A DNA stretch of 64,000 bases from positions 12,131-76,130 of IMG/VR virus record IMGVR_UViG_3300023179_008905; one strand, written 5' to 3'. This document shows positions 1 to 64,000 of this stretch, piece by piece. Made by a program: the position numbers and the translations under genes. Under the pieces are notes generated by a model. It worked only from the letters and a program-made list of their open reading frames with translations, made no database searches and was not told where the DNA came from. Origin of the DNA: a virus. Positions within the stretch are counted from its first letter, which is position 1. Every line of letters starts with the position of its first letter.

Positions 1-99
1 GTTCCAAAAGTTCTAGGAATGGGTAAAAAAAAGAAAAAAGAAAAAATTGTTATTCAAAGACGCCCACTTCCGGGCTTAGGCAAAGAAGTTGTAAATTAA
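1..99 (+). CDS. 3' end of a small basic hypothetical protein (partial)
   Basis: Frame 1 is open from the window edge: VPKVLGMGKKKKKEKIVIQRRPLPGLGKEVVN, ending TAA at 97-99. Confidence 0.6.
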   Translation, partial: VPKVLGMGKKKKKEKIVIQRRPLPGLGKEVVN

Positions 100-120
100 T
101 TGTTTACACCTAATTACCTT

Positions 121-540
121 ATGGATTTAGGCCACTGGGTATTGACTGAAGGTGTTTCATTAGACGAAAATACTTTTGGATTTATTTATGAAATTACCAA
201 TACTTTAAATAATAAAAAATATATTGGCAAAAAACAATGTAAATCTAAATTAAAAAGAAAGCCTTTAAAAGGCAAAAAAAATAAAAGAATAGAAATTAAA
301 GAATCGGATTGGAAAGAATATACAAGCTCCTCAACAGAATTAAATGAAGATATTAAAAAATATGGAAAAGATAAATTTACTTTTAGAATTATACGGGCTT
401 GTAGTTCTAAATGGGAATTAGCATACTTTGAAATTTCTGAACAAATTGCTAAAAACGTTTTAATGAGAGATGATTATTATAACGGCATTATTAATGTTCG
501 TATCGGTCGCCCTCCTAAAAACTTCTTGAATAGTTTGTAA
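121..540 (+). CDS. GIY-YIG endonuclease, T4 endonuclease II (DenA)/Seg-like
   Basis: FGFIYEITNTLNNKKYIGKK GIY-YIG motif, ESDWKEYTSSS and YYNGII motifs; ATG at 121 preferred over TTG at 100. Confidence 0.8.
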   Translation: MDLGHWVLTEGVSLDENTFGFIYEITNTLNNKKYIGKKQCKSKLKRKPLKGKKNKRIEIKESDWKEYTSSSTELNEDIKKYGKDKFTFRIIRACSSKWELAYFEISEQIAKNVLMRDDYYNGIINVRIGRPPKNFLNSL

Positions 541-553
541 TTTCATACATACT
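526..553 (+). promoter_or_regulatory. sigma70-like promoter TTGAAT-N16-CATACT
   Basis: -10 ends 5 nt before ATG 559; same geometry as other promoters in the window. Confidence 0.45.
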
Positions 554-558
554 TAAGT

Positions 559-1119
559 ATGCTCAAAAAACTTGAGTTTAAGCAATATAATTTTAGACTC
601 GTTAACTTTAACCATATTTTGCGTAAAGTAGAGGTCGATATTATTAATGATCTGCACAAATACCATTTATTAAAAGATAGAATAACAACCAGCGCTAAAC
701 AATTTTTCTATCATCATATTATATTTGGCATTTGTGAATATCTTCTAAATGATAAAACAAATGAAAAAACAGTTGTCTATTTTAACAATACCCAACTAGA
801 ACAGTTATTGTTAGTAAAATACTTTAAAGAAGAAGATATACTGAAACTACTCGATCAAATACTTAGTAAAGTAAAAAAATTGCTTCCAATTAAAGTATTT
901 CTAACAAATATTTCATTTGAATTCTTACACCATTTACTCTCAAAAAATGAAGGTAGAGGGTTAGAATTAATTAGTAATATACGTTCTTACATTGATAGTG
1001 TTAATATTGAACGATATACCTTTGCAAAAGTAAAAACATTTACAAAGAAAAATAACCTTATTTTTTTAAATAAAGAATACTTCAATCAGCTTAAGACTAA
1101 ACAACTTCTGATCGTTTAA
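559..1119 (+). CDS. hypothetical protein
   Basis: 186-aa ORF with its own promoter; no recognisable catalytic motif. Confidence 0.7.
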   Translation: MLKKLEFKQYNFRLVNFNHILRKVEVDIINDLHKYHLLKDRITTSAKQFFYHHIIFGICEYLLNDKTNEKTVVYFNNTQLEQLLLVKYFKEEDILKLLDQILSKVKKLLPIKVFLTNISFEFLHHLLSKNEGRGLELISNIRSYIDSVNIERYTFAKVKTFTKKNNLIFLNKEYFNQLKTKQLLIV

Positions 1120-1135
1120 ATTAATAAATATTTAA

Positions 1136-2047
1136 ATGGCCGATATAACAGTTTCCCAGCTTACTAGAGGACTGCCTCCGGTAAATGCTTTTATCCCTTT
1201 TTCTAATGGAACGACTACGCTTGCTGTTGCTCCTTCTGGGTTATTGGTTAATGCGGGTAAAGTTGGTATTAATACAGCAACACCAACGTCAGAATTAACA
1301 CTTTCAAGATCTGTACAGCTTTCGGCTGATTCTATAGAGCTTAATGTTAGAAGCGGTATTACTGAAGGTAATTTTGATGGAATAAAATTTACGCAAACCG
1401 CAGGTACTTATAATGAGCTCGCAGCTATAAGATGCAAGTATTTTAATAACGGGCAAACGGCATTAGAACTTTCAACAAGAGAAAATAATGGTGTAAACCT
1501 TAAGGTTGAGTCAATGCTTACTCTGGACCGTAATAACGGTAATGTCTTAAATCATGGTTTAATATTAAGTGGTAGCAGTTTATATAATCAAGGAAATAGT
1601 GCTTTTCCTGATAGTGGTGTTACAAGTCTAAATGTTGCTAGAGGGTGGACATATGGCTACAACGATGTTACTGGAAACCTATCTTTTTACACTCATATAC
1701 TATTACCTCCTGATTTTAATCAAAACAACTATCAAATGTTTTTATTAGAAATAAAAGGATATAATTTTAGAAGCGCTACAGCTCAACTTATAAATTTAAT
1801 TGTAGGTGGTTACGTAACCCCAGTATCAAACGGTGGACCAATAAGAAATGTTTCCGCCTGGCAGGCATTAGGTGATTTTAATCCAACAGCATATTATAGC
1901 AGTACATATAATAGAGGGGTTGTGAGGTTTTACTTATCAAATGCTTACTATGCTTCTTTTGTAGTTAATTCCATATGTGTAGGTAATGGTAGAATTATTA
2001 AGCCTGGGGAACTACAAATCATTTATAGTTCCAGTGCAACATTATAA
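1136..2047 (+). CDS. MADVTIS-family virion fibre/adhesin protein
   Basis: N-terminus MADITVSQLTRGLP...IPFSNGTTT, fibre repeat VGINTATP, TAAATA late box at 1125-1130. Confidence 0.7.
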   Translation: MADITVSQLTRGLPPVNAFIPFSNGTTTLAVAPSGLLVNAGKVGINTATPTSELTLSRSVQLSADSIELNVRSGITEGNFDGIKFTQTAGTYNELAAIRCKYFNNGQTALELSTRENNGVNLKVESMLTLDRNNGNVLNHGLILSGSSLYNQGNSAFPDSGVTSLNVARGWTYGYNDVTGNLSFYTHILLPPDFNQNNYQMFLLEIKGYNFRSATAQLINLIVGGYVTPVSNGGPIRNVSAWQALGDFNPTAYYSSTYNRGVVRFYLSNAYYASFVVNSICVGNGRIIKPGELQIIYSSSATL

Positions 2048-2058
2048 TAAATAACTAT

Positions 2059-2508
2059 ATGAGCTTTAACTCTAAGTTGTCCGAATATTTAAAATTGTTT
2101 ACTGAGCAAGGTGAAGAACAGCAGGTTGATGCTACAGCTCCTGCACCTCAGCAAGCACCACCTCCTACACCACCCACAGCTCAAAAAGAAGAGCCCTCTG
2201 CATTACCACCAGAAGGTTATGTTGATATGGTTAGAATGTTAGCGAAAGCTTTAGTCATGAATATACCTGCAGGTACTATTGATGCTTTGTTTACAAAACC
2301 TATTAATCAAGAATCTGCAGTTGAAGCAAGAGAAGCATTGCAACAGTCTATAGCTTCTAACGAAAATTATGAAGATAACCCTCAGCGTATAACTAACCCC
2401 CATGTTAAAAAGTTTGTTGATTCTATAAATGAAAATAACTTTATGGCAAAATACAAAGAGATTCTTAATATAATGAAGCGTTATAGCAACGATCCCAATC
2501 TCAAATGA
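2059..2508 (+). CDS. hypothetical late protein, possible internal head protein
   Basis: TAAATA at 2048-2053; leader MSFNSKLSEYLKLFTEQ followed by a Pro-rich linker. Confidence 0.65.
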   Translation: MSFNSKLSEYLKLFTEQGEEQQVDATAPAPQQAPPPTPPTAQKEEPSALPPEGYVDMVRMLAKALVMNIPAGTIDALFTKPINQESAVEAREALQQSIASNENYEDNPQRITNPHVKKFVDSINENNFMAKYKEILNIMKRYSNDPNLK

Positions 2509-2509
2509 T

Positions 2510-3739
2510 ATGCATAAGAAAAAGCTTAAAAAGCCTTACAAGTCTCTTGATGAGATTTATCTAAAAGAATCTTTTGCTAAGCCTGTACCAGCTCTACCTA
2601 GACAAACAATTTTTAACGAAGCTCCAGAAGATAAAACAATAGATGTTTATGCACAAGTAGATGACGGCGGTAGGCCAAAGCTATTAGGTGCAGTTGATAG
2701 AAAAGGTCTTACAAAAATTACTAATATAGTAAGTTCTGATAAAAGCGGAACCGTATTTAAGGACCTTATGAGTGTATGTAATTTACAAGGATTAGAAAAT
2801 TTTATATATCCTATTTTTGAAAAATATAATATTAATTACGATGAAGTAAAAAGATTATTAGTTGATGGTAAAAATTCTAAAGCTATGCAATTTCCTATCT
2901 CTAATAAAATTGTTGGAAAATCGGGTAGCTTTGAGCTTTGGAATACTTTAAAACCGGTTATAAAAGCTGTTTTAGTAGAACAAGAAGAAAATGATGCTGT
3001 AAATTTATTTTCTGAATTATTTAATTTTGAACCCCCTAAGGGTACAGTAGCTACCGGTAAAGGCGAATTAGTTATAATTCTTTTTAGTGACGGTAAAAAA
3101 GTGAAGTATGAAAAAGATGATGTATCAAAAGGTGATATTGTTTTATCAGATGGTCGACGACTTGAACTAAAGGTAGGTCAAGGAAGATTAGCTTCTGCAA
3201 GAAGTAGAGGATTTGAAAAATTGCGACAATCTGTAGAACAGCTAGTACACAAACGAATGACAGGAGAAAATTTAACGTTTGATGAGCTAAAAAATGTTAA
3301 TTTAGCTTTATCTAAAGAAGAAGATATTAATTTTTCATTACAATTTATTAATAAAAATACTGATCCAAATGTTTTAGAAAGTTTAATTTGGGCTCCGAGT
3401 TTATTAGGTTATGGTGGAAAGGGGTTTGAATATCTTTTAATTATGAGTAATAAGGATAGAGCAGCGGGTAAATTTATTCTTAGTTATTATGATATAAAAG
3501 ATAAGAATATTATTATTGATGCATTGCTAAATAAAAATCTTAGTGTTTATGCAGACAATGAAGGTTTAACAATAACTTCTGGCTTAAGACCTACTGGTAA
3601 AAGTGCCTATAAGCAGTATAGACCTGCTCCAGTTAAAAAATCTGCTAAAGCAGTAAACCCTTCTTTTACCCCACCGGTAAGACCACCCGCAATACCAGCT
3701 CAACCGACAACACAGGAACAACCTAATGCTAACGTTTAA
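2510..3739 (+). CDS. putative PD-(D/E)xK nuclease-fold protein
   Basis: GKGELVI...KGDIVLSDGRRLELKVGQGRL matches the E...GD...ExK restriction-endonuclease pattern; Pro-rich C-terminal tail. Confidence 0.5.
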   Translation: MHKKKLKKPYKSLDEIYLKESFAKPVPALPRQTIFNEAPEDKTIDVYAQVDDGGRPKLLGAVDRKGLTKITNIVSSDKSGTVFKDLMSVCNLQGLENFIYPIFEKYNINYDEVKRLLVDGKNSKAMQFPISNKIVGKSGSFELWNTLKPVIKAVLVEQEENDAVNLFSELFNFEPPKGTVATGKGELVIILFSDGKKVKYEKDDVSKGDIVLSDGRRLELKVGQGRLASARSRGFEKLRQSVEQLVHKRMTGENLTFDELKNVNLALSKEEDINFSLQFINKNTDPNVLESLIWAPSLLGYGGKGFEYLLIMSNKDRAAGKFILSYYDIKDKNIIIDALLNKNLSVYADNEGLTITSGLRPTGKSAYKQYRPAPVKKSAKAVNPSFTPPVRPPAIPAQPTTQEQPNANV

Positions 3740-4913
3740 GCAATTTCTTCTTGAAGGTGGAGTAGCTGGTCATATGGCTCATCCTTTCGATTTACCTAAT
3801 GTAAATACGGGTAAAGATCTTATTAATATTTTTAATAAAATAGTTAATAGTTTAAAAAAGAAGCCTTCTACAGTAAAGATAGACGGTGTTAACGCTTCTA
3901 TAAAGTTAATAACAAATGCCGAGGGTAATAAAGAGTTTGCTATGGATAGAGGCTCTAGCAAGCCTGAAGACGTGGAAGGTGTTACAATATCAAGACTAAC
4001 TGCAAGGTTTCCAGCAGGTCATGGTATGATAGAAACAGGAAAGACTGTTCTTAATATTTTTAATACAGCTATTCCTAGCATAGAACCTGAACTAAAAAAA
4101 CTTAAAATGTGGAATAATCCTAAAATTCTTTTTAATATGGAATTCGTAAAAGGTGCAACCAATGTTATTGGATATGCTAATAACTTCTTAGCAATACATG
4201 GTTTAAATGAAATTATAGAAGTAAAAAGCCCTGTTCGTGGAAGCGTAAGAAGAGCTTCACGTGAAATATCTTATGACAAAAAAGCATTACTTTCTTTAAT
4301 TCAAAAAGTAGACCCTATTGCTAAGAAGTCCGGTTTTGATGTTGAGCATGAATTTACTGTAGAATTAAAAGATGTAAATTTTAATGATGTTTTAAATCAA
4401 AAATTTACCGTTAGCTATGATTCTAAAACTTTTGATACTAGGCCTTTAAAAGATTGGCTTTTAAAAGCTAAGAATCCTAGGGCTGAAAAAATTAAAACAG
4501 CTTCTGGCAAAACAATAAGTGCAATGAGCTTAGAAAACTATAAGAATGTAATTTCTGGTATTCCTATGATACAGTATATAGGTAATAATAAAAAGGTAAT
4601 AGAAAAAGCTATCAACGGTGCTTTATTTTATCATGCAACATTACTAATGGGTGATAAGATTAAGCAAGCTTCGACATCAAAGCTTGGCTCTCTTCAAACA
4701 CAAGAAGGCATTGTTGTAAGAGATTCTACAGTATCTTCTAACCCAGTTAAAATAACAGGAAGCTTTATCACAGGAAAAGAGGCTGGTAAATTTGCCAAAC
4801 GCGGTGAAAATGAAGAAAATCAAAGACAAATGTCTAATCAAAATTATATGGTAAATCCTGAATTTGGAAAAGAAGGTGCACGATTAACGCAAACACCAGG
4901 AATGTCTATATGA
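3726..4913 (+). CDS. ligase-like covalent nucleotidyltransferase-fold protein (DUF6267-like)
   Basis: TVKIDGVN (motif I KxDG), NMEF (III), QEGIVVRD (IV), VKITG (V); N-terminal GHMAHPFD. Confidence 0.55.
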   Translation: MLTFKQFLLEGGVAGHMAHPFDLPNVNTGKDLINIFNKIVNSLKKKPSTVKIDGVNASIKLITNAEGNKEFAMDRGSSKPEDVEGVTISRLTARFPAGHGMIETGKTVLNIFNTAIPSIEPELKKLKMWNNPKILFNMEFVKGATNVIGYANNFLAIHGLNEIIEVKSPVRGSVRRASREISYDKKALLSLIQKVDPIAKKSGFDVEHEFTVELKDVNFNDVLNQKFTVSYDSKTFDTRPLKDWLLKAKNPRAEKIKTASGKTISAMSLENYKNVISGIPMIQYIGNNKKVIEKAINGALFYHATLLMGDKIKQASTSKLGSLQTQEGIVVRDSTVSSNPVKITGSFITGKEAGKFAKRGENEENQRQMSNQNYMVNPEFGKEGARLTQTPGMSI

Positions 4914-5560
4914 AATTCGATAAATTAGTAAATGAAATTTTAATGCCACAAAAAAATAATTTAATCGTTATATTTCCTGGGCGCTTTCAACCTTTTCATG
5001 TAGGTCATAAACATTTATTTGATATGGCTAAAAAACAGTTTCCGGGGGCTGATTTTTTTATAGCTACAGCAGATGAAATAGCTAAAAAAGAAGACCCATC
5101 TCGCTATCCTTTTAATTTTAAAGAAAAAAAAGAAATTATTAAAGCAACGGGTATTCCTGAAAAAGAAATAGCCCAGGTTAAAATGCCTTATAAGCCTTTA
5201 GAAATTTTAAAAAATTATGATCCTAATGTTGCAAAAGTAGTTTATCTTGTAGGTAAAAAAGATATGGAATCAGATCCTCGTTTTGCATTTGGAATAACTA
5301 AGAAAGGAACGCCTACTTATTTTCAACCGTTTGCTGATTTACAATCTATGCAACCATTTAAAGAGCAAGGTGGTCACGGTTATATCTATGCTCCGGCTAC
5401 AATTGAATTTAACCTAGGTAAAAAGAAGATAACAAGTGCAACCGAACTTAGAAATATGTATAAAGCATCTAATGAAGCTGTAAGAAAACAAATCGTGCAA
5501 GCTGTTATTGGAAAATTTGACCCTAAAATTTATAACCTATTTAATTCTAAATTAAGTTAA
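4910..5560 (+). CDS. HIGH-family cytidylyl/adenylyltransferase
   Basis: FPGRFQPFHVGH (HxGH) motif, VGKKD, and C-terminal SATELR. Confidence 0.8.
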   Translation: MKFDKLVNEILMPQKNNLIVIFPGRFQPFHVGHKHLFDMAKKQFPGADFFIATADEIAKKEDPSRYPFNFKEKKEIIKATGIPEKEIAQVKMPYKPLEILKNYDPNVAKVVYLVGKKDMESDPRFAFGITKKGTPTYFQPFADLQSMQPFKEQGGHGYIYAPATIEFNLGKKKITSATELRNMYKASNEAVRKQIVQAVIGKFDPKIYNLFNSKLS

Positions 5561-6205
5561 ATTCTTTTTCTTTTCAAGTATTAGAATAGTTTCTAGCAAT
5601 ACCTTTTCTAAGTTTTCGGCAGATTCGCGTCTTAAAACATCACTTAGTTTATTCAAAAGAACATCTCCACCTTTTGTGATAGCACTATAAAGCTCCTCTT
5701 CATTACTCTCTTCAAAGTTGTTGTCGCCACACATTCCATGTTGTGGGTTTAGAGCTTTTTCATAATCTTCATAACCAAACACTGATTCAATTTGATCGTG
5801 TGCATTAGTTAGCTTGCTTAAAACCCAAGCTTCAACATTATCTTTACCGTTCATTAAATCATGTAACATAGCGGATAATTTGAAAATTCTAAACAAAAGC
5901 TGTCTACACATCTTACCATTACTGTCATAAGTTTCAGGATTATAGCCTTCACAATCTTCGCTTTTATCTTTATGTTGATTAGCTTTACATTCTACACACC
6001 CATTACACTTACATCCTTTAGCAGCATAAACGCAATGCTCTTCAGATTCTTCACAACCGCAATGTCTTTTTGGAATAGTAATTTTAGCTAGCTTTGTAGG
6101 GGTAGGGCCTACATCGGAAATAGCTTGGGGACCCATTCCTACGTCTTCTTTTACAATCTTTTGATTGTAAATTTCGTTTAATAAATGAAAGTCTTTGTGA
6201 AACAT
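5552..6205 (-). CDS. hypothetical late protein with Cys-rich insert, possible internal head protein
   Basis: Leader MFHKDFHLLNEIY, CVYAAKGCKCNGCVEC, EAWVLSKLTNAHDQI; TAAATATTTA at 6211-6220. Confidence 0.7.
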   Translation of the reverse strand: MFHKDFHLLNEIYNQKIVKEDVGMGPQAISDVGPTPTKLAKITIPKRHCGCEESEEHCVYAAKGCKCNGCVECKANQHKDKSEDCEGYNPETYDSNGKMCRQLLFRIFKLSAMLHDLMNGKDNVEAWVLSKLTNAHDQIESVFGYEDYEKALNPQHGMCGDNNFEESNEEELYSAITKGGDVLLNKLSDVLRRESAENLEKVLLETILILEKKKNLT

Positions 6206-6241
6206 ACCGATAAATATTTATTCAAATATATAAATAATTTT

Positions 6242-6529
6242 ATGTTATTCGAAAAAGCATTTATCAATGCATTGCAACAAGATATATTAGAAGAAGGAAA
6301 AGGTTCTCGTTGTACAAAAGTAACAGGACAACAGTCTTCTACCCGTTCTGATAAAAAATATATGAGATGTGTTAGAAAAGACGGTAAGTTAAAGAGAATA
6401 CACTATGGAGATCCAAATTTAAGAATAAAAAAGTCTAATCCTTCAAGACGTAAATCATTTAGAGCTCGTCATAAATGTTCATCAGCAAAGCCCGGGACTC
6501 CAAAATATTACAGCTGTAAGAACTGGTAA
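6242..6529 (+). CDS. small basic conserved phage protein
   Basis: IHYGDPNLRIKKSNPSRRKSFRARHKC...YYSCKNW; ATG 6242 lies 5 nt after TAAATA (6231-6236). Confidence 0.7.
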   Translation: MLFEKAFINALQQDILEEGKGSRCTKVTGQQSSTRSDKKYMRCVRKDGKLKRIHYGDPNLRIKKSNPSRRKSFRARHKCSSAKPGTPKYYSCKNW

Positions 6530-6915
6530 CCGCTTCCTGTAGAATAATAAACCTTTTTAAATTTTAGTTGATCTAATAACGAACTACATCCTTGACAGGG
6601 TTTAGATAAATCTAAGGCGTTATTTCTATTAATTCTTGTATTAATAATTGTATAATCAGAGCAGTCTTCTTCTCCAAGCTTTAATACGGCAGATAACTCA
6701 GAATGTACACCAATAGTATCAGAAATATCTTCCCCCTTTCTATTGTAAAACCCTATTTTTTTGTTCTTTGGATGTGTTTTGTTTGGATTGTTGAAACCTA
6801 TAGAAACTAACCTATTTTTGTAGAAAATAAAAGAGAAATGCTTACAGCGATAATTACCATGCTTTTTTAGTAAAGCATAAGAAATTTCAGTACACCTCTT
6901 AAATAAATTATCCAT
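6508..6915 (-). CDS. zinc-dependent cytidine/dCMP deaminase-family protein
   Basis: HSE...SKPCQGC zinc motif, GFN, KVYYS. Confidence 0.8.
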   Translation of the reverse strand: MDNLFKRCTEISYALLKKHGNYRCKHFSFIFYKNRLVSIGFNNPNKTHPKNKKIGFYNRKGEDISDTIGVHSELSAVLKLGEEDCSDYTIINTRINRNNALDLSKPCQGCSSLLDQLKFKKVYYSTGSGYQFLQL

Positions 6916-6921
6916 ATAGTA

Positions 6922-6950
6922 ATGTTATATGAAACAAGCTTACAAATCAA
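6922..6950 (-). promoter_or_regulatory. sigma70-like promoter TTGATT-N17-TAACAT
   Basis: -10 ends 6 nt before the deaminase ATG (6915). Confidence 0.5.
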
Positions 6951-6962
6951 TAAATATTTAAA

Positions 6963-7622
6963 ATGGAAACATTTAAAGAATTTTATGATAAACCGGTCTT
7001 TGGAGTTACTGAGTTTGTTGACATCGATGGTGTGGGTCGTGTTAAAGCCAAAATTGATAGTGGTAACGAGGCCTTTAACGTCCTTCATGGGGTGGATGTC
7101 TCTGAAGATAGTGAAAGTGTATCTTTCACTACCGTAGATGGTAAACAAATCAAAGCACCTAAAGCAGGTGACATTAAAATTCATATTGGAAGCGGAGTAA
7201 AAGAAGATAGACCTATAGTAAAATTGAATATAAAAATAAATGGAAAAGAATACAAAGATGTTCCTTTCAGTATTGCTGATCGTTCAGAAAATGAAGATCC
7301 TATTTTAGTTGGTGAGCCCTTTCTTAAGAAACTAAATGCGGTTATTGATGTTAACAAAGAATTACATGAATCAACGCGTTACAATGTTATTGCTATTAAT
7401 AAAAAAGATCCGTTGTCAAGAGAATGGATGAGACCGAGTTTTAGCGAAAAGGCCATTCGCCATATAGCTAACAAACAGAAAACTTTAATTGTAAATCAAC
7501 ACGGAGGTCCTAAGTTTAAGGGAAAAGATATTCTAAAAATTTACAACCCACAAACAAAAAAACCTTTTATAGTTTTTAAGAAAAAATTAAAATCTAAACC
7601 CTCTGAATCCGATACTCTGTAA
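6963..7622 (+). CDS. retropepsin-like protease (RimK-associated 'ATP-dependent zinc protease' family) with C-terminal extension
   Basis: AKIDSGN, EDRPIV, FSIADRSENEDPILVGEPFL motifs. Confidence 0.8.
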   Translation: METFKEFYDKPVFGVTEFVDIDGVGRVKAKIDSGNEAFNVLHGVDVSEDSESVSFTTVDGKQIKAPKAGDIKIHIGSGVKEDRPIVKLNIKINGKEYKDVPFSIADRSENEDPILVGEPFLKKLNAVIDVNKELHESTRYNVIAINKKDPLSREWMRPSFSEKAIRHIANKQKTLIVNQHGGPKFKGKDILKIYNPQTKKPFIVFKKKLKSKPSESDTL

Positions 7623-7916
7623 AATAGATTCAACATTGTTTTGATCAATTACCTCTGCAACGTAAACTGTGGGATGGTAATTAAAATCTTTATCAATTCT
7701 CATACCTTCTTCTTCACCGAATACAGTTAATTCATCTACAAAATCCATGGCACCAAATGCTTTTAAAAAACGATAATAAAAATCCTTTTCAGCAATACAT
7801 TCTATAATTACATCAAAATTTAAATACTCATGAGCTATAAAAGTCACATCCCTCACACACGAAATAGACGATGGAGGGTTTATTAAATCGCCATTTATTA
7901 ATAGCGACTGACTCAC
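7587..7916 (-). CDS. hypothetical protein
   Basis: 109-aa ORF, GTG start 5 nt after a TAAATA box (palindrome 7918-7927). Confidence 0.6.
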   Translation of the reverse strand: MSQSLLINGDLINPPSSISCVRDVTFIAHEYLNFDVIIECIAEKDFYYRFLKAFGAMDFVDELTVFGEEEGMRIDKDFNYHPTVYVAEVIDQNNVESILQSIGFRGFRF

Positions 7917-7935
7917 ATAAATATTTAGTCAATAT

Positions 7936-8589
7936 TTAGATCAATTTTCTATTTTGTGCAAATTCAATAAACTTATAAAACTCGTTTCTTGAGTTATCCT
8001 TATCATCTAAGAAAGCACCAGACATTCTAGCTGTACGCATGGTAGAATCATGTCTAATACCACGATTCGAACAACAGGTATGAGCTGCTTCAATCATTAC
8101 AGCTACACCCTTATTCTTTAAGCATACCTCATCAATATATTTGTGAATTTGCATTGTTAGGTTTTCTTGAACTTGAGGGCGACGGGCAAACCAATCAACA
8201 ATACGATTTAGCTTACTTAAACCAATAACCTTACCGTCTTTAGCAGGAATATAAGCAACATGCGCAAACCCCATAAAGGGCGCATGATGATGAGAGCAAA
8301 GAGATGTTAATTTAATATTTGTTTGTGCGACTATACCGTCATACTTATCTACATTATCGAATGCAGTAACTTTAGGAGGAGTGCTATAACAGCCCCATGC
8401 AAAATCTTCAACAAAAGCCTTTGCTACCCGGTGTGGTGTATTATCACTATTTGGATCGTTTCTCCAATCATAACCTAAAGCATCCATGTACGCTTCGTAC
8501 GCTTTAGCTGCTCGTTCTATAATTTGTTCTCTTTCTTCTTGAGTATGAGGGTGATTGTGATTTGCAAAAGCTAATTTCTTTTTAAACAT
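7936..8589 (-). CDS. folE: GTP cyclohydrolase I
   Basis: NTPHRVAK, SLCSHHHAPF, IGLSKLNRIV, RRPQVQE, HTCCSNRG. Confidence 0.95.
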   Translation of the reverse strand: MFKKKLAFANHNHPHTQEEREQIIERAAKAYEAYMDALGYDWRNDPNSDNTPHRVAKAFVEDFAWGCYSTPPKVTAFDNVDKYDGIVAQTNIKLTSLCSHHHAPFMGFAHVAYIPAKDGKVIGLSKLNRIVDWFARRPQVQENLTMQIHKYIDEVCLKNKGVAVMIEAAHTCCSNRGIRHDSTMRTARMSGAFLDDKDNSRNEFYKFIEFAQNRKLI

Positions 8590-8596
8590 ATTGAGT

Positions 8597-8624
8597 ATTA
8601 TATGATAAGATGTGCCTAGTTCAA
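8597..8624 (-). promoter_or_regulatory. sigma70-like promoter TTGAAC-N16-TATAAT for folE
   Basis: -10 ends 7 nt before ATG 8589. Confidence 0.65.
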
Positions 8625-8645
8625 CATAAATATTATTGTATATCT

Positions 8646-9524
8646 ATGGCTGATACAACCATTAAACAATTGACAACAGTAATACCTAAAGGTGTAGGGC
8701 TAATACCATTATCACAAGATAATGTTACAGTTAATACTCTTGCTTCTAGTATTACTGCAAGTGCTATGCCTTCTAGTGTAAGATATAGTGTTGAATATTT
8801 AGTGGTGGGAGGAGGCGGTGGAGGGGGGCAAGATTATGCCGGTGGTGGGGGTGCAGGTGGCTATGTTGAAGGAAATATGTTTTTAAATGTTGGTGAAAGA
8901 TATCAAGTTATAGTGGGCTTAGGGGGGAGAAAAGATTTACAACATTATTATAATGAAGATGGTACTGATTCTGTTTTTGGCCCTGTAGTAGCTTTTGGTG
9001 GTGGTGCAGGTATGTCATATCAAAACAGACGACAAGCTAATAATGGTGGTTCAGGCGGTGGGTGTGGCTATCAGTATGCTTATATCGGTAGAGGCTTTCC
9101 GGGTCAAGGTAATAATGGTATAATAGGAGGTAATATAGGTTCAACAGCAGGTGGTGGTGGTGGTGGAGCTGGTGGAGTTCCTCTAACAATAACACCCTAT
9201 ATTGGCGGGGTAGGTAAGTCTTCATCAATTACGGGAACAAGTACTTTGTATGCAAGTGGTGGTTCACATATAGGTGATTTAGGTACTGTTAAAGCGTCTG
9301 ACCCTACACCAAACACTGGTCACGGGGGTAATAGTGCTTATGGATCGTGGACAGGCGATGGAACAGCGGCTAACGGAGCAACTGGTATTGTTGTTATAGC
9401 TTATGCTGGCGCACAGCGCGGTACTGCTTACAATTATAATAATGTTATAATACCAGCTGATACCTCTTCTAGAGCAGGCTATACTGTGCATAAATTTACT
9501 CAAGGAGGCTATTACATAGCTTAG
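8646..9524 (+). CDS. MADVTIS-family fibre protein with glycine-rich C-terminal domain
   Basis: MADTTIKQLT...LIPLSQDNVT anchor, then VEYLVVGGGGGGG...GGGGAGG...GIVVIAY...TVHKFT; ATG 8646 preferred over 8610. Confidence 0.7.
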   Translation: MADTTIKQLTTVIPKGVGLIPLSQDNVTVNTLASSITASAMPSSVRYSVEYLVVGGGGGGGQDYAGGGGAGGYVEGNMFLNVGERYQVIVGLGGRKDLQHYYNEDGTDSVFGPVVAFGGGAGMSYQNRRQANNGGSGGGCGYQYAYIGRGFPGQGNNGIIGGNIGSTAGGGGGGAGGVPLTITPYIGGVGKSSSITGTSTLYASGGSHIGDLGTVKASDPTPNTGHGGNSAYGSWTGDGTAANGATGIVVIAYAGAQRGTAYNYNNVIIPADTSSRAGYTVHKFTQGGYYIA

Positions 9525-9528
9525 TTTT

Positions 9529-10368
9529 ATGGCAGACGTAACAATATCTAATTTAACTTATGGGATTCCTTCTACAGGGTCCTTTATACCTTATACTGAT
9601 AATGGTGTTACGCTTAAAGTTTCACCCTCTGGTATATATGCTCAAAAAAATAGTTTATTAATGGTAGGTGCATCGGGGATTGCACCTGATGTATTTCCTG
9701 AAAATCAGACTGCTGCAATTGCACCGCTGACAAACTATAATGCAATTTTTCGAGGAGGGTGGTTAGTAAACATTACAGATAAAAATACAACTTGGGGTGA
9801 TTCTGCAGCAAGAATAGGTGTTTTAAAAGTTGGAGCGGGTGATAGCTGGTGGTTTTCACATAATGCAGACGGTTCTTGTGGAATACATCAAAGTAGACAA
9901 GGTGATAGAATACATATACTTTCTGGTGGTGAAGTGACTAAACCCTACCAGCCATTTTTATATGCAAGTAGAGCAGGTAAAGGTGATTATACATACTCAA
10001 ATGCTACTGTTGTAGCAAATACAGCTACAATACCTTTTAATACTATCATAAAGCAAGTTGGAGACAATTACAATACGTCAACTGGATTATACACTGCACC
10101 TGTGAATGGTGTTTATTTAATAGAAGCGGGTATAAATTTTGGCGGTGGGAAAGTAAATCAAATGTGGCCTTTAATAGATGGGGTAAGGCAACCTACATTC
10201 GGGGGAGGACAGGACTATTCTAGTTTTAATATTTTATTCGGTACAACAATTTTATATTTAAATAAAAATCAAACTGTGGGTATAAGAGTTTACAGTGGTC
10301 AAACAAGTAATATTACTATTTATGAAAATGAATCACATACATTTTTAAAGATAGCTTTATTAGGATAA
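9529..10368 (+). CDS. MADVTIS-family fibre protein with C1q/TNF-like head
   Basis: MADVTISNLT anchor; IPFNTII...YNTSTGLYTAPVNGVYLI...LYLNKNQTV C1q signature. Confidence 0.8.
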   Translation: MADVTISNLTYGIPSTGSFIPYTDNGVTLKVSPSGIYAQKNSLLMVGASGIAPDVFPENQTAAIAPLTNYNAIFRGGWLVNITDKNTTWGDSAARIGVLKVGAGDSWWFSHNADGSCGIHQSRQGDRIHILSGGEVTKPYQPFLYASRAGKGDYTYSNATVVANTATIPFNTIIKQVGDNYNTSTGLYTAPVNGVYLIEAGINFGGGKVNQMWPLIDGVRQPTFGGGQDYSSFNILFGTTILYLNKNQTVGIRVYSGQTSNITIYENESHTFLKIALLG

Positions 10369-10378
10369 ATAATATTGT

Positions 10379-10813
10379 ATGGAATATACCAACGTAATAA
10401 AAGAGAGTCTAAAGAAAACAGCTCTTAAGAGAATAAGAGTAAAAGTGGATCCTGCTTTGGTTACTGCTGGGGTTGATTTTTCTAAAGTAGACGGTTATGA
10501 AGGTTATGTATTAGAAGAATGTATGGGTAGGTTAAGAGTATTAGTTCTTTCTCCAGATATGCCTATTTGTGATTTACCAGAAGAAATGTTAGAAATAGTT
10601 GCAGATAGTATCGATAGCGATGTATTTGAAGAATATAAAGCTTTTGTAATGCACAGGCTTATTAAAGATGGTAAAACTATTAATGACCCTTTATTAGAGC
10701 AGATAAGATGTAGTGCTGATATAAATAGTATAGAAGTTTTAATCAATCAGGCCGGTTATACCGGGGATAGGTTGGCAGAACTTTATAGAGATTTTATAAC
10801 TAATGAAAACTAA
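10379..10813 (+). CDS. hypothetical late protein
   Basis: TAAATA box upstream; leader MEYTNVIKES. Confidence 0.7.
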   Translation: MEYTNVIKESLKKTALKRIRVKVDPALVTAGVDFSKVDGYEGYVLEECMGRLRVLVLSPDMPICDLPEEMLEIVADSIDSDVFEEYKAFVMHRLIKDGKTINDPLLEQIRCSADINSIEVLINQAGYTGDRLAELYRDFITNEN

Positions 10814-11468
10814 ACAATTTGATGCTTTAGTAGAACAGCTTTTAAAAGAAGCCGATGGTGATGGTGGAGGCAGTTTTCTCTCCAAGATTGGAAGCGCAGC
10901 AAAAACGGTAGGTAGAGGTTTAGCCCAAGCTTATAATGCCCCTGCTACTTTCGCAAGAGGTGCTGCTAAATTACGTAGTGCAGTACAAACCGGTGAAATA
11001 CCTTTAGATGATAAAGAAAAAAAAGCAGGAAAAGGTACAATGGCAGCTTCCGGAGAAATACCAAAACAAGGTGATTCCGTAAATATACGTTTAAAAGGGT
11101 TAGGTACCTCACCTACCGGTATAACTGGAAAATTAGAAAACCCTAAACCCTATCAGGGGGGTCAATTATTTGATGTAAGAGTTACCGGTAATCCGCAAGT
11201 AGATAAACTTAGAATTTTAGACAAACCCAACGAAAAAGGTACTATGGAGAGGCAGATCTATTATTTTAATAAAGACAATATGCCTGTAGATCCTGGGTTT
11301 CTTAAACAAAAGAAATTAAACTCTATGGGCTTTTTTGGTATGAATCCAAATATAGATAAATCTAAAAACCCCACCGGTAGAGAATGGATAGTTTCAGATA
11401 ATGAATATCCTTTTCTTCCTCAAGATCAACAAGAACCAGGAACTCCTGGTAAAATACCTACTAAATAA
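10803..11468 (+). CDS. hypothetical protein, possible internal head protein
   Basis: Leader MKTKQFDALVEQLLKEA followed by an amphipathic Gly/Ala segment. Confidence 0.7.
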   Translation: MKTKQFDALVEQLLKEADGDGGGSFLSKIGSAAKTVGRGLAQAYNAPATFARGAAKLRSAVQTGEIPLDDKEKKAGKGTMAASGEIPKQGDSVNIRLKGLGTSPTGITGKLENPKPYQGGQLFDVRVTGNPQVDKLRILDKPNEKGTMERQIYYFNKDNMPVDPGFLKQKKLNSMGFFGMNPNIDKSKNPTGREWIVSDNEYPFLPQDQQEPGTPGKIPTK

Positions 11469-11479
11469 TAAATATTAAT

Positions 11480-11683
11480 ATGCCCGCAAAAACAGAGAAA
11501 CAAAGAAAATTTTTTGGTGCCGTAATGGGTGCAAAGAAACATCAAAAAGGTGTTAAAGGAGCTGCAAAAAAAGTAGCAAAAGAAATGCCTAAAAAGGAAA
11601 TTAAAAAGTTTTTAAAGAAAGAAAGTTTCTCTTCTTTAGTAGAGGATATTCTTACCGAGCTATACAAGCCTAATGCCTCCTAA
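11480..11683 (+). CDS. small basic DUF3008-like protein
   Basis: MPAKTEKQRKFFGAV...AKEMPKKEIKKF; TAAATA at 11469-11474. Confidence 0.65.
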   Translation: MPAKTEKQRKFFGAVMGAKKHQKGVKGAAKKVAKEMPKKEIKKFLKKESFSSLVEDILTELYKPNAS

Positions 11684-11846
11684 GCTAATTAACGGTAAGC
11701 TTTTTATTACTAAGTGCGGTTATTTCTTAGTTGACGAACACGGTAAAGAAATTACTAATTCTACCGGCGATTTAATTACCTTTACAAGCGCTTTAGACGC
11801 AGAAAAATATTTAAAAGAAAATAATATTAAAGGTTCATACAAATAA
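11673..11846 (+). CDS. 57-aa hypothetical protein (not in ORF track)
   Basis: MPPKLINGKLFITKCGYFLVDEHGKEITNSTGDLITFTSALDAEKYLKENNIKGSYK; overlaps the previous stop and fills the gap. Confidence 0.6.
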   Translation: MPPKLINGKLFITKCGYFLVDEHGKEITNSTGDLITFTSALDAEKYLKENNIKGSYK

Positions 11847-11850
11847 ACAG

Positions 11851-11878
11851 TTGATTTTTTAAAAAATTCGCTTATAAT
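11851..11878 (+). promoter_or_regulatory. sigma70-like promoter TTGATT-N16-TATAAT for queD
   Basis: Near-consensus hexamers in an intergenic gap. Confidence 0.65.
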
Positions 11879-11906
11879 ATTAAGGATATAGAAAAGTAGA
11901 GTTCTG

Positions 11907-12620
11907 ATGAGATATAAAAGTACTAAGATCTTAGAATTAGGTAGTTGTGCATTTAGACAATGGAGAGCTGTACATAGTCATTGTAAGTTTATTCATGGCT
12001 ATAGATTAGTTGCTAAGTTTTGGTTTAGTTGTGATTCTTTAGATGATAAGAATTGGGTAGTAGATTTTGGAGGGTTAGATGAACTTAAGAAAATTTTACA
12101 AAAACAATTTGATCATACATTATGTGTTTCAGAAGATGATCCTTTGTTAGAAGGATTTAAATCATTACATACTGCTGGTGGTTGTGATTTAAGAATTATG
12201 CCTAAGGGAGTAGGTATTGAAAGGACAGCTGAATGGTGTTTAAATGTTTCTGATGCGCATGTAAGACAGTTAACAAATAATCGTTGTTGGGTTGAAAAAG
12301 TTGAAGTATGGGAACATGAAAAAAATTCAGCTATAGCAATTGCAGAAAATATTAATCATAATCATGTTAATTTGAGCAATGCATTTAATGTTACAAATAA
12401 TGTTACAACTGGTAATTCTGAAACTGTTGCAACAACATTGCAACCACCTATTAATCAGGTAAGAACGTTTTTAGACGACGTACAGCAAGAAACCGGTGTT
12501 AATGTTGCTAATGTTTTAAAACAAGTTCCTCAGCAGCAAGTACCGAGACCAGCTAATGTAGGTAATAAGACGTCTTCAGGTTTTTCGAATTTATTTGGCG
12601 GTACAAGCTGGGGAATGTAA
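11907..12620 (+). CDS. queD: 6-carboxytetrahydropterin synthase with low-complexity C-terminal extension
   Basis: CAFRQWRA.HSHCKFIHGY, WVVDFGGL, FDHT, VEVWEHEKN. Confidence 0.9.
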   Translation: MRYKSTKILELGSCAFRQWRAVHSHCKFIHGYRLVAKFWFSCDSLDDKNWVVDFGGLDELKKILQKQFDHTLCVSEDDPLLEGFKSLHTAGGCDLRIMPKGVGIERTAEWCLNVSDAHVRQLTNNRCWVEKVEVWEHEKNSAIAIAENINHNHVNLSNAFNVTNNVTTGNSETVATTLQPPINQVRTFLDDVQQETGVNVANVLKQVPQQQVPRPANVGNKTSSGFSNLFGGTSWGM

Positions 12621-13358
12621 TTAGATTTTTGGCTTAATTGTTGCTATTACTTTTACTATAAATTTAAGTAATTTACTTCTAGTAATATCATCTTCTGTAA
12701 AATGAAAAACATGTATTCCGTGATCCTTACTATCTTGTGAATCGAAACCACCCATAATATTTTTAAATCCGGATTTTTGAATATCTGATTGCAAAGAATC
12801 TCCTATAACAAACAATTTACAATTTTTTCCAAACCTAGTTAAAATCGTAACTAATTCACTATGCTCTAAGTTTTGTGCTTCATCAACTATTACAACACTG
12901 TTTGCAAAAGTTGCACCTCTCAAGAAATTAACAGGCGTACATTTTAAGTATTCATTTTCAAATAACATATTTGTTATTTGTTTACCTACTAATTCATCAC
13001 ATTTTTCTATTAATGGAATACTCCATGGCTTAAACTTATCGTCTACCTCACCAGGTAAGCTTCCTAGTTTACGTGTAGCAGATTCTACTATACTCCTTAT
13101 ATAGATTATCTCATCTATCTTTTTTTCCTTTAACATAGACAAAGCAACATATGTTGCACAGTATGTTTTCGAAGAACCAGCAGGCCCGTCACAGAATATA
13201 ATATGGGTATCGTCTTGAAAAGCCTTGTCTACAAAAGCTTTATGATGTTCATTAAAATGAAATTTCTGCTCTACTTTAAAATTCAGAAAAATATCTGATT
13301 TTATAAGCTTATTATCTTCGCGAGCAGCTTTTTTTAGCTGTCTGTCCTTCTTAGACAT
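12621..13358 (-). CDS. phoH: PhoH-family ATPase
   Basis: GPAGSSKT, LGSLPG, FLRGATF, VIVDEAQN, LTRFG, GDSLQSD. Confidence 0.95.
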   Translation of the reverse strand: MSKKDRQLKKAAREDNKLIKSDIFLNFKVEQKFHFNEHHKAFVDKAFQDDTHIIFCDGPAGSSKTYCATYVALSMLKEKKIDEIIYIRSIVESATRKLGSLPGEVDDKFKPWSIPLIEKCDELVGKQITNMLFENEYLKCTPVNFLRGATFANSVVIVDEAQNLEHSELVTILTRFGKNCKLFVIGDSLQSDIQKSGFKNIMGGFDSQDSKDHGIHVFHFTEDDITRSKLLKFIVKVIATIKPKI

Positions 13359-13374
13359 CTGTAATTATTTATTC

Positions 13375-13402
13375 TTGAATAGTAGCAGATATGTAATATA
13401 AT
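13375..13402 (+). promoter_or_regulatory. sigma70-like promoter TTGAAT-N16-TATAAT for queE
   Basis: Intergenic, back-to-back with the TAAATA box serving phoH. Confidence 0.6.
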
Positions 13403-13412
13403 ATAAAAATTA

Positions 13413-14156
13413 ATGAGTGATTCGTATATTTTTTTAAGTGACGATAAGTTATTTTATACTCTAGAAGGTGAAGGTGAGTATGTAGGATATCCTTCTGTTT
13501 TTATGCGTTTATCAATGTGTAATTTAACGTGTAAAGGATTTGCTTCATCTGATTCACCTCACGGTTGCGATAGTTTTGTCAGCTGGTCAGTAAAAAACAG
13601 AATGACGTTTGATGAGGTGTTTGAATATATGGCACAAAATAGTTATAACTGCCATTTAAAAGATGGTGCTATATGGAAAATTACTGGTGGCGAACCACTT
13701 ATTCAACAAAAAACATTATTAGAGCTTGTTGATCAATTTATTTTCCGCTTTGGGTTTGTACCGAGAATAGACTTTGAAACAAATGCTACAATTATACCTG
13801 ACCATCAGTGGGTAGATTGGAAAGCAACATTTACAACTTCACCTAAGCTTTCAAACAACGGAGATCCGATTGAAAAGAGATATAAGCCTGAAGTATTAAA
13901 ATGGCATGTAAAACATAATTCGGGCTTTAAATTTGTTATTAATAATGAAAACGATTTTAATGAAGTTTTAGAAAAATATATACTTGAGCCGAATATTAAA
14001 GTTCCCCGGGAAAGAGTATGGTTAATGCCTTGTTGTGGTAGTAGAGAAGAGCATATTGAAAAGGCGTCTGTTATTGCCGAGTTATGTAAAAAACATAAGC
14101 TTAAATTTAGTCCAAGATTACAACTTGTTATTTGGAATAAAGCTCTTAAAGTATAA
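13413..14156 (+). CDS. queE: 7-carboxy-7-deazaguanine synthase (radical SAM)
   Basis: FYTLEGEG...SVFMRLSMCNLTC(x11)CDS, ITGGEPL, ETNAT, SPKL, SPRLQ. Confidence 0.9.
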   Translation: MSDSYIFLSDDKLFYTLEGEGEYVGYPSVFMRLSMCNLTCKGFASSDSPHGCDSFVSWSVKNRMTFDEVFEYMAQNSYNCHLKDGAIWKITGGEPLIQQKTLLELVDQFIFRFGFVPRIDFETNATIIPDHQWVDWKATFTTSPKLSNNGDPIEKRYKPEVLKWHVKHNSGFKFVINNENDFNEVLEKYILEPNIKVPRERVWLMPCCGSREEHIEKASVIAELCKKHKLKFSPRLQLVIWNKALKV

Positions 14157-14157
14157 T

Positions 14158-14895
14158 ATGAGAATAGCTATTTCCGGTAGCGCATGTCAGGGTAAATCTA
14201 CATTAGTTAAAGATTTTTTAAAAAATTGGCCCCAGTATAAAAGATCTGAAGAATCATATAGAAAGCTAATAAAGAAAGAAAAAATTAATATTAATAAAAA
14301 AGTTGATCAAGATGGCCAATGGAAAATTTTAAATTGTCTTATAGATGATATACAAAAAACGGAAAAGGGTGACAAGGTAATTTTTGATAGATGTCCGCTA
14401 GATAATATTATCTATTCTTTATGGGCAGAAGAAAAAGGTACTTCTGATATTGATAGAGATTTTATTAAAAAATGTATACCTTTAGTACAGGAGAGTATGA
14501 AATCTATTGATATTATTTTCTTTTTACCTATTACAAAAGTTGCACCGGTACCTATAGAAGATAGACCTGATCGCGAAATTGATAAAGTTTTTATTGAAGA
14601 AGTAGATCATATCTTTAAAGCTGTTTCTCATGCTTTGGCACAAAAAGGCATATGCCCTTTTATGGCTTCAGATGACAGGCCTCCAATTATTGAAGTATTT
14701 GGAACACCAGAGGAGCGTATTGAGATTATAAAACTTTATTTGGATGAAAAAGGTGATGTAATAACTGATTCTACTAGTGTATTAGATCCTGAAAATATTA
14801 ATAATATGGAAACCATACTAAGAGCACAAGAGAAAGCACTTAGTGATGAAAAATACGAGCAAAAAATAAAAAAGAATATAATACTCGGACAATAA
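14158..14895 (+). CDS. P-loop nucleotide kinase-like protein (AAA_28/NadR-like)
   Basis: MRIAISGSACQGKSTL, IFDRCPLDNIIYS, GTPEERIE; ATG 14158 directly after the queE stop. Confidence 0.75.
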   Translation: MRIAISGSACQGKSTLVKDFLKNWPQYKRSEESYRKLIKKEKININKKVDQDGQWKILNCLIDDIQKTEKGDKVIFDRCPLDNIIYSLWAEEKGTSDIDRDFIKKCIPLVQESMKSIDIIFFLPITKVAPVPIEDRPDREIDKVFIEEVDHIFKAVSHALAQKGICPFMASDDRPPIIEVFGTPEERIEIIKLYLDEKGDVITDSTSVLDPENINNMETILRAQEKALSDEKYEQKIKKNIILGQ

Positions 14896-14903
14896 ATAAT
14901 TAC

Positions 14904-15116
14904 ATGTCCAAGTTTAATGATAAGTTTGAAGAATTACTAGAAAGTTTTAATTTTATTAAAACAGTTAAAAGAGAGTTTTATCCAAAAAACTTTAAGCTAT
15001 CAGAAGATTTTATTAAATCATTTAAAAATGAATATGTAAGGTTAGTAAAAGAAGGAAATCACCCACGGAAGGTTTTAGCGCGTATTAATAAAGCGCTTTT
15101 ATTCCATACAAAATAA
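14904..15116 (+). CDS. small late protein, possible internal head protein
   Basis: TAAATA 14893-14898; leader MSKFNDKFEELLESF. Confidence 0.65.
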   Translation: MSKFNDKFEELLESFNFIKTVKREFYPKNFKLSEDFIKSFKNEYVRLVKEGNHPRKVLARINKALLFHTK

Positions 15117-15875
15117 TTAACTATTACCGCCAGTTAGAGCAGTTACATTTACCCATAGAGTAGAATTATACAAGTACAGGAATCTCCAATAAGCCCTTAC
15201 TGGGGCACCGCCAATCGGTATTACATATCCAAGATCTACATTAAAGTTTAAATTGTTACCGCTTTTTATAATACTATCGTAAGGAATATAAGGTACGTAA
15301 AGAGATGATGTACCGAGCGTTATAGTAAATAAATCTGGTCTCTTAACAGCATTAATTGTAATATCAGAAAAATTATAAAAAAAGTTTGCAATAGTTATGA
15401 GACTACTCTTGTTAGTCGGTTGAATGTCTGTATAACCCCAAAATTCTACTACACGCTTGTAGAGCTGATTTTGATAAGCAGTTAAATTAGGAATTAAAGT
15501 TTGTGAAATATAAACGTAATCAGGAGATGCATTTTCTACATAATTAGCACTTGTAATTAAACCGCCGCTAAAGGTGAATCTATTATAATAATCATCTTGA
15601 CCGGTAAATCCTAGCTCACTTTCTGTAACGTAAAGAGGTGAAGAAATGACCGAACTTGCAGAAACGGTATCAAACCTTACATATTCACCTGTAAGGCTTC
15701 CGGGTAAAACTGTTTCACCATTAGGATTAGTTTTAACGACATTTAAATTTTCAAACGTTATAGTCTGGGTACCATTTTCTGTTTGAAGAATAAAAAGATC
15801 GCTACCTAAAACTTCTTGAGATTTAGGTAAACTATTAATATTAACAAAATTACTATTGGATGTATTAATTGCCAT
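15117..15875 (-). CDS. putative virion structural/fibre protein
   Basis: TATAAATA upstream; N-terminal VNINSLP...DLFILQTENGTQTI anchor-like motif; S/T/N-rich beta composition. Confidence 0.55.
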   Translation of the reverse strand: MAINTSNSNFVNINSLPKSQEVLGSDLFILQTENGTQTITFENLNVVKTNPNGETVLPGSLTGEYVRFDTVSASSVISSPLYVTESELGFTGQDDYYNRFTFSGGLITSANYVENASPDYVYISQTLIPNLTAYQNQLYKRVVEFWGYTDIQPTNKSSLITIANFFYNFSDITINAVKRPDLFTITLGTSSLYVPYIPYDSIIKSGNNLNFNVDLGYVIPIGGAPVRAYWRFLYLYNSTLWVNVTALTGGNS

Positions 15876-15907
15876 CGTTATTATTTATATTAAAATACAA
15901 TTAATAT

Positions 15908-16723
15908 ATGGAGAAAATAGGTGTTGGTATTATAACATGTAATCGACCACGGTTTTTTGTAAAATGCTTTAGATCTATACCTCTAGTAGATAATATTATC
16001 GTTGTTAATGATGGTGCGGATTTTGAGGATGTAAGTAAGCTGCAACAGGAAAAGTCTTTTTATTATGTTCATAATAAAACAAATATTGGTGTTGGTAGAT
16101 CAAAAAATATTGCTTTAAAATATTTATTAGAACAAGGCTGCACACATTTATTTCTTATAGAAGATGATATAGTAGTAAAAAATAAAGACGTATTTAATGT
16201 TTATATTAATGCTAGAAAAATAACCGGTTTACAGCATTTTAATTTTGGTTATCATGGTCCAGCTAATAGAAACAATATTTCTAAAGGTCAGCCGGTTCCC
16301 AGATTTATTATTGATTACGGTGATACAAAAATTGCTATAAATGCAAATAGCGTTGGCGCATTTTGTTATTACACCAAAGAGGCTCTCGAAGAAACGGGGT
16401 TATTAGATGAAAGTTATTTAAATGCTTTTGAACATGTAGATCATGACTACAGGCTTTTTAAAGCAGGATATTATACGCCATATTGGAATTTTGCTGACAT
16501 AGCTAATAGTTTAGAATATTTAGATGAATTAGAATGCTCTGAAAATAGTAGCTCTATTAGACCGAGATCAGATTGGCGTCAGAATATTGAGCGCGGATTA
16601 CAAATTTTTAAAAATAAGCATGGTTATACACCAGCATGGGAAAATAGAGTACCCGATTCTACAGAAGAAGAGGTAAAAAAAGTTTTAAAGACGATTTATA
16701 AAAAATATTCATTGAAAAAATAA
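15908..16723 (+). CDS. glycosyltransferase family 2
   Basis: IITCNRP, VVNDG, NIGVGRSKN, FLIEDD, GLLDE...EHVDH. Confidence 0.85.
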   Translation: MEKIGVGIITCNRPRFFVKCFRSIPLVDNIIVVNDGADFEDVSKLQQEKSFYYVHNKTNIGVGRSKNIALKYLLEQGCTHLFLIEDDIVVKNKDVFNVYINARKITGLQHFNFGYHGPANRNNISKGQPVPRFIIDYGDTKIAINANSVGAFCYYTKEALEETGLLDESYLNAFEHVDHDYRLFKAGYYTPYWNFADIANSLEYLDELECSENSSSIRPRSDWRQNIERGLQIFKNKHGYTPAWENRVPDSTEEEVKKVLKTIYKKYSLKK

Positions 16724-16739
16724 TGATGTAATATAAAAT
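16712..16739 (+). promoter_or_regulatory. sigma70-like promoter TTGAAA-N16-TAAAAT
   Basis: -10 ends 6 nt before GTG 16746. Confidence 0.55.
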
Positions 16740-16745
16740 AATCTT

Positions 16746-17183
16746 GTGCAAAGAAAGTACTTACCTACCTTTTCAGAATTAGTTGATAGACTTACAATAG
16801 TTTTACTTAAAAGTATTTTTATCCCTCAAAACAAATCTCAGTATAATCAGGAAATAAAAGATATTAAGCACGATATAGATCAAATAATTAATGATAAAAA
16901 TATTAAGCTAAATTCTGATATTATTAAATCAATTTGTATTATTATGCTTGCAAACCGATATATTTGGGAGAATGAAAGTAAATGTCGGTCTGGTGAATCA
17001 CAGGACTTATCTCTTCTTAAACTTACCCATTCAATTAACGGGGTAAGAAATACTGCAAAAAACATTTTAGCAAAAGAATTTAATGAAAGACAAGATCTTA
17101 AAATTGATTGCCTTGCTGCTGAACTTTTATCAGATTTTCAAAATTGGGATATTTTTAAAGATTATGAAGAAAAAACAAAATAA
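16746..17183 (+). CDS. helical hypothetical protein of glycan clusters (DUF6165/DUF4254-like)
   Basis: SELVDRLTI...ANRYIWENES...NGVRNTAKN pattern. Confidence 0.55.
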   Translation: MQRKYLPTFSELVDRLTIVLLKSIFIPQNKSQYNQEIKDIKHDIDQIINDKNIKLNSDIIKSICIIMLANRYIWENESKCRSGESQDLSLLKLTHSINGVRNTAKNILAKEFNERQDLKIDCLAAELLSDFQNWDIFKDYEEKTK

Positions 17184-17511
17184 ACAAACACCTCCAAACA
17201 TTCCTTTTAATGAATATTATAAAGGATATCTAAAGAAACATACAAACCTAATTAATCGTAGATTACATGTATTAGGTCAATTAACAACAATTGCTTATTT
17301 CCTTACTGTAACTTATTTGACAGTGAAAGTAAGCCTGGCGTTTGCTTTGTTATACCCTTTTACTTTATTTGTTGTTTACCCGTTTGCATGGTCGGGGCAT
17401 TTTTTCTTTGAAAAAAATAAACCCGCTGCTTTTAAAAATCCTTGGAAAGCTAAAGCAGCAGACTGGGTAATGTTAAAAGATATTCTTCTTGGAAGAATTA
17501 AATTATGGTGA
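17164..17511 (+). CDS. DUF962/Mpo1-like membrane protein
   Basis: YLKKHTNLINRRLHVLG, YPFAWSGHFFFEKNKPAAFKNP; ATG 17164 preferred. Confidence 0.85.
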   Translation: MKKKQNKQTPPNIPFNEYYKGYLKKHTNLINRRLHVLGQLTTIAYFLTVTYLTVKVSLAFALLYPFTLFVVYPFAWSGHFFFEKNKPAAFKNPWKAKAADWVMLKDILLGRIKLW

Positions 17512-18044
17512 GAACAAAAACAGACTATGTAAGTAATACGATTAAAGATTTATTGGTATTAAAGCCAGGAATCTTTCGTGATTATAGAGGAGAAAACGTT
17601 GAAACGTTTGATAAAGAATATAATCGTATTTCTTTAGCACACATTGATGAGTTTAGAAAAGAGAAATTAGAGTTTGTCGTAGATTCACTTTCCTTTTCTA
17701 GAAAAAATGTTCTTAGAGGATTCCATGGTGATACAAAAGCTTGGAAATTAGTTCAATGCATTCAAGGCAGCATTTACTTAGTAGTTATTGATACAAGAAA
17801 AGATTCTCCTACTTTTAAAAATATTGAAACATTTACTTTAGATGATAAAGATAGGCATCAAGTTCTCATTCCACGTGGTTGCGTTAATGCGCATTTATGC
17901 TTAACAGATACATGCACTTTTTTCTATAAATTAACACATGGCTATGTTAATCCTGAAGATCAAATTACTGTAAAATGGAATGATCCAAGTTATAATGTAA
18001 AATGGCCTATAGTTAACCCCATTTTATCATTAAGAGATTCATGA
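17505..18044 (+). CDS. rmlC: dTDP-4-dehydrorhamnose 3,5-epimerase family
   Basis: FRDYRG, SRKNVLRGFH, KLVQCIQGSIYLVVIDTRKDSPTF, WNDP. Confidence 0.85.
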   Translation: MVRTKTDYVSNTIKDLLVLKPGIFRDYRGENVETFDKEYNRISLAHIDEFRKEKLEFVVDSLSFSRKNVLRGFHGDTKAWKLVQCIQGSIYLVVIDTRKDSPTFKNIETFTLDDKDRHQVLIPRGCVNAHLCLTDTCTFFYKLTHGYVNPEDQITVKWNDPSYNVKWPIVNPILSLRDS

Positions 18045-18982
18045 AAATATTAATTACCGGTGGTGCAGGGTATATTGGGTGTAAGCTTACGCAAGCTTTA
18101 GCCGATCATTATAAGACTGAAAAAGTAATTGTTTACGATAATTTAATGTACAAGCAAGATGGACTTTTTTCACTTCTTAGTCACCCTAAGATTGAATTTG
18201 TCTACGGTGATGTAAGGGAAGAACAAAAACTATCTAAATTAGTTAAAGAAGCTGATATCGTTATTCCTCTTGCTGCTATAGTAGGGTTCCCTGCCTGTGC
18301 AAAAGATCCTGATACTGCTAACAAAGTAAATAATTTACAAATACAAAATATTATTAAATGGGCTAACAATGATACAAAAATAATTTACCCAAATACTAAT
18401 AGTGGCTACGGTGTTGGCGTAGAAGGTGAATTCTGTACAGAAGAAACACCTCTTAATCCTATCTCGGTTTACGGGGTAACAAAATGCGCGGCAGAAAAAT
18501 CAGTTCTCGATTTTGGGGGGATATCTTTTAGGCTTGCTACAGTATTTGGTGTCTCACCTCGCTTTCGAAAAGATCTATTAGTAAATAGTTTTGTCTTAAA
18601 AGCACTAACAGACAAATATATTGTTTTGTTTGAGAGTCATTTTAAACGTAATTTTATACATGTAAACGATGTTGTAAAAGCATTTATAGCAATGATACAC
18701 AACTATAATAATTACAAGGGTCAAGCTTTTAATGTTGGCTTATCTACTGCAAACCTTTCAAAGCTTGAATTGTGTGAAAAAATAAAACAATATATACCTG
18801 ATTTTGTTATAACAACTAACGAATTTAATACAGATCAAGATAAACGAAATTATATTGTAAGTAATGAAAAATTAGAGGCCATCGGTTGGAAGCCCGATTG
18901 TAGTCTAGATTATGGTATACAGGAGCTAATTAAAGCATATCCAGTTATTATAAATACGGATACTAAACATACTAACTTGTAA
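18041..18982 (+). CDS. NAD-dependent nucleotide-sugar epimerase/reductase (extended SDR)
   Basis: ILITGGAGYIG, YGVTK (YxxxK), FRLATVFG, RNFIHVND. Confidence 0.9.
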   Translation: MKILITGGAGYIGCKLTQALADHYKTEKVIVYDNLMYKQDGLFSLLSHPKIEFVYGDVREEQKLSKLVKEADIVIPLAAIVGFPACAKDPDTANKVNNLQIQNIIKWANNDTKIIYPNTNSGYGVGVEGEFCTEETPLNPISVYGVTKCAAEKSVLDFGGISFRLATVFGVSPRFRKDLLVNSFVLKALTDKYIVLFESHFKRNFIHVNDVVKAFIAMIHNYNNYKGQAFNVGLSTANLSKLELCEKIKQYIPDFVITTNEFNTDQDKRNYIVSNEKLEAIGWKPDCSLDYGIQELIKAYPVIINTDTKHTNL

Positions 18983-19008
18983 AAATTATAGCTTCACATA
19001 TATAATAT

Positions 19009-20505
19009 ATGAGTTTAGATTTACTTGTTATTCACCCCAACGCTGCTAAAAAAATTTATCAAGGGCTAAGTAAAAGTTTTTCTGCCAAAGAGCCACCCAT
19101 ATGGGCAGGGCTTATAGCTAATTACATACGTAAGCATGGTCATTCTGTACAAATTTTAGATTGTGAAGCATTAGAATATACTTTAGATGAAACACTTAGT
19201 GAAATAAGAAAACTTGATCCTAAGCTCGTGTGTACTGTAGCTTACGGTCAGCAGCCTTCAGCATCCACACAAAATATGACTGGTGCTTTAAGCTTAATGC
19301 AGAAAATTGGCGCCGAAACAAACATTCCTAGAGTTTTCTCTGGTCCTCACCCTTCATCTCTTCCTGAGCTTACTCTTAAGCAAGACCCGGGTTGCTATGT
19401 CTGTGAAGGGGAAGGCCCTAAAACAGTTTTACATCTGTTAGAAGCTATTAAAAATAATGAAAAAGATTTATCTAAAGTCCCGGGATTATGGTATAGTAGT
19501 GAAGCAGGTCCTATACGCAATGCACCAGCAACATTATTTAAAGATTTAGATAATGAACTACCTGGAGTTGCTTGGGATTTATTACCATTAGAAAAATATA
19601 GAACGGCTAATTGGCACAGTTGGACAAATAATAATAACACTCAGCCGTTTGCATCTATTTATACGAGCCTAGGCTGTCCTTTTCAATGCACGTTTTGTAT
19701 GATTAATGCTCCGTTTAACGACGGTGATATTAAGAATAATGCGTTCAGACACTGGTCTCCGGAATTTATAATTAAGCAGTTCGATTTTTTTGCAGAAAAA
19801 GGTATTAAGAATGTAAAGATAGCTGATGAAATGTTTGTTTATAAGCCTGCACATTTTATGAAGTTGTGTGAACTTATAATTGAACGTGGTTATAATTTTA
19901 ATATGTGGGCTTATGCACGTGTAGACACAATTAGAGAAAAATATCTCGAAACACTTAAAAAGGCCGGTGTAAATTGGCTGGGTATTGGTATTGAATCTGC
20001 TAATAAGCTTGTTCGTCAGGAAGTTACTAAGGGCAAGTTTCAGGAAGTTAATATTCGCGACATAGTAAAAAAGGTATCGGATTCCGGTATTTGTGTAGGT
20101 GGTAATTATATTTTCGGTCTGCCAGGTGATACACACGAAACTATGCAAGAAACGTTAGATCTCGCTTTAGACCTTAAAACAGAATATGCTAATTTTTACT
20201 GTGCTATGGCTTACCCCGGATCACAGCTTCATAGAGAAGCTGTAAAAAACCGTCCTCACGTATTACCTGAAAATAATGGAATTGGTTGGGTCGGTTATTC
20301 ACAACATGCTTTTGAAACATTTAATTTACCCACCGATAAATTAACTAATAAAGAAATTTTACAATTTAGAGATAAAGCTTTTGAAACATATTTTACTAAT
20401 CCGGACTATATAGCTAAAATGAAAGCAAAGTTTGGAGTTGCATTTGAAGAAGAATTAACTAGAATGTTAAGTATAAAGCTTGAAAGGAAGCTATTAACTG
20501 AATAA
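19009..20505 (+). CDS. cobalamin-dependent radical SAM enzyme (class B methyltransferase-like)
   Basis: N-terminal B12-binding domain (EPPIWAG...GPHPS...GEG), SLGCPFQCTFC, GIESAN, YIFGLPGDT. Confidence 0.9.
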   Translation: MSLDLLVIHPNAAKKIYQGLSKSFSAKEPPIWAGLIANYIRKHGHSVQILDCEALEYTLDETLSEIRKLDPKLVCTVAYGQQPSASTQNMTGALSLMQKIGAETNIPRVFSGPHPSSLPELTLKQDPGCYVCEGEGPKTVLHLLEAIKNNEKDLSKVPGLWYSSEAGPIRNAPATLFKDLDNELPGVAWDLLPLEKYRTANWHSWTNNNNTQPFASIYTSLGCPFQCTFCMINAPFNDGDIKNNAFRHWSPEFIIKQFDFFAEKGIKNVKIADEMFVYKPAHFMKLCELIIERGYNFNMWAYARVDTIREKYLETLKKAGVNWLGIGIESANKLVRQEVTKGKFQEVNIRDIVKKVSDSGICVGGNYIFGLPGDTHETMQETLDLALDLKTEYANFYCAMAYPGSQLHREAVKNRPHVLPENNGIGWVGYSQHAFETFNLPTDKLTNKEILQFRDKAFETYFTNPDYIAKMKAKFGVAFEEELTRMLSIKLERKLLTE

Positions 20506-20508
20506 TTT

Positions 20509-21042
20509 ATGAAAAAAGCACTAATATTAACCTGGGACGGATACCAAGATCAAGAAGTAATTTACCCTTTTTATAGGCTAAAAGAGGAAAATTTTGATAT
20601 TACTCTTTGCGCAGAAAAAGAAGGTCTATTTTATGGAATTCTTGGTACTAAAATGACTGCTAATGGTACTTGCAGTAGTATTAATACTAATAATGTACTA
20701 AACTATGATTTTCTATTGCTCCCTGGCGGTGTTAAAGCGCTAGAAAAAATCAGACAGCAAAAAAATATTTTAGACTCTATTACACACTACGTAAATTCAG
20801 GTCGAATTGTTGCTAGTACATGCCACGGTGCACAGCTATTAGTTTCTGCTAAGGTTGTTAAGGGTAGAAAGATTGCAGCATACTATAGTATTGAAGATGA
20901 TATTAATAATTCTGGTGCTATATATACACGTGAGCCAGTAGTTATTGCAGATAATATTGTCTCATCTCCACACTATGATCACATGGGCATTTGGATGAAG
21001 ACTGCAATTGAACAATACTATAAGTGGGCTGATCGTAGTTGA
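20509..21042 (+). CDS. DJ-1/PfpI family protein
   Basis: GYQDQEVIYP, LLLPGG, ASTCHGAQLL nucleophile elbow. Confidence 0.9.
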   Translation: MKKALILTWDGYQDQEVIYPFYRLKEENFDITLCAEKEGLFYGILGTKMTANGTCSSINTNNVLNYDFLLLPGGVKALEKIRQQKNILDSITHYVNSGRIVASTCHGAQLLVSAKVVKGRKIAAYYSIEDDINNSGAIYTREPVVIADNIVSSPHYDHMGIWMKTAIEQYYKWADRS

Positions 21043-21057
21043 TAGCTAAAATGGTAT

Positions 21058-21708
21058 ATGCATGATGCTACCGATTTTAGGAATTACGTTATTCCTAAAC
21101 CATGGGGTCATGAGTATATTATTTTTGAAAATAATTTCTTAAGTATTTGGTATTTGTTTATAAAAAGCGGTGCAAGCACCTCTCTTCATTGTCATCCTAA
21201 GAAAAAAACCGGGCTCGTTGTACTAGAGGGTACTGCTCGCTTTCATCTTATTGAAAGAGATTTTGAACTTCAAAGCAATCAAAAAGTTATGATAAGACCG
21301 GGCTCATTTCATAAGACAGAAAACAGAACAAATCAAAACTTGCATATTATAGAGGTTGAAACACCAAAAGATAAAGAAAACTTAGTACGAATATCTGATC
21401 TTTATGGAAGGCAGAATAAAGCGTATGAGTCTGAAACATTAAAAAGAACTAATGAGTTTTTTATTCCTAATGATAGCTTTTTAAAATTAGAATTTTTAAA
21501 TAATAGTTTTGAAATTGTTTCTAATTTAATAACCCTTAACCCTAATGATTCGGATTTATTAGTTGTGTTAAGCCCTACCCTTTTTAAGCACCATGATCAT
21601 GATTTATGTCCCGTAGGTGAAATTTTATCAGGTAAAACTTTTAAAAAATTGGCAATCGATTATACTATTGCTAAAAATGCACAAATACTTAAAATCTGTC
21701 ACTTATGA
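21058..21708 (+). CDS. cupin (mannose-6-phosphate isomerase type II C-terminal-like)
   Basis: KPWGHE, TSLHCHPKK, PGSFH, IIEVET, LVRISDLYGR. Confidence 0.8.
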   Translation: MHDATDFRNYVIPKPWGHEYIIFENNFLSIWYLFIKSGASTSLHCHPKKKTGLVVLEGTARFHLIERDFELQSNQKVMIRPGSFHKTENRTNQNLHIIEVETPKDKENLVRISDLYGRQNKAYESETLKRTNEFFIPNDSFLKLEFLNNSFEIVSNLITLNPNDSDLLVVLSPTLFKHHDHDLCPVGEILSGKTFKKLAIDYTIAKNAQILKICHL

Positions 21709-22193
21709 TACTTGACTATGATACTATTATTTTAGATTTAGATGATACTGTATGGCACGGTAGTGAAAAAAATATTTGGGCTAAGACATTAAGAGGTCAA
21801 ATAACATTACAAAATGTAAATGATCAGAAAAGAGTATATGATGAAACGGGAAGATACCTATATCTTGACAAGGATATAGTTGTTTTTTTAAATAAATTAA
21901 AAAACGACTTTAAGCGAATTGAATTTATATCGCGCGGTATGCTGCCTTGTATTTCTTTTGATAAACAACCATCGATAATTGCTCTTAAATATTTTGACAT
22001 TTTTCATTTGTTTGATAAGCGTACTTTATTGTATAAGAACGAAAATAAAGGCCATCACATTATTTCTACCGGCAAAACAATTTTTATTGACGATAATGAT
22101 ATAGATGTCAATCGAGTGCAAAAATTACATAAAAATATTACTTGCATTAACAGAAATATATTTGATAATTGGATGCATCTTTATGAACGATAA
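21705..22193 (+). CDS. HAD-superfamily phosphatase (MDP-1-like)
   Basis: IILDLDDTVW motif I, FIDDN motif IV. Confidence 0.75.
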   Translation: MILDYDTIILDLDDTVWHGSEKNIWAKTLRGQITLQNVNDQKRVYDETGRYLYLDKDIVVFLNKLKNDFKRIEFISRGMLPCISFDKQPSIIALKYFDIFHLFDKRTLLYKNENKGHHIISTGKTIFIDDNDIDVNRVQKLHKNITCINRNIFDNWMHLYER

Positions 22194-23034
22194 CGAAAGA
22201 TTACAAATTTTTTCTGAAGCATGTAAATGCAGAGCGTTTGAAGAAATAGTATATAAGTATATAGAAAATAAAACATTTAAGTATCCTCTTTATCTTTCAG
22301 CTGGAGAAGAGTATATTGCATGCTCAGTTGCACATTTTACTAAGAAATATTCTCCATATATATTTGCACAACACCGTGCACATAGCACGTATCTGGCGTT
22401 TGGTGGTGTAATACAAGAATTAATTGATGAGCTTTTAGGTAGGCCAACAGGTTGTTGTAAGGGTATGGGTGGATCAGCTTCTATACAATCAAAACATATA
22501 AAAATGTTTGGTCATGATGGTCTTATGGGCAGTCAAGTACCTATTGCTGTTGGTGCATGTCATGCTAATAGACACTTTACTGTTGCTATTATGGGCGATG
22601 CTGCAGCAGAAGAAGATTACGTAATGTCTGCTATAGCTTGGGCAGGCACTAAAAAGCTTCCTATTCTTTTTGTAATAGAAGATAATAATTTATCTATTTT
22701 AACAAAGAAGAATGTTAGACGTAACTGGAGTATGGTAGATTTTGCAAAGTCTGTTAATGTTAATGCAGCTGAAATTAGCGATGAGCCTACAAGCTTTGAG
22801 TCATGGTTAAGCGAAGAAAAGTTATTTAACAATTTACCGCTACTACTTAATGTAAATACAGATAGATTATATTGGCATGCAAATGCTGGCATCGATGTAT
22901 ACGAAAAAGTAGATAGATTTACAGAAGAGAAATTTGCACTAGAGAAGATTTTTGGAGATAAACCACTTTTAATGTTTAATGAAACAAAACATGAACTGGA
23001 GAAAATATGGCAAAAAACCTTAGAGATACAATAA
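22183..23034 (+). CDS. TPP-dependent dehydrogenase E1 alpha-like subunit
   Basis: YLSAGEE, QHRAH, GMGGSAS, GDAA...EDNNLSI TPP motif; ATG 22183 preferred. Confidence 0.85.
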   Translation: MNDNERLQIFSEACKCRAFEEIVYKYIENKTFKYPLYLSAGEEYIACSVAHFTKKYSPYIFAQHRAHSTYLAFGGVIQELIDELLGRPTGCCKGMGGSASIQSKHIKMFGHDGLMGSQVPIAVGACHANRHFTVAIMGDAAAEEDYVMSAIAWAGTKKLPILFVIEDNNLSILTKKNVRRNWSMVDFAKSVNVNAAEISDEPTSFESWLSEEKLFNNLPLLLNVNTDRLYWHANAGIDVYEKVDRFTEEKFALEKIFGDKPLLMFNETKHELEKIWQKTLEIQ

Positions 23035-23909
23035 AAGAAATTTCTGCTTATCATCTGAGTAAAGGTAACAAACTTTACGGTCAATGTCTTACTGCTGTTG
23101 GCTGGGTTAACGGTACAGTACCAGAATTAACAGAAGAACAGGGTATAGTTGAGCTATCTATGGCTGATGTTATGGCAGGTGGGATTGTTACGGGCGCAGC
23201 ACTAGCTGGTCAGCGACCTATTTACGTAGTACGCTATCAAGGATTTCAATGGTTTAATGCACCTATTATAGCTAATTATGCTGGTAAGAGTAAGGACATT
23301 TGGGGGATATCTTGTCCAGTGTTTATTAGATCTATTGCTATGGAAGGCGGTATAGGACCGGTTGCCGGTTCATCACACCATGGAATTTATTATCGTATGC
23401 CGGGTGTAAAGATAGCTTCACCTATGACACCTTTTGAGTATGAAGAAGTGTACAATTCGTTTATGCTAGACGATATGCCTTACTATGTAAGTGAGCATAG
23501 AAAAAGTTATGAGTGCGATTATCGTTTAGAAGATATTGAATATGAAAATCCGGATATTTGTTTATTCCCGTTTTCTATTACTAGATTTGAATCAGTTAAA
23601 GCATCACAATCGCTAGCTAAACAAGGCATAAAAGTCAATGTATACCACCAGCTTTGGATTAACCCCTTATTAATATCTGAGAACCAAAAAGATCAATTAA
23701 AGAAATCAAAATACGGCGGTATTGTTTTAGATGACGATTATCCGAATGGTATAGCCAAACAAGTTGCTTATGAGTTGATGCTTGAGACAAACAAGCCAGT
23801 TAGAACTTTATGTATTAAAGAAAAGACAGCCGGCTTTCAGCCTGAGGACGACAACATGCCACCTACATCTATTGAAATTGAAGAATATATACTTAAATTA
23901 CTAAAATAA
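23007..23909 (+). CDS. TPP-dependent dehydrogenase E1 beta/transketolase C-terminal-like subunit
   Basis: GAALAGQRPIYV, MPGVKIASPMTP, YYVSEHR; coupled to the alpha subunit. Confidence 0.85.
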   Translation: MAKNLRDTIKEISAYHLSKGNKLYGQCLTAVGWVNGTVPELTEEQGIVELSMADVMAGGIVTGAALAGQRPIYVVRYQGFQWFNAPIIANYAGKSKDIWGISCPVFIRSIAMEGGIGPVAGSSHHGIYYRMPGVKIASPMTPFEYEEVYNSFMLDDMPYYVSEHRKSYECDYRLEDIEYENPDICLFPFSITRFESVKASQSLAKQGIKVNVYHQLWINPLLISENQKDQLKKSKYGGIVLDDDYPNGIAKQVAYELMLETNKPVRTLCIKEKTAGFQPEDDNMPPTSIEIEEYILKLLK

Positions 23910-25129
23910 TGAGCGCTGAAAAGTATTTGTTGATGGATGATAATATAACTCGTAATGATATTAACGAAGTTATAAAATTCCTACAACAAGACCCTTTGCC
24001 GCAGCTAACAAACGGACCAAAGGTACGAGAGTTTGAGCAAGCTTGGTCTAAGTGGTTAGGGGTAAAATATAGCGTTTTTGTCAATTCAGGTACTATTGCA
24101 AATCAGCTAACTATGCTATTAGTACGCTATCTAAATAATAATAAAAACTTTTCACCACGAGTTATTGTTCCCCCGCTTACATGGGTTTCCGATATTGCAT
24201 CAACATTGCAAAATGGTATCGAGCCTGTATTTTGTGATATAAATTTCTCTAACCTTAGCTTTGATAATAAAAAGCTTTTGCAAAAAATAGAAAAAATAAA
24301 ACAAGATACTGGTGAATACCCAGCAGCAATTTTTCTTACACATATTTTAGGGCTTAATGGACTTACTGATTATATTATTAACCTTTGTAAAGATAATAAT
24401 ATTTTGCTTATTGAAGATGTCTGTGAATCGCATGGAACGACTTTTAAAGGCCATAAAGTCGGTACTTTTGGAGATGTAAGTAATTTTAGTTTTTATTTTG
24501 CACATCACATGTCAACCATAGAAGGCGGTATTATTTGTACAAACAATGAACATTATTACAATTTGTTAAGAGCATTTAGATCTCATGGTATGGTGCGTGA
24601 ATGTGATAGTTTAGAATTTAAAAATGATATTATTAAACAAAATCCTCAATTAAATTCTGATTTTATTTTTCTTGCGCCAGCTTTTAATGCTCGTAGTACA
24701 GAAATTAATGCTGTGCTAGGATTATCACAACTCAAAAAACTAGATAATAATAATGAGATTAGAAGACAAAATTTTGATTATTTTATTTCTAATTTGGATG
24801 GTGAAAAATATATTAAAACATTTGACATTACAGGACAATGTAATTACGCATTTATTGTAATTCTTAAAAACGGCAATATTGAAAAGCGTAATAAAGTAGA
24901 AGCTGTTTTAAAACAGAACAATATTGAATTTCGTAGAGGTCTTTCCGGGGGCGGCAGTCAAATTCAACAACCATATTTAAGAAATTTTTATAAAAATTAT
25001 TCTCAAATAAATTTATATGAATTCGACGTTATGAATTATATTCATGATCATTCCTGGTATATTGGTAATTATCCTACACTTAAGAAAGAAAAAATAGATA
25101 GTCTTCTAAGCATCTTAAACGGTGTTTAA
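23909..25129 (+). CDS. DegT/DnrJ PLP enzyme (NDP-4-keto-6-deoxyhexose 3-dehydratase-like)
   Basis: FVNSGTIAN, IEDVCESHG, FSFYFAHHMSTIEGG; His in place of the Schiff-base Lys, as in ColD/E1-type dehydratases. Confidence 0.85.
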   Translation: MSAEKYLLMDDNITRNDINEVIKFLQQDPLPQLTNGPKVREFEQAWSKWLGVKYSVFVNSGTIANQLTMLLVRYLNNNKNFSPRVIVPPLTWVSDIASTLQNGIEPVFCDINFSNLSFDNKKLLQKIEKIKQDTGEYPAAIFLTHILGLNGLTDYIINLCKDNNILLIEDVCESHGTTFKGHKVGTFGDVSNFSFYFAHHMSTIEGGIICTNNEHYYNLLRAFRSHGMVRECDSLEFKNDIIKQNPQLNSDFIFLAPAFNARSTEINAVLGLSQLKKLDNNNEIRRQNFDYFISNLDGEKYIKTFDITGQCNYAFIVILKNGNIEKRNKVEAVLKQNNIEFRRGLSGGGSQIQQPYLRNFYKNYSQINLYEFDVMNYIHDHSWYIGNYPTLKKEKIDSLLSILNGV

Positions 25130-25134
25130 TCATT

Positions 25135-26058
25135 ATGAAATACCTAGTGGTATTTAATACATGCGAACTTAAGGGACCGAATTTTAAGTGGTATGAATCC
25201 TGTTTAGATAATCTCCTCAAAGTAAAATCAGATCAATATGAATACGATATTGCGGTTTCTGGTTGCATGATAACACCCGATACACAAGAAAAACTGTTAA
25301 AAAAATATAAAAATAAAATAATCTTTAATTTTATAGAATGTAAGCTTACGGTAAATGTGACTTTTAATCATACAATTAATAAAATAGTTGAGCAACGCGG
25401 CAGATATGATGGGTATGTATATTTTGATTCTGGTGTTAATATTAATGACAATTTACATTATCTTGACGAAATACATTCTCGCTTTGCTACTAAAAAATAT
25501 GGTATGGTAACGCTACAGACCGATACCGATACAGGTTTTTATTTTCTTGGATTGTATGGTTATTTTTACGACCACGATTACATTGTACCAGTTGGCAAGG
25601 CATGTAATCTACATGTAACTTGTTTTAGCGATAAGCTTCTTCAATACTATAACAAACTTATACCTGATATATTTTTAGCTTATTGTACAGAATCGGTTTT
25701 TAGCTTTTTAAATGCGGCATTAAATTTGCGTTGGATTATTGTAAAAGATCTTATTTTGGAGCACAAAAAATCTATTGATGGCGCTTCTGCTGGATTTGAT
25801 CATGTAGGAAAAAAGGAGCACTGGAATAATCTTTACGGTGGTCTAGATATGCTTGATATTATTAAAGACCCAGAAGCAAGAAGATTAGGTCTAGGATATG
25901 AAGAGATTAATCACATCATGATGCATGATGTTGAAGCATTTACACACTACGGACATGCTAAAAATAATGGGTTAAAAGACTATATAAAAGAAAAACTTTT
26001 TCTAAAAGATAGAATGCTTAACTATAATCATATTCCTTTTAAATTTTATAATATTTAG
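25135..26058 (+). CDS. putative GT-A-fold glycosyltransferase, paralog 1
   Basis: YVYFDSG, CTESVFSFLNAAL; glycan-island context; near-duplicate of the next gene. Confidence 0.55.
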   Translation: MKYLVVFNTCELKGPNFKWYESCLDNLLKVKSDQYEYDIAVSGCMITPDTQEKLLKKYKNKIIFNFIECKLTVNVTFNHTINKIVEQRGRYDGYVYFDSGVNINDNLHYLDEIHSRFATKKYGMVTLQTDTDTGFYFLGLYGYFYDHDYIVPVGKACNLHVTCFSDKLLQYYNKLIPDIFLAYCTESVFSFLNAALNLRWIIVKDLILEHKKSIDGASAGFDHVGKKEHWNNLYGGLDMLDIIKDPEARRLGLGYEEINHIMMHDVEAFTHYGHAKNNGLKDYIKEKLFLKDRMLNYNHIPFKFYNI

Positions 26059-26086
26059 TATTTCTTTTTTGATAAATATATTAAGT

Positions 26087-27013
26087 ATGAAATACTTAGG
26101 AGTATATAACATTTGTGAACGTAAGCATAAAAATTATGAGTGGTATGAGTCATGCATAGATAATCTTTTAAGAGTAAAATCTGATCAATATGATTACGAT
26201 ATTGCGGTCTCCGGGTGCATGGTTTCAGCCGAAACGCAAGAAAAATTGTTAGCTCGCTACAAAGATAAAGTTTTTTTATACTTTACAGATGAAAATTTTA
26301 CAGTTAATGTTACCTTTAATCATGCTGTAAATAAAATTGTCGAAGAAAAGGGAAGATATGATGGTTACATTTATTTTGATTCAGGAATTAACATTCACGA
26401 TAATATAAACTATCTAGATGAAATACATTCAAGATTTGTAACTGGTGAATTTGGTATGGTCACCGTACAGACCGACACAGATACAGGGTTTCATTTTGTA
26501 GGGAGATCTAACAGCCATTTTCGTGATGAGGATTATATAATACCTGTTGGTAAAGCTGTAAATTTACATGTAACTTGCTTTAATGATAAATTGCTGCAAT
26601 ATTACGGAAAAGTAATACCCGATATATTTTTAGCATATTGCACAGAATCGGTTTTTAGCTTTCTTAATGCTGCATTACATTTAAAATGGGTCATTGTAAA
26701 AGATCTTATTGTCGCTCACAAGGCTGTTGATGGCGGTTCTTCCGGGTTTTGTCATTACGGTAAAAAGTCTTGTCCGTGGAACAACGTCTTCGGCGATTTA
26801 GATATGAACGATATTATTAATGATCCGGAAGCAAAAAGATTGGGACTGGGGTATGAAGAAATCGGCAATGTAATGATCCATGATGAAAATGCTTTTACTT
26901 CTGAAGGTTTTGCCAAGTATGATGAGCTTAAAGTTTACATAAAAGAAAAACTCTATTTATCAAAACAAATGCTGGACTATGATAAAATTGAGTTTAAATT
27001 TTATAGTAAATGA
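26087..27013 (+). CDS. putative GT-A-fold glycosyltransferase, paralog 2
   Basis: Collinear with 25135-26058; ATG 26087 follows a TAAATA box. Confidence 0.55.
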   Translation: MKYLGVYNICERKHKNYEWYESCIDNLLRVKSDQYDYDIAVSGCMVSAETQEKLLARYKDKVFLYFTDENFTVNVTFNHAVNKIVEEKGRYDGYIYFDSGINIHDNINYLDEIHSRFVTGEFGMVTVQTDTDTGFHFVGRSNSHFRDEDYIIPVGKAVNLHVTCFNDKLLQYYGKVIPDIFLAYCTESVFSFLNAALHLKWVIVKDLIVAHKAVDGGSSGFCHYGKKSCPWNNVFGDLDMNDIINDPEAKRLGLGYEEIGNVMIHDENAFTSEGFAKYDELKVYIKEKLYLSKQMLDYDKIEFKFYSK

Positions 27014-27714
27014 AGTTTAGTATTCTTGTCCCTACTAGAAAAAGAGTTAAGAATATAAAAAATTTAGTTCAGTCGGTATATTCTACAACTAAAAATCTTA
27101 ACAATATAGAATTATTGTTTTATGTTGACAAAGATGACATTGAAACTCAAAATTTTTTTGATCAAGAGAAAGTAAAGCCTAGGTTTACACATCTTATATC
27201 TACAAAAGTTATTGTACAAGAAAGACAGCCTACATTTGGTGAAACAAATAATGTTCTCTATAGAGCTAGTACAGGTGATATTATAATGATGGCTGCTGAT
27301 GATGTATGCTTTAGGACACAAAATTGGGATGAAATTGTTGCTAGTGAATTTGAGAAATATCCCGATAATATTGCTCTTGTTTTTGGTTATGATGGTATTC
27401 AGCCTCCTGGTACTTTAGCCACACACAGCTTTGTATCTAGAAAAGCTATAGATATATTAGGTTATGTTACGCCAAGCGATTTTGGCTATAACTATGCTGA
27501 TAATTGGATTACAGAAATCTATAGACAAGTCAATAGATTAATTTATATACCGGTATACTTTGAACATTGTCATTGGGGAATTGGGAAAGCTCCTTTTGAT
27601 GAGACATATGAACGCGGCTCTCATGCACCGCATGATAACAGTATAAAAATTTGGGAAGATAAAGCTCGTTTAAATAGAGATATTGAACGTTTAAAATTAC
27701 ACATAAATAAATAA
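27010..27714 (+). CDS. glycosyltransferase family 2
   Basis: FSILVPTRKR, YVDKDD, MMAADDVCF, YADNW, EHCH. Confidence 0.85.
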   Translation: MKFSILVPTRKRVKNIKNLVQSVYSTTKNLNNIELLFYVDKDDIETQNFFDQEKVKPRFTHLISTKVIVQERQPTFGETNNVLYRASTGDIIMMAADDVCFRTQNWDEIVASEFEKYPDNIALVFGYDGIQPPGTLATHSFVSRKAIDILGYVTPSDFGYNYADNWITEIYRQVNRLIYIPVYFEHCHWGIGKAPFDETYERGSHAPHDNSIKIWEDKARLNRDIERLKLHINK

Positions 27715-27716
27715 TA

Positions 27717-28469
27717 ATGCTTACTAAGCCTGTTCTTATTATAGGTGATTCCTGTAAAGATGCCTTTATATATTGTAAGTGCGATAGATTATGTCCAGAA
27801 GCACCTGTACCTGTGCTCGATATTATAGAAAAAAGACATAACGGAGGGATGGCTATGAACGTATTTAAAAATTTTAAAAAGCTCTATAAAAATGTAGAAA
27901 TAGTTACTAATAAAAATTGGAGCAGGATTACAAAAACCAGATATATGGATATTAAAACAAACCATATGTTTATAAGAATAGATCATTGTGAAAATAATAA
28001 CTTTACCTTTAAAAATATTAAAAATAAAATTAATTTTAAAAACTATTCAGCAGTAATAATAAGCGATTATGACAAAGGATTTTTATCTACTGAAGATATT
28101 CAATATATTTCAAAAAATCATGAATTAACTTTTTTAGATACCAAAAAGATTCTCGGCGAATGGGCTAAAAATATTACTTTTATTAAAATTAACAGAAACG
28201 AATTTGATATTTCTTTTGATTCAATAAAACATTTACCTAATATTTTAAATAAAATTATAAAAACTCTAGGTAAAGACGGTGCAGAATATAAAAATAAAGT
28301 CTACCCTGTAAAAGAGGTTGAAATAAAAGACTTATCTGGAGCTGGAGATACATTTATTGCCAGTCTCGTATACGGCTATTTAACAACAAGAGATATAGAA
28401 AAATCTATTGAACTTGCAAATAACCACGCCACAATAGTAGTACAAAAAAGAGGCGTCACTACCATATAG
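27717..28469 (+). CDS. PfkB sugar kinase, RfaE/HldE domain I-like
   Basis: IGDSCKD...RLCPEAPVPV, GGMAMNV, ISDYDKG, DLSGAGDTF. Confidence 0.85.
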   Translation: MLTKPVLIIGDSCKDAFIYCKCDRLCPEAPVPVLDIIEKRHNGGMAMNVFKNFKKLYKNVEIVTNKNWSRITKTRYMDIKTNHMFIRIDHCENNNFTFKNIKNKINFKNYSAVIISDYDKGFLSTEDIQYISKNHELTFLDTKKILGEWAKNITFIKINRNEFDISFDSIKHLPNILNKIIKTLGKDGAEYKNKVYPVKEVEIKDLSGAGDTFIASLVYGYLTTRDIEKSIELANNHATIVVQKRGVTTI

Positions 28470-28493
28470 TAACGCTCTCTAGGCATTTAAAAA

Positions 28494-29420
28494 ATGATAA
28501 AGATATACGTATATCCAAATGCTCGTAAACCATTTGAACATGATACCTTAGACTTTAATTATAATACTACTGTTTTTTCTGAAAAAGGAATTAAGGATCA
28601 TTGTACATTAGTATCTCCGGAAGAGGCGGAGCTATTTTATATGGGTCAAATATCCTGCGGTACATATACTGAATTTAGCGAATCTGATTTTAAATACTTA
28701 AAAAATAATTACACCAAGCACGTTGTAGAAATAGAAGGAGATTGGTATCAAAAGCGTATACCCTCCTGGCTCTTAGATTGTAACTGCGTTGGAAATGGCA
28801 ATAGAACTTATTATTATCCGAGATTATTTTTTACAAGGCCTTGTTTAAGTAGATTGTTAGTTTATTTAGCAAAAAATAATATTGAATATGATATTGATTT
28901 ACCGGAGCAAATTTCTTTTGGATTTATCGGTCAACATGATCCATATCATACTAGAATTAAAACTTATAATATTTTAAAATCTAATAACATTAATCATGAA
29001 ATTTATTTTAATGAAAAATGGAGCGCTCAAGTAGATCTTAAGAAAGATAATCAAATTATACAAAATTTTGCAGGTGTTCTTAAAAGAAATATTTTATCTT
29101 TATGTCCTCGTGGAGTTGGTGAAGATAGCTCAAGGTTTTACGAAACATGTTTTTTTGGTAGAGTACCGGTCATTATAGGCCATTGTAAAATAATGGATGA
29201 AGATAAATTAGAAGATAAATTTTTTTACAGAATTAATCCTGATTTACCCGACGATAAGCTTTTAGAAGAGCTTAACAAAATTTACAGCACACCTTTAGAA
29301 GAATTAAAGAAAAAATGTTATCAAGCTAAAGAGTATTTTAATAACAATGTAAAAAAATATTTTGAAGACCCCACAAAATATTATTTAACTTTTTTAAATT
29401 TTAATGAAAAAAATAGCTAA
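28494..29420 (+). CDS. exostosin/GT47-like glycosyltransferase
   Basis: KIYVYP start; LSLCPRGVGEDSSRFYETCFFGRVPVII. Confidence 0.7.
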   Translation: MIKIYVYPNARKPFEHDTLDFNYNTTVFSEKGIKDHCTLVSPEEAELFYMGQISCGTYTEFSESDFKYLKNNYTKHVVEIEGDWYQKRIPSWLLDCNCVGNGNRTYYYPRLFFTRPCLSRLLVYLAKNNIEYDIDLPEQISFGFIGQHDPYHTRIKTYNILKSNNINHEIYFNEKWSAQVDLKKDNQIIQNFAGVLKRNILSLCPRGVGEDSSRFYETCFFGRVPVIIGHCKIMDEDKLEDKFFYRINPDLPDDKLLEELNKIYSTPLEELKKKCYQAKEYFNNNVKKYFEDPTKYYLTFLNFNEKNS

Positions 29421-30219
29421 TTTTACTCAAACATATCAAGGCGATCCTATCTGGAGCCCGGGGTGTGATAATAAAGATAGAGAGTTTTTAATTGATGCTT
29501 TAAGATTAAACCCTGGTAAATATGACGCTATTAATTTATTAGACTATCAGACTTTTAATTTTCATAATTTAACTGAAGAAAAAAGTAAGCAATTAGCTAA
29601 AAAAATAAAAAAAGTAATACCTAACTGTCAATTTTATGTCTATCAAAATATGACATTTGGAAGTACAATATTAAAGCATTTACAGATGTTAAGATCAAAC
29701 AATATTACAGACTTTTTATGGGTACAAGATGATGAATTTTTTATACATACAAATTTTGAAGATTTTAAAAATCTTTTAAATTATTATAGAGAAAATAAAG
29801 ATTTAATGCACATTAATTTACTCTATTCTTTTCATAATAACACTCTTACTAGCCGCTATGCTACGCTAAAAAATGTTGACCCCTGTGAAGAGATCTCTAT
29901 CACTAGCAATTTAAAGCTCTACAACACGCATACAGATCATTTAAAGAATGCCTCTAATTATAGAATGGATTTTTCTGCATTTTTATGCAATATAGATTAT
30001 TTTTTAAAATACATGTTTAGTGCTGCTTTTATTAATATTTTTGATGCATATAAATTAGAGAGCGCAATTAATGAATTTAGTACTAAGAATAATATTCAGA
30101 GATATTTTACAAATATTAATTTTTTTGAATCTTTTAATATTGTCGGTATGCCGCCGTCTTTAAATAAGAGCGACGAAGCACTTACAAGGCTAAAAAATAT
30201 TTGCTCACAAAATTCTTGA
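29404..30219 (+). CDS. putative glycosyltransferase
   Basis: FLWVQDDEFF acidic motif; last gene of the glycan island. Confidence 0.45.
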   Translation: MKKIANFTQTYQGDPIWSPGCDNKDREFLIDALRLNPGKYDAINLLDYQTFNFHNLTEEKSKQLAKKIKKVIPNCQFYVYQNMTFGSTILKHLQMLRSNNITDFLWVQDDEFFIHTNFEDFKNLLNYYRENKDLMHINLLYSFHNNTLTSRYATLKNVDPCEEISITSNLKLYNTHTDHLKNASNYRMDFSAFLCNIDYFLKYMFSAAFINIFDAYKLESAINEFSTKNNIQRYFTNINFFESFNIVGMPPSLNKSDEALTRLKNICSQNS

Positions 30220-30243
30220 TATTTAAAAATTACTTTATATAAT
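30216..30243 (+). promoter_or_regulatory. sigma70-like promoter TTGATA-N16-TATAAT
   Basis: -10 ends 6 nt before ATG 30250. Confidence 0.65.
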
Positions 30244-30249
30244 AGATTT

Positions 30250-30837
30250 ATGATTATTACGGATATTAAATGTTATGATGGCAAGCTTTTGCATTCAAGA
30301 TTTGCATATAAATTTTTTAGAGAAAAAACTCTTCCTATAGGTAATATAATTGCTTTTCGCGCTCCTATGAAGGTAGAGACGGAGGGAATGATTGATAGCG
30401 AGGATGTACTTAACAATGATTTTATTTATAGTGATGATGCGATAAACTTTTTGTGGGAAATTCCTAACCTTGATGCATTCGGAGCTGTTGCATACCAGCG
30501 CTTATTAAACACTCAGATTGCAAATATACTAAGTACAAAATATTTAAATGCGCCAATTGAGGTTGACGGTGATGATCTAATTGTTCACAAAGAACACACC
30601 CAAGGTGGTGTTACGCAGACAAAAGGTAAGTGCTCAGTAAGCATTACATATACAAAGAATAACGTAGCTCTGGGTCATACAGGAATTAATGTTACCGCAG
30701 GTAAAAAAGCCCCTGCATTTGCTTATTCTACTAATTTAACAGAAGAGCAAGCAAACTTATTTATGAGAGAAATAATAGAGTTATTTTATACTATAAATGA
30801 TGATATTTTTATTGCTACATCAAAAGTTATTAGTTAA
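30250..30837 (+). CDS. DUF366 family (biotin/lipoate ligase-like fold)
   Basis: YDGKLLH, MIDSED, AVAYQRLL, DGDDL, KCSVSI, GHTGINV. Confidence 0.75.
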   Translation: MIITDIKCYDGKLLHSRFAYKFFREKTLPIGNIIAFRAPMKVETEGMIDSEDVLNNDFIYSDDAINFLWEIPNLDAFGAVAYQRLLNTQIANILSTKYLNAPIEVDGDDLIVHKEHTQGGVTQTKGKCSVSITYTKNNVALGHTGINVTAGKKAPAFAYSTNLTEEQANLFMREIIELFYTINDDIFIATSKVIS

Positions 30838-31217
30838 TGACTATATTTGACTTTATATCAAATATTCTTTTTACTAAAAAACAAAAATTTTTAGACAATA
30901 TTGATAGTGCGTCTGAATTTTCGCCTTTTATTTTAAATAGGTGGATAAGTATGTATTCACCAGAAATAGTACCGCTATGTAATGCTATTAATCGATATTT
31001 AGGAGTTTTTGAAAATAAGACAGAATTGTATTCTTTGTTTTTTTCAGTTTTTAATAAGCAACCTTCTAAAAAAATTAATTATTTTAAAAAAAATAAAGAA
31101 CAAAAACAAGAGAACAATGATCTAGATCTTTATAAAAAAATAGCTAATTCAAAAGAACTCTCCTTTAGAGAAATAAAAGAATACGTTGAATTATATAAAG
31201 ATATAGCTAAATCTTAA
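30837..31217 (+). CDS. gp62: clamp loader small subunit, T4 gp62-like
   Basis: MTIFDFISNILFTKK...FSPFILNRWISM...NAINRY. Confidence 0.7.
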   Translation: MTIFDFISNILFTKKQKFLDNIDSASEFSPFILNRWISMYSPEIVPLCNAINRYLGVFENKTELYSLFFSVFNKQPSKKINYFKKNKEQKQENNDLDLYKKIANSKELSFREIKEYVELYKDIAKS

Positions 31218-31218
31218 T

Positions 31219-31674
31219 ATGCCTGCAGATATTGATTTGTTGCCTGTTCATAAAAGTTTAATAGATCTATCAGAATTACCAAAAAATTCCTTTAATTCAG
31301 TTTTTTATGGTTATAATCTTAAAACTGTATTAGATGATGTATTACTTGTAAAGTATGTCGATGAAACGGAAGATGGTTCCTCTATAGTGAGAAAAGGAAT
31401 AGTTATACCTATAAATGCAGATACTAAAGCTTGGCGAATTGGTGAAGTTATTTTGGCTGGGCCTAATACAAAATATGTTAAGAAAGGAGATCATGTTTGC
31501 TTTCCTAACAATTTAGGAGTACCAGTAGCAAATTTAGATATTGATGGTTATGGTAATTTAAAGAAGGGATTATTTCTTAATGAACAGCGCATTTTTGGTA
31601 TTTGCTCCATAAGAAAAGACGATGAAAGTGTCGCTACCCACATTAAAAAATCTTCTTCTAAGCAACGTAGCTGA
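31219..31674 (+). CDS. GroES/Cpn10-like co-chaperonin
   Basis: DDVLLV...KGIVIP...IGEVILAGP...VKKGDHVCF...LNEQRIFG. Confidence 0.75.
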   Translation: MPADIDLLPVHKSLIDLSELPKNSFNSVFYGYNLKTVLDDVLLVKYVDETEDGSSIVRKGIVIPINADTKAWRIGEVILAGPNTKYVKKGDHVCFPNNLGVPVANLDIDGYGNLKKGLFLNEQRIFGICSIRKDDESVATHIKKSSSKQRS

Positions 31675-31999
31675 AATTAAATTCTTGAGAAGACGTCCTA
31701 AAGCCGGCGCGCCTTCAACAAGAAGAATGCTATGTACGAACTCACTTCAACTTTTAAGCAGCCCGGAAGGAAGAATTGCTTTAAACTACCGTAGAGCAAT
31801 TAACATGCCCAGGTATAACCCGGAAGCTAAAACACTTTTAATTACATGGGATATCTTTATGCAAGACTATCGCTGTGTAAATATGTCCGCATGTGATTTA
31901 ATTAATATTATTCCTGCAAATAAATCTTTTTGGTCTTTTTTTAATCAGCGCTTAGCACTAATGTCAACAGATCAAAAAGTAAGGTTTATGAACTCATGA
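31622..31999 (+). CDS. DUF2693/WYL_2-like SH3-fold protein
   Basis: EIKFLRR...RRMLCT...LITWDIFMQDYR. Confidence 0.55.
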   Translation: MKVSLPTLKNLLLSNVAEIKFLRRRPKAGAPSTRRMLCTNSLQLLSSPEGRIALNYRRAINMPRYNPEAKTLLITWDIFMQDYRCVNMSACDLINIIPANKSFWSFFNQRLALMSTDQKVRFMNS

Positions 32000-32343
32000 C
32001 ATCTATAGAGGAAATAGAAAAAATATTCTCAACATTTTTGCAAAAAACATTAATGTTTCAACTTGAACACAAAACTCTTAAAAAAGGTAGATTATTGCTT
32101 TTTTGCGTAAAGGATTTCTTTTGTACTTTTACTTTGCTTTGCGAAGAAAAAAATAATAAAAAAATTATTTACGAAATACCCTATCCTTTTGGTATTATAG
32201 CATCTGAAAATAAATTAATTTTTGACTATACCTTAAAGCGATTTAGTAGAAATAATTCAGAGTTAGAATCTTGTGTTAAGCAAATAATGCCAGATAAACC
32301 ATCAAAGATTTTTAATAAAAAAATAACAATTACAGCACTTTAA
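31996..32343 (+). CDS. hypothetical protein
   Basis: 115-aa ORF, ATGA overlap with the previous gene. Confidence 0.65.
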   Translation: MTSIEEIEKIFSTFLQKTLMFQLEHKTLKKGRLLLFCVKDFFCTFTLLCEEKNNKKIIYEIPYPFGIIASENKLIFDYTLKRFSRNNSELESCVKQIMPDKPSKIFNKKITITAL

Positions 32344-32371
32344 TTTGCAAATTTTTAGTATATAATAAAGT

Positions 32372-34003
32372 GTGTTTAGTAGATATATTCAGCATTTTCC
32401 TAAAGAGTATAATCCAAGCACTAGTCAGGTAAAACTAATACGCGGCGTTGAAAAAGCATTTAATAGTGGAAAAAAATTTGTTATTTGTTGTGCTCCAACA
32501 GGAACAGGTAAAAGCTTTTTAGCAAAAACGCTATCCGGATTAAGTTCGTCACCTACTAGTAAATTTGTTAATAATATTGAAACCTACTCTGCTTTTAAAC
32601 AAGATTTTTCCGGTAATTACATAAATGAAATAGATTGTATATCTCAACCACCTTTTGGTACTTTTGCGCTAACGATTACCAAGTCTTTACAAGATCAATA
32701 TTTAAACCTTTTTCCTGATACCGATATATTAAAAGGCAAATCGAACTATCTTTGCGATATAGACCAAAATTTTGATGTTGAAACCGCTCCATGTGTTCTT
32801 GTTCCAAAAATAAAAGAAGATTGCTGGGAGAAAAATCGCTGCCCTTATTTTAATGCTAGAAATTCTGCAATACTTTCAAAGTTTGCAGTTTTAAATTATA
32901 AGATGTTTTTATCCTTACCGAATCATGTAAAGAGAAAAAACTTTATTATTTGTGATGAGGCATCTGAATTAGAGGATGAATTAGTAAAGCAATTTTCTGC
33001 TGAAGTAAATTATGATAGACTTCGTGCTTACGGTATAGACATATCTACCCTTTTAACAGAAAATAGAGATAAAACGCGTTCATGGCTTTATGAATTAATA
33101 TTTTTAATAAGTGAAAAGATAAATCAAACTATTAATAAAGTCAATAAAAAGCAAAGAACATTCTCACAGCCGGAAAAAATAAAAATACAATACCTTAAAA
33201 ATGTTCATAGCGCTCTTACTACTGTAGATACATTATGGCGTGACTGCGAATTTGTTATTGATAGAGATGTAAAAAAGGTTTTATTTACTCCTCTTAAAGT
33301 AAGCAAACTTACAAAATATATTTTTGATTTTGCAGATAATATTCTCTTAATGTCGGCAACTATTATTGATCATAAAAATTTTGCAAAAACGCTAGGTATA
33401 ACAGACTATGAATATGTAGAGGTGGAAAGCGGGTTTGATCCCGAAAAATCTCCCATCTATGTATCATCAAAAAATAAATTAAACTATAAAAACTTAACGC
33501 ACGTTTTACCAGCTATATGTGATCAAATTAATACTATTATCGAACATCACAAGACAGAAAAAGGTATTATACATACACATTCCCGAGATATTACAAATTT
33601 TATAAAACTTAGGTTGGGAAGTAATAAAAGATTTTTATTTCGTGATGAACAGGCTAATAATGAAAACATCTTAAAAGAACATTTTAGTACAGACGAGCCA
33701 ACTATCCTAGTATCACCTTCCCTTGCATTTGGGGTTGATCTAAAAGATCATTTAGCGCGCTTTCAAATTGTAATTAAACTTCCGTTTCCACCTCTTTCTT
33801 CAAAATATATTAAAAAGCTTTTTGAGGTAGATAAAAATTGGTATGAAAATAAAATGCTTAACGCACTAGTACAGGCGTGTGGAAGAGCAACACGAAGTAA
33901 AGATGACTTCTCTACGACATATATTTTGGATGGAAACGCTTCTAATACATTAAAGCGTGTAAAATCTAAGCTTCCAAAATACTTTATTGACCGTATATGT
34001 TAA
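32372..34003 (+). CDS. DinG/XPD-family SF2 helicase
   Basis: APTGTGKS, LKGKSNYLC, Fe-S-type Cys (PC...DC...CPYF), DEAS, MSAT, GVDL, QACGRATRSKDD. Confidence 0.9.
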   Translation: MFSRYIQHFPKEYNPSTSQVKLIRGVEKAFNSGKKFVICCAPTGTGKSFLAKTLSGLSSSPTSKFVNNIETYSAFKQDFSGNYINEIDCISQPPFGTFALTITKSLQDQYLNLFPDTDILKGKSNYLCDIDQNFDVETAPCVLVPKIKEDCWEKNRCPYFNARNSAILSKFAVLNYKMFLSLPNHVKRKNFIICDEASELEDELVKQFSAEVNYDRLRAYGIDISTLLTENRDKTRSWLYELIFLISEKINQTINKVNKKQRTFSQPEKIKIQYLKNVHSALTTVDTLWRDCEFVIDRDVKKVLFTPLKVSKLTKYIFDFADNILLMSATIIDHKNFAKTLGITDYEYVEVESGFDPEKSPIYVSSKNKLNYKNLTHVLPAICDQINTIIEHHKTEKGIIHTHSRDITNFIKLRLGSNKRFLFRDEQANNENILKEHFSTDEPTILVSPSLAFGVDLKDHLARFQIVIKLPFPPLSSKYIKKLFEVDKNWYENKMLNALVQACGRATRSKDDFSTTYILDGNASNTLKRVKSKLPKYFIDRIC

Positions 34004-34014
34004 TAAATAATTAA

Positions 34015-34824
34015 GTGAAGAATGAGACGTTTCACTTTGAGATAAAAGATCTGCTTACACAATTTGTAGCAGCTTTTGATGATATTATTATTAAAAGATT
34101 TGATAATAATAGGAGTGCACAACAAAAGGTACAAGTAAGATATGTTTATGCTCCAAAGCAAAGAGTAATATATGATTTAGTTAATAAAGCTCAAAATTTA
34201 ACTGTACCTGTAATAGCTATTAATATTAATAGCGTAAGTCGCGATGAAACTAGAGTTTTTAATAAACTTGCAGGTTTTTATGTCTCTCGAGGTCTAAGTG
34301 AAACAGACACCAAGCTAATATCACAATTTTATAGAACCCCGGTGCCTGTTAATATTCAAATTAACATGTCAATATTAACAAAATTTCAAACTGATATGGA
34401 TCAAATTATATCTAATTTTGTACCTTACAGTAATCCTTACATCATACTGTCGTGGAAAGTACCGAAAGATATTCTAGGCAATTCAGTACCTCAAGAAATT
34501 AGAAGTGAAGTTCTATGGGATGGTGGTATAACTCTTTCCTATCCTACGGATATAAATGCTAATGAAAAATATAGAATAGTCGGTGATACAGCATTTACTA
34601 TTAAGGGTTGGTTATTTCCGTATGCATCTAACCCTGCAGGCAACATTTATACTATAAATGCTAATTTCTACAATTCTAGAATAGTAACTGATTACGAATC
34701 TTTATCCGGAGATACATACATGTACCCTGTAAGTACTAATTTAATAAATGAAAAAGAATCTATACTTTTAAAAGGTAATCCTGAACTAACAGGTATAGAA
34801 TACATTAATATAGAATACATATAA
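34015..34824 (+). CDS. gp15: tail terminator/sheath stabiliser, T4 gp15-like
   Basis: QFVAAFDDIIIKR...VRYVYAPKQR...PVPVNI...DMDQIISNFVPY...FTIKGWLF. Confidence 0.8.
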   Translation: MKNETFHFEIKDLLTQFVAAFDDIIIKRFDNNRSAQQKVQVRYVYAPKQRVIYDLVNKAQNLTVPVIAININSVSRDETRVFNKLAGFYVSRGLSETDTKLISQFYRTPVPVNIQINMSILTKFQTDMDQIISNFVPYSNPYIILSWKVPKDILGNSVPQEIRSEVLWDGGITLSYPTDINANEKYRIVGDTAFTIKGWLFPYASNPAGNIYTINANFYNSRIVTDYESLSGDTYMYPVSTNLINEKESILLKGNPELTGIEYINIEYI

Positions 34825-34850
34825 TATTAGTTTAAGTTTGCTTAATGTAT

Positions 34851-34858
34851 TATAAATA
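34851..34858 (+). promoter_or_regulatory. T4-type late promoter TATAAATA
   Basis: Exact T4 late consensus upstream of the portal gene. Confidence 0.75.
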
Positions 34859-34867
34859 ATATATCAT

Positions 34868-36664
34868 ATGGCTGATCCAAATAGGGAAAGTACGTTCGGT
34901 AGAGATTTAATGAAGTTTATTTCGTCTAAGCTTCCCTACCAGTCTGTTAGTGTTCAAGATAAAATTAAAGCTTTAAATCCAAAGTATGAGGAATTCTATG
35001 ATAAAGGTACAAAACGAGATGAGGCATTATCACGTCAATCAATTTCATCATCTTTAACATTTACAGATGATTTATACGCGAATGTTGTACAGAACAAAGA
35101 CTATCATAATTTCATGTATGCCAATATACAGCCGGATAAAGGTCGTAGGTTAGTTGATTACAGAGTGATGGCTGCTTTTTCTGAAGTAGCAGACGCGCTA
35201 GATGAAATATGTGATGAGTTTATAAATGTAGATGATAACGGTAATATTGTAAAATTAAAATTTAAGTCCTCTGGTCTATCGGATGAACAGGAAGAAAAAA
35301 TAAGAAAAGAATTTCAAAAATATATAGGTTTTTTTGATCTAGAAAATAAAGGGTGGGAATACTTGAGACAGCTTCTAGTTGATGCAGAAGTATATTTTGA
35401 ACATATAGTTCATAAAAAGTATCCTCAAGAAGGTATTTTAGGTGTTGTATTAGTACCTTCAGATATTATTGATCCGGTTTTTGAAAATGTACAAAATCAA
35501 ATTGTCCGTGGATATTTACTAAGAAAAAATATTTATGACCCTAAAAACCCTGGTAAAGTAGCTAAAGTCGAGCTAGTTCCTCTCGACATTAATCAAGTAT
35601 CCTATATCAATTCAGGCATATGGAATGAGACTAAAACAATTCGGCTTCCGTTCATTGAAAATGCACGACGTGCATACAGACAACTTTCTCTTATAGAAGA
35701 TTCTATCGTAATTTATCGCTTAGTACGTGCACCAGAGCGTTTAGTATTTAACGTTGATGTGGGTAATATGCCGCCACCAAAAGCAGAAGCTTATCTAAAG
35801 AAGCTTATGCAAAATTATTGGTCTCGTAGAACATATGATGCCGATCAAGGCGCAACAGTACAAAAATTTAATCCTCAATCTATGTTGGATAGTTTTTGGT
35901 TTGCTAAAAGAACAGGTAGTACAGGAACAGAAGTACAACAATTACCTGGCGGTCAAAATTTAGGTGAGCTTACCGACTTAATGTATTTTGTACAAAAACT
36001 ATATAAGTCGCTAAAAGTACCTGTTACGCGCTTAAATGTCGAAGACGTCTTTAAGGACGGAACTGACATTCTTCGCGAAGAATTAAAATTTGCAAGGTTT
36101 ATTATTCGCTTACAACAAAGATTTGCTGCAGGTTTAAAGCCAGGTTTTATTACACATCTCAAACTTAAAAAATTCTGGGATGAATTAAAATTAAAAGAAA
36201 CAGATTTTGAGCTTGTATTTAATGTACCTACTAACTTCTATGAGTTAAGAGAAAATCAAAAGTTCCAGCTTAAAGCAGAAAACTTTAATAGCATTACTCA
36301 AAGTGATCTAGTTTCTAAGACATTTGCACAAAAGAAATATCTTGGATGGTCGGAAACAGATATGATGGCTAATAGAGAGTTTCTACGTAAGGATAGAGAA
36401 TTACTTTGGGAATTAGACCAAATTACTAATGGTGGTCCAAACTGGAGAGAGCTTGGAGCAGTTGCGCCTGGTCAAGGCGGTGGAGCGGGTGAAGCTGGTG
36501 GTGGTGGCGGAGGTGGTGGAGGTGGTTCTGCACTACCTCCTCAATTTGGCCCTGCTCCTGGGCCGGCAGGCGGAGCTACCGGTGCTGAAGGCGGAGGGCC
36601 CGCTGGCGCCGAGGGTGGTGCTGCAGGCGGTGCAGCAGCTGCTCCTGGCGCGCCAACAGCTTAA
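34868..36664 (+). CDS. gp20: portal vertex protein, T4 gp20-like
   Basis: EDSIVIYRLVRAPERLVFNVDVGNMP..KAEAY, GTEVQQLPGGQNLGE, YFVQKLYKSLKVP, ILREELKF. Confidence 0.95.
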   Translation: MADPNRESTFGRDLMKFISSKLPYQSVSVQDKIKALNPKYEEFYDKGTKRDEALSRQSISSSLTFTDDLYANVVQNKDYHNFMYANIQPDKGRRLVDYRVMAAFSEVADALDEICDEFINVDDNGNIVKLKFKSSGLSDEQEEKIRKEFQKYIGFFDLENKGWEYLRQLLVDAEVYFEHIVHKKYPQEGILGVVLVPSDIIDPVFENVQNQIVRGYLLRKNIYDPKNPGKVAKVELVPLDINQVSYINSGIWNETKTIRLPFIENARRAYRQLSLIEDSIVIYRLVRAPERLVFNVDVGNMPPPKAEAYLKKLMQNYWSRRTYDADQGATVQKFNPQSMLDSFWFAKRTGSTGTEVQQLPGGQNLGELTDLMYFVQKLYKSLKVPVTRLNVEDVFKDGTDILREELKFARFIIRLQQRFAAGLKPGFITHLKLKKFWDELKLKETDFELVFNVPTNFYELRENQKFQLKAENFNSITQSDLVSKTFAQKKYLGWSETDMMANREFLRKDRELLWELDQITNGGPNWRELGAVAPGQGGGAGEAGGGGGGGGGGSALPPQFGPAPGPAGGATGAEGGGPAGAEGGAAGGAAAAPGAPTA

Positions 36665-36680
36665 TAATATATTCTATTGA

Positions 36681-36688
36681 TATAAATA
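36681..36688 (+). promoter_or_regulatory. T4-type late promoter TATAAATA
   Basis: Exact consensus, 6 nt before ATG 36695. Confidence 0.75.
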
Positions 36689-36694
36689 ATAGAT

Positions 36695-37771
36695 ATGGAC
36701 TGTTTAGAAGTAACACCAATAACAGCGTTTCAGAGTACTAATCTAGCTAGTAAGATAGATACATTTACTAGACTTGGAGATAGAATAGTACGCGCTATGG
36801 GCGCACCTTTAATTAATTTAGAAATACATCATGATCAATTGTTTGAAAATATTTCTATTGCATGTGAGATGTTTTCAAAATTTGCCGGCTATACAGAAGA
36901 AATTTTAGTTTTTGATTCAAATCTTTACATAGATAATGTAGGTGTTAGATTAGATCAGCTCTATACAGTAACTCCTTATTTTAATAAAACTATAACTACA
37001 GCTTCAACAGTCTATGTTGCAAATAATTCATTACCTGCAAGTACATTCTCAACATCGCCTCTTCTATCTTCCGAATATAAAGATGGTATTTTTAAGAATC
37101 AAATATTAACTGAAACAAAATATCTAAGTGTTATTAATTTTGATGGTACATTAGCTATTAATTTTGCCCCTTCTAATTCTCAAGAACAGAAATTTGTTAA
37201 CAGTTTTGATTATGATATTATGGATTATAGAAAAGTTATTGATGTAATAGATTTTGAAGAGGGTACTAGTACTGGTGTTAATACTCTATTTACCATTGAG
37301 CAAACGCTTGCTCAACAAACATATTTTAGCTATGCAATGGGTAATTATGGGTTTGATTTAATAAGCTGGTACGTTTTAAAAAATTGGTTAAAAGATAGGG
37401 AAAAACTTTTAGCAATTAGACGATATATTCAATTTGATGATAGAACACAATATTTAACTATGTACCCACCTCCTAGAACACCGGGATCAGGATCAAGGTT
37501 TTATGGGGTAGTAAATTGCTATGTTGAAAGGCGTTTAAGAGATATTATAAAAGAGCCTTGGGTATATCAATATGCCCTTGCATTATCTAAGATTGCCATA
37601 GGTAATGTAAGAGGCAAGTACACCGGTACCACAATGTTTGGTGGTGGTCAAATTAATTATAATGATTTACTAACTCAAGGATTAAGAGAAAAAGAAGAGC
37701 TAGAAAAAAAGCTATTCGAAGGTGCACCCGGGTTTGGTGATGCTTCACCACCTTCTTTCTTTGTTGGATAA
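36695..37771 (+). CDS. gp13: neck protein, T4 gp13-like
   Basis: RAMGAPLINLEI..DQL, WVYQYALALSK..IGNVRGKY...FGGGQIN, PPSFFVG. Confidence 0.85.
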   Translation: MDCLEVTPITAFQSTNLASKIDTFTRLGDRIVRAMGAPLINLEIHHDQLFENISIACEMFSKFAGYTEEILVFDSNLYIDNVGVRLDQLYTVTPYFNKTITTASTVYVANNSLPASTFSTSPLLSSEYKDGIFKNQILTETKYLSVINFDGTLAINFAPSNSQEQKFVNSFDYDIMDYRKVIDVIDFEEGTSTGVNTLFTIEQTLAQQTYFSYAMGNYGFDLISWYVLKNWLKDREKLLAIRRYIQFDDRTQYLTMYPPPRTPGSGSRFYGVVNCYVERRLRDIIKEPWVYQYALALSKIAIGNVRGKYTGTTMFGGGQINYNDLLTQGLREKEELEKKLFEGAPGFGDASPPSFFVG

Positions 37772-38229
37772 TGATACCTCTAAATAGTTCTGATAAATTT
37801 AGACAAGGTATTTTTAGACCAAAAAATCTAAAAAAATATATTGGTAAGTCATTACCCGTCTATAGGTCAGGATGGGAGCTTAGATTTTTTAGATGGTGCG
37901 ATGAGAATACAAATGTATTAGAATGGGCATCTGAAGCAATAGTTATACCTTACATAAACCCCGTAGACGGTAAAGCACATAGATATTTTACTGATGGTGT
38001 TATTGCTTTAAAAGAAGGAGAAAAAATTAAAAAATATATTGTTGAAATCAAGCCCAGCTCTCAAACAGTAAAGCCTGTACCCGGAAAAAAACGTCAATCT
38101 ACTATATTATATGAAACGGCTAGATATATTCAAAACCAAGCTAAATGGACAGCAGCAAAAAAATGGTGCGATGCTAGAAGTTACTCCTTTTTAATATTGA
38201 CTGAGAAAGAGCTGGGATTAAGTAGATAG
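37771..38229 (+). CDS. gp4: head completion nuclease, T4 gp4-like
   Basis: QGIFRPKNLKKY, YRSGWE, WASE..IPY, HRYFTD, VEIKP, NQAKW.AA, ILTEKEL. Confidence 0.9.
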   Translation: MIPLNSSDKFRQGIFRPKNLKKYIGKSLPVYRSGWELRFFRWCDENTNVLEWASEAIVIPYINPVDGKAHRYFTDGVIALKEGEKIKKYIVEIKPSSQTVKPVPGKKRQSTILYETARYIQNQAKWTAAKKWCDARSYSFLILTEKELGLSR

Positions 38230-38787
38230 GTGAAGCTAAATATCGAAGAGCTTAATAATTTAGATCTCTCTAACTCTTTAAAATATGCAAACGGATCTAG
38301 CGATATAGATTACCTTGCTCCTGCAGGAAGAGCTCATTATAGATTATTAACTCATATTTCAAATACATTTAATAATAAAAAAATAATTGATATAGGCACA
38401 CACTACGGCTGGAGTGCTTTAAGCTTAAGCTCTAATAAAACAAATAAAGTTTTAACTTATGATTTAGAAAATTTTTTAAAAAATATTTCTCCTTCTATTT
38501 TAGAAATTAAAAATATTACTTTTAGACAAAAAAATATTTTAGAAGATAAAGAAGAATTAAAAAACACAGACATTATATTTCTCGACGTTGATCCACATGA
38601 TGGTATACAGGAAAAAATAATATATAATTTTTTGATTGAAAACAACTTTAATGGTATACTAATATTAGATGATATAAAGCTAAATACACGTATGATTGAA
38701 TTCTGGGATTCAATTACACATGATAAAGAAGATATTACAGAATACGGACATTATTCAGGTACAGGGTTAGTTTATTTTAATAGGTAA
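38230..38787 (+). CDS. class I SAM-dependent methyltransferase (Methyltransf_24-like)
   Basis: IIDIGTHYGWSA, IIFLDVDPHDG, GILILDDI, HYSGTGLV. Confidence 0.8.
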   Translation: MKLNIEELNNLDLSNSLKYANGSSDIDYLAPAGRAHYRLLTHISNTFNNKKIIDIGTHYGWSALSLSSNKTNKVLTYDLENFLKNISPSILEIKNITFRQKNILEDKEELKNTDIIFLDVDPHDGIQEKIIYNFLIENNFNGILILDDIKLNTRMIEFWDSITHDKEDITEYGHYSGTGLVYFNR

Positions 38788-38818
38788 AAAATAATGGTTA
38801 AATTAAATAAATAATTAT

Positions 38819-39490
38819 ATGTCCTTTCGTCTACTCGTAGAAACACCTGCTCCAGAAGAGCAGTTTGAATATATTCTAGAGGAAAAAAATCCGAAAGAAC
38901 CAGCTAAGCTTCATATTCAAGGTCCTTACATGATGTGTAACGAGGTTAATCGCAATCAACGCGTTTATGAAAAGACTGATATGGAGCGTGAAGTTAGCCG
39001 ATATATTAAAGAAATGGTTAATACAAAGCGCGCTATGGGCGAATTAAATCACCCTGCTTCTGCAGAAGTAAATCTTGAAAGAGCTTGTCATATGGTTACA
39101 AATTTAAAAATGGAAGGTAATATTGTATATGGTAAATCGCAAGTGCTCTCTACTCCTATGGGACAGCTTGTTCGCTCTTTAATTAATGACGGGGTTAAAG
39201 TAGGAATGTCTAGTCGCGCACTAGGTAAGTTAAACGAAGAAACTGGTGGCGTTAACCGCGTAACTGATATGAGGTTAGTAGCTATTGATTGCGTCGCTGA
39301 TCCGTCGTGCCCTACTGCCTTTGTAAACGGTATTTTAGAGAGCAAACAATTTTTAGTTGCATCTAATGGTAAGCTTGAAGAAGTTTTTGATAGGTTAGAA
39401 AACTCAATATCTAATCTACCTCGTAAAGACGTACAAGGTTTTTTAAAAGAACAGATTTTGACGTTTTTTAAGTTTTTAAAGACGTCATAA
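38819..39490 (+). CDS. gp21: prohead core protease, T4 gp21-like
   Basis: NRNQRVY, AMGELNHP, STPMG, GMSSRALG, DCVADPS. Confidence 0.95.
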   Translation: MSFRLLVETPAPEEQFEYILEEKNPKEPAKLHIQGPYMMCNEVNRNQRVYEKTDMEREVSRYIKEMVNTKRAMGELNHPASAEVNLERACHMVTNLKMEGNIVYGKSQVLSTPMGQLVRSLINDGVKVGMSSRALGKLNEETGGVNRVTDMRLVAIDCVADPSCPTAFVNGILESKQFLVASNGKLEEVFDRLENSISNLPRKDVQGFLKEQILTFFKFLKTS

Positions 39491-39529
39491 AAAAATGGAA
39501 AATATACTTGTTTAATAATAAATAATAAT

Positions 39530-39715
39530 ATGGCCAAAAAAGACTTAAAGAAAAAAGCTAACAAAAAACAAGTTAATGAGAATCATGAATTAATTAACTT
39601 TATTAAGTCTATTTCTCAAAAAAATTATTCTGAGGCTAATAAATATTTACAGAACATTGTCGATTATAAGTTAAAAGCTAAAATCGGTGATGCTCTAAAA
39701 GAAAAACTTTTTTAA
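39530..39715 (+). CDS. small prohead core protein (putative)
   Basis: Position between gp21 and gp22; TAAATA box; FIKSISQKNYSEA helix. Confidence 0.55.
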   Translation: MAKKDLKKKANKKQVNENHELINFIKSISQKNYSEANKYLQNIVDYKLKAKIGDALKEKLF

Positions 39716-39718
39716 TTT

Positions 39719-40603
39719 ATGGAAAACAACATCACAAAGATACTGAGAGAAGCTACAAAGGATATCCTTACTGAGGATGTTCTTAAGGAAATTGAAGCTG
39801 CTTTTGATAGCACAGTAAATGAAAGAGTACAGATTCACGTAGAAAAAGCTCTTTCTGAACAAGATGCTGATTATTCCAAGAAGCTAGAAACATTAGTAGA
39901 AGCTATCGATACTGATCACACCAATAAGCTTAAAAAAGTTGTTGAAGCTATTGATGCAGACCGTGCTGCTAAATTAAAAACAGTTGTTGAAAAGTATCAA
40001 AAAGCTCTTAATGAAGAGGCTAAAAATTTCAAAGAGAATATTGTAGATCAAGTTAGCAAATATCTTGATTTATATCTCGAAGAAAAACTTCCTTTAGCTG
40101 ATATAAAGGAAGCTGTGAAGAACAAGAAAGCAGTTGCTCTTCTTGAAAGTCTTCGCTCTTCTCTAGCCGTAGATATGGCATTGTCGAAAGATACTATTCG
40201 TGATGCAGTTATCGAAGGCAAGAAGAAAATAGATGAAGCTGCTAGTCAGCTTGAAGCCGCAACCTCTACTGTTGCAAAACTTACTGAAGAGAATAAGAAA
40301 ATGGCTGCCTCTCTTTTACTCGAAACAAAGATAACCGATCTAAGTGAAGATAAAAAGACATACATGAAGAAGATGCTTGGAAGTAAGTCCGTAGAATTTA
40401 TCAAAGAGAATTTTGATTATACATTAAAGCTTTTTGAAAAAACAGAAGAGGAGAGGCTTGCAAATCTAAAGTCTGAAGCTGTAGCTGAAACAGTTACAGC
40501 TCATGTTGATCGTCCTGTAATTGAGGAATCAGTTACAACTTCTGAATCTGTTGAAGACGATCGTTCTTTTGGCGCTTATCTTAGCGAGCTTAAGAAATAT
40601 TAA
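39719..40603 (+). CDS. gp22: prohead core scaffold, T4 gp22-like
   Basis: Acidic coiled-coil, IVDQVSKYLDLYLEE, immediately upstream of the major capsid gene. Confidence 0.8.
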   Translation: MENNITKILREATKDILTEDVLKEIEAAFDSTVNERVQIHVEKALSEQDADYSKKLETLVEAIDTDHTNKLKKVVEAIDADRAAKLKTVVEKYQKALNEEAKNFKENIVDQVSKYLDLYLEEKLPLADIKEAVKNKKAVALLESLRSSLAVDMALSKDTIRDAVIEGKKKIDEAASQLEAATSTVAKLTEENKKMAASLLLETKITDLSEDKKTYMKKMLGSKSVEFIKENFDYTLKLFEKTEEERLANLKSEAVAETVTAHVDRPVIEESVTTSESVEDDRSFGAYLSELKKY

Positions 40604-40682
40604 TTTTTTAGATTTTGTTAAGAGTCTAGTACTCTGAATAGTTATAAAATTGGTCGACATATTATTTGTTAAGGATTTATAA

Positions 40683-42173
40683 ATGGCTAAACAAATTCGT
40701 CCTACACAGGCTTACATCGATGAATCTCGCGCTAAGGTATTGCTCGAGAAGTGGGGTCCAGTATTGGATTACACTTCGGACAATGTCCGCGCAATCGAAG
40801 ATGATCATACTCGTTTAAATACCGCCATCCTCTTGGAAAACCAGGAGAAGTGGTGTTTCGAAGCTAGTAATATCGCCGGTGGTTCCAGCTCTGTCTTTAA
40901 TCAGGCAGGCGCTGGGCTACCTAATGTTGGTGGTACAGGTGGAGTATTCCCCGGTTCCCCTAACGATACTTACGCTCCTAACGACACTCGTCTTCCTAAG
41001 ATTCTAATTCCGATGATTCGCCGTACGTTCCCTGAGTTGATCACCAACGAAATCGTTGGCGTTCAGCCCATGAGCGGTCCAGTAGGTCTCGCTTTTGCCC
41101 TCCGTTATAAGTACGAAGCTGATGCTTTAGGTTCTCAAGTTAACAGCGGTGATGCTGCTCCAAACGTCTCTGGTCCTACCAGTGGCTGGACAAACAAAGC
41201 CGATGGTGCAGAACTTGGCTATCAGTACCTCGACACAAGATACACAGGTCAGTCCGCCTCGGCCCTTTCGGGTCTAGGTACCGGAAGTGACTTTGAAATT
41301 CTTGGTCAGGACCAGGGTGTTGCTCAGTTACTAGCTAACTTTGAGTTAACATCAAAGATTCCTCAGATTGTCGTTTCTTTCGAAAAGACAGCTGTTGAAG
41401 CTGGTACTCGTAGGTTATCCGCTCGTTGGTCAGTAGAATTAGAGCAGGATCTTAAGAATATGAATGGCATCGATATCGATACCGAACTCACAAACGCAAT
41501 GTCTTATGAGTTGCAGGCCGAAATCGATCGTGAAATGATTATTCGCATGATCCAGACAGCTCTAAACGCCGGATACGGCACAGGTTACTCCGTATGGAGC
41601 CCTGTCTCCGCAGACGGCCGCTGGCTCGTTGAGCGTAATCGTGACTTCTATCAGAGACTAATCGTTGAGGCTAATCGTATTGCTGTTCGTAATCGTCGTG
41701 GTGCTGCCAACTTCGTTGTTGCTACACCTCGCGTTTGCGCAATCTTGGAAATGCTCCCTGAGTTTCAGTGGGCACCAGTCCAGGGCAATGTCAATACACA
41801 GCCCGTCGGTGTTGCAAAAGTAGGCTCGCTGGGTGGCAGGTTTAACGTTTATCGCGATACACGTACTGAAGCTCAAGCTGAAGCATCCACAGGTAATTTC
41901 CCTGCTGGTGCTACACGCTCGATTCGCTTAGAGTACGCCCTCCTTGGTTACAAGGGACCTGAATTCTACGACACTGGTATCATCTATTGTCCGTATATTC
42001 CGGTAATGGTTCAGAGAACTATTGGTCCTAACGATTTCTCCCCTCGTGTTGGTCTATTAACCCGTTATGGCGTTGTAGATAACATCTTCGGAGCTAATCT
42101 TTACTACCACGTAATTATTCTGAAGAATCTCGGTACTGCGTTTACCCCGGGAACTCAGTCGGTTTACTTCTAA
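40683..42173 (+). CDS. gp23: major capsid protein, T4 gp23-like
   Basis: LLEKWGPVL, LLENQ, IVGVQPMSGPVGLAFALR, AEIDRE, GYKG..YDTGIIYCPYIP, TRYG. Confidence 0.97.
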   Translation: MAKQIRPTQAYIDESRAKVLLEKWGPVLDYTSDNVRAIEDDHTRLNTAILLENQEKWCFEASNIAGGSSSVFNQAGAGLPNVGGTGGVFPGSPNDTYAPNDTRLPKILIPMIRRTFPELITNEIVGVQPMSGPVGLAFALRYKYEADALGSQVNSGDAAPNVSGPTSGWTNKADGAELGYQYLDTRYTGQSASALSGLGTGSDFEILGQDQGVAQLLANFELTSKIPQIVVSFEKTAVEAGTRRLSARWSVELEQDLKNMNGIDIDTELTNAMSYELQAEIDREMIIRMIQTALNAGYGTGYSVWSPVSADGRWLVERNRDFYQRLIVEANRIAVRNRRGAANFVVATPRVCAILEMLPEFQWAPVQGNVNTQPVGVAKVGSLGGRFNVYRDTRTEAQAEASTGNFPAGATRSIRLEYALLGYKGPEFYDTGIIYCPYIPVMVQRTIGPNDFSPRVGLLTRYGVVDNIFGANLYYHVIILKNLGTAFTPGTQSVYF

Positions 42174-42233
42174 TTGAAGTACATCGGTTAAGAAAAAAGA
42201 AAACATTTTCACCTAGTAAGTCCTAGGAAATTT

Positions 42234-42266
42234 AAAAAAGGGCCTCTTGCGGGGCCCTTTTTTTTT
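42234..42266 (+). terminator. intrinsic terminator after gp23 (possibly bidirectional)
   Basis: A6-GGGCCTC-TTGC-GGGGCCC-T9. Confidence 0.9.
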
Positions 42267-42309
42267 GAGCAGATATAAAAAAACTCACATGCGAAGAATA
42301 AATATTTGT

Positions 42310-42690
42310 ATGGCATCATTAGTATTTTTAAACACAGTAGTCGACCCAACAGCTACATTTCCAGTATCTTTAAATCTTTCGCTTACATCTAACGGAGTAG
42401 ATATTTGGACGCTAGGAAGTAACGCAGTCGGATTACTTTTTAATGCTGTATCTCCTTTAGCAGGAACAACAACTCTTTACTCTGTAACTGCTAATAATAT
42501 TAAAACAGTATTTAGAGCAGACGATGCTTATGATGGAACTGTATTTGCTTTACAGTTAAAAGACGGTACTTCTTCAACATTTACACTAGCTCTAGCTACA
42601 CCGAATGCCCAAACTTTAACTTCTAACGGCTTTGATTCTGTTGGGCCAGAAAAACTTCGTAAGTGGGGTCAGGAAAACGGCGGACTATAA
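42310..42690 (+). CDS. putative virion/capsid decoration protein
   Basis: ATG 42310 lies 5 nt after TAAATA; S/T-rich beta composition; follows gp23. The upstream TTG start overlaps the terminator. Confidence 0.55.
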   Translation: MASLVFLNTVVDPTATFPVSLNLSLTSNGVDIWTLGSNAVGLLFNAVSPLAGTTTLYSVTANNIKTVFRADDAYDGTVFALQLKDGTSSTFTLALATPNAQTLTSNGFDSVGPEKLRKWGQENGGL

Positions 42691-43605
42691 TTACTGTCTT
42701 ACCGTCTTAGTAAAATACTTAAACTCGTCTATTAAAGCCGTATCTAATAAGCTATAGTTACTAGCTCTTGTTGGATTAATATCGATACCACCACGTCTTA
42801 CATATAGACAACTTACTACAAGCTCTTCTGGTTTAAACAATCTAAACAACCGCATATAAATTGTCTCACAAATCTCTTCATGAAAATGACATTCATCTCT
42901 AAATGAGACAATATACTGTAAAAGAGATGTCTGATTAATCTCATACTTTCCTTTATAATGAATATAAACATCGCCCCAATCAGGTTGTGAAGTTACCCTA
43001 CAATTACTTTTTAATAAAGCAGAATGAAATCTTTGTACTCTAGATTCAGGGATCTTTATTGCAGATAAAATAGAAGGATCCTCAGTATATGATTTAGATT
43101 GTATCATTGTAACATCAATATTATTTTCTAATGTAGGGTAGTCTTTATTCGAAAACACCGGGGGATAATACAAATCATCCGATACTGCTGCAGCAGATCT
43201 TACATAGACCTTCACATCTGTTTCCAAAAGATTAGATAGATCTCTTGCAATTGTATTTTGCAATTCATTTAAAACTTGAATCATATTACCTTTAAATACT
43301 TGCATGTTAAAAGAATTCATATATAGCTTAATAGATTTTGATTCAACTATATAATGGTTTTTACAAGGATAAACAATTTTAGCTATAGCGGCTATAGGCA
43401 TTCCTTCTGCAGTCAGGCACGATACTTCATATGCATTCCAAATATCATAACCACCAAACGGGGCGTTTTCATCAGTTATATCTAAATGCTTTCTATTATT
43501 AATTCTTGGTTCACGGACTAACAGAGAAGGGTCGTAAGTCGACTTATAACCAGTTACCTTACCTAAATGCTTTGAAATGTTACTATTATCTAATACCTTG
43601 TTCAT
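42691..43605 (-). CDS. queF: NADPH-dependent 7-cyano-7-deazaguanine reductase (two-domain type)
   Basis: GYDIWNAYEVS, IVESKSIKLYMNSFN, LLKSNCRVTSQPDWG, FHEEICE, RRGGIDINP; ATG 43605 preferred. Confidence 0.93.
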   Translation of the reverse strand: MNKVLDNSNISKHLGKVTGYKSTYDPSLLVREPRINNRKHLDITDENAPFGGYDIWNAYEVSCLTAEGMPIAAIAKIVYPCKNHYIVESKSIKLYMNSFNMQVFKGNMIQVLNELQNTIARDLSNLLETDVKVYVRSAAAVSDDLYYPPVFSNKDYPTLENNIDVTMIQSKSYTEDPSILSAIKIPESRVQRFHSALLKSNCRVTSQPDWGDVYIHYKGKYEINQTSLLQYIVSFRDECHFHEEICETIYMRLFRLFKPEELVVSCLYVRRGGIDINPTRASNYSLLDTALIDEFKYFTKTVRQ

Positions 43606-44170
43606 GTAGTTTAATTTTAATCTGTTCCATTCGTTCTTCAACTGTTCCTTTTAAAAACACTACTCTTTCTCTCCATGGGTGTTGATTAAGATAATAATTT
43701 TCATACTTATCGATAATTGCATCTCTAAACTCTATATCAATACTCCTCTCACCATCGCTAACTAAATTAATCTCATGAGGATTCGGATAAAATATAATAT
43801 CATACTTAGTAAAAAAATTATGCCAATAATTTTTCGCTTGATCGTATGATAATCTTGAAACCCGTCCCTTTTCAAAAAAGTATTCTGTATACACTAACCC
43901 ATCTAGTAAACATCTATCATGTACAGTACCCTTACACCATCCACCCATACTACCGCATGTAAACAAATTCTTTAGTTCCTCGTTTATTATTAAAAGCTGT
44001 GTTACATCACTTGCACCCTCTTCATTAATCGGTACGTTACATTCATCTCTTATTTTCCTAGTAACTTCGTTAATATAAAAGAATTTATCAAATATACCTC
44101 CACTGCTTCTCATTGTCTTAAGCAATGTCGTTTTACCAGAGCACTGAGGACCTGTAAACGTAATATTCAT
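43586..44170 (-). CDS. P-loop nucleotide kinase-like protein (AAA_28/NadR-like)
   Basis: FTGPQCSGKTTL, HDRCLLDGLVYT, DGERS, GTVEERM. Confidence 0.75.
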   Translation of the reverse strand: MNITFTGPQCSGKTTLLKTMRSSGGIFDKFFYINEVTRKIRDECNVPINEEGASDVTQLLIINEELKNLFTCGSMGGWCKGTVHDRCLLDGLVYTEYFFEKGRVSRLSYDQAKNYWHNFFTKYDIIFYPNPHEINLVSDGERSIDIEFRDAIIDKYENYYLNQHPWRERVVFLKGTVEERMEQIKIKLHEQGIR

Positions 44171-44319
44171 TTCTTATTCCAATCAACACCAAATAAAAGA
44201 TTTTTTAATATCTTTATTTCTTCTAAAAATACTTTATTTTCTTGCTCAAGCTCAGCCAAAAGAATCTTCAATCTCTTGACTTCATCATTCTTTTTTCGAA
44301 AAATATCTAATAAAGACAT
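44167..44319 (-). CDS. 50-aa coiled-coil protein (not in ORF track)
   Basis: MSLLDIFRKKNDEVKRLKILLAELEQENKVFLEEIKILKNLLFGVDWNKK; ATGA overlap with the kinase gene; own promoter. Confidence 0.6.
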   Translation of the reverse strand: MSLLDIFRKKNDEVKRLKILLAELEQENKVFLEEIKILKNLLFGVDWNKK

Positions 44320-44324
44320 ACTAT

Positions 44325-44353
44325 AGTATAAATGACTTTTTATTATTAATCAA
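44325..44353 (-). promoter_or_regulatory. sigma70-like promoter TTGATT-N17-TATACT
   Basis: -10 ends 5 nt before ATG 44319. Confidence 0.6.
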
Positions 44354-44354
44354 G

Positions 44355-44702
44355 CTATTTACACCACTTTTTTCTTTTCACAATTTCAGCAATTATACAG
44401 TATACCGATGTATCACTAAATGCATCAAAGATAGGCTCATTAGCAGATTCAAACGTCTTCTTACGCAATACTAAATTAATTAAACGCTGAATTTTATCGT
44501 TAAGTCGAACTACGATTGCAGAAATAGAGGCAATAATATCTTCTTTCTTGTGTAAATCAGATCCCAGGCTTATGTTGTGCGGCCCGTAATCAAATTGCTT
44601 CTTACAGAATGTTTCGTATTGCTCTTTTTGAATCTTTTTAAATTCCTCGCAAGTCTCAGGATACGTAGACTCTACACTTTTAATATAATCTTCCGGGTTC
44701 AA
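44355..44702 (-). CDS. DUF1599/Nmad1 nucleotide-modification-associated protein
   Basis: FCKKQFDYGPHNI...VRLNDKIQRLINL...EPIFDAFSDTSVYCII. Confidence 0.8.
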   Translation of the reverse strand: MNPEDYIKSVESTYPETCEEFKKIQKEQYETFCKKQFDYGPHNISLGSDLHKKEDIIASISAIVVRLNDKIQRLINLVLRKKTFESANEPIFDAFSDTSVYCIIAEIVKRKKWCK

Positions 44703-45670
44703 ATTCTTACTCCGTAACCAATCTTATTTAAATTAAGAGCATTTAAATTGCAACCCCCAGCATAGCTGATTGCGCTCTGAAGATCTTGAGTTATTTCTAA
44801 TAGCTTTTCATCGTAAGTAAATGAATCGGTTTCCATAAGCTTCATTGTACCTTCTATGTTCTTTTTATCAATCTTATTATGTATACTAGCAGAACCGTAA
44901 TACTGTTTATACCGTCTCCCGTTAGTATCTTTTACAACCGGTGCAGGGCTATCCGTACAAGCAGCAAATATAGATCCGCACATAACCATACTAGCCCCAG
45001 CGACTAGCGCTTTAGCTATATCACCGTTGCAGCGAACTCCACCGTCTGCAATAATAGGTACATCAATATCTGAATTATAATTATTTGCACACTCCATAAC
45101 GCAGCTAAACATAGGATATGTAAACCCGGTTTTGTCTTTAGTAGTACATGCATGACCACCACCGATACCAACTTTAACTGCATCAGCACCTGCAAGGGCA
45201 AGATATTCAACACCTTTACGTGTAGCTACATTACCAGCTATTATCTTTGTTTCAGGTAGTTTATTTTTAATAAACTTTACTTGGTCAGCAACTTTAGCAT
45301 GATGCCCATGAGCCACATCAATTGTAATAAAATTTACTCTTAATTTATGTCGAGATATATTGTCAATTAACGCTTTATCTTTTTCCTGTATCCCTACACT
45401 TATAGATACATAATTGAAAAAAGCTTCATTTGCATCTCTTACAAACGCAAAAATATCGTGATCAAACCGATGCATAACATAAAAGTAATATTTCGAATCT
45501 AACGCTTGACAAATATCAAAATCTATGCAGCATTTCATATTTGCTGGGATAACTGGAAGACGAAAATTTTTATCTAAAAACTTTACCTCTGTACTAATTT
45601 CTGCCCTCGTCTTAACCGAATTAAAATTAGGCTTAAGAAAAACGTTTTCGTAATGCAGAGAAATGTCCAT
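44699..45670 (-). CDS. guaC: GMP reductase
   Basis: PVIPANM, YVMHRF, TIDVAHGH, IAGNVAT, VKVGIGGGHACTT, IIADGG, YYGSAS, DLQSAISYAG; no CBS domains. Confidence 0.9.
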   Translation of the reverse strand: MDISLHYENVFLKPNFNSVKTRAEISTEVKFLDKNFRLPVIPANMKCCIDFDICQALDSKYYFYVMHRFDHDIFAFVRDANEAFFNYVSISVGIQEKDKALIDNISRHKLRVNFITIDVAHGHHAKVADQVKFIKNKLPETKIIAGNVATRKGVEYLALAGADAVKVGIGGGHACTTKDKTGFTYPMFSCVMECANNYNSDIDVPIIADGGVRCNGDIAKALVAGASMVMCGSIFAACTDSPAPVVKDTNGRRYKQYYGSASIHNKIDKKNIEGTMKLMETDSFTYDEKLLEITQDLQSAISYAGGCNLNALNLNKIGYGVRI

Positions 45671-45671
45671 A

Positions 45672-46241
45672 CTAGCGATTTAAAATATTATATGCTTTAA
45701 AAAAGCTTTTCCACAAATCAAATGCAACGTCATGTAAAATATTATAGACTTCATTTAATGTTTTACTCTCTATCGATACCCCTTGACTCATCATAATTTC
45801 ACCCTCATCAACTTCAGGCACTACTTTATGAATAACGCAACCAGCTAATTTATAGCCATTTACAAACGCTCTCTCCTGAGGATTAAACCCTTTTAGAGAC
45901 GGGTACTTGTCAATAAGCCCGGGGTGTAGATTATATATTTCATATTTTTCACATATTTCTTTTGGAACAATACGTAAATAGCCGTGTAAAGTTATAACTG
46001 GATTTTTAAATTTAGATAATACTTCTGTATAATCTTCTAAAGAAGGTTTTAGAGGTAACATATACCATATAGTTTGATTGAGTTTATGCTCTCTAAAAGT
46101 AGTTGTACGAAGCAAATCTTTATTTACATTATCCGTTGTAATTTTATTAGTAACGATAGCATCAGGATAAACTTCTAAGGCTTTACAGAGATTATTAATT
46201 TCTGTACCGGTCTGTGAAAAAAACGCTACCCAAGGTCTCAT
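45672..46241 (-). CDS. PurN-like formyltransferase, candidate preQ1 formyltransferase (DpdN-like)
   Basis: FFSQTGT, LHGYLRI, YNLHPG, GCVIHKVVPEVDEGEI; in an operon with TGT-like gene and near queF. Confidence 0.8.
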   Translation of the reverse strand: MRPWVAFFSQTGTEINNLCKALEVYPDAIVTNKITTDNVNKDLLRTTTFREHKLNQTIWYMLPLKPSLEDYTEVLSKFKNPVITLHGYLRIVPKEICEKYEIYNLHPGLIDKYPSLKGFNPQERAFVNGYKLAGCVIHKVVPEVDEGEIMMSQGVSIESKTLNEVYNILHDVAFDLWKSFFKAYNILNR

Positions 46242-47050
46242 CTATATAAAATGCGCTTAAACATTTTAACATTATAATTTAAAATTTCCAATTGATCTGG
46301 TGTAAATTGATGCTCTATTAAATCTGCTAATTTTGTCTTAGGTTTAGTCTGTAGACCGTATTCTGCATCATAACGCATATTATGAATAGCTGCGACTACA
46401 GGGTTACTCGTATCACAACTTACAATATTATATACATTTTTATCAACATAAAATCTAAACTCTTTTGCAAGAGAGCAGCCTAATAAATGATGAGGCTTAT
46501 TCCATTCCCATAACCCTGATTCAATTAAATCTGTAATAAATCTCTGTCGTCCTGAACAAAACCTTTCTAGCTCAGTATTACCCTCACCTATTGTTTGATA
46601 ATAACTAAAATCAAAACTTATAGCTACCATGTCAGCATCAAATGACATAAAACGATAACAGTTTTTTAATTCTTGCCATGTCTTACCCTGTACTGCTCCA
46701 ATAGCTTTAGTCTGAAATGATGATTTTAAATCCTTAGCTTTATCTCTAAAGCTTAAAAAACTCACCATCGTTTCTTGCGAATTTTCCAAAACATCTGGAA
46801 CAATAAACATACTAGGCTCAAGATCTTTTGCGGCTTGATAAAACATTTGCGGATCAAAAGCTTTTCCAAGCTCAAATATTGAATTATCGAGCAATACTTC
46901 TCTGTTATATGTATTTTTGGAGGCTTTAAAAAAATTATAATATTCTGGATATTTTTGAAAAAGATGAACTAATGCATAGTCAAAATCATTATATTTTCTT
47001 GATTGTTCTAATAATGAAATAGGAGATTCATGAGATACTTTCAATAGCAT
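46238..47050 (-). CDS. TGT-fold 7-deazaguanine transglycosylase-like protein (DpdA3-like)
   Basis: LLDNSIFELG, PDVL, GAVQG, HHLLG, SCDTSNP correspond to TGT/DpdA barrel motifs. Confidence 0.7.
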   Translation of the reverse strand: MLLKVSHESPISLLEQSRKYNDFDYALVHLFQKYPEYYNFFKASKNTYNREVLLDNSIFELGKAFDPQMFYQAAKDLEPSMFIVPDVLENSQETMVSFLSFRDKAKDLKSSFQTKAIGAVQGKTWQELKNCYRFMSFDADMVAISFDFSYYQTIGEGNTELERFCSGRQRFITDLIESGLWEWNKPHHLLGCSLAKEFRFYVDKNVYNIVSCDTSNPVVAAIHNMRYDAEYGLQTKPKTKLADLIEHQFTPDQLEILNYNVKMFKRILYR

Positions 47051-47056
47051 AATTAT

Positions 47057-47084
47057 ATTATAAATGTAAATAATACTATATCAA
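47057..47084 (-). promoter_or_regulatory. sigma70-like promoter TTGATA-N16-TATAAT
   Basis: -10 ends 6 nt before ATG 47050; overlaps a plus-strand TAAATA for the gp5-like gene. Confidence 0.65.
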
Positions 47085-47085
47085 C

Positions 47086-49935
47086 ATGAAGTATCCAAAA
47101 TACTATGGTCATTATCTAGGTATTGTAGTTCAAAATAATGATCCTGATAAAAGGGGCAGAGTTAAGGTGTTTGTACCACATATCTCTCCAACTGTTTATA
47201 AGAAATGGAATGAAGCTGTAAAAGACAAGAAATTTAAATTTATAGGTAAAAACGTAGGTAGCGATATAACAGATGTAACGGATGATTTAAAGAAAATTCT
47301 ACCATGGGCAGAAATTGCAGCACCGCTGGCAGGTGAAAGTAGTAGCGGTAGATTTAATGCTTATAAAAATATTGGAACAATTAGTGATTCGAGTAGCTTA
47401 AGCGGTTCTATTTCTAATACACAAAACAGCGAGATAGATGTTTCAAAATTAGATTATTTTTCTCCAAATCTTGACAACATAGGTGAAAAGCCAGGTAATA
47501 TATTTGATATATCCTACTACAAGCTGAAAGATGCGTTCAGCGTTCCAGCAGAAACAAATGTTAATAATGCTAATAAATTTAGCTATAATTATACACCAGA
47601 ATGCTATAGTAACTGCGCGCGTGGTTCTTTTCCTCTTTTAAACGTAGGTTCTCACGTGTGGGTATTTTTTCATAATGGTGATGCTCTTAAGCCTATTGTT
47701 TTTGCTGCAGCATTTGGTACCGAAGATTGGAAAAGTATTTCAAATATTCCTACTACTAATGCAATAGAACTATCTGCAGCAAAAAGCCCGGGTGTAGATT
47801 ACCCCGGTGCTTATGAAAATAGAAGCTCTGTTTCTAGTCAAGAATACGATATTAATGTTGAAACTTATAGGAATAAATATGTAATTAATCAAAAAGGCGG
47901 TACTATATCATTTGTAAATACTGATAATAGAGAAGCTTTAAAACTAACACATTATTCTGGTTCATTTAAAGAGTTTAATAATTTTACTAATACAGAATTA
48001 GCTACTAATAATGATCAAAAATTAGTTTTAAATGATCAATTTTTAACTGTAAGAGGTTCCAGAAACGAGTATACACAACTGGATTACGATAACGTTACTA
48101 AAGGAGATGTGTATAGAAAAATAGGAGATTTAAATAGAAATTTACATTTACAATGGAAATCTATAGTTCAAGAAATAGCTGATGTAAAACAATTATTTGA
48201 TATTCAAAGAGCAGAAAAAGCGGTTTCTGAAAATGGCATGCTCTTAACGTCACCGCTTCAAACACAAGCTTCTGGTGGGTTTGATAACTGCCCTGTGTGT
48301 AATAAAAATATAAACTCTTATTTTTCAGTTAATAATTCATATAGTAATAATTTTAATTTAAAGCTTTTTCCAAGTCTAGCTGATAGCGGTGGTAATTATA
48401 TATTTGGTAATACGCTAACACCAGATGGTATAATGGGTAGCTTAGACTTTGTCGGCTCACTAGGCGCACCTCAATTTGGTCCCCCTACACAGGTTTTAGG
48501 TAATTCAGGTGATGGTTCTTCTGATCCTAATAAACCAGGAACTATATTTGGGGTTACTTGCCCTGCATGCGGTGGAACAGGAAAAAGCCCTAGTTCACTT
48601 GGTGGTAATTGGCCACCCGATCCTAAAAAACAAAATTTAAATAATTTAATTAAAAGTAAAATACAAGATCTTGCTAAAATAGAAAAAGATATGGGTCTAG
48701 GGGGTAGTGAGATTATAGAAATTACAAAACATAAAATAGAAACGATCGGCACAGTAATGAACGATTTTGGTAGCATAAGAGTAGATATGAAAGGTAAAAT
48801 GTATATCTCAGATGTACAGGTGGGTAAATACGGAACATTTTATAATAGAAAACCTTCACCCCTCGTAGAGCTAGTACATGTAGATGATCTGCCTGGTGGT
48901 AATTATACTCTAAACGTTTGTAATAGATATAATGTAATGGTTGGAGCTGGAGGCTTAAATCTTAAATCTTACGGACCAGTTAACATTAGTGGATCTCTTA
49001 CTAACATTGCAGGCAAGCAAGTAAATATAGGTAGTGAACTAGAAACCAATATTGATGGTGGTCGTCGATTATCTCTAGTTGCAGATATCATAAGCTTGAG
49101 GCAAAGAAACAAAGAGCAAGTAGTTGTAGAGGGGTCATTAGGAATTACAAATAATTTAATAGTAGCGGGCGGTCTGCACGTAGAAGGTGAGTTTACTGCT
49201 AACCACATTACTATGCCTACTGAAGTACAGGCTACGGAGGAGACAAATGTATTTGCTGCAGCTACAACAGATGAGAGTAATATGAATGGTAAAATAATTG
49301 GATTTGCTGTTCCTCTATCAAATTATGCTACTGTTAAAAATGCTAAGGATAAATCATTTAAAGAAAACACTAAAAAAGATACCGGAGCACCTTACTTAGG
49401 CTATACTGATGCATCAGTAGTCGCTGGTCGGCTTAAAAAAGATGAAAATATAGGTTATTTAAAATCTGGGCAAATTATAGGCTATATAAAGCAAACAGAC
49501 ATTGCATCTATAATTGCACCATCAACCGGTGGTGCGTGTTCCTCTACAGTAAACATTCCCATCTATTGCTCTACAAATATTGCAACAGATACAGATGTAT
49601 CGGTAAAAGCATCTAGTACAGGTAGCTCTACCAACTCTAAGGACACGCCAGTATATGGATCAGGACCGGGTGGTAATGCAGATCTTGCAGGCGGTACAGT
49701 TAGAGGCAGTATTAAGGGTGCAGATACAGGCGCTGGTGGTAAAGATCCCATGCAAATGCCTATAGTCGTGTATGGTTCCGGTCGTGATAGAGATAGTATT
49801 TACGTAGAAAAACACTCGCACATGTTTAAAGGATTACCTTCTACTCTTACAAATACTAATGCACAGACTAGAGAAAAAATATCTGGCAAGCTAGCCCCAC
49901 TAAATTCAGAAGTAGTTGCAAATTACAAGAAATAA
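47086..49935 (+). CDS. baseplate hub/central spike, gp5/VgrG-like
   Basis: YLGIVVQNNDPDKRGRVKVFVP OB-fold, VGSHVWVFFHNGD, LTHYSGSFKEF, beta-helix repeats, C-terminal HSH. Confidence 0.8.
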   Translation: MKYPKYYGHYLGIVVQNNDPDKRGRVKVFVPHISPTVYKKWNEAVKDKKFKFIGKNVGSDITDVTDDLKKILPWAEIAAPLAGESSSGRFNAYKNIGTISDSSSLSGSISNTQNSEIDVSKLDYFSPNLDNIGEKPGNIFDISYYKLKDAFSVPAETNVNNANKFSYNYTPECYSNCARGSFPLLNVGSHVWVFFHNGDALKPIVFAAAFGTEDWKSISNIPTTNAIELSAAKSPGVDYPGAYENRSSVSSQEYDINVETYRNKYVINQKGGTISFVNTDNREALKLTHYSGSFKEFNNFTNTELATNNDQKLVLNDQFLTVRGSRNEYTQLDYDNVTKGDVYRKIGDLNRNLHLQWKSIVQEIADVKQLFDIQRAEKAVSENGMLLTSPLQTQASGGFDNCPVCNKNINSYFSVNNSYSNNFNLKLFPSLADSGGNYIFGNTLTPDGIMGSLDFVGSLGAPQFGPPTQVLGNSGDGSSDPNKPGTIFGVTCPACGGTGKSPSSLGGNWPPDPKKQNLNNLIKSKIQDLAKIEKDMGLGGSEIIEITKHKIETIGTVMNDFGSIRVDMKGKMYISDVQVGKYGTFYNRKPSPLVELVHVDDLPGGNYTLNVCNRYNVMVGAGGLNLKSYGPVNISGSLTNIAGKQVNIGSELETNIDGGRRLSLVADIISLRQRNKEQVVVEGSLGITNNLIVAGGLHVEGEFTANHITMPTEVQATEETNVFAAATTDESNMNGKIIGFAVPLSNYATVKNAKDKSFKENTKKDTGAPYLGYTDASVVAGRLKKDENIGYLKSGQIIGYIKQTDIASIIAPSTGGACSSTVNIPIYCSTNIATDTDVSVKASSTGSSTNSKDTPVYGSGPGGNADLAGGTVRGSIKGADTGAGGKDPMQMPIVVYGSGRDRDSIYVEKHSHMFKGLPSTLTNTNAQTREKISGKLAPLNSEVVANYKK

Positions 49936-50127
49936 TTATTTTTTGTTAAGCCAATCAGTTCTATGATGTGTAACCCAATCCATTAAGGCTCTCTCAAACC
50001 CCACATCATGTCCAGACCGCTCAGACATATACCATTTATTTCTTAAAATCTCTTCTCTTTCTTGAAGAAATCTTTTATAAAGATCGGTATTTTTTAATTC
50101 TAAACTTGTAGATGACAGTGAATCCAT
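49936..50127 (-). CDS. DUF4032-like small protein
   Basis: LYKRFLQEREEILRNKWYMSERSGHDVGFERALMDW. Confidence 0.7.
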   Translation of the reverse strand: MDSLSSTSLELKNTDLYKRFLQEREEILRNKWYMSERSGHDVGFERALMDWVTHHRTDWLNKK

Positions 50128-50145
50128 TACTACAATATTTATTCT

Positions 50146-50209
50146 TACACTAGTAACCTTGCAATAAATTCAAGGTTCCCACCAACCCACCCCTAGTGTA
50201 CGTCGTACA
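50146..50209 (-). other. structured intergenic element: nested stems enclosing a G-rich tract
   Basis: Minus strand TACACTAG-GGGTGGGTTGGTGGG-AACCTTG-AATTTATTG-CAAGGTT-A-CTAGTGTA; perfect 8-bp and 7-bp stems. Confidence 0.6.
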
Positions 50210-50230
50210 GTTGCTCCTTCTAAAATTTAT

Positions 50231-50458
50231 TTATTGTTGAGCGAGCTTATTTTTTAAATTATCAAATATAATTTTTTTATCGTCTAATGCTTGAGCTTTA
50301 AGTACATCTATCATTCTTAAAACAACATCTAATCTAAGCATTTTTAAATAATCATATTTTATTTCTAAACCGATACATGCAAGAAACCTTTCACAAATAA
50401 AAAATAAAACAGATAATTCTTCTTCAGTTAATTCTTTTAATGTATGGCTATAAATCAT
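50231..50458 (-). CDS. hypothetical protein
   Basis: 75-aa ORF with ATGA overlap to the nrdB stop. Confidence 0.65.
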   Translation of the reverse strand: MIYSHTLKELTEEELSVLFFICERFLACIGLEIKYDYLKMLRLDVVLRMIDVLKAQALDDKKIIFDNLKNKLAQQ

Positions 50459-51519
50459 AGTTCAATATCTTCAAAAACACTTTCAGATATATTTGTATCT
50501 CTTGCACCTATCTTGTAAGTAGAGATTTCTGTCTCTTGTGGAGCAACCTGTACTTTGCTTGAATCAAGATAACTATCTAACCATCCTGAAATTGGATTTT
50601 CTTTTTGATTAAATATCTTTTTATATCCTAAAGAACGCAACCGATTATCACACAACCATTTAGAATACCCTCCTAGAACTTCAGCGTTTAATCCTAGTAA
50701 TGACCCTTTACTAAAAAGATATTGCGCCCATTCAATTTCATTTTTTGCGGCTTGCTCGTAGAATGCATAAATTTTATCTTCACTTTTTTTAACAATAGAT
50801 GCAAACCCTTCCTTATCTTCATCGCGTAAAATTTTTATTAAATTTTGTGTAATTGCAAAATGCTGAGCTTCATCACGTTGAATAAATTTTATAATCTTTG
50901 CATTACCTTCCATTTTACCGCGATATCCAAAATAAAAACTACAGGCAAAGCTTACATAAAATACTAACCCTTCCATAACATTTACGGATAAGATACAATC
51001 AAATATTTTTTGTTTTAAATCTTTCTTTGTATCGTCTCCTAAGATTTTATCAAAATTATTTCTAATTAACTCTGCTCTACTTACAATATCTTTATCTTCC
51101 ATTATACTATCAAAAAAATTAGATGCGTCCGGGTGTACATTATTTAAGAGGTAAGAATAACTATAACTATGTATACCTTCAAACCGCTGCCATGTATTCA
51201 TGCAAATCTCTAGTTCTGGGTTGCTCACATAATCTTTTAAAGAATGAATACTTCTAGATAGCATTGAATCTCCTAAAGTTTGAAATTTTAAGTTTGTATC
51301 AAATACAAACCGCTCTTCTCCTTTAAGCTCTCTATAATCTCCTCTATCTTTTTGAAGAGATATTTCATGAGGCCACCAAAAAAATTCTTCCTGTTTTTTA
51401 AACAATTCAAAGAACGTAGGGTATTTAAATTTATCGTATCTCTGTAAATTTAAATCTTCACCAAAAAAAAGAGGCTGTTTGGTGTGATCAATGTTTTTTA
51501 TATTTAAAACAGACTTCAT
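50455..51519 (-). CDS. nrdB: ribonucleotide reductase class Ia beta subunit
   Basis: FFWWPHEI, FQTLGDS, EGIHSYSY, EGLVFYVSFA, RDEAQH, VAPQETE. Confidence 0.95.
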   Translation of the reverse strand: MKSVLNIKNIDHTKQPLFFGEDLNLQRYDKFKYPTFFELFKKQEEFFWWPHEISLQKDRGDYRELKGEERFVFDTNLKFQTLGDSMLSRSIHSLKDYVSNPELEICMNTWQRFEGIHSYSYSYLLNNVHPDASNFFDSIMEDKDIVSRAELIRNNFDKILGDDTKKDLKQKIFDCILSVNVMEGLVFYVSFACSFYFGYRGKMEGNAKIIKFIQRDEAQHFAITQNLIKILRDEDKEGFASIVKKSEDKIYAFYEQAAKNEIEWAQYLFSKGSLLGLNAEVLGGYSKWLCDNRLRSLGYKKIFNQKENPISGWLDSYLDSSKVQVAPQETEISTYKIGARDTNISESVFEDIEL

Positions 51520-51531
51520 AAGGAGGTAATA

Positions 51532-53796
51532 TTATAGCTTACAAGCACCGCTAGAGCAATCATTATTCTCTTTTTGTGTTATAAGTTGTTCTTTATCGCC
51601 ATCATCTGTATTATTATAGTATAAAGATATTAAACCTAGACTATAAGCATACATTATTTCTTTCATTACCTTGCTATCTGGTAATACATTATTTTCATAA
51701 TGACTGTAATTATAATACAAATTCGTTGATATAGCCATGTCAATATATTTTTGTATAACGGCGTTTAAATTTATGATTCCCGTATTATCCTTAAAATCAA
51801 ACGCAAAATTGTAATGATTATCAAACTTACCTATACCCGGTACAAGTACGGGAAGTTTTCCCATCTTTGACATTTTATATGTTACTAAAGAACGAACGGG
51901 CTCAACACCATTGGTAGAACTTTGAATCACAGAACTCGATTCACATGGCATACAGCAAGATAACGTCGAATGTCTTAATCCGTGTTTTTTTATTTCTTGT
52001 CTTAATTCTTCCCAGTTATGTGTTAGCTTTCTCTTATAAATAGAATCTATTTTTTTCTTGTAAGTGTCTATTGGTAAAATTCCTTTAGAATATTTTGTTG
52101 CATTAAATTTTTCACATTTACCTTTTACTTTTGCTAAATTAAGACTAGACTTTAACAAATAATATTGAAAATGTTCCATCCATTCATCCATTAAAACTAA
52201 AGCATTCTTTGATTCATATGATGCATTATTTTTTGCAAGGTAAGCTGCAAGATTAGTTATACCTATTCCTAAGCTCCTACGTTTTTTAGCAAAATTTTCT
52301 GCTGCTTTGTTAAAATAATATTGTATATCTATTATTTCATCCAAAAATCTAACAACTAAATCTACAGTTTTTTCTAGATCTTTCCAGTCTCTGATTTCTA
52401 ACATATTTATGGCAGATAGTATACACATGCCTATTTCACCATCTGGGTCATTAAAATCTTTAATTGGTATAGTAGGGTGAATAACTTCTGTACAAAGATT
52501 ACTCATTGTAACCTGATCTAACCAAGAAGTATGTTCATTAGCGGTATCAACATTTAAAACGTAAATTCTACCAGTTTCCACTCTTTCTTTAATTATTAAA
52601 GAAAATAATTTTCTAGCAGAAACTTTTTTCTTAAACTTTATTTTTCTATCGTTTTCACACTCCTCGTAAATTTTGTTAAATTTAGAAGTACCCCATGCAT
52701 TATAAAGATGAGGAACTTCACCGGGGCTAAAAAGAGTAACAGTTTCATTCTTAATTACCCTATCATAAAATAATTTAGACATTCCAACGGTGTAATCGAG
52801 CTTTCTGACTCTATTATCATCAGTACCAGCATTATTTTTTAAAACAACAATGTCTTCAATTTCATAATGCCACCATTGAACATTAATAGTAGCGGATCCA
52901 CCGCGTAATCCGTTTTGTTGCCATGCTTTTACAGATGCTTCGTATATTTTTAAAAACGGTATAAGCCCTGTATGTACAACTTCGCCATTACCGATTGGAG
53001 ATCCTAGAGCTCTTATCTTAGACACGTCAACACCAATACCACATCTATTGGCTGTTGCTAACGACACTGCAGTACCAGATGCTGTTATCGATTCTTTTGT
53101 GTCGTCGACACCTATAAGACAGCAACTAGCATAATTACGTGAAAGTGTACGTACACCAGCCATAACTGGAGTAGGTAAATTTATTTTATGTCTAGAAATT
53201 GCATTATAAAATCTTCTTACTAATTCTATACGCTCACCGTTATCATAGTTCATAAAAGCATACATTGAAATTAAAATATATGCAAACTGCGGCGTTTCAA
53301 AAATTTTATTAGTTACTCTATTTTTTACTAGATATTTGTCACATAATTGTTTCAATCCAGAATATGTAAATATAAAATCTCTTTCATGATCTAAGAATTC
53401 ACCAATTTTATTAATTTCATCTTCAGAATATTTTTCTATTATTACTGGGTCATAAATCTCTTTACGTAAGCCTAGATTTATTACATCAAGCAATCTAGGA
53501 GCATGTTTTCCGCCCCACACATCTTTTCTAAGCTGATAGCACAGTAAGCGACCTGCAACATACTGATAGTTAGGTTTACTTAAAGAAATTAAATTTGCAG
53601 CAGATTCTATTAAAACCTGATGTATGTCTCTAGTGGAAATATTCTCGACTATGTTTAACTTAGCATTAATTTCTATTTCTGACAAACTAACGCCAGATAT
53701 ACCGTCGGTAGCCCAGCGTATAACTTTATTAATTTTTTCAATATTAAATTTCTCTAGCTCTCCGTTACGTTTTTTAACAAATGTTTGTGCGCTCAT
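51532..53796 (-). CDS. nrdA: ribonucleotide reductase class Ia alpha subunit with ATP cone
   Basis: VKKRNG ATP cone, ETPQ, PTPVMAGVRT, ASCCL, SNLCTEV, MPCESSS, C-terminal CSSGACKL. Confidence 0.95.
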   Translation of the reverse strand: MSAQTFVKKRNGELEKFNIEKINKVIRWATDGISGVSLSEIEINAKLNIVENISTRDIHQVLIESAANLISLSKPNYQYVAGRLLCYQLRKDVWGGKHAPRLLDVINLGLRKEIYDPVIIEKYSEDEINKIGEFLDHERDFIFTYSGLKQLCDKYLVKNRVTNKIFETPQFAYILISMYAFMNYDNGERIELVRRFYNAISRHKINLPTPVMAGVRTLSRNYASCCLIGVDDTKESITASGTAVSLATANRCGIGVDVSKIRALGSPIGNGEVVHTGLIPFLKIYEASVKAWQQNGLRGGSATINVQWWHYEIEDIVVLKNNAGTDDNRVRKLDYTVGMSKLFYDRVIKNETVTLFSPGEVPHLYNAWGTSKFNKIYEECENDRKIKFKKKVSARKLFSLIIKERVETGRIYVLNVDTANEHTSWLDQVTMSNLCTEVIHPTIPIKDFNDPDGEIGMCILSAINMLEIRDWKDLEKTVDLVVRFLDEIIDIQYYFNKAAENFAKKRRSLGIGITNLAAYLAKNNASYESKNALVLMDEWMEHFQYYLLKSSLNLAKVKGKCEKFNATKYSKGILPIDTYKKKIDSIYKRKLTHNWEELRQEIKKHGLRHSTLSCCMPCESSSVIQSSTNGVEPVRSLVTYKMSKMGKLPVLVPGIGKFDNHYNFAFDFKDNTGIINLNAVIQKYIDMAISTNLYYNYSHYENNVLPDSKVMKEIMYAYSLGLISLYYNNTDDGDKEQLITQKENNDCSSGACKL

Positions 53797-53842
53797 ATTA
53801 CGAAAAATAAAAAATTATTTATTACTAAAACAAAAAAAATAA

Positions 53843-54418
53843 CTAAAAATTATACTTTTCTATGGCCGCCTTAAGAAAATTTTTTGTTGTTGTTTTTAAA
53901 TAATTTTTATTACTTAAAACATAAATAGTAAAATATGCAAAAGATTGAAATTTATTTTCATGAAATAAAACTTTATCATACAGACTTTCGTATTTAATAT
54001 TAGTTGCTGAAATTATATTTAAAAATTCACTATCAATTGGATAAATTCCTTTATCTAGATATGCATAACAGTTATCACACTTTAAATTATATTCTTTGAG
54101 CAATGCCTTATAGCTATCTCTTGATAAGCTTGCACCCGGTCTAAGACCTGCTGCATCAAGCTGTCTAATTAACGGTAAATATTTTTCTCTTATTTTAATT
54201 GATATTCCTCTAAAAAATTTAGGAAGAATTGGCTCGTTAGGAACAAAATGAATGATGTCAGTAGGATTAAAATTTTCGTTTATTACAAGTCTTTGTTGAT
54301 CGTATGAATTTTTTAATTGAAAACCTAGCATTGTAAAAGGGTAATTGCTATCTGAAAGATAATTAAACGAATCTACATCTAGAGGCTCTTCAGCAAGACC
54401 TACGTTTAACAATGTCAT
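53843..54418 (-). CDS. hypothetical protein
   Basis: 191-aa ORF with its own sigma70-like promoter. Confidence 0.7.
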   Translation of the reverse strand: MTLLNVGLAEEPLDVDSFNYLSDSNYPFTMLGFQLKNSYDQQRLVINENFNPTDIIHFVPNEPILPKFFRGISIKIREKYLPLIRQLDAAGLRPGASLSRDSYKALLKEYNLKCDNCYAYLDKGIYPIDSEFLNIISATNIKYESLYDKVLFHENKFQSFAYFTIYVLSNKNYLKTTTKNFLKAAIEKYNF

Positions 54419-54424
54419 AAAGCT

Positions 54425-54452
54425 ATTATACGTACATAGTTTACGTAATCAA
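54425..54452 (-). promoter_or_regulatory. sigma70-like promoter TTGATT-N16-TATAAT
   Basis: -10 ends 6 nt before ATG 54418. Confidence 0.65.
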
Positions 54453-54463
54453 TAGGTTATAAA

Positions 54464-54880
54464 TTAAAATAGCTTTACATGCTTAAACAATTCAGTCAAT
54501 AAAACTACAAAGATAGAAGTGATAGACGCAAGCACAGTGGTGGTTACTGCGGTCTTAAATCCCCACATATGCGTATTTTCAGCTCTTTTTCGGCCAAATT
54601 CACTCGTAATTTGTACAGCTATACTATTAAATCTCTCGTTAACCACGTCGGCTATATTTTTAAATTTTAATTCTATTTCTCTTTCTAACCCATCTATTTT
54701 TTCGTTTACATGGACTAATTTTGTTTCTACCTGTTCGTGATGTGATTTTAATTTGCCTGAAAGTTCTGATAGTTGCGTTACTATTGCCGGCTTACCATTT
54801 CCTTGATAGACAACCTTATAAACCTCTTTTAATTCTTCTTGTAGCTTCTTTAATGTAGTAGAGGTTGTATGTCTTTTCAT
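54464..54880 (-). CDS. coiled-coil protein with a C-terminal transmembrane helix
   Basis: VYQGNGKPAI, heptad region, hydrophobic AVTTTVLASITSIFVVLL. Confidence 0.65.
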   Translation of the reverse strand: MKRHTTSTTLKKLQEELKEVYKVVYQGNGKPAIVTQLSELSGKLKSHHEQVETKLVHVNEKIDGLEREIELKFKNIADVVNERFNSIAVQITSEFGRKRAENTHMWGFKTAVTTTVLASITSIFVVLLTELFKHVKLF

Positions 54881-55110
54881 TTTACTTGAAAGGAGTAAGA
54901 GAGGATTCCCTTAGGTAAACTATATACCTTTCCTCTCATTATACCATTTTTTTCTTTTACTACTATAGTCATCTTATCTTGTGTAACTATAGGGCCATTA
55001 ACTATTTCTGCTGTACCGAGATTAAGGCTATAAGTCTTAATACCCTTTAAAACATCAAAAACGTTAATTGTATTTTTTCCTGCTAATACTGCAGAATATA
55101 ACTTGTTCAC
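54877..55110 (-). CDS. hypothetical protein
   Basis: GTG start after a TAAATA box; ATGA overlap with the next gene. Confidence 0.6.
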   Translation of the reverse strand: MNKLYSAVLAGKNTINVFDVLKGIKTYSLNLGTAEIVNGPIVTQDKMTIVVKEKNGIMRGKVYSLPKGILSYSFQVK

Positions 55111-55161
55111 AATAAGTATTTATCGTTGTTAAAATGCAAAATTTAATAAATATATAAAAAT

Positions 55162-56658
55162 ATGGCAGACATAGTTTCCAAAATTTTAGTAAGACAAGGA
55201 ACTGATTCACAGAGAAGAACAGCTAACGCTACTGGTATCGTTTTTAGTTCTGGAGAGCCCGCATTTTGTACAGATACAAAAAGACTATATATAGGTGATG
55301 GTAGTACAGCTGGAGGAATTTCAGTAGGAAGTAAAAACCTTGGAGCAGTAAGTGTATTGTTTGGAACCTATCAAAACAATTTTTCTTATGAAGCTATTAG
55401 AACATTTACAACATCGGGGGCCGCTCCAGGTGATTTTATTTACGATAAGACAACTAGAAACATTTATACACTTTCATCGGTAAGCACTTTTCCGCCTCTT
55501 ACTTCAGATTTAGTAAAATATGATTCAATAGTTTTAGTTAATAATGATCAATTTCAGTTAGTTAATAACGTACTTAACATAAAGCAGGGTGGTATTAAAA
55601 AAGAGCTTCTAGATTTTGGTGTTGTAGATGGTGCAACGCTAGAAAAGCCTGATGTTTCGAGCGGATTAAGAATTAAAAATGGAGGTGTACAAAATCAACA
55701 TTTTGCAAACGCACCTGCTTATTCTGTAAAAGGTAATGTACTCACAACTGCCGGTACGCCTACTGATATTATTGTTGGTCCAAGTCAATTTATTGGCAGA
55801 ACATCTACATCAACACTTACATCTATACCCCTTTCAGCAATAATTCAGGATGCCGGTATTCAAGGAACCAACGGAATTACTGTAAGTGTAGATAACGAAA
55901 TTTCTTTAGATACAAATTATTTTGTTGCAGCACCAGCACCTACTCCTAGTCTTACTATTAATGTACCGGTAAGAAATCTCTTCAGTCTGACAACAGAAGG
56001 TAGAGCTTATCTAAGTGCAGGTCTTTCAGTTAAAGGCTCTACAGATACAGCCGGCAACATGACAATTAATGGCACCGGGTATGTATCTAATGATTTAAGA
56101 GTTTTGGGCAACTTATATGCACCTTCTATATCGGGTAATACGAGTATAACTTTACAAAAACCTACTATAGTAAATGGTAATTTTTCAGTTAATGGTGCAG
56201 GGCTAACAAATGATATTACCGGTAATATTAACAACATTACGGGCATAACAAATGTCATTGGTAATACCACGGTTACCGGTGGTTTAACAATAACATCGGA
56301 TACTTCTGTACAAGGATCTATTTACTGTACTAACGATATAGTAGCTTATTATACTCCATCAGATGAACATATAAAAGATAATATAAAGCCTATAGGATTT
56401 GCTTTAGAGAAAATTTCTTATTTAAAAGGATGTGAGTTTAAGTATAACAATCAAGCTCCGCAGCATCTACAAAATAAAGATTCTTATGGATTAATTGCAC
56501 AAGACGTAGAAAGAGTTTTACCCAATGCTGTCGATATACGTCCCAACGGCTTTAAGGGTGTAAACTATGAAGCAATTATTCCTCTACTCATTCAAGCTAT
56601 AAAAGAGCTTCAAAAAGAAGTAAATGAGTTAAAATCATCTAAATGCTGTAACAAATGA
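55162..56658 (+). CDS. tail fibre with intramolecular chaperone (peptidase S74) domain
   Basis: KILVRQGT...GEPAFCTDTKRLYIGDG N-terminal domain; SDEHIKDNI...GLIAQDVE.VLP..V...VNYEAIIPLLIQAIKEL. Confidence 0.85.
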   Translation: MADIVSKILVRQGTDSQRRTANATGIVFSSGEPAFCTDTKRLYIGDGSTAGGISVGSKNLGAVSVLFGTYQNNFSYEAIRTFTTSGAAPGDFIYDKTTRNIYTLSSVSTFPPLTSDLVKYDSIVLVNNDQFQLVNNVLNIKQGGIKKELLDFGVVDGATLEKPDVSSGLRIKNGGVQNQHFANAPAYSVKGNVLTTAGTPTDIIVGPSQFIGRTSTSTLTSIPLSAIIQDAGIQGTNGITVSVDNEISLDTNYFVAAPAPTPSLTINVPVRNLFSLTTEGRAYLSAGLSVKGSTDTAGNMTINGTGYVSNDLRVLGNLYAPSISGNTSITLQKPTIVNGNFSVNGAGLTNDITGNINNITGITNVIGNTTVTGGLTITSDTSVQGSIYCTNDIVAYYTPSDEHIKDNIKPIGFALEKISYLKGCEFKYNNQAPQHLQNKDSYGLIAQDVERVLPNAVDIRPNGFKGVNYEAIIPLLIQAIKELQKEVNELKSSKCCNK

Positions 56659-56846
56659 AATTTGATAATGCAATAAAATCTCTGCTAGAAGATTTTAATG
56701 TGTACCCAAAAAGTCAAATGGCGGTTAGCGCTGGACCTGATCAGGGTATGACTTCGGGTGACATTGCTAATACATTTCCAAGTAAACAGGAAACACTTAG
56801 AGTTAAGCTACCTAAAAAAAAGATTAAGAAGCTAAGAAAAGATTAA
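56655..56846 (+). CDS. small late protein, possible internal head protein
   Basis: Leader MKFDNAIKSLLEDF; basic C-terminus; ATGA overlap. Confidence 0.55.
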   Translation: MKFDNAIKSLLEDFNVYPKSQMAVSAGPDQGMTSGDIANTFPSKQETLRVKLPKKKIKKLRKD

Positions 56847-57498
56847 CAACACTTCTAGCCCGTTTACCAACCTGTGTAGCCCATTTACTATTTTGTAATT
56901 CTTGTGCTGCTTTTTTAAAATCGTTATTTAAAATATATTCCTTAGTCTTTACAAATTTACTAAGCCTGCTTAACCCCATATTAAAAGACAAGTCTAAAAT
57001 ACCTAATTTAATATTTTTAGGTAAGCTGTCAAATTTTGGAATCCACGTTTTAGCATCTTTATATGCAATAGAGAGTGTTATTTTAAATATTTCCTTTATT
57101 TGCTCATCTGTTAGTTTTTCTTTACCATTAAAAATATTATCATAATCTACCCCTGCTTGCTGAGCAATTTTTTTTGCATCTGGTCTCATTAGATTAAACC
57201 CAATGCCAACTGTTGGTACACCTAGTGAATCCTTATAAACGCCGGGCCTATATCCTTCATGCTCCCTTATGAAAGAGAGTATCTCATCGAATGTTAACTT
57301 AGAATCAACAGCCTGCTGTATGATAGCAGGAGGCTGAGGGGGTAGATCTATCTCTTCTTTAAGAAGTCTTTTTCTACTTATACTAGCATATATATCAGCT
57401 AATTCTTCATTTTCTTGCTTTATATCCTTAGGTTCTATTTTTTTATAGTAGTCAGATATATCGCCACCATACAGCTGATGCCTTAATTCAGGATGCAT
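56824..57498 (-). CDS. T4-type lysozyme (GH24) with N-terminal extension
   Basis: HEGYRPGVYKDSLGVPTVGIG (E-x8-D-x5-T triad), DLSFNMG, SKWATQVGKRA. Confidence 0.9.
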   Translation of the reverse strand: MHPELRHQLYGGDISDYYKKIEPKDIKQENEELADIYASISRKRLLKEEIDLPPQPPAIIQQAVDSKLTFDEILSFIREHEGYRPGVYKDSLGVPTVGIGFNLMRPDAKKIAQQAGVDYDNIFNGKEKLTDEQIKEIFKITLSIAYKDAKTWIPKFDSLPKNIKLGILDLSFNMGLSRLSKFVKTKEYILNNDFKKAAQELQNSKWATQVGKRARSVVNLFLAS

Positions 57499-57506
57499 TA
57501 AATTAT

Positions 57507-58073
57507 TTAATTTAATACAGCAACTTTAACTATCTTTGGATATCTATTTGCAAACAGAATTGCATCTTTTTTGTTTTCAAAAAATACATCAATTACCGGC
57601 AGCTTACCTGCTGATGCACGCTTTTCCTTTACTGCAGTACCTGTATCAACAGCTTTTACGAGACCAACATTAGGTATAATAACTTCTTTAGTATACGGTA
57701 TAATGCGCGGATCTACAGCTATAGATTCACCCTGCTTTAATGTATACCCAGTAGAGCTTTTCTTACGCGCACTATCACCGTCTGTTTCACCACCTCTAGC
57801 CCAATAAACAGTGAGCCGAACTGTTAAAATTTTAAATTCCTTACTATCAGTTTTAGGAATAAAATTATCCTTGTAAACAATTCCATTTGTATTTACTTGA
57901 ATTTTTTTAGCTAATTCTTTTTCTTTTAAGGCCGTTGCAGATTTTAATTCTGCCTTTACATCTTTAATATCTAATCTCTTTTCTACATATGAAGTAATGC
58001 TGACTGATGTAGCAGTCAGCAAAAACATGGGTAACAGTAATCCTAGCTTTTGTATTTTTTTGTGTGGTTTCAT
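57507..58073 (-). CDS. 3D-domain (MltA-like) cell-wall protein with N-terminal signal/anchor
   Basis: IAVDPRIIPY, AVDTG, VIDVFF (three Asp); hydrophobic N-terminus. Confidence 0.85.
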   Translation of the reverse strand: MKPHKKIQKLGLLLPMFLLTATSVSITSYVEKRLDIKDVKAELKSATALKEKELAKKIQVNTNGIVYKDNFIPKTDSKEFKILTVRLTVYWARGGETDGDSARKKSSTGYTLKQGESIAVDPRIIPYTKEVIIPNVGLVKAVDTGTAVKEKRASAGKLPVIDVFFENKKDAILFANRYPKIVKVAVLN

Positions 58074-58126
58074 AAGATTTAAAAGAGTAGAATCTCTTTA
58101 ATTAAAAAATAAAGTATGTTTAATAT

Positions 58127-58585
58127 TTATTCTATGTTACTGGCTTCCCAAGGAAAGTCAAGCCAAATATTGTCGTCAAAATTTTTAACATAAAAATTTG
58201 GAATAAATTTAGTAGAAGTTTTTATATACAAAGTAGCAAATTTATAATTTATAAATTCATTTAAATCAAAATATTCTTTTACAAAAGTTAATGTACTACC
58301 TTTGTCAGACAAATCGTCAAAAATTATTACTCTTTTATTTCTAAAATCAGAATTAAATTTTAATCCAGGTATTTGTGATACTTTCGGTTCTTCTGATTTT
58401 TTCTCCCTATAGCTAGTTATACCAAAATTAAAGAGGGGTGTCTTTAGTATATGTGATAATATTACCCCGGGAGCTAATCCACCTCGACCTAACGCTACAA
58501 TTACATCGCAAGGTCCTATTTTTAAAGCCAAAAGCTGACAGTCTTTTTCTATAATATCCCAAGATAGCTTTAAATTTTCTGCCAT
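58127..58585 (-). CDS. type I phosphoribosyltransferase (xanthine-guanine PRT-like)
   Basis: LSWDII, VALGRGG, VIIFDDLSDKGSTL PRPP loop, WLDFPWE. Confidence 0.85.
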   Translation of the reverse strand: MAENLKLSWDIIEKDCQLLALKIGPCDVIVALGRGGLAPGVILSHILKTPLFNFGITSYREKKSEEPKVSQIPGLKFNSDFRNKRVIIFDDLSDKGSTLTFVKEYFDLNEFINYKFATLYIKTSTKFIPNFYVKNFDDNIWLDFPWEASNIE

Positions 58586-58591
58586 CTATAA

Positions 58592-58619
58592 ATTATAAAG
58601 ATAAAATTTAAAAAATCAA
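58592..58619 (-). promoter_or_regulatory. sigma70-like promoter TTGATT-N16-TATAAT
   Basis: -10 ends 6 nt before ATG 58585. Confidence 0.65.
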
Positions 58620-58891
58620 AGCTGATTTAAAAGCTTCGAAACTTTTTCCATTACACTTTTTAAATTAATTGCAATATAAGCGTAATCTTCCTTTAACCCG
58701 CGAGAAGATCTTTTAGCTAAATCATTCAATTCGCGTGCAACATGTCGTTGTAAGACAACAGCTTCTTCGTTTTCTGTTCTAACTGTTGCATAATCCTTGG
58801 GAGCATAAAGATAAGAATCCTCATTGCGTTCGGTATTATTAATACCTAGGCTTGTATATGCTTCATTTATAGATTTTATATCCTTAGTCAC
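58616..58891 (-). CDS. small late protein, possible internal head protein
   Basis: Leader MTKDIKSINEAY; GTG start 5 nt after TAAATA. Confidence 0.65.
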   Translation of the reverse strand: MTKDIKSINEAYTSLGINNTERNEDSYLYAPKDYATVRTENEEAVVLQRHVARELNDLAKRSSRGLKEDYAYIAINLKSVMEKVSKLLNQL

Positions 58892-58892
58892 C

Positions 58893-58902
58893 TAAATATT
58901 TA
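58893..58902. promoter_or_regulatory. palindromic bidirectional late promoter TAAATATTTA
   Basis: Gives TAAATA-N5-GTG on both strands within a 12-nt divergent spacer. Confidence 0.6.
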
Positions 58903-58903
58903 T

Positions 58904-59128
58904 GTGAGCAGCAGGGAAAAAAAACTTAAAGCTGCTAAAAGAATAATAGAGAATGCCGATTTATATAAAATATGCGAATGCTGTGAATCAATAGTTTTAT
59001 ATATTAGTATTTTTTGTCCTTTATGTGAAGGCTATAGATTTAACGACAATATACCTGATATACAAAAACTAGCATTAAAATTAGTAGAAAAAGAAAAAAC
59101 CGATATATTACCGGGGGATTTTATCTAG
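58904..59128 (+). CDS. small zinc-ribbon protein
   Basis: YKICECCES...FCPLCEGYRF. Confidence 0.6.
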   Translation: MSSREKKLKAAKRIIENADLYKICECCESIVLYISIFCPLCEGYRFNDNIPDIQKLALKLVEKEKTDILPGDFI

Positions 59129-59269
59129 AGGAACAAAATCATTCAAATATCTAGAAAGAAATATTACCTTTCTCATTATCTCTTCTTTTTTAGATAATTT
59201 TTTCTCTTTCTTGGCCTGATCATATAGGTCAAGAATTTGGTCGGCAGTAATTTTTTTTCTGCCCGTCAT
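59108..59269 (-). CDS. 53-aa basic protein (not in ORF track)
   Basis: MTGRKKITADQILDLYDQAKKEKKLSKKEEIMRKVIFLSRYLNDFVPLDKIPR; TAAATA box upstream. Confidence 0.55.
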   Translation of the reverse strand: MTGRKKITADQILDLYDQAKKEKKLSKKEEIMRKVIFLSRYLNDFVPLDKIPR

Positions 59270-59326
59270 AATAATATTTATTTTACTCCCAGTTGCTTTT
59301 TGTTCAAGTTATAATAATTTTAACAT

Positions 59327-59521
59327 ATGTCAAACATTAATCCTCTAACACTTCAAGAACACGTTGCAACCTTTACTGCCGAATACGAAAAGTTTTCTGG
59401 TGGTAATAATGCCGCAGGCACTCGTGCCCGTAAGGCTCTTCAGGAGGTAATTAAGTTTGCCCGTGAAGCTCGCAAGGGTGTTCAAGAAGAAAAGAATGCC
59501 CGCAAGGCTGCAAAGAAGTAA
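59327..59521 (+). CDS. histone H1-like Hc1-family nucleoid protein
   Basis: EYEKFSGGNNAAGTRARKALQEV.K.AREARKGVQEEKN; TTGCTT-N16-TAATTT-N6-ATG. Confidence 0.85.
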   Translation: MSNINPLTLQEHVATFTAEYEKFSGGNNAAGTRARKALQEVIKFAREARKGVQEEKNARKAAKK

Positions 59522-59529
59522 TTTTTTAT

Positions 59530-59859
59530 TTATTTCTTTAATCCAAGCTGTCGCTTTCGCTCATTACGGTGGACGGAAGCGATAGTTTGGATTATATCTG
59601 TTGCTCTCTGAAAGGTATCTACTGTTTTATAAATTGCGTCTACTATTTCGTAAGCTGCGTGAATAGCTTTTCTTTCTGTATTAATATCCTCTAGCGATAC
59701 TTTTTGTTCTTTTTTTTCTTCTTTCTTTTCTTGATTTTCTGCAGGAGCAGGAGGTCTTACTGGAGCTGTGCTTATTTGCTTAGCTTGAGTATTAACAGAT
59801 ACCGCAGGTACTCCCGGGCTTGTATATGCTTCATAGATAAGATGGCTATCTTTATTCAC
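59530..59859 (-). CDS. small late protein, possible internal head protein
   Basis: Leader MNKDSHLIYEAY, Pro-rich linker; TAAATA box upstream. Confidence 0.65.
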   Translation of the reverse strand: MNKDSHLIYEAYTSPGVPAVSVNTQAKQISTAPVRPPAPAENQEKKEEKKEQKVSLEDINTERKAIHAAYEIVDAIYKTVDTFQRATDIIQTIASVHRNERKRQLGLKK

Positions 59860-59896
59860 TACTAATATTTATGCTTTTATAGATTAAATAATTAGT

Positions 59897-60862
59897 ATGG
59901 CAGACGTAACAATATCTGGATTACAAAAACAAAATACACAGCCCACAGATGTACTACCCTTTAGTACCGGAGCCAATACTTATGCATGTGCCGTAACTTC
60001 TCTATTTGCAAATACTGACAAAATAGGAATAGGGCATAATAATCCTGCAGCATACAATAATACGCTTTCAATTAAAGGTAAGGATTCCACTACTTTTACA
60101 GGGACCCAACCTTTGGGATTAGGCGTACTAAACGGAGGAAATTATGATTTGGCAGGAATCGATTTTAAGAATTTAGCCGGTAATTCGCTTGCAGGTAGAA
60201 TCGGTGTAAGTGTTACTGGAGGCGGTGGTTATCTGTTATTTGGCACTTCCAATAATTATGCCACCGGAATAACAAATACTGCTCTAACTATTGACCCAAA
60301 TGGTAATGTTGGTGTGGGTATTGGAGTAGCTAATGCTGCAGCAAAGCTAGATGTTAATGGCTCAATCTTTACTAAGGGTTATAATCATATTGAATGTGCA
60401 CAGTTTGGACCTACCCAAGCATCAATTAATAATATATTAGCTAATGAAGCGGGATATTTTAATTTTGATACGACAACAAATACAGATAATGCAATGTTTA
60501 ATTCTAATACCAGCGTATTTGAGTTGGCAGGTACCGGTAACTACGGTATAAAAATACTTAAAACTGGCTATTTAAATATAAACTATTTTCAAGATGTAAT
60601 TACAGCTGCAAAAGCAGGGTTTTTTACAACAACACAAAATTACGTAGCTATGCTTGTGGGTGTTAATGGTATTACTAAAGCAAGACATTTAATTTCACAT
60701 ACAAATGGTATATGGGATGGCTTAATGGGTACATGTACCCTAAAAGTTAACGCTAACGATATCGTAACGTTCTATATTTATTGTGCAACACCGGCTAGTA
60801 TAAAAATTTCACAGTTAGACGCAGTTTTATGGTCTAATTATAATTTCATGTTCTGGAGCTAA
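59897..60862 (+). CDS. MADVTIS-family fibre protein with C1q/TNF-like head
   Basis: MADVTISGLQ...VLPFSTG anchor; GNVGVGIG...KLDVNG repeat; IKILKTGYLNI...LKVNANDIV. Confidence 0.75.
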   Translation: MADVTISGLQKQNTQPTDVLPFSTGANTYACAVTSLFANTDKIGIGHNNPAAYNNTLSIKGKDSTTFTGTQPLGLGVLNGGNYDLAGIDFKNLAGNSLAGRIGVSVTGGGGYLLFGTSNNYATGITNTALTIDPNGNVGVGIGVANAAAKLDVNGSIFTKGYNHIECAQFGPTQASINNILANEAGYFNFDTTTNTDNAMFNSNTSVFELAGTGNYGIKILKTGYLNINYFQDVITAAKAGFFTTTQNYVAMLVGVNGITKARHLISHTNGIWDGLMGTCTLKVNANDIVTFYIYCATPASIKISQLDAVLWSNYNFMFWS

Positions 60863-61017
60863 AAAAACTTCTTACGACGCTTTGTATTTTTATCTGACCG
60901 AGTTGCCCTAAAACTTTTATAACCGTGATCCTCTCTCATCTGCCGGGCGTGCTCTTTCGAATAACTAACCCAGGGATTACGACGATCAAAAGTTTGACGT
61001 GGTTTGCTTGTTCTCAA
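60859..61017 (-). CDS. 52-aa Arg/Lys-rich peptide (not in ORF track)
   Basis: TTG start overlapping the upstream TGA; MRTSKPRQTFDRRNPWVSYSKEHARQMREDHGYKSFRATRSDKNTKRRKKFF. Confidence 0.55.
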   Translation of the reverse strand: MRTSKPRQTFDRRNPWVSYSKEHARQMREDHGYKSFRATRSDKNTKRRKKFF

Positions 61018-61148
61018 GAACGCTTCTTACCCTTATCTGAACGCTGCTTACGGGCGTTAATACCATGATATTTGCGCAAAAATGCGGCGTGCGTCTTTTG
61101 TGTATACGCTCCACCCATTCTTATTACTCTGCTTTTTGTTTTGTACAT
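61014..61148 (-). CDS. 44-aa Arg/Lys-rich peptide (not in ORF track)
   Basis: MYKTKSRVIRMGGAYTQKTHAAFLRKYHGINARKQRSDKGKKRS; shares a motif with its neighbour. Confidence 0.6.
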   Translation of the reverse strand: MYKTKSRVIRMGGAYTQKTHAAFLRKYHGINARKQRSDKGKKRS

Positions 61149-61167
61149 TCCTATATAGTATAGGAAG

Positions 61168-61329
61168 CTAGTCCTTTTTAAACTGTTTTCTTACGAGTAA
61201 CTGCTTTTGCTGCTCTAAAACTTGCTGAACATATTGACACTGAGCCTGTCCGCCAAGCTTGGCAATAATATCCTCGCATTCTTTAAGAGTTAAGTGATTG
61301 ACCTTTTTCTTCTTCTTCTTTTCGGCCAT
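61168..61329 (-). CDS. 53-aa basic protein (not in ORF track)
   Basis: MAEKKKKKKVNHLTLKECEDIIAKLGGQAQCQYVQQVLEQQKQLLVRKQFKKD; ATG 5 nt after TAAATA. Confidence 0.6.
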   Translation of the reverse strand: MAEKKKKKKVNHLTLKECEDIIAKLGGQAQCQYVQQVLEQQKQLLVRKQFKKD

Positions 61330-61351
61330 ATAAGTATTTAGTCTCGTTTTT

Positions 61352-61359
61352 TATAAATA
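61352..61359 (+). promoter_or_regulatory. T4-type late promoter TATAAATA
   Basis: Exact consensus, 5 nt before ATG 61365. Confidence 0.7.
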
Positions 61360-61364
61360 TTTAA

Positions 61365-62243
61365 ATGGCCGACGTAACTATATCTAATCTAACAAAAGCT
61401 ACACCTGCAGGTAATAATATAATACCCTACACAACCGGTAGCAGCACACAAGGGACTCCTGTTTCGGCTTTATTTCAAAACACAAGGTTTGTTGGTATTA
61501 ACAATACTAATCCTACCTATAAGCTTCAAGTTACAACTAATAGTCAGGGAACTGATGGTATAGCTCTAAATTCTGTTATTAATAATATTGGTGTAGGGGC
61601 ATTGGAGATTAGAGCAAATAACTCACAGGGTGCAAATAACGGTATTACACAAGCAGGCGATCAGGGTATTATATTTAGTGCGGGAAATGTTAATACAGGA
61701 AGCTTTGTACTAGCACCTTGGAATAATCAAGCTGCGAGTGGTATGAGGATGGATTCTAACGGAAGAGTAGCAATTGGTAAGGTTACACCCTCAACTACCC
61801 TGGATGTTGAAGGCACTATAACTTGTACAAGCACAGTTACAAATGGAGTACGTACATTATTTTTTAGCGGTAATACTACCGGTAATAGTGAAATTGTTTT
61901 GCCCGATATATACCAATTTGGTAGTGCTCCGCTAAAAGCTACTATGGTGTTTGATCATTGGTATGCAAACGGCTATACAGCGATACGAGAGTGTTATATC
62001 AGTGTATCTGTATACCCTGACAAATACACGTTAAACGATTTAATAAACATAAACACAACTACCGTGGGAGCTTGGACTGTTACAAGAGTTGCAACGTACA
62101 CTGAGTCAGGGGTACCGGCCAGCGATAAAACTGTTATAAAGAAAACTGCTGGTAGCTACGGGGGGACCAGTACTTGGTGGGTAAAGCTTGAGGGTAACGC
62201 TACAAATTTTAATTTATATTCTTTAAAACCTAATCCTTTATAA
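61365..62243 (+). CDS. MADVTIS-family fibre protein
   Basis: MADVTISNLTKATP...IIPYTTG anchor; VGINNTNP.YKLQV and VAIGKVTPSTTLDVEG repeats. Confidence 0.75.
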   Translation: MADVTISNLTKATPAGNNIIPYTTGSSTQGTPVSALFQNTRFVGINNTNPTYKLQVTTNSQGTDGIALNSVINNIGVGALEIRANNSQGANNGITQAGDQGIIFSAGNVNTGSFVLAPWNNQAASGMRMDSNGRVAIGKVTPSTTLDVEGTITCTSTVTNGVRTLFFSGNTTGNSEIVLPDIYQFGSAPLKATMVFDHWYANGYTAIRECYISVSVYPDKYTLNDLININTTTVGAWTVTRVATYTESGVPASDKTVIKKTAGSYGGTSTWWVKLEGNATNFNLYSLKPNPL

Positions 62244-62247
62244 TACT

Positions 62248-63027
62248 ATGGCAGATGTAACGATATCGCAATTAACTAGAGGTGCACCCCCAGGAAATGC
62301 ATTATTACCATATAGTACGGGCAGCAATACGTTGGGTGTTCCTGTATCTGCTGTATTACAGACCGCCGGTAATATAGGTATAAATGTAGCTAACCCTTCT
62401 AGAAAGCTAGAAGTAGGTGGTGTAATAAAAACAAACGACTGGTTTAACGTAAAATACCCCACATCTATTCACGAATATGCGCTAGGACCATTTTATACAT
62501 TTAATGATTTTCATATTACCCATACAACTGATAGCTTTGTAACTCATTCCTGTAGATTCACCATACTTACCTCTGGTAACGTAGGTGTCGGTACAACAAC
62601 TCCTAGAGCTGGGCTTGAAGTTAATAATGAATCATTCATACAAAATAATGTTTATATAAAAAGAGGAACGTTTTCAATTTTTAATATTAATAGAAGAATA
62701 AAATTAACTTTAAGTAATTATCATTATGTAAAGCTTAAGCTATATGCGATGAGATCTAATTCTGGGGATAGTATGGTGTGGTGGGAGGGTATTCTTAATA
62801 ATAATTTTGGTACAGCGTATACACAACCTATGTCACAGCGTACCGCCAGTGGCACTATAAGCTACACTCTAGCATCTATTAATGGAGGTCCACCTCCCAA
62901 TGAAAATGTAGTACCTTGTGTATGGAATTTTGATTTTAATAATACTCCAAGTAATGCATGGGGTCATTATGAAATAACAGGATCCACTAACTATATTCCG
63001 GCTACTGTTGATGTTACAACTTGGTAG
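62248..63027 (+). CDS. MADVTIS-family fibre protein
   Basis: MADVTISQLTRGAP...LLPYSTG anchor; IGINVANPSRKLEVGG and VGVGTTTPRAGLEV repeats. Confidence 0.75.
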   Translation: MADVTISQLTRGAPPGNALLPYSTGSNTLGVPVSAVLQTAGNIGINVANPSRKLEVGGVIKTNDWFNVKYPTSIHEYALGPFYTFNDFHITHTTDSFVTHSCRFTILTSGNVGVGTTTPRAGLEVNNESFIQNNVYIKRGTFSIFNINRRIKLTLSNYHYVKLKLYAMRSNSGDSMVWWEGILNNNFGTAYTQPMSQRTASGTISYTLASINGGPPPNENVVPCVWNFDFNNTPSNAWGHYEITGSTNYIPATVDVTTW

Positions 63028-63063
63028 AGCAAAATCATCATGGCATAAATTAAATAATATCAT

Positions 63064-63912
63064 ATGGCCGATGTAACGATATCTAATTTAACTAAAGGTA
63101 CGCCGACAGGAAATGCAATATTACCATACAGTGCTGGTTCAAATACACTAGCTGTAGCTACATCTGCTATATTTGAAAACGTATCCACGGGTATAGGTAT
63201 TAATTGTAAACCAGAATCTTCAGAGACAAAATTGTTTATTAGAAGTAGTTATCCAAATTCTTATTTATTTGGTTTATCGGGTAGTGGTAAATCCTCAGCA
63301 ATGTATCTCTTGGTAGATGTTGATAATAAAAGACAGACCTGTTTAACGGATAGTAATGGTGCAAGAACTTTAGTATTTGATAATAGTGTAGTAGGTCAAA
63401 CAAATACACAGTTTTGGAATAATAATACTGAAGCAATAAGAATAAATTCTTTAAATAATGTAGGTATAGGAACATCTACACCTGCAACAAAATTAGATGT
63501 AAACGGTGTAATTAAATCCCAACAAATTGCTTTTTGTGCTACCAATCTAGACGGTCCTTATTTTTATTTTCCAAGTATTATAACCTATAATACCGTAACT
63601 GTAAACCGGGGTAATGGATTAAATGCCTCTACCGGTAAATTTACTGCTCCGGTGGCAGGGTGTTATTATTTTGAGTTTACCGGTATAAAAGCTAGCGGTG
63701 GATACGATCCCACACAAGTTAATTTCTTTTTAAATGATGTTAATACCAGATACAGAAGCTACTCACCAGGTACCGGGCATACACCAATTGCAATGTCTGC
63801 TATATTTAATTTAAATGCAAACGATGTTGTTTATGTAAAGCTACACGATTATAGTACCGGGGCAATTAATTCTAATGAGGCAACCCAGTTTGTTGGTTAT
63901 CTAATAGGATAG
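63064..63912 (+). CDS. MADVTIS-family fibre protein with C1q-like head
   Basis: Anchor; VGIGTSTPATKLDVNG; IAFCA...NASTGKFTAPVAGCYYFEF...LNANDVVYV...FVGYLIG. Confidence 0.8.
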   Translation: MADVTISNLTKGTPTGNAILPYSAGSNTLAVATSAIFENVSTGIGINCKPESSETKLFIRSSYPNSYLFGLSGSGKSSAMYLLVDVDNKRQTCLTDSNGARTLVFDNSVVGQTNTQFWNNNTEAIRINSLNNVGIGTSTPATKLDVNGVIKSQQIAFCATNLDGPYFYFPSIITYNTVTVNRGNGLNASTGKFTAPVAGCYYFEFTGIKASGGYDPTQVNFFLNDVNTRYRSYSPGTGHTPIAMSAIFNLNANDVVYVKLHDYSTGAINSNEATQFVGYLIG

Positions 63913-63969
63913 GGATATCCTTTATTGAGCGTAGCTAAATTAGCACGGTTCAGATATTAAATAATTAAT

Positions 63970-64000
63970 ATGGCCGATGTAACAATATCTAATCTGGTTA
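63970..64000 (+). CDS. MADVTIS-family fibre protein (5' partial)
   Basis: TAAATA-N6-ATG then MADVTISNLV, runs off the window edge. Confidence 0.7.
   Translation, partial: MADVTISNLV

Follow-up and report, generated by a model that had tools for sequence, protein, structure and literature searches.

A short N-terminal module common to at least eight fibre genes with exchangeable heads in an uncultured T4-like lake phage

In the uncultured T4-like lake phage IMGVR_UViG_3300023179_008905, an N-terminal module of about 40 amino acids (hereafter the anchor) recurs in at least eight short fibre genes. Our analysis covered a window of 64,000 nucleotides (positions 12,131 to 76,130 of the record), to which all coordinates below refer. 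The explanation we favour, and consider probable, is that these are genes for short virion fibres, made late and probably homotrimeric, which are assembled from three exchangeable modules and have the N-terminus as their common attachment. The anchor, a predicted hairpin-plus-helix unit, would most likely fix the fibre to a conserved virion protein. After it come a short shaft, usually ending in a collar of the NVGIGTxxPxxKLDVNG type, and a putative binding head at the C-terminus, which is C1q/TNF-like in three genes, of the Gly_rich_2 type in one, and unclassified and beta-rich in three. The genes act as cassettes: they occupy a small number of fixed slots flanked by conserved backbone genes, come and go between relatives, and have their heads re-assorted by recombination where anchor meets shaft and collar meets head, so that a lineage carries many (8 to >15) different candidate adhesins. 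The sequences show the modular build, the constraint on the anchor as protein, the late-type boxes and the turnover of cassettes and heads; from these we infer that the proteins are incorporated into the virion, form trimers, dock through the anchor and bind receptors with their heads. Of all aspects of uncultured aquatic phages, host recognition is understood least; the 40-amino-acid signature, with hundreds of members, marks candidate adhesins throughout a lineage of large lake phages, and the anchored family also exposes the points at which these candidates are exchanged.

To search for the anchor we built an HMM from the first 48 amino acids of these proteins and ran it against a six-frame translation of the whole 76,130-bp contig. 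The seven complete genes gave E-values of 4e-26 to 2e-21, against 0.027 for the next-best match, a gap which indicates that the shared module is not due to chance. The 12 kb upstream of the window held no extra copy by the same search. A MAD[VIT]T[IV]... N-terminus is translated at 1136, 8646, 9529, 59897, 61365, 62248, 63064 and 63970, and all eight starts, first proposed in a sequence-only reading of this DNA, are real by translation. That reading also had the array continuing past the window, a claim we do not uphold: the window ends where the contig ends, so the further extent of the array is not readable from this record. The main-array locus holds 4–10 cassettes in relatives.

All eight genes lie on the plus strand. 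The first (1136..2047, 303 aa) consists of the anchor (aa 1–40), a collar motif, VGINTATPTSELTL, at aa 43 and a head at about aa 180–303 that is an unclassified beta-sandwich, and it is preceded by the late-type box AATAAATA at 1123–1130. In the second (8646..9524, 292 aa), the anchor is followed by a glycine-rich head, with no collar motif. Its box, CATAAATA, lies at 8625–8632, and because this is downstream of an alternative ATG at 8610, the start at 8646 is favoured. The third (9529..10368, 279 aa) joins the anchor to a C1q head at aa 163–261. The fourth (59897..60862, 321 aa; box ATTAAATA at 59883–59890) opens the main array; its anchor is atypical, its shaft glycine-rich, and its head recognisable as C1q-like only by profile. 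On the left this hypervariable array is flanked by a conserved minus-strand gene (59530..59859, MNKDSHLIYEA...), homologues of which bound the arrays of relatives (L047, L048). The fifth gene (61365..62243, 292 aa; box TATAAATA at 61352–61359) has the collar motif at aa 43 and the sixth (62248..63027, 259 aa) at aa 43 and 112, each between an anchor and an unclassified head. The seventh (63064..63912, 282 aa; box ATTAAATA at 63049–63056) comprises anchor, shaft, collar motif at aa 133 and C1q head at aa 171–281, and the eighth (63970..64000; box ATTAAATA at 63956–63963) is cut by the contig end after its first 10 codons (MADVTISNLV).

As had been claimed, most of the genes have their own late box: xxTAAATA stands 5–13 nt upstream of the ATG in six of the eight, the exceptions being 9529 and 62248, each of which begins 4 nt past the preceding fibre gene. 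The same box is found 5–9 nt upstream of the ATG of the portal, gp13, gp21 and gp3 genes, and upstream of 9 of 39 other plus-strand ORFs. The fibre genes thus carry the TATAAATA-like -10 box of T4-type late genes, common to known virion genes of the same genome, which supports their assignment as putative late-type genes. The collar motif, which matches tail-fibre PHROGs 9942 and 3269, is less general than first described. Its strict form, VGIxTxxP..L.V, occurs in four of the seven complete genes (1136, 61365, 62248, where it occurs twice, and 63064), whereas it is degenerate in 59897 and absent from 8646 and 9529, so the statement that most genes carry it stands for the former four and not for the latter three.

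The heads fall out as originally read. Pfam C1q (PF00386, cut-off 23.7 bits) matched 9529 with 33.8 bits and 63064 with 55.3 bits; the head of 59897 had no Pfam match, and its profile aligned to the heads of 9529 and 63064 (hhalign, 95% and 98%). Gly_rich_2 (PF21722, cut-off 24.3 bits) matched 8646 with 69.1 bits over aa 41–253. The heads of 1136, 61365 and 62248 had no Pfam match and were unrelated to one another by profile comparison. A fold search with the 63064 head listed mainly TNF, C1q and BclA at Z 5.5–6.5, together with PRD1 P5 (1yq5) at Z 5.5, and the C1q/TNF-like heads would be homotrimeric. For the 1136 head, modelled by AF2 with a pLDDT of ~80, the rows at Z 6–7 were exclusively generic beta-sandwiches and tailspike C-termini, and the fold list included the Bdellovibrio MAT fibre entries 8ojn and 8ond. 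In P0160, a head of this type follows the N-terminus of a classical tail fibre. For 62248, the only leads from the ESM Atlas were of fibre type (Mtd_N, PTL_trimer and Peptidase_S74 clusters).

Comparison with relatives revealed turnover of whole cassettes and of heads. Backbone genes are 55–98% identical between relatives, and the fibre slots between them are filled, empty or differently filled; the slots of 1136, 8646 and 9529, for example, are all empty in one relative (G001). In three fibre proteins compared with those of relatives, identity changes part-way along the chain. The product of 9529 matches its L013 counterpart at 46–70% identity over aa 1–150 and diverges beyond; that of 63064 matches L042_6086 at 73–93% over residues 1–148 and then at 13–28%; and that of 59897 matches L047_6116 at 86% in the shaft, 40% in the anchor and ~20% in the head. 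The head-swap breakpoints lie directly downstream of the NVGIGTxxPxxKLDVNG collar motif. Heads thus really are exchanged between relatives, and we found no fixed one-to-one set of orthologues. The proposal that this happens without a diversity-generating retroelement (DGR) or invertase is borne out in that neither reverse transcriptase (PF00078) nor serine recombinase/resolvase (PF00239) had a match on the 76-kb contig, a weak negative because the contig is only ~35% of the genome.

What is kept across these exchanges is the anchor, and it is conserved at the protein rather than the DNA level, as had been proposed. Comparing the first 40 codons in 21 paralogue pairs, we counted 370 codons for identical residues, of which 206 (56%) differ in DNA; nucleotide identity among paralogue anchors is 42–73%. 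These values bear on the idea that the common 5' end persists chiefly because its DNA offers homology for cassette recombination, with any protein role secondary. Logan contigs of the lake sample do break or branch at cassette borders, several unrelated ones run into anchor sequence, and anchor/shaft mosaics exist. However, synonymous divergence on this scale is typical of purifying selection on protein, and paralogues with so little nucleotide identity could not recombine efficiently by homology inside one genome; we regard this explanation as very improbable.

Across 237 anchors of all subtypes, ten positions (M1, A2, D3, T5, I6, L9, P14, P21, S23 and T28) are each at least 92% conserved, giving the signature MADxTIxxL-x4-P-x6-PxSxG-x2-T. 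The original notion of one anchor holds for this sparse signature and is otherwise too simple, as anchors within this genome are only 29–68% identical in pairs, making several docking sites possible. One subtype, LPYSTGSNTLGVPVSA, is found in 61365, 62248 and 63064 and a second, IPFS..TL.VAPSG, in 1136 and 9529, with odd anchors in 8646 and 59897. The proteins may accordingly be virion fibres with no single common site, each subtype having its own docking partner or docking onto other subtypes in a branched or hierarchical arrangement, with a fixed set per virion. Consistent with this, the dispersed genes 1136 and 8646 have positional orthologues, as core components would (66–67% identical in L013 and L019 for 1136, 51% in L021 and L023 for 8646). 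In addition, an anchored fibre gene lies 3–16 nt past the neck gene gp14 in six of nine related contigs (none is visible in this window), a slot at a different place from the main array and at the position of the general host-recognition island of T4-like phages from aquatic habitats (PMC7029224). The ten near-invariant positions, in contrast, suggest one common contact, and the large tail proteins of G001 showed no T4gp10-like branching domain. We judge separate sites unlikely, though worth keeping in view.

The sequence-only reading had all copies loading onto one virion site, for a combinatorial repertoire. At this other extreme, the paralogues, all bearing one anchor, could be rivals for a single class of sites present in many equivalent copies (for example at the neck/collar, on the capsid surface or on a baseplate ring), which would make each virion a stochastic mosaic of 8 to >15 trimeric adhesins. 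This, too, we hold as a tentative and rather doubtful proposal; if true, bet-hedging over the recognition of hosts or particles would act at the level of the single virion, and exchange of cassettes within the population would renew it in place of DGRs or invertases. Anchor likeness is 39% within genomes and 37% between them, a difference reached by 61 of 500 permutations. Since anchors of one genome are no more alike than those of different genomes, there is no sign of co-adaptation to one genome-specific partner, which counts against the explanation we favour.

This lack of co-variation with the genome would also fit a module that starts folding or nucleates the trimer, with any virion attachment made by other parts of the protein. 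The module always precedes trimer-type modules, and AF2 predicts residues 1–40 as a compact, self-contained unit (hairpin 19–32, helix 33–37; pLDDT 76–92 in a single monomer run). C1q heads and S74 chaperones, however, are established as driving trimerisation from the C-terminus, and a module for self-association could drift, yet the anchor is the sole part conserved across the whole family. A third consideration is that conserved N-termini with variable heads are attachment ends in other phages (PMC6872550). We therefore find such a role improbable.

Attachment to the virion surface also has to be weighed against a capsid-targeting leader like the CTS of T4 internal proteins, which would place the products inside the head. 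T-even IP loci are polymorphic and encode otherwise unrelated late proteins with a common N-terminal tag, and the genes described here have that same organisation. Against this, none of the 42 anchor columns has a Glu consensus and no prohead-protease site of the L/I-x-E type was found; the anchor extends over 40 aa with a predicted fold; and its cargo, adhesin or fibre domains of the C1q, S74 and Gly-rich types, is implausible as injected protein. Packaging inside the head is thus extremely unlikely.

Beyond this genome, the anchor profile matched 326 protein clusters (50% identity), always at residue 1, with lengths of 170–530 aa; against the favoured explanation, several family members are very short (135–190 aa) and lack a shaft. 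Related lake-phage contigs (five records) carry 3–15 anchor copies each, in tandem arrays of up to 9–12 genes. The module had no match in Pfam, PHROGs, PDB sequences or cultured phages. Its absence from 185,579 prokaryote genomes marks the family as phage-only. Among 148 members we found C1q domains in 25, Peptidase_S74, a self-cleaving chaperone of trimeric fibres, in 5, BclA_C in 5 and Gly_rich_2 in 2. The lineage is itself divergent, its gp23 being only ~34% identical to that of cyanomyophages. Profile comparison found no anchor relative of known function, and no docking partner was found, both of which count against the favoured explanation. With such a partner in hand, one could catalogue the heads, assign them to hosts and transfer them from one scaffold to another, and the family would show a T4-type virion with many more kinds of fibre than those of model phages.

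The general principle is not new: it is seen in the receptor-binding proteins of anchor/branch systems and in the C1q genes that metaviromic islands carry. Anchor/branch systems (Klebsiella phages of the KP32 type and RaK2/phiK64-1, and the TSP1–4 complex of Ackermannviridae; PMC6872550, PMC11414711, PMC10253068) likewise combine a conserved N-terminal attachment part, a role the anchor would fill here, with exchangeable C-terminal specificity domains, and have several receptor-binding proteins per virion with horizontally exchanged heads, a likeness read here from the genes. There, however, the proteins occupy individual positions in a hierarchy and dock by T4gp10-like domains or by conserved short peptides, and most heads are depolymerase beta-helices; in this family, 8 to >15 small paralogues with one undescribed 40-aa module carry C1q, Gly-rich or small beta-sandwich heads. 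Pfam found no T4gp10-like domain in ten large tail-region proteins of G001 (PKD, P_proprotein, SLT and NHL were found), this phage's own baseplate genes being off the contig.

C1q-domain candidate receptor-binding proteins have been described in metaviromic islands of marine pelagiphages (Mizuno et al. 2014, PMC3909814), and a hypervariable host-recognition cluster that includes glycosyltransferases adjoins gp14 in pelagi- and cyanomyophages (PMC7029224). Those are also aquatic uncultured phages in which C1q heads vary between co-occurring lineages behind a conserved N-terminal end, but the reports concern single C1q genes or the island in general rather than a multi-copy family with one N-terminal module in several slots. 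The ~twenty paralogous mosaic adhesive trimer (MAT) fibres of Bdellovibrio bacteriovorus (PMC10769870) resemble the family in joining a shared N-terminal part to modular shafts and varied tips, with collars of the NVGIGT type and S74 chaperones, and differ in being exported to the surface of a predatory bacterium, much longer and unrelated at the N-terminus.

T4 fibritin (wac) is a trimeric fibre whose conserved N-terminal domain binds the virion, a layout that the anchored fibres would share. Its gene lies beside neck genes and is single-copy, and the protein has a coiled-coil shaft and a foldon. Homology to its N-terminus (consensus LP[YF]VDGxP..GQ.RI.WIKNGE) was not supported: hhalign against an 11-wac profile gave a probability of 1.5% (E 0.035) with only LPY..G aligned, and the anchor HMM had no match at the T4 wac N-terminus. 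In the adenovirus fibre and the PRD1 P5 spike, a short N-terminal tail docks on the capsid vertex and is followed by a shaft of repeats with a jelly-roll knob that is trimeric. Neither showed any relation to the anchor in sequence, and both are single-copy, on vertex pentons of non-tailed capsids, yet their layout matches the one proposed for the fibres described here.

Eight open reading frames in the window begin with MAD[VIT]T[IV] and, as the sequence-only reading had proposed, share an N-terminal module of about 40 residues, which we call the anchor. A hidden Markov model (HMM) of its first 48 residues, run on the six-frame translation of the contig, recovered the seven complete genes (1136, 8646, 9529, 59897, 61365, 62248 and 63064, each named by its start in the window; the eighth, 63970, is cut by the contig end) with E values from 4e-26 to 2e-21. 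The next best match had an E value of 0.027, clearly separating the family from the rest of the contig, and no extra copy was detected in the 12 kb upstream of the window. Across paralogue pairs, 206 of 370 same-residue codons among the first 40 differed in DNA, and nucleotide identity was 42-73%, so that what is conserved is the protein, again in agreement with the initial claim. In a set of 237 distinct anchors (those of the window plus those from 30 IMG/VR loci and from 150 cluster representatives), the positions conserved in at least 92% were M1, A2, D3, T5, I6, L9, P14, P21, S23 and T28. An AlphaFold2 monomer model based on a 148-sequence alignment predicted a short helical turn, a hairpin (19-24/27-32) and a helix (33-37), with a pLDDT of 76-92 over residues 1-40.

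Anchored fibres form a large phage-only family. The anchor profile matched 326 clusters at 50% identity among 1.84 billion representatives, 127 of them below an E value of 1e-10; the match always began at residue 1 of proteins of ~170-530 amino acids. Pfam searches of 148 family members identified C1q (25), Peptidase_S74 (5), BclA_C (5) and Gly_rich_2 (2), all of which belong to the fibre and adhesin domains found in trimeric proteins. Five related virus records carry 15, 9, 6, 4 and 3 anchor copies, and tandem arrays reach 9-12 genes. Searches of PHROGs, Pfam and PDB sequences (the latter two at E values up to 10) returned only chance-level rows for the anchor, tblastn with the 48-residue anchor found no match in 50,697 deposited phage records, and none was found in 185,579 prokaryote genomes.

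The genes carrying the anchor turn over as cassettes within a conserved backbone. A related 139.6-kb contig, G001, is collinear with ours and encodes backbone proteins that are 55-98% identical, and the two differ at the fibre slots: G001 lacks a fibre gene both in the 1136 slot (flanked by homologues of 559-1119 and 2059-2508) and in the 8646/9529 slot (flanked by the GTP cyclohydrolase gene and 10379-10813). Orthologues of 1136 (66-67% identical) and 8646 (51%) occur in closer relatives, and an identical 1136 protein is present on a 103-kb contig. The main array of tandem cassettes begins after a conserved gene at 59530-59859, beside the Hc1 gene, and in relatives closes before a conserved gene pair (MTQTINGIEY/MSTNITGEVT); arrays there comprise 4-10 cassettes, among which the window's own cassettes have no orthologue. 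The relatives thus do not carry a fixed one-to-one set of orthologues, as slots are empty or differently filled. Cassettes 59897 and 61365 are separated by 500 bp that contain three small, very basic, Lys/Arg-rich open reading frames (52, 44 and 53 amino acids; 60859-61329, minus strand) that have no Pfam match.

Comparison of individual proteins located the points of exchange. Between the 63064 protein and its counterpart L042_6086, identity is 73-93% as far as the NVGIGT...KLDV collar (residue ~148) and drops to 13-28% beyond it, and 9529 and its counterpart in locus L013 diverge after residue ~150. For 59897 and L047_6116, the shaft is 86% identical, the anchor 40% and the head ~20%. One protein, P0014, joins a 59897-type shaft (76%) to a head that shares 54% identity with the 63064 head. 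Together, these exchange points and the P0014 mosaic demonstrate that heads are interchangeable, as had been suggested, and refute a fixed orthologue set; the modular, swappable-head reading is supported. An independent Logan assembly reproduced the array sequence with contigs breaking at cassette borders, meaning that the cassette order depends on short overlaps and could partly reflect co-assembled strains.

The shafts are less uniform than first read. Of the VGIxTxxP..L.V repeats ascribed to most of the proteins, a strict collar motif, [VI]G[IV][GN]..xP...L.V, is present in four of seven, is degenerate in 59897 and is absent from 8646 and 9529; the motif matches tail-fibre PHROGs. The head classes stood as assigned: Pfam identified C1q in 9529 and 63064 and Gly_rich_2 in 8646, profile comparison related the 59897 head to both C1q heads (95% and 98%), and the heads of 1136, 61365 and 62248 matched neither the other heads nor one another. 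Fold searches covered heads only, the anchor being too small for them. The modelled 63064 head matched TNF, C1q, BclA and PRD1 P5 at Z scores of 5.5-6.5. The 1136 head was modelled as a confident beta-sandwich (pLDDT ~80) without a clear relative; its top matches, to tailspike and tail-fibre C-terminal domains, had Z scores of 6-7, which is within noise, and the best score of 7.1 lay among unrelated beta-sandwiches. A 1136-type head also occurs in P0160 (348 amino acids) behind a different, classical tail-fibre N-terminus (…LDTLNEISTALNND…), indicating that heads move between anchor families.

Where the anchor might dock can be approached through gene order. In six of nine related contigs, the neck gene gp14 (phrog_679) is followed, at an interval of 3-16 nt, by an anchored fibre gene, as at L036:13794-14519 (equivalent to G001 93794-94519) and in L001, L005, L016, L025 and L027, and G001 has a second such gene just upstream of gp14. 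gp14 is 81-96% identical between contigs, and the post-gp14 site is a separate single-cassette slot whose fibres have only the anchor in common, the body being different in every contig. This synteny would fit a neck or collar location but does not discriminate for it, because aquatic T4-like phages generally have their host-recognition island in the region beside gp14 (PMC7029224).

Our ~35% complete contig carries no tail or baseplate genes. In the tail region of G001, a complete relative whose large baseplate-region proteins are encoded at 117025-126006 and 133468-138672, Pfam and PHROGs identified sheath, tube, tape measure, baseplate wedge and hub, and gp14; they found no gp10-like docking or branching domain, and PKD, P-domain and NHL modules were present. 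The large proteins bearing these modules indicate that further, larger tail-fibre candidates exist in this lineage, and the small anchored proteins may have an accessory role. Anchors were not homogenised within genomes (39% identity within versus 37% between genomes; 61 of 500 permutations), giving no signal of a genome-specific partner, and the several anchor subtypes per genome are compatible with one tolerant site as well as with several sites. We infer a virion location and function for the anchored fibres. We consider it unlikely that all of them load combinatorially onto one putative common site, as originally envisaged.

Two candidate relatives of the anchor found no support. By eye, its start resembles the N-terminus of T4 fibritin (wac). 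The anchor HMM had no meaningful match to T4 wac, gp10, gp11 or gp12, and hhalign gave an E value of 0.05 against T4 wac alone and a probability of 1.5% against a profile built from 11 wac N-termini, so that homology to fibritin was rejected as unsupported. The second is a single-copy 252-residue protein (15117-15875, minus strand) whose first 50 residues are conserved (MAINTSNSNYVNISNLPQTQE..DLLILQTENGTQTITF) and whose remaining sequence evolves fast (~44% identity versus 70-90% for neighbours); its N-terminal pattern, V.IS.LP...LL..T..GT.T, recalls the anchor, a resemblance that hhalign did not support (probability 3.7%).

That one phage can carry several receptor-binding proteins, and that a conserved N-terminal attachment region can be combined with exchangeable heads, is already established in Klebsiella phages and Ackermannviridae (PMC6872550, PMC11414711). 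Marine pelagiphage metaviromic islands contain variable C1q genes with a conserved N-terminal end (PMC3909814), and Bdellovibrio has a family of fibre paralogues that share their N-terminus (PMC10769870). What sets the present case apart is an undescribed anchor module on 8 to >15 small paralogues per genome, distributed within a T4-type genome over several fixed slots and a single hypervariable array.

The fibre genes are of late type, because they share an xxTAAATA box, at the same position, with the portal, gp13, gp21 and gp3 genes. Most fibre genes were expected to have their own box, and six of eight do, 5-13 nt upstream of the ATG; 9529 and 62248 lack one, and each starts 4 nt after the preceding fibre gene. 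Upstream of many start codons (sites include 34850-34867, 36677-36694, 38801-38818 and 1123-1130) the box ends 5-9 nt before the codon with no Shine-Dalgarno sequence in between; the leaders of these mRNAs would be very short or missing.

The 76,130-bp contig, which ends with the window, is ~35% complete (CheckV), has a G+C content of ~32% and derives from a divergent T4-like myovirus, with portal, gp13, gp21 and sheath stabiliser genes at 34015-39490 and a gp23 (40683-42173) only ~34% identical to cyanomyophage capsid proteins. Among public runs, a lake-water metagenome was the only strong match. The histone H1-like Hc1 gene (59327-59521, plus strand; 64 amino acids; PF07432, 59.2 bits) encodes a protein 92-100% identical between relatives and adjoins the most variable locus, the main array. 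Hc1 proteins are typically encoded by Chlamydiota and Bacteroidota, making the gene a possible hint to the host; taken with the G+C content of ~32% and the lack of Shine-Dalgarno sequences, it makes Bacteroidota candidate hosts. Interspersed among the scattered fibre genes are PhoH and a queuosine/7-deazaguanine gene set that includes GTP cyclohydrolase, QueD and QueE (7936-8589, 11907-14156 and 42691-47050). Sugar-metabolism genes, including a cytidylyltransferase, a nucleotide-sugar epimerase, an aminotransferase and several glycosyltransferases, are numerous at 2510-5560 and 15908-30219, and the tail-fibre region of G001 (128743-132565) contains further glycosyltransferase and methyltransferase genes; such genes could glycosylate Ser/Thr-rich fibres or change the host surface.

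Follow-up and report, generated by a model that had tools for sequence, protein, structure and literature searches.

The seven minus-strand ORFs found at positions 42691-47050 of the window (the whole stretch of 64,000 nucleotides that was analyzed) contain a DpdA3-type 7-deazaguanine system whose core, DpdA3 together with DpdN, is by homology of an already published kind, since it is a distant relative of the fdPreQ1 system of phage immuto (Cui et al., 2023). This bears out the resemblance to immuto pointed out in a preliminary description of the region, with fdPreQ1 at high substitution as the expected product. With modest confidence, we favor reading the operon as a freshwater-clade DpdA3-type system in which fdPreQ1 would take the place of most or all G and the base would be exchanged on free nucleotides before these are copied into DNA.

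Operon layout and preQ1 genes of the contig

The window belongs to a 76-kb contig from a lake metagenome, and the phage is uncultured, with assembled Illumina-type contigs as its only source. It is a T4-like myovirus with a family-B polymerase and a GC content of about 32%. The features considered are listed below with the basis of each assignment.

47057..47084, minus: sigma-70-like promoter TTGATA-16-TATAAT (11 of 12 consensus positions; consensus match only)
46238..47050, minus: DpdA3-type 7-deazaguanine transglycosylase, 270 aa (homology, TGT fold, motifs)
45672..46241, minus: DpdN, PurN-family formyltransferase, 189 aa (Pfam, homology to immuto DpdN)
44699..45670, minus: type-2 GMP-reductase-like gene (GuaC), 323 aa, accessory (NCBIfam, PDB match, motifs)
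44355..44702, minus: DUF1599/Nmad1-family protein, 115 aa, phrog_1485 (membership via homologues)
44167..44319, minus: 50-aa ORF, doubtful gene (poorly conserved)
43586..44170, minus: Kin1, P-loop protein of nucleoside/nucleotide-kinase fold, 194 aa (AAA_28, phrog_2107)
42691..43641, minus: bimodular QueF, preQ0 to preQ1 (QueF_N and QueF domains; TIGR03138, 266 bits)
7936..8589, minus: FolE, GTP cyclohydrolase I (PF01227, E 5.6e-49)
11907..12620, plus: QueD-like, 237 aa, with C-terminal extension (PF01242; phrog_2389, E 5e-35)
13413..14156, plus: QueE-like radical SAM gene (phrog_2076, E 1.4e-42; Fer4_12; weak match to immuto QueE)
14158..14895, plus: Kin2, AAA_28/dNK-like kinase, directly after QueE (AAA_28, E 1.4e-9; dNK, E 2.6e-4; phrog_2107)
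50455..53796, minus: class I ribonucleotide reductase (RNR), NrdB at 50455-51519 and NrdA at 51532-53796 (Pfam)
58127..58585, minus: type I phosphoribosyltransferase (PRT), candidate guanine salvage enzyme (PF00156, E 1.1e-11; phrog_8995)

The contiguous run reported earlier at 42691-47050 was confirmed, its seven ORFs overlapping or abutting, and no terminator-like site was found within it. The run comprises, in order, DpdA3, DpdN, GuaC-like gene, DUF1599 gene, 50-aa ORF, Kin1 and bimodular QueF. Dozens of independent metagenomic contigs showed the same gene order, so that the arrangement is not due to chance. A gp23 capsid gene flanks the operon on one side and a baseplate hub gene on the other, and the putative promoter, the best site of the region, immediately precedes the start codon of DpdA3 in a 35-nt divergent gap. 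The true start of QueF is probably the ATG at 43605. As regards the small ORF noted previously, the reading frame exists, yet it is doubtful as a gene because it was present in just 5 of 80 related loci, which share kinship, so that counts over them are not counts of independent events; no family match was obtained for it in Pfam or PHROG.

Outside the operon, FolE, QueD, QueE and QueC are encoded on the same 76-kb contig and make up, with QueF, the full preQ1 pathway. The RNR genes matched Ribonuc_red_sm and Ribonuc_red_lgC with ATP cone. Two nucleases had also been proposed: the ORF at 100-540 is indeed a GIY-YIG nuclease, but EndoII is here indistinguishable from a Seg-type homing enzyme, and the PD-(D/E)xK call for the ORF at 2510-3739 was unconfirmed, this ORF being without a Pfam or PHROG match.

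DpdA3 and DpdN among known systems

The TGT-fold gene of the run was identified as DpdA3 by its identity of 43% to the protein of immuto and of 45-47% to those of the Campylobacter phage CP220 group, both from phages with measured complete replacement; the alignments covered more than 90% of the length at E 1e-52 to 1e-54. An AF2 model (pLDDT 91) adopted the TGT (beta/alpha)8 fold and matched bacterial and human TGT with TM values of 0.65-0.70 (E 1e-8 to 1e-9). The motifs LDNS, PD, HLLG and DTSNP were invariant, as were D55, D86 and D213, and from motif order we infer that the acidic residues are counterparts of TGT D102/D280. With homology, fold and co-encoded 7-deazaguanine synthesis genes all found, the protein is a member of the DpdA3 subfamily and, as such, a minimal transglycosylase of TGT fold. 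Its homologues numbered 3006 at E<=0.001, and two DpdA3-QueF fusion proteins occur elsewhere.

The adjoining gene product was matched by Pfam Formyl_trans_N (E 1.6e-16) and grouped, as a PurN-like formyltransferase, with immuto DpdN (46% identity over 96% of its length), the next-best match among cultured phages being a cyanophage PurN (36% over 45%). Across 15 homologues N104 and H106 were invariant and D145 nearly so, which corresponds to the Asn/His/Asp triad of PurN, and the N-terminal loop FFS-x-(T/S)-G-(S/T)-E aligned with the SG-x-GSN loop of 3KCQ. Formyl transfer by DpdN to the 7-aminomethyl group is a prediction, in the original paper as well (PMC10516641).

The DNA of immuto carries full fdPreQ1 substitution (Cui et al., 2023, PMC10516641). 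Both phages are myoviruses with a full preQ1 pathway and with orthologous DpdA3, DpdN, kinase and QueF genes in the same order, although the proteins are distant (just 43-46% identity) and the polymerase is of family A in immuto and of family B here. The window operon has GuaC and DUF1599 between DpdN and the kinase, whereas immuto has a PRA-PH/MazG-like gene (gp208) upstream of DpdA3. Campylobacter Firehammervirus CP220 shares, besides DpdA3, an orthologous kinase (34%) that adjoins it; in contrast to the window, it is without QueF and DpdN and its final base is ADG, and its candidate hydrolase, gp055, combines an HD domain with a second kinase domain in one fusion protein. A modified-dGTP route has been proposed for the phages of this dADG system (Crippen et al., 2019, cited by PMC10516641 and PMC6884629), and the ADG nucleoside was detected in infected cells (PMC10516641).

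The DNA-acting enzymes DpdA1, DpdA2 and bDpdA (phage 9g, CAjan, Salmonella Dpd system) belong to the same TGT superfamily and share the upstream preQ0 pathway, but they were not retrieved by the search with the window DpdA3 at E<=1e-5. They are longer (296-352 aa, compared to 258-270 aa for DpdA3), and they neighbor ParB-like or sliding-clamp genes whereas DpdA3 neighbors kinases.

Kinases, the DUF1599 protein and GuaC

Two kinases had been described and two are indeed present, of which Kin1 belongs to the operon and Kin2 neighbors QueE. The AF2 model of Kin1 (pLDDT 89) had as its nearest folds in VIA-align the ribosylnicotinamide kinase NadR (Z 18.9) and dCK/dGK (Z 16.5-17.5). Kin1 adjoins DpdA3 in 76 of the 80 loci as well as in immuto and CP220, and a search of 50,697 phage records placed its homologues in DpdA3-carrying Campylobacter and immuto phages and in no others. 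Kin2 was found in relatives G001-G003, directly beside QueE in G001. A common kinase fold does not fix the substrate of either protein. Kin1 showed no resemblance to an ATPase of the DpdB/ParB type, its nearest folds being nucleoside kinases.

The Pfam model DUF1599 (PF07659) found nothing in the 115-aa protein at E<=0.01, nor in the six-frame translation of the contig at E<=10; the earlier DUF1599 call holds via homologues. PF07659 matched 10 of 13 family members (the window protein and 12 homologues, 36-74% identical), with a best E of 2.3e-10, and DUF1599 is present in 26 of the 30 ESM-Atlas clusters nearest to the protein (Atlas features score 0.96). The motifs K..DYG, R.NDK..R and E...D...D are invariant in the family. 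In 45 of the 80 loci the gene immediately precedes the kinase, always in that slot when present, and it never occurred without DpdN in the 76 loci having both DpdA3 and Kin. In the sister clade, this slot is taken in 9 of 10 layout-C loci by a PF18909 (DUF5664) protein, a family whose representatives in Z-genome phages have been shown experimentally to hydrolyze dGTP, dATP and dUTP to the dNMP (PMC12884076). What the two share is gene position: hhalign gave the 115-aa protein a probability below 1% against PF18909, and profile comparison detected no homology of DUF1599 to PF18909 or MazG. This positional equivalence makes the DUF1599 protein a plausible dGTPase candidate.

The GuaC-like protein scored best, among NCBIfam models, with GMP reductase NF003966 (327.4 bits, below the cut-off of 344), and reached 287.7 against TIGR01306 (cut-off 465.7). 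Its best PDB match was the Bacillus anthracis GMP reductase 1YPF, aligned over the full length (E 4e-71), and it keeps the catalytic Cys loop GGGHACTTK (C-T-T-K) and the ribose-binding IADGG, with no CBS insert. GuaC was found in 24 of the 80 loci, restricted to one subclade, where it was lost or moved several times (at least five forced changes on the tree), and it is absent from immuto, CP220 and most relatives. Near DpdA3 it takes three forms: in the operon, upstream of the hub gene, and as a 29%-identical type in locus L064. GuaC-like genes also occur in many phages that lack DpdA3, among them Bacillus phage G, Cr30, Xoo-sp13, phiYS40, cr108_1 and Mel-JY01. GuaC is thus an optional accessory of one subclade and not a core step, and the proposal that it controls the pathway's nucleotide pool is weakened both by its confinement to about a third of the loci and by its occurrence in phages without deazaguanine genes. 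A drain of GMP by GuaC would also compete with the GTP need of FolE.

Site of base exchange

Gene context favors, as a plausible site of exchange, a free deoxynucleoside or deoxynucleotide and not finished DNA, which would place the system among pre-replicative base-replacement pathways such as those of T4 hmC and dZ. A hydrolase, here the candidate DUF1599 protein and in other lineages a PF18909, MazG-like or HD protein, would lower dGTP to dGMP or dG; DpdA3 would then remove guanine and insert preQ1, and DpdN would formylate the aminomethyl group. Rephosphorylation of the product would fall to Kin1, possibly together with Kin2; host Ndk would raise it to the triphosphate, and the family-B polymerase would incorporate it. 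Released guanine might be salvaged to GMP by the PRT and, where GuaC is present, converted to IMP, which would prevent its return as dGTP. The same logic is known from the dZTP route of PurZ0 phages, in which DutZ/DUF5664 hydrolyzes dNTP to dNMP and DmtZ exchanges the base on dAMP (NAR 2026, PMC12884076): the canonical dNTP is hydrolyzed, the base swapped on the mononucleotide and the product rephosphorylated, and PF18909 hydrolases occur there and in sister DpdA3 operons alike. The likeness is a functional analogy without family membership, since the exchange enzyme of that route has an NDT fold and replaces A whereas that of the window has a TGT fold and would replace G.

All lineages examined, phiST included, have a dNTP-hydrolase-type gene next to DpdA3 or nearby; that of phiST, MazG/dUTPase-like, lies within the same five-gene block as DpdA3 (PMC10516641). 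A dGTP hydrolase in the operon would argue against G being first polymerized into DNA, the existence of DpdA3-QueF fusions links the transglycosylase to preQ1 as a free base, and the ADG nucleoside of infected cells points the same way. Against exchange on free nucleotides, all TGT-superfamily enzymes that to our knowledge have been characterized act on polynucleotides, and the layout-B loci (DpdA3-Kin-QueF) have no hydrolase within 8 kb. The only DpdA3 paper concludes that insertion is post-replicative, as it proposes for all DpdA families (Cui et al., 2023, PMC10516641). Ordinary G-DNA would then be polymerized, DpdA3 would swap every G of the duplex for preQ1 and DpdN would formylate the base within DNA; the role of the kinases, DUF1599, GuaC and PRT would be limited to tuning purine pools or recycling released guanine. 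Net charge, too, did not separate DpdA3 from DNA-acting DpdA. We nevertheless hold this course of events to be rather unlikely: it leaves unexplained the nucleoside-kinase-fold gene tied to DpdA3 across all lineages and the dGTP-hydrolase-type genes of the operons, and DNA-acting DpdA enzymes reach partial replacement, 30% or less, compared to 100% with DpdA3, which failed to be reconstituted in the E. coli plasmid assay in which the other families work (PMC10516641).

It is likewise doubtful that GuaC and DUF1599 are general purine-balancing genes of an AT-rich phage that arrived by chance and have no link to deazaguanine. The many GuaC-like genes of phages without DpdA3 and the changes of GuaC on the tree of its single subclade would fit such an origin, as would Mel-JY01 and cr108_1, where a distance of a few kb separates DUF1599-like from GuaC-like genes amid replication or nucleotide-metabolism genes; however, DUF1599 keeps to loci with DpdN and to the slot of a proven dNTPase family, and GuaC came to this neighborhood in three forms. 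Very improbable, in our view, is a ribonucleotide route in which the PRT would join preQ1 to PRPP, the kinases and the phage RNR would yield dPreQ1TP, and DpdA3 would be otherwise employed, e.g., in tRNA modification or removal of residual G. The contig does encode a PRT, a class I RNR and two kinases, and immuto has a PRT within its deazaguanine cluster, but 11 kb separate the PRT of the window from the operon, and only 10 of the 80 loci had a homologue of immuto PRT near DpdA3. Moreover, DpdA3 universally marks complete replacement (PMC10516641), and its fusions to QueF place it straight after preQ1 synthesis.

Genomic setting and gene content of the operon

The operon comprised seven minus-strand ORFs in head-to-tail order from 47050 down to 42691; adjacent ORFs overlapped or abutted, and no terminator-like site was found within it. 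Its parent contig is a 76,130-bp IMG/VR viral sequence with an estimated completeness of 35% (CheckV), of which the window spans bases 12131-76130, and one lake-water metagenome containing the stretch is probably the source of the window. The phage is a T4-like myovirus, with a family-B polymerase and a RecA-family (UvsX-like) gene located upstream on the contig. The GC content was about 32%, no tRNA was found in a scan of the window, and a megablast of the operon against phage genomes gave no match. The features considered here are listed below.

Features of the contig and the window
Contig bases 350-1099, outside the window: QueC
7936-8589: FolE
11907-12620, plus strand: QueD
13413-14156: QueE
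14158-14895: Kin2, a paralogue of the in-operon kinase-fold gene Kin1, directly after QueE
15908-20505, plus strand: sugar-nucleotide island (GT2 glycosyltransferase, dTDP-4-dehydrorhamnose 3,5-epimerase, NAD-dependent epimerase/dehydratase and 498-aa B12-binding radical SAM enzyme)
40683-42173: gp23 major capsid protein
47057-47084, minus strand: putative sigma-70-like promoter (TTGATA-16-TATAAT), the best such site in the region, as a consensus match only
47086-49935: baseplate hub gene

The first gene encodes DpdA3, which showed 43% identity to DpdA3 of Flavobacterium phage immuto and 45-47% to the Campylobacter CP220-type proteins, and whose model (pLDDT 91) adopted the TGT fold. The second product, DpdN, was 46% identical to its immuto counterpart and retained the Asn/His/Asp triad of PurN. 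These data bear out the pairing of a DpdA3 with a PurN-like DpdN anticipated in the preliminary description, and it is close to certain that the system is of an already known kind, the DpdA3/DpdN fdPreQ1 system. Both names were coined in the study which reported that immuto DNA lacks dG and carries 345,000 fdPreQ1 per million nucleotides (Cui, Hutinet et al., NAR 2023, PMC10516641), the sole relevant use of the term DpdA3 in the literature searched. GuaC and a DUF1599 protein follow as third and fourth genes. Only five of the 80 relatives share the 50-aa ORF that comes next, whose status as a gene is doubtful. Kin1, the sixth gene, encodes a P-loop protein (AAA_28 family, phrog_2107) and the last one a bimodular QueF, whose start is likely at 43605. 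FolE, QueD, QueE and QueC join QueF to complete the preQ1 pathway on the contig. The QueD-like protein (237 aa) exceeds the usual length by about 90 aa at its C-terminus, an extension that gave a weak NikR-like match only.

The putative promoter sits in the 35-nt divergent gap between DpdA3 and the baseplate hub gene, with its -10 hexamer ending 6 nt before the DpdA3 ATG. Judged from its sequence, it would yield a nearly leaderless, early-type transcript of the operon, in contrast to the late capsid and baseplate genes. Two nucleases suggested earlier as weapons against host DNA did not gain confirmation: the product of ORF 100-540, described as EndoII-like, is a SegE/EndoII-type GIY-YIG nuclease, and nothing matched ORF 2510-3739, described as a PD-(D/E)xK nuclease.

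Locus layouts and the partners of DpdA3

A neighbourhood map was built from 80 viral loci whose DpdA3 proteins had identities of 52-86%; these loci are mutually related, so that counts do not represent independent events. The kinase was present in 76 of them, QueF in 74, DpdN in 57, the DUF1599 protein in 45 and GuaC in 24. Presence was nested: among the 76 loci with DpdA3 and the kinase, 22 had none of the extra genes, 11 had DpdN alone, 22 had DpdN and the DUF1599 protein, and 21 had all three. Three layouts were distinguished, which matched clades on the DpdA3 tree.

Layouts of DpdA3 loci
Layout A, which includes the window: DpdA3-DpdN-(GuaC)-DUF1599-Kin-QueF
Layout B: DpdA3-Kin-QueF
Layout C: DpdA3-DpdN-[two small ORFs]-[117-150 aa]-Kin-QueF

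Two homologues, P0122 (566 aa) and P0123 (531 aa), are natural fusions of an N-terminal DpdA3, 45% identical to that of the window, to a bimodular QueF. Such fusions would place DpdA3 straight after synthesis of the free preQ1 base. The search of longer homologues that gave them yielded no DpdA3-kinase fusion; kinase fusions would be in the 'near' length band, where the best 120 matches were all of about 270 aa.

Orthologues of Kin1 adjoin DpdA3 in immuto and in CP220, at 31% and 34% identity respectively. A search of 50,697 phage records gave Kin1 homologues in the immuto and CP220 groups only, which are those carrying DpdA3. The best structural alignments of the Kin1 model (pLDDT 89) were with nucleoside kinases, namely the ribosylnicotinamide kinase domain of NadR (Z 18.9, rmsd 2.6 over 176 residues) and dCK and dGK (Z 16.5-17.5), with thymidylate kinases next in the Foldseek list. 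On the strength of these matches, Kin1 is predicted to have a small-molecule kinase fold and not to be a DpdB/ParB-type partner. In this respect DpdA3, with its kinase neighbour, differs from the DNA-acting DpdA genes, whose neighbours are ParB-like or sliding-clamp genes. Three related genomes also carry Kin2, and in one or more of these it adjoins QueE. Prediction of a DpdA3-Kin1 complex returned no answer (score 0.00), which counts neither for nor against binding. Searches of PDB sequences with Kin1 and with a DUF1599-like profile gave chance matches only (beta-2-microglobulin and LRR proteins).

The fourth gene product (115 aa, phrog_1485) did not itself match Pfam DUF1599. The Pfam model did, however, match 10 of 13 scanned members of its family, and 26 of 30 Atlas neighbours carried DUF1599; therefore the original DUF1599 call stands by transitivity. 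At the same position in layout C, just upstream of the kinase, the ORF is a PF18909 member (five were scanned by Pfam, with E 1e-19 to 1e-22), and a profile built from the slot proteins found this family in nine of ten layout-C loci. The sole exception, L056, has a cupin-domain gene (6974-7423, plus strand; PF07883, E 4e-10) between DpdA3 and DpdN. In Z-genome phages, PF18909 (DUF5664) was shown experimentally to turn dATP, dUTP and dGTP into dNMP, and DmtZ exchanges the base on dAMP to give dZMP (PMC12884076). Profile comparisons of the DUF1599 family with the PF18909 proteins and with a PRA-PH/MazG-like protein, encoded immediately upstream of DpdA3 in immuto, gave nothing significant and thus no detectable homology. 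CP220 has an HD domain fused to a kinase domain, and in phage phiST a MazG/dUTPase-like gene and DpdA3 belong to one five-gene block (PMC10516641); the phiST context was taken from that paper alone because tblastn did not locate its DpdA3. From its gene position, the DUF1599 protein of the window is a candidate for the hydrolase role.

The best family for GuaC was the type-2 GMP reductase (NF003966, 327 bits against a cut-off of 344). It aligned with 1YPF (E 4e-71), the catalytic Cys loop was intact and the ribose-binding IADGG motif was retained, features which suggest a ribonucleotide (GMP) as substrate. Three forms of the gene were seen: one lies within the operon, a second is placed upstream of the hub gene and shares about 50% identity, and a third, in the related locus L064, is 29% identical. 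The gene was restricted to one layout-A subclade, and its distribution requires a minimum of five gains, losses or moves on the DpdA3 tree. No copy was present around DpdA3 in immuto or CP220, neither of which was among the GuaC matches listed; GuaC-like genes are also present in many phages without deazaguanine genes. For these reasons we regard GuaC as an optional accessory to the purine pool and not as a defining step: it is GMP-reductase-like, in line with the earlier assignment, whereas its proposed role as a pathway step is weakened. It is plausibly a sink for guanine set free by DpdA3 and salvaged by a PRT (58127-58585). In the Microcystis phage Mel-JY01 (L087) and the crAss-like cr108_1 (L088), a DUF1599-like gene is separated by 2-4 kb from a GuaC-like one, amid replication genes in the former phage and nucleotide-metabolism genes in the latter, and no DpdA3 match was obtained in either at E<=1e-5; the two genes may constitute a separate module.

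Base exchange before or after replication

How phages reach 100% substitution is disputed, one group favouring modified dGTP and the later DpdA3 paper exchange in DNA. Argued entirely from gene context and published analogies, a pre-replicative mechanism, as outlined in the preliminary description, is the better-supported reading, and we lean slightly towards it. A dGTP hydrolase would act first, DpdA3 would then exchange guanine for preQ1 on dG or dGMP, and formylation would be followed by rephosphorylation by dedicated nucleoside-type kinases, while the PRT/GuaC sink would stop released guanine from coming back as dGTP. Whether DpdA3 is the first TGT-superfamily enzyme acting on a free deoxynucleoside or deoxynucleotide, and the operon a complete pre-replicative pathway, we judge to be evenly poised.

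Post-replicative exchange was proposed for every 7-deazaguanine modification in PMC10516641, where DpdA3 activity was not obtained in an E. coli assay; the terms kinase, GMP reductase and DUF1599 are absent from its text. A modified-dGTP route had been proposed earlier for Campylobacter phages, as noted in PMC6884629. A dGTP-hydrolysing enzyme is a need of the pre-replicative route and would counteract one that polymerises G first, and we consider exchange at the DNA level rather doubtful. Net charge and pI were rejected as a substrate discriminator: all 80 DpdA3 proteins were acidic (median pI 5.7), and the DNA-acting DpdA of 9g, PaMx25 and others had pI 5.5-6.7, which makes the comparison uninformative.

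If true, a free-nucleotide DpdA3 would mean that the post-replicative model in the literature has to be given up for all complete 7-deazaguanine genomes, and would represent a new reaction type in the TGT superfamily and an enzymatic route to 7-deaza-dGTP analogues. The conserved partners (nucleoside-type kinase, hydrolase slot and QueF fusions) point to dG, dGMP and dGTP versus DNA as candidate substrates, and the locus with its many relatives offers a compact, testable set of four to seven small proteins. Many restriction enzymes with G-containing sites are unable to cut DNA in which a 7-deazaguanine fully replaces G, as shown for immuto (PMC10516641).

Abundance of the family and variant loci

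Lake and marine viromes hold the DpdA3 family in great abundance (3006 homologous clusters at E<=0.001), and therefore G-free phage genomes may be common in nature. Several loci carried additional genes. L009, otherwise of layout A, has a 527-aa flavin-dependent halogenase (8810-10393, plus strand; Trp_halogenase PF04820, E 2e-75) between DpdA3 and DpdN, which could hint at halogenation of the 7-deazaguanine. In L020, the kinase and QueF are separated by a radical-SAM/SPASM gene of about 440 aa (11446-12765, plus strand), and a 441-aa ORF, alike in size and position, occupies the same place in L033. Genes 038 and 039 of Bacillus phage BSTP12 (L106, MW354678) also drew notice. Gene 038 is annotated as NadR yet was DpdA3-like (profile E 7e-19); it is preceded by a 187-aa Walker-A protein, with QueD and two FolE genes upstream and PolA downstream, and may represent a further DpdA3 lineage in Bacillus siphophages.

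Follow-up and report, generated by a model that had tools for sequence, protein, structure and literature searches.

A conserved structured RNA motif with a putative G-quadruplex core in uncultured freshwater jumbo phages

Introduction

Aptamers obtained by selection provide well-documented cases of functional RNA G-quadruplexes; for eukaryotic UTRs such a role is under debate. To our knowledge, natural bacterial or phage RNAs with a comparatively supported quadruplex core are essentially missing. Regarding the signals near the 5'-end of mRNA, genes 38 and 25 of phage T4 have hairpin-bridged ("split") ribosome-binding sites, which are plain stem-loops without a conserved core, and the STAB-SD of Bacillus thuringiensis cryIIIA is a 5' mRNA stabiliser thought to bind the 30S subunit and protect the RNA. 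The G-quadruplex of Neisseria pilE has the sequence G3TG3TTG3TG3. There, an sRNA initiates in the quadruplex and is required in cis for its formation (PMC3547852).

The class V GTP aptamer is built from three helices and two asymmetric bulges, both of which give Gs (PMC5066627); a vacant position of its quadruplex is filled by the ligand GTP, for which K+ is needed (PMC5066627, PMC12718690). For a DNA model quadruplex with the 1-2-1 loop layout, mutations of the third tract keep, and can even raise, GTP binding (PMC8682790; PMC5159562). Natural RNA sensors based on a G vacancy are still to be searched for, according to the authors of PMC12718690.

Here we report a previously undescribed motif that is conserved in uncultured freshwater jumbo phages. 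It was noticed in a 64-kb stretch of phage DNA, the whole of which is called the window below. The motif has a tract of closely spaced G-runs, which is embedded between two co-varying helices and preceded by a promoter-like box and a Shine-Dalgarno (SD)-like sequence.

Results

Layout of the element

The element is flanked by a 75-aa ORF, which follows nrdB/nrdA, on one side and by a 63-aa DUF4032-like ORF on the other (Table 1). A preliminary description had reported two stems around a 15-nt G-rich loop opposite one A, and the minus-strand reading matches it exactly; the alternative hairpin over the outer part of P1 can likewise be read directly. The G tract, said to be unusual for this DNA, proved to be so, its pattern occurring once in the window and in none of 100 shuffles. 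In the window copy the SD-like sequence lies 13 nt from P1, the ATG lies 18 nt past P1, and P1 is followed by AGAAUAAAUAUU.

Table 1. Coordinates of the element, its parts and its neighbours in the window
Feature	Position	Strand	Description
Whole element	50146-50209	minus	P1 (8 bp) and P2 (7 bp) enclosing a 15-nt loop opposite one A
P1 5' strand TACACTAG	50200-50193	minus	pairs with CTAGTGTA
P1 3' strand CTAGTGTA	50153-50146	minus	pairs with TACACTAG
G-tract loop GGGTGGGTTGGTGGG	50192-50178	minus	GGG-U-GGG-UU-GG-U-GGG (3-3-2-3), putative G-quadruplex
P2 hairpin	50177-50155	minus	AACCTTG (50177-50171) / loop AATTTATTG / CAAGGTT (50161-50155)
Bulged A	50154	minus	faces the G-loop; A in 85/85 distinct sequences
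Alternative hairpin TGTAC-GAC-GTACA	50209-50197	minus	overlaps outer half of P1 5' strand
Box 1, TAAATA	50228..50233	minus	late-type, promoter-like; overlaps stop codon of upstream 75-aa ORF; 7 nt before GAAGGAG
GAAGGAG	50214..50220	minus	SD-like, probable transcript 5' end; conserved 5' of P1
Box 2, TAAATA	50136..50141	minus	late-type box of DUF4032-like gene; 8 nt before ATG (50127-50125)
63-aa DUF4032-like gene	49936..50127	minus	Pfam DUF4032, E = 3e-6
75-aa ORF after nrdB/nrdA	50231..50458	minus	upstream neighbour in type A relatives only

Conservation and covariation

Homologues were collected from IMG/VR and lake metagenome contigs, which gave 85 distinct sequences; many of them were retrieved by patterns requiring the Gs, and the subset anchored on the neighbouring protein is the unbiased one. 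The check that had been proposed for the structure, namely collection of homologues and a covariation test, turned out in its favour, since homologues were found and both helices co-vary. Across the 85 sequences, metagenome copies included, 97% of stem cells are paired and compensatory changes occur in 11 of 14 pairs. An alignment of 44 sequences gave 98.3% paired cells and again 11 of 14 compensatory pairs, with a covariation of 0.71 against 0.19 in shuffles, and none of 500 shuffles reached so high a value. P1 has 98.4% paired cells and compensatory changes in 5 of its 8 pairs (85 sequences), the A-U and G-C closing pairs being invariant; invariant nucleotides reach into this helix as far as the A6-U63 pair, four pairs from the loop. 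In P2, all six modelled pairs are compensatory and 96% of cells are paired, with a hairpin loop free in both sequence and length.

The ratio of G.U to A.C pairs in the stems is 27:2, which indicates that the folding strand is the G-rich sense strand. A 1-nt indel inside the conserved core, between G tracts, rules out coding. A micro-ORF after GAAGGAG was considered and rejected, its start codons being inconsistent and only 2-3 nt away and its frame broken by an indel. Variants of the alternative hairpin (TGTAT/ATACA, GTATA/TATAC, GCAT/ATGC) track the changes of P1 across subgroups; its status as a proven anti-P1 structure was rejected, because individually these hairpins are no better than shuffled spacers.

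A scan of positions 49000-51500 on both strands against Rfam 15 (cmscan, E up to 10) gave no family match, the sole hit being an unrelated snoRNA below threshold at 50859-50907. The reading as a structured RNA of the aptamer or switch kind, one of those first offered for this locus, therefore holds, on the grounds that both helices co-vary strongly, G.U pairs are strand-specific, the G tracts are invariant with free loops between them, and Rfam has no match.

Distribution

The element occurs once in the window, once in the record to which the window belongs, and once in each of five relatives of 157-230 kb. Among 80 phage loci encoding the small DUF4032-like protein, which form the protein-anchored set, 46 carry the element, always upstream and on the same strand, and 34 are without it. 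A DUF4032-like gene lies downstream in about 74 of 84 distinct instances; in one other lineage an Hsp20 gene is found there instead, and the small-protein gene is not adjacent. Between the element and the DUF4032-like gene there is either nothing or an inserted gene, and in at least 10 lineages, where inserted mobile genes bring their own sigma-70-like promoters, the element has been retained. The copy L090 stands alone, as none of its neighbours runs in the same direction; the gene upstream of it is divergent.

Outside this group, a cultured-phage collection gave no blastn match for the region and no tblastn match for the small protein. The best NrdB match among cultured phages, to a Pelagibacter phage, is only 43% identical. 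A pattern scan of bacterial genomes returned GC-rich chance matches only, and a covariance-model search beside Verrucomicrobiota homologues of the small protein found the element in none of 80 loci.

The G-tract loop and its predicted folding

The pattern GGG-N-GGG-N1-2-GG-N-GGG is present in all 85 distinct sequences, its 11 tract Gs being invariant with the single exception of one GG>AG, and although the G-requiring search patterns favour such a result, the protein-anchored set likewise shows the Gs, rather than the loop bases, to be under selection. The bases between the tracts vary among T, C and A with lengths of 1, 1-2 and 1, and G is never present among them in the 85 sequences. The third tract is GG in 84 of 85 and GGG in none, and the search patterns permitted GGG. 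There are thus four tracts of at least two Gs with short loops, as in RNA G-quadruplexes, and the combination of three GGG tracts with one GG tract is that of a guanine-vacancy quadruplex. No Watson-Crick or C-rich, pseudoknot or antisense partner for the G tracts exists within 150 nt.

The P1-P2 fold is not the one chosen by ordinary RNAfold, and with z = +0.67 the region has no exceptional stability. When ViennaRNA is run with its G-quadruplex term, the minimum free energy (MFE) structure of the window copy consists of P1, the quadruplex and P2, at -19.8 versus -15.7 kcal/mol; the same arrangement is recovered among the homologues, with the quadruplex in the MFE structure of 55 of 56 instances and a mean gain of 5.4 kcal/mol. 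From the G-tract conservation and these models, the bulge probably folds into a G-quadruplex of the parallel type, with loops of 1, 1-2 and 1 nt, that is inserted like a wedge between P1 and P2. Since the third tract always has two Gs, the core would be either of two tetrads, or of three tetrads with one vacant corner, which might be occupied by the invariant A (or the A might cap the core) or by an external guanine.

Signals for expression

About a third of the window genes show the same box-to-start geometry as box 2, and the spacing from box to start codon in the window's own genes is 5-7 nt in 16 of 23. The spacing between box and GAAGGAG is the same as that between box and ATG in these leaderless genes: in 43 of 55 relatives, GAAGGAG is preceded at 5-7 nt by a TAAATA or TAAGTA box, and we infer that box 1 is a promoter. 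GAAGG(A/C/T)G is found 5' of P1 in essentially all instances. The combination of box and GAAGGAG is unique in the window, whose other genes are without SD; in the presumed host group SD use is about 19% by a crude count. A pairing of GAAGGAG with CCTCCTT before nrdB was also considered and rejected, for it is seen in the window only and is absent from relatives.

Downstream of P1, a U-run is found within 16 nt in 35 of 84 instances against a background of 10%, and within 38 nt in 61 of 84 against 26%. In many relatives there is, in addition, a U-tract or an outer helix (P0) in which GGAG is paired, and in several subgroups outer helices such as GGAGCAGAU/AUCUGCUCC are followed by U-runs. The window shows no terminator-like site at 49800-50600 and no U-tract after P1, and the type B relatives (12 variants) have neither U-tract nor terminator. 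In type B the SD lies 0-1 nt from P1 and the start codon 8-10 nt after P1, box 2 is part of the P1 3' strand, and an ORF of about 400 aa replaces the 75-aa ORF as upstream neighbour. The geometry of a hairpin-bridged ribosome-binding site is confined to these 12 relatives; with distances of 13 nt and 18 nt, bridging of the SD is inapplicable to the window copy.

Gene content of the phage and the small protein

The DinG-like helicase noted earlier at 32372 is borne out by its domains, Helicase_C_2 and DEAD_2, which make it DinG/XPD-like. The phage also encodes QueF, GMP reductase and a PurN-like formyltransferase, in genes situated near the element. For DpdA/TGT there is a weak DUF6610 match only. 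The phage lineage probably replaces genomic G by 7-deazaguanine, with a predicted loss of N7 on its guanines.

The DUF4032-like family has a size of about 65 aa. An AlphaFold model of the protein is a confident four-helix bundle (pLDDT 88), for which a Foldseek search of the PDB returned no match below E = 1; there was no PDB sequence match either, and a literature search found nothing on the function of the protein. In the ESM Atlas it is placed only with Verrucomicrobiota DUF4032-like proteins.

Discussion

We are highly confident that the element is a single-copy, phage-specific, non-coding structured RNA motif, contained in a short late transcript which starts at or beside GAAGGAG, 5-7 nt past a TAAATA/TAAGTA box, and which folds into a P1-P2 rod; the joints of the rod are an invariant A on one strand and a 14-15-nt G-tract bulge on the other. 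As judged from sequence comparison and folding models, the motif is a rare natural candidate for a functional RNA G-quadruplex, for which it supplies comparative evidence in the form of 85 distinct sequences, two co-varying helices by which the register is set, Gs that do not vary between loops that do, and a "vacant" position that is conserved. Given the probable 7-deazaguanine in the genome, the quadruplex would be possible in RNA only, which amounts to a built-in control. The RNA is small (about 60-95 nt) and directly testable. What is more, its expression logic is unusual, with a single SD-like site in an otherwise leaderless-looking phage genome.

As to the role of the RNA, we tentatively favour, with somewhat less than even confidence, a late-transcribed, cis-acting leader/terminator RNA with a G-quadruplex core. 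The element would stand before the DUF4032-like (or Hsp20) gene and act on it in cis, its quadruplex-locked rod folding in competition with the small hairpin upstream. The folded rod would terminate the box-1 transcript where a lineage has a U-tract or an outer GGAG:CUCC helix; where the U-tract is missing, as in the window, it would be the 5' leader of the gene, and in type B it would put the only SD-like sequence of the genome 8-10 nt from the start codon. The element may thereby set the amount of leadered, SD-dependent mRNA on top of the leaderless box-2 mRNA. This mechanism draws support from the spacing of GAAGGAG, the enrichment of U-runs, the outer helices and the SD/start geometry of type B. 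As with a riboswitch, a conserved, co-varying aptamer stands upstream of a coherent gene set (DUF4032-like in about 74 of 84, Hsp20 in one lineage); as to a switching platform, alternative hairpins and P0 helices exist, but the hairpin alone is not significant, and the gene's own box intervenes. The downstream gene has retained a late box of its own, which lies between the two or overlaps the element, and it can thus be expressed without the element. Further against the cis role, 34 of 80 homologous loci are element-free, the element is kept despite promoter-bearing mobile genes inserted downstream in at least 10 lineages, L090 stands without any neighbour in its own direction, and the window copy has neither the SD-bridging geometry nor a U-tract.

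A serious rival, possible rather than probable, is an autonomous late small RNA (or RNP component) that acts in trans and measures about 75-100 nt. According to it, the box, the structured RNA and, in many lineages, the terminator make a complete gene beside the DUF4032-like gene; the quadruplex rod would make the RNA stable or offer a surface to proteins, perhaps to the small one encoded next to it. GAAGGAG, at the 5'-terminus, would then serve as a seed, either against the 3'-end of 16S rRNA (as a 30S decoy, or for 5' protection in the manner of the STAB-SD) or against other targets with CUCCUUC, or would just be optimal as an initial transcribed sequence. A small RNA accounts for the box at promoter-like spacing, the U-runs and terminal P0 helices typical of sRNAs, the separate box of the downstream gene, the survival of the element after insertions downstream and its stand-alone copy in L090, the change to Hsp20 in another lineage, the single copy per genome, and the lack of a start codon at usable distance past GAAGGAG. 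However, so close a linkage with a single gene family, on the same strand and in about 74 of 84 instances, is what one would sooner expect of a cis element. GGAG is base-paired in the lineages with P0 and hence not always free; the window and type B have no terminator, so that the RNA would run into the gene; and the low SD use of the presumed host group, by the crude count above, weakens the idea of a 30S decoy. The same linkage, now to a small helical protein with a basic tail, might point to a protein-binding operator, as T4 gp32, gp43 and RegA regulate via mRNA operators. The G-loop, the bulged A and the invariant P1 pairs would be the recognition site of a phage protein, most obviously the DUF4032-like protein autoregulating its own leadered mRNA, and invariant nucleotides reaching to A6-U63 are indeed unusual for a plain helix. 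We nevertheless consider an operator unlikely, for the loop bases vary freely and the Gs alone are fixed, which fits a quadruplex better than a base-specific protein site, while bacterial homologues of the protein are without the element, the Hsp20-linked copies have no adjacent protein gene, and the predicted fold gave no nucleic-acid-binding match.

The remaining rivals look to the upstream side or to the DNA itself. The element was at first placed at the 3'-end of the nrdAB transcript, where it could be a terminator, a block to 3'-exonucleases with the quadruplex stabilising the upstream mRNA, or an insulator against read-through into the late gene and against antisense of the convergent gp5-like gene. 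It always ends a co-directional unit just before a convergent large gene, and U-runs are enriched past the hairpin in many relatives. The element is not primarily that 3'-end, however, because the upstream neighbour changes among lineages and the late-type box, GAAGGAG, the element and the DUF4032-like gene stay constant, and because the window, like type B, has no U-tract. In L090 the upstream gene is divergent, so there is nothing to terminate, and the invariant G tracts and GAAGGAG would be left unexplained; we regard a 3'-end role as improbable. At the DNA level, transcription from box 1 might form an R-loop on the C-rich strand, and the displaced G-rich strand might fold into hairpins and a quadruplex as a site for replication initiation, recombination or nicking, only on DNA without 7-deaza-G. 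T4-like phages use R-loop origins, the promoter beside a G-rich non-template strand matches pilE, the phage encodes a DinG-like helicase, and the G.U asymmetry is also compatible with a displaced sense DNA strand. Yet covariation across 14 pairs, together with an unconstrained hairpin loop and a bulged A that never changes, is the mark of a folded RNA; the stems tolerate G.U and not A.C, and short DNA stems accommodate G.T badly; the conserved features look like those of a transcription unit; the single copy comes with no origin-type repeats or AT-rich unwinding element; and GAAGGAG and the P0 helices find no explanation. DNA tetrads would moreover be impossible if genomic G is largely 7-deaza-modified, as QueF and related genes lead us to predict. 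Thus the origin or modification sensor that the preliminary description had offered beside a structured RNA is disfavoured on account of the stem pairs and the transcription-unit-like features, and appears very improbable.

The vacant position permits a more specific reading, which we regard as a long shot. The motif might be a natural G-vacancy quadruplex riboswitch or sensor, in which a free guanine compound (GTP, GMP, guanine, ppGpp or a cyclic G-nucleotide) would complete tract 3 via an N7-requiring Hoogsteen tetrad. The RNA would then report on the guanine pool and be blind to the phage-made 7-deazaguanines (preQ0/preQ1 derivatives), and the expression of a small late protein would be tied to the metabolic switch from G to deaza-G. 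Sensing of a guanine compound in this way, if true, would make it the first natural riboswitch with ligand-completed tetrads.

Comparison with known systems

The type B relatives resemble T4 genes 38 and 25 in that a stable hairpin has the SD immediately on its 5' side and the start codon 8-10 nt beyond its 3' side, so that folding would create a normal spacing of SD and start; the window differs with its 13 nt and 18 nt, and the host system here apparently uses leaderless mRNAs. As in the cryIIIA STAB-SD, a strong SD-like sequence lies near the transcript 5'-end with no usable start codon, but the organism group is another, the STAB-SD has no G-tract structure, and GGAG is paired in some phage lineages. 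pilE is similar in having a promoter directly beside a G-tract with T, TT and T loops, from which a G-rich RNA is made; its sequence has one G more than the commonest phage variant, in which the third tract stays GG. It is, however, a DNA structure acting in recombination and has no co-varying flanking helices, whereas the helices, the bulged A and the G.U pairs of the phage motif point to RNA. Like the riboswitches and cis leaders of Rfam, the motif has a highly conserved core flanked by helices that co-vary, it precedes a single gene family, and its downstream platforms vary, with U-tract terminators and SD-pairing helices among them; it differs in matching no Rfam family, in the promoter-like box that the gene keeps for itself, and in the SD being 5' of the aptamer and not 3'.

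The closest likeness in architecture is to Spinach, Mango, Chili and the class V GTP aptamer, where a G-quadruplex core in or beside A-form helices also arises from an asymmetric internal loop. Unlike class V with its three helices and two G-giving bulges, the phage motif has two helices, with all Gs on one strand and a single A opposite; and those aptamers are products of in vitro selection, whereas the phage motif is natural and phylogenetically conserved. Guanine-vacancy quadruplexes and the GGGNGGGNNGGGNGGG GTP-binding quadruplexes (PMC8682790; PMC5159562) share with it the 3-3-2-3 tracts and the 1-2-1 loops. What was studied there, in vitro, were oligonucleotides of DNA or sequences from human promoters, while the phage pattern has been under selection, in an RNA context and flanked by helices.

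Conservation and covariation of the element

The preliminary description had drawn two stems, P1 and P2, around a G-tract loop facing a lone A, and all these parts are found in the minus-strand reading exactly where it had placed them. The window belongs to a 76-kb IMG/VR record of an estimated 35% completeness from a lake-water metagenome. The G-tract pattern occurs once in the 64-kb window and in 0 of 100 shuffles. Plain RNAfold does not predict the P1/P2 fold, and the stability of the region is ordinary (z = +0.67); ViennaRNA with a quadruplex term returns, for the window copy, a minimum free energy structure consisting of exactly P1, a G-quadruplex (G4) and P2 (-19.8 vs -15.7 kcal/mol).

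Features of the element and its surroundings (coordinates in the window)
Feature	Position	Strand	Basis or remark
TAAATA box	50233-50228	-	sequence read; then 7 nt to GAAGGAG
GAAGGAG	50220-50214	-	sequence read; then CAAC, then TGTAC-GAC-G
P1 5' strand TACACTAG	50200-50193	-	sequence read
G-tract loop GGGTGGGTTGGTGGG	50192-50178	-	sequence read
P2 AACCTTG / AATTTATTG / CAAGGTT	50177-50155	-	sequence read
Single A opposite the G-loop	50154	-	sequence read
P1 3' strand CTAGTGTA	50153-50146	-	sequence read
AGAA-TAAATA, 8 nt, ATG	directly 3' of P1 3' strand; ATG at 50127	-	sequence read
75-aa ORF	50231-50458	-	bounds the intergenic stretch upstream
63-aa DUF4032-like ORF	49936-50127	-	bounds the intergenic stretch downstream
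QueF (preQ0 reductase), AAA_28 kinase-like, GMP reductase, PurN-like formyltransferase cluster	42691-47050	-	
Example sites of box-to-start spacing	1136, 2059, 6963, 12621-13358, 34015, 36695, 38819, 63064		whole window

Homologues were collected from loci anchored on NrdB or on the DUF4032-like protein (the latter giving alignment A1), and by pattern scans of viral and of metagenome contigs; distinct copies numbered 43, later 56 and finally 84-85, every contig having 30-40% G+C. On A2, a MAFFT alignment of 44 element sequences, the proposed structure is paired in 98.3% of cells with compensatory changes in 11 of 14 pairs, and the covariation score of 0.71 (0.19 when shuffled; reached by 0 of 500 shuffles) collapses once the 3' partners are shifted by 1-3 columns. 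The covariance model R1, built from A2, has a single match in the window and in the whole record (61 bits), and its re-alignment of 87 matches (85 distinct) gives 97.4% pairing, again with 11 of 14 compensatory pairs. Covariation among relatives had been named beforehand as a check on the structure, and both helices do co-vary, in A2 as in the 85 distinct matches. Since several retrieval patterns required the tract Gs, the 80 protein-anchored loci serve as the unbiased subset: 46 have a strong R1 match, and just one of these carries a tract substitution. These results show a genuine structured nucleic acid on the sense strand: it is phage-specific, present in single copy and conserved in its G-tract core.

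The G-tract core

Column counts over the 85 distinct sequences show the tract Gs to be invariant, barring one GG>AG, and likewise the bulged A; in P1 invariance extends to the two closing pairs, A-U and G-C, and to a further A-U. The three loops between tracts hold T/C/A, T/A (followed by T/A/C or nothing) and T/C/A, G being never seen, and the third tract is never GGG, which the search patterns permitted. A 1-nt length change within the conserved core rules out a protein-coding explanation. The G-rich sense strand is the folding strand, because G.U pairs exceed A.C pairs in the stems by 27 to 2. Within 150 nt there is no C-rich complement to the G tracts. When quadruplexes are allowed in the folding, 55 of 56 sequences are predicted to form a G4 in the bulge. 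We infer, with good support, that the core is a quadruplex-duplex junction. Parallel quadruplexes of great stability have this pattern, with tracts of 3-3-2-3 and loops of 1, 1-2 and 1 nt. With the third tract fixed at GG, the core would have either two tetrads, or three with a vacant corner, and the invariant A that faces the loop could serve as cap or filling of that corner.

Distribution and gene neighbourhood

A single copy is present in each of five near-complete relatives (157-230 kb); in the record of the 230-kb complete relative L137 there is also a weak second R1 match (G002:C1:175657-175681, 25 nt, 24.8 bits), which is probably fragmentary or due to chance. Rfam and cultured phages lack the element; it is likewise absent, among the matches listed by a pattern scan, from 185,000 species genomes, and from 80 bacterial loci with homologues of the small protein (best 80 of 263). 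As these best 80 of the 263 cellular homologues all come from Verrucomicrobiota MAGs (Chthoniobacterales, Opitutales, Methylacidiphilales, Pedosphaera), they suggest that phylum as the host. The AlphaFold model of the 63-aa protein is a confident four-helix protein with no match in the PDB.

In phages having both, the element always lies upstream of the DUF4032-like gene on its coding strand, immediately 5' of it in about 64 of 84 instances and separated by one inserted gene in about 10 of 84. The inserts are a Pyr_excise (DenV-like) glycosylase, HTH/GIY-YIG-type genes (357-aa HTH genes adjoining a GIY-YIG gene) and unknown 155-167-aa genes, several, the HTH/GIY-YIG type among them, with their own TTGACA-17-TATAAT promoter. 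This gap is an insertion hotspot (L404, L412, L472, L481, L010, L409, L428, L477). Convergent on the DUF4032-like gene at 47086-49935 (+) is a 949-aa gp5-like baseplate hub protein (Phage_base_V OB domain), an arrangement preserved in nearly all relatives. In L225 and L238, phages without the element, an apparent tRNA-gene 3' end (GGTTCAAATCCCAGCACCTCCA) and then the usual TAAATA box precede the DUF4032-like gene.

The upstream neighbour varies: type A, the lineage of the window, has the 75-aa ORF after nrdB there, type B an ORF of ~400 aa. In L090 the copy is preceded by a divergent gene and followed just by the end of the gp5-like gene that converges on it. In another phage group (L196:7991-8470, L084, L181, L128, L093) a diverged version (34-36 bits) stands 5' of an Hsp20/alpha-crystallin gene, with GAAGGAG and the same G core, U.G/U-A replacing the A-CU closure. 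The link to the 3' end of the nrdAB transcript, where the preliminary description had placed the element, is therefore incidental.

Flanking signals

GGAG/GAGG precedes 2% of the genes of this phage, which equals background, and GAAGGAG is at chance level. The lack of Shine-Dalgarno sequences, together with start codons 5-7 nt past TAAATA/TAAGTA or TATAAT boxes, implies putatively widespread leaderless mRNAs from T4-late-like and sigma-70-like promoters. The same TAAATA/TAAGTA box lies 5-7 nt 5' of GAAGG(A/C/T)G in 43 of 55 elements, and the element's box-GAAGGAG combination is the only one in the window. With this equal spacing the G of GAAGGAG takes the usual place of the A in a leaderless ATG, so the late transcript would start at GAAGGAG. 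We infer, with good support, that the element is an RNA transcribed from its own late box.

In the 12 variants of type B, GAAGGNG directly adjoins P1, the start codon is 8-10 nt past P1, and the P1 3' strand overlaps the downstream gene's own box (GAATAAATA). Types A and D have a 9-17-nt spacer with a TGTAC, TGTAT, GTATA or GCAT segment able to pair with the outer portion of P1's 5' strand; it tracks P1 changes between subgroups, and within single sequences the pairing lacks significance. An outer helix GGAGCAG(AU):(AU)CUGCUCC, followed by a U-run, is formed in type E and in several others. U-runs are enriched past the element: 35 of 84 copies have one within 16 nt (background 10%), and 61 of 84 have one within 38 nt (26%); the window copy has none. 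At 51520-51527 (-) the nrdB ATG (51519) is preceded by TATAAT-ATTA-CCTCCTT-ATG, in which CCTCCTT copies the 16S anti-SD sequence and is complementary to GAAGGAG; this is probably coincidental, since it is not conserved in 36 relatives.

Interpretation

We tentatively place first a cis-acting leader or terminator, a role that would be favoured by the close linkage, in constant orientation, to a single gene family and by the variety of platform-like add-ons (terminators, SD-pairing helices, SD bridging). That the downstream gene has its own box, that insertions between element and gene are tolerated and that one copy (L090) stands alone speak for a trans-acting small RNA or RNP, which we rank second. 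Less likely than both are an operator bound by a protein, an element at the 3' end of the operon upstream, and a DNA structure like that of pilE. The RNA-like covariation counts against the DNA reading, and so, further, would the absence of N7 should G really be replaced in this phage. QueF, a GMP reductase and a PurN-like formyltransferase are confirmed; their cluster is consistent with a preQ1-derived DNA modification, and a DpdA/TGT gene was not confirmed there, where a 270-aa protein has just a weak DUF6610 match.

The outcome is a new RNA motif that is well supported and whose core is probably a G-quadruplex; it comes from a lineage of uncultured freshwater phages, with Verrucomicrobiota as their probable hosts, and is more interesting than a lone hairpin had suggested.

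Comparison with known systems

No description of the motif was found in the searchable literature, the unnamed candidates of PMC10690425 lying outside this search. In structure it comes closest to selected aptamers in which a quadruplex core lies between helices, and to the class V GTP aptamer, in which GTP completes a tetrad (PMC5066627) and for which, according to its authors, natural counterparts are still to be found (PMC12718690). Since class V is built of three helices and two bulges, an architecture unlike that of the element, we rejected membership. GTP binding is known from model DNA quadruplexes that share this loop layout, and altering their third tract can raise it (PMC5159562). 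In function, the hairpin-bridged ribosome-binding sites of T4, the STAB-SD stabiliser and the pilE G4 with its cis-acting sRNA (PMC3547852) offer partial analogies.
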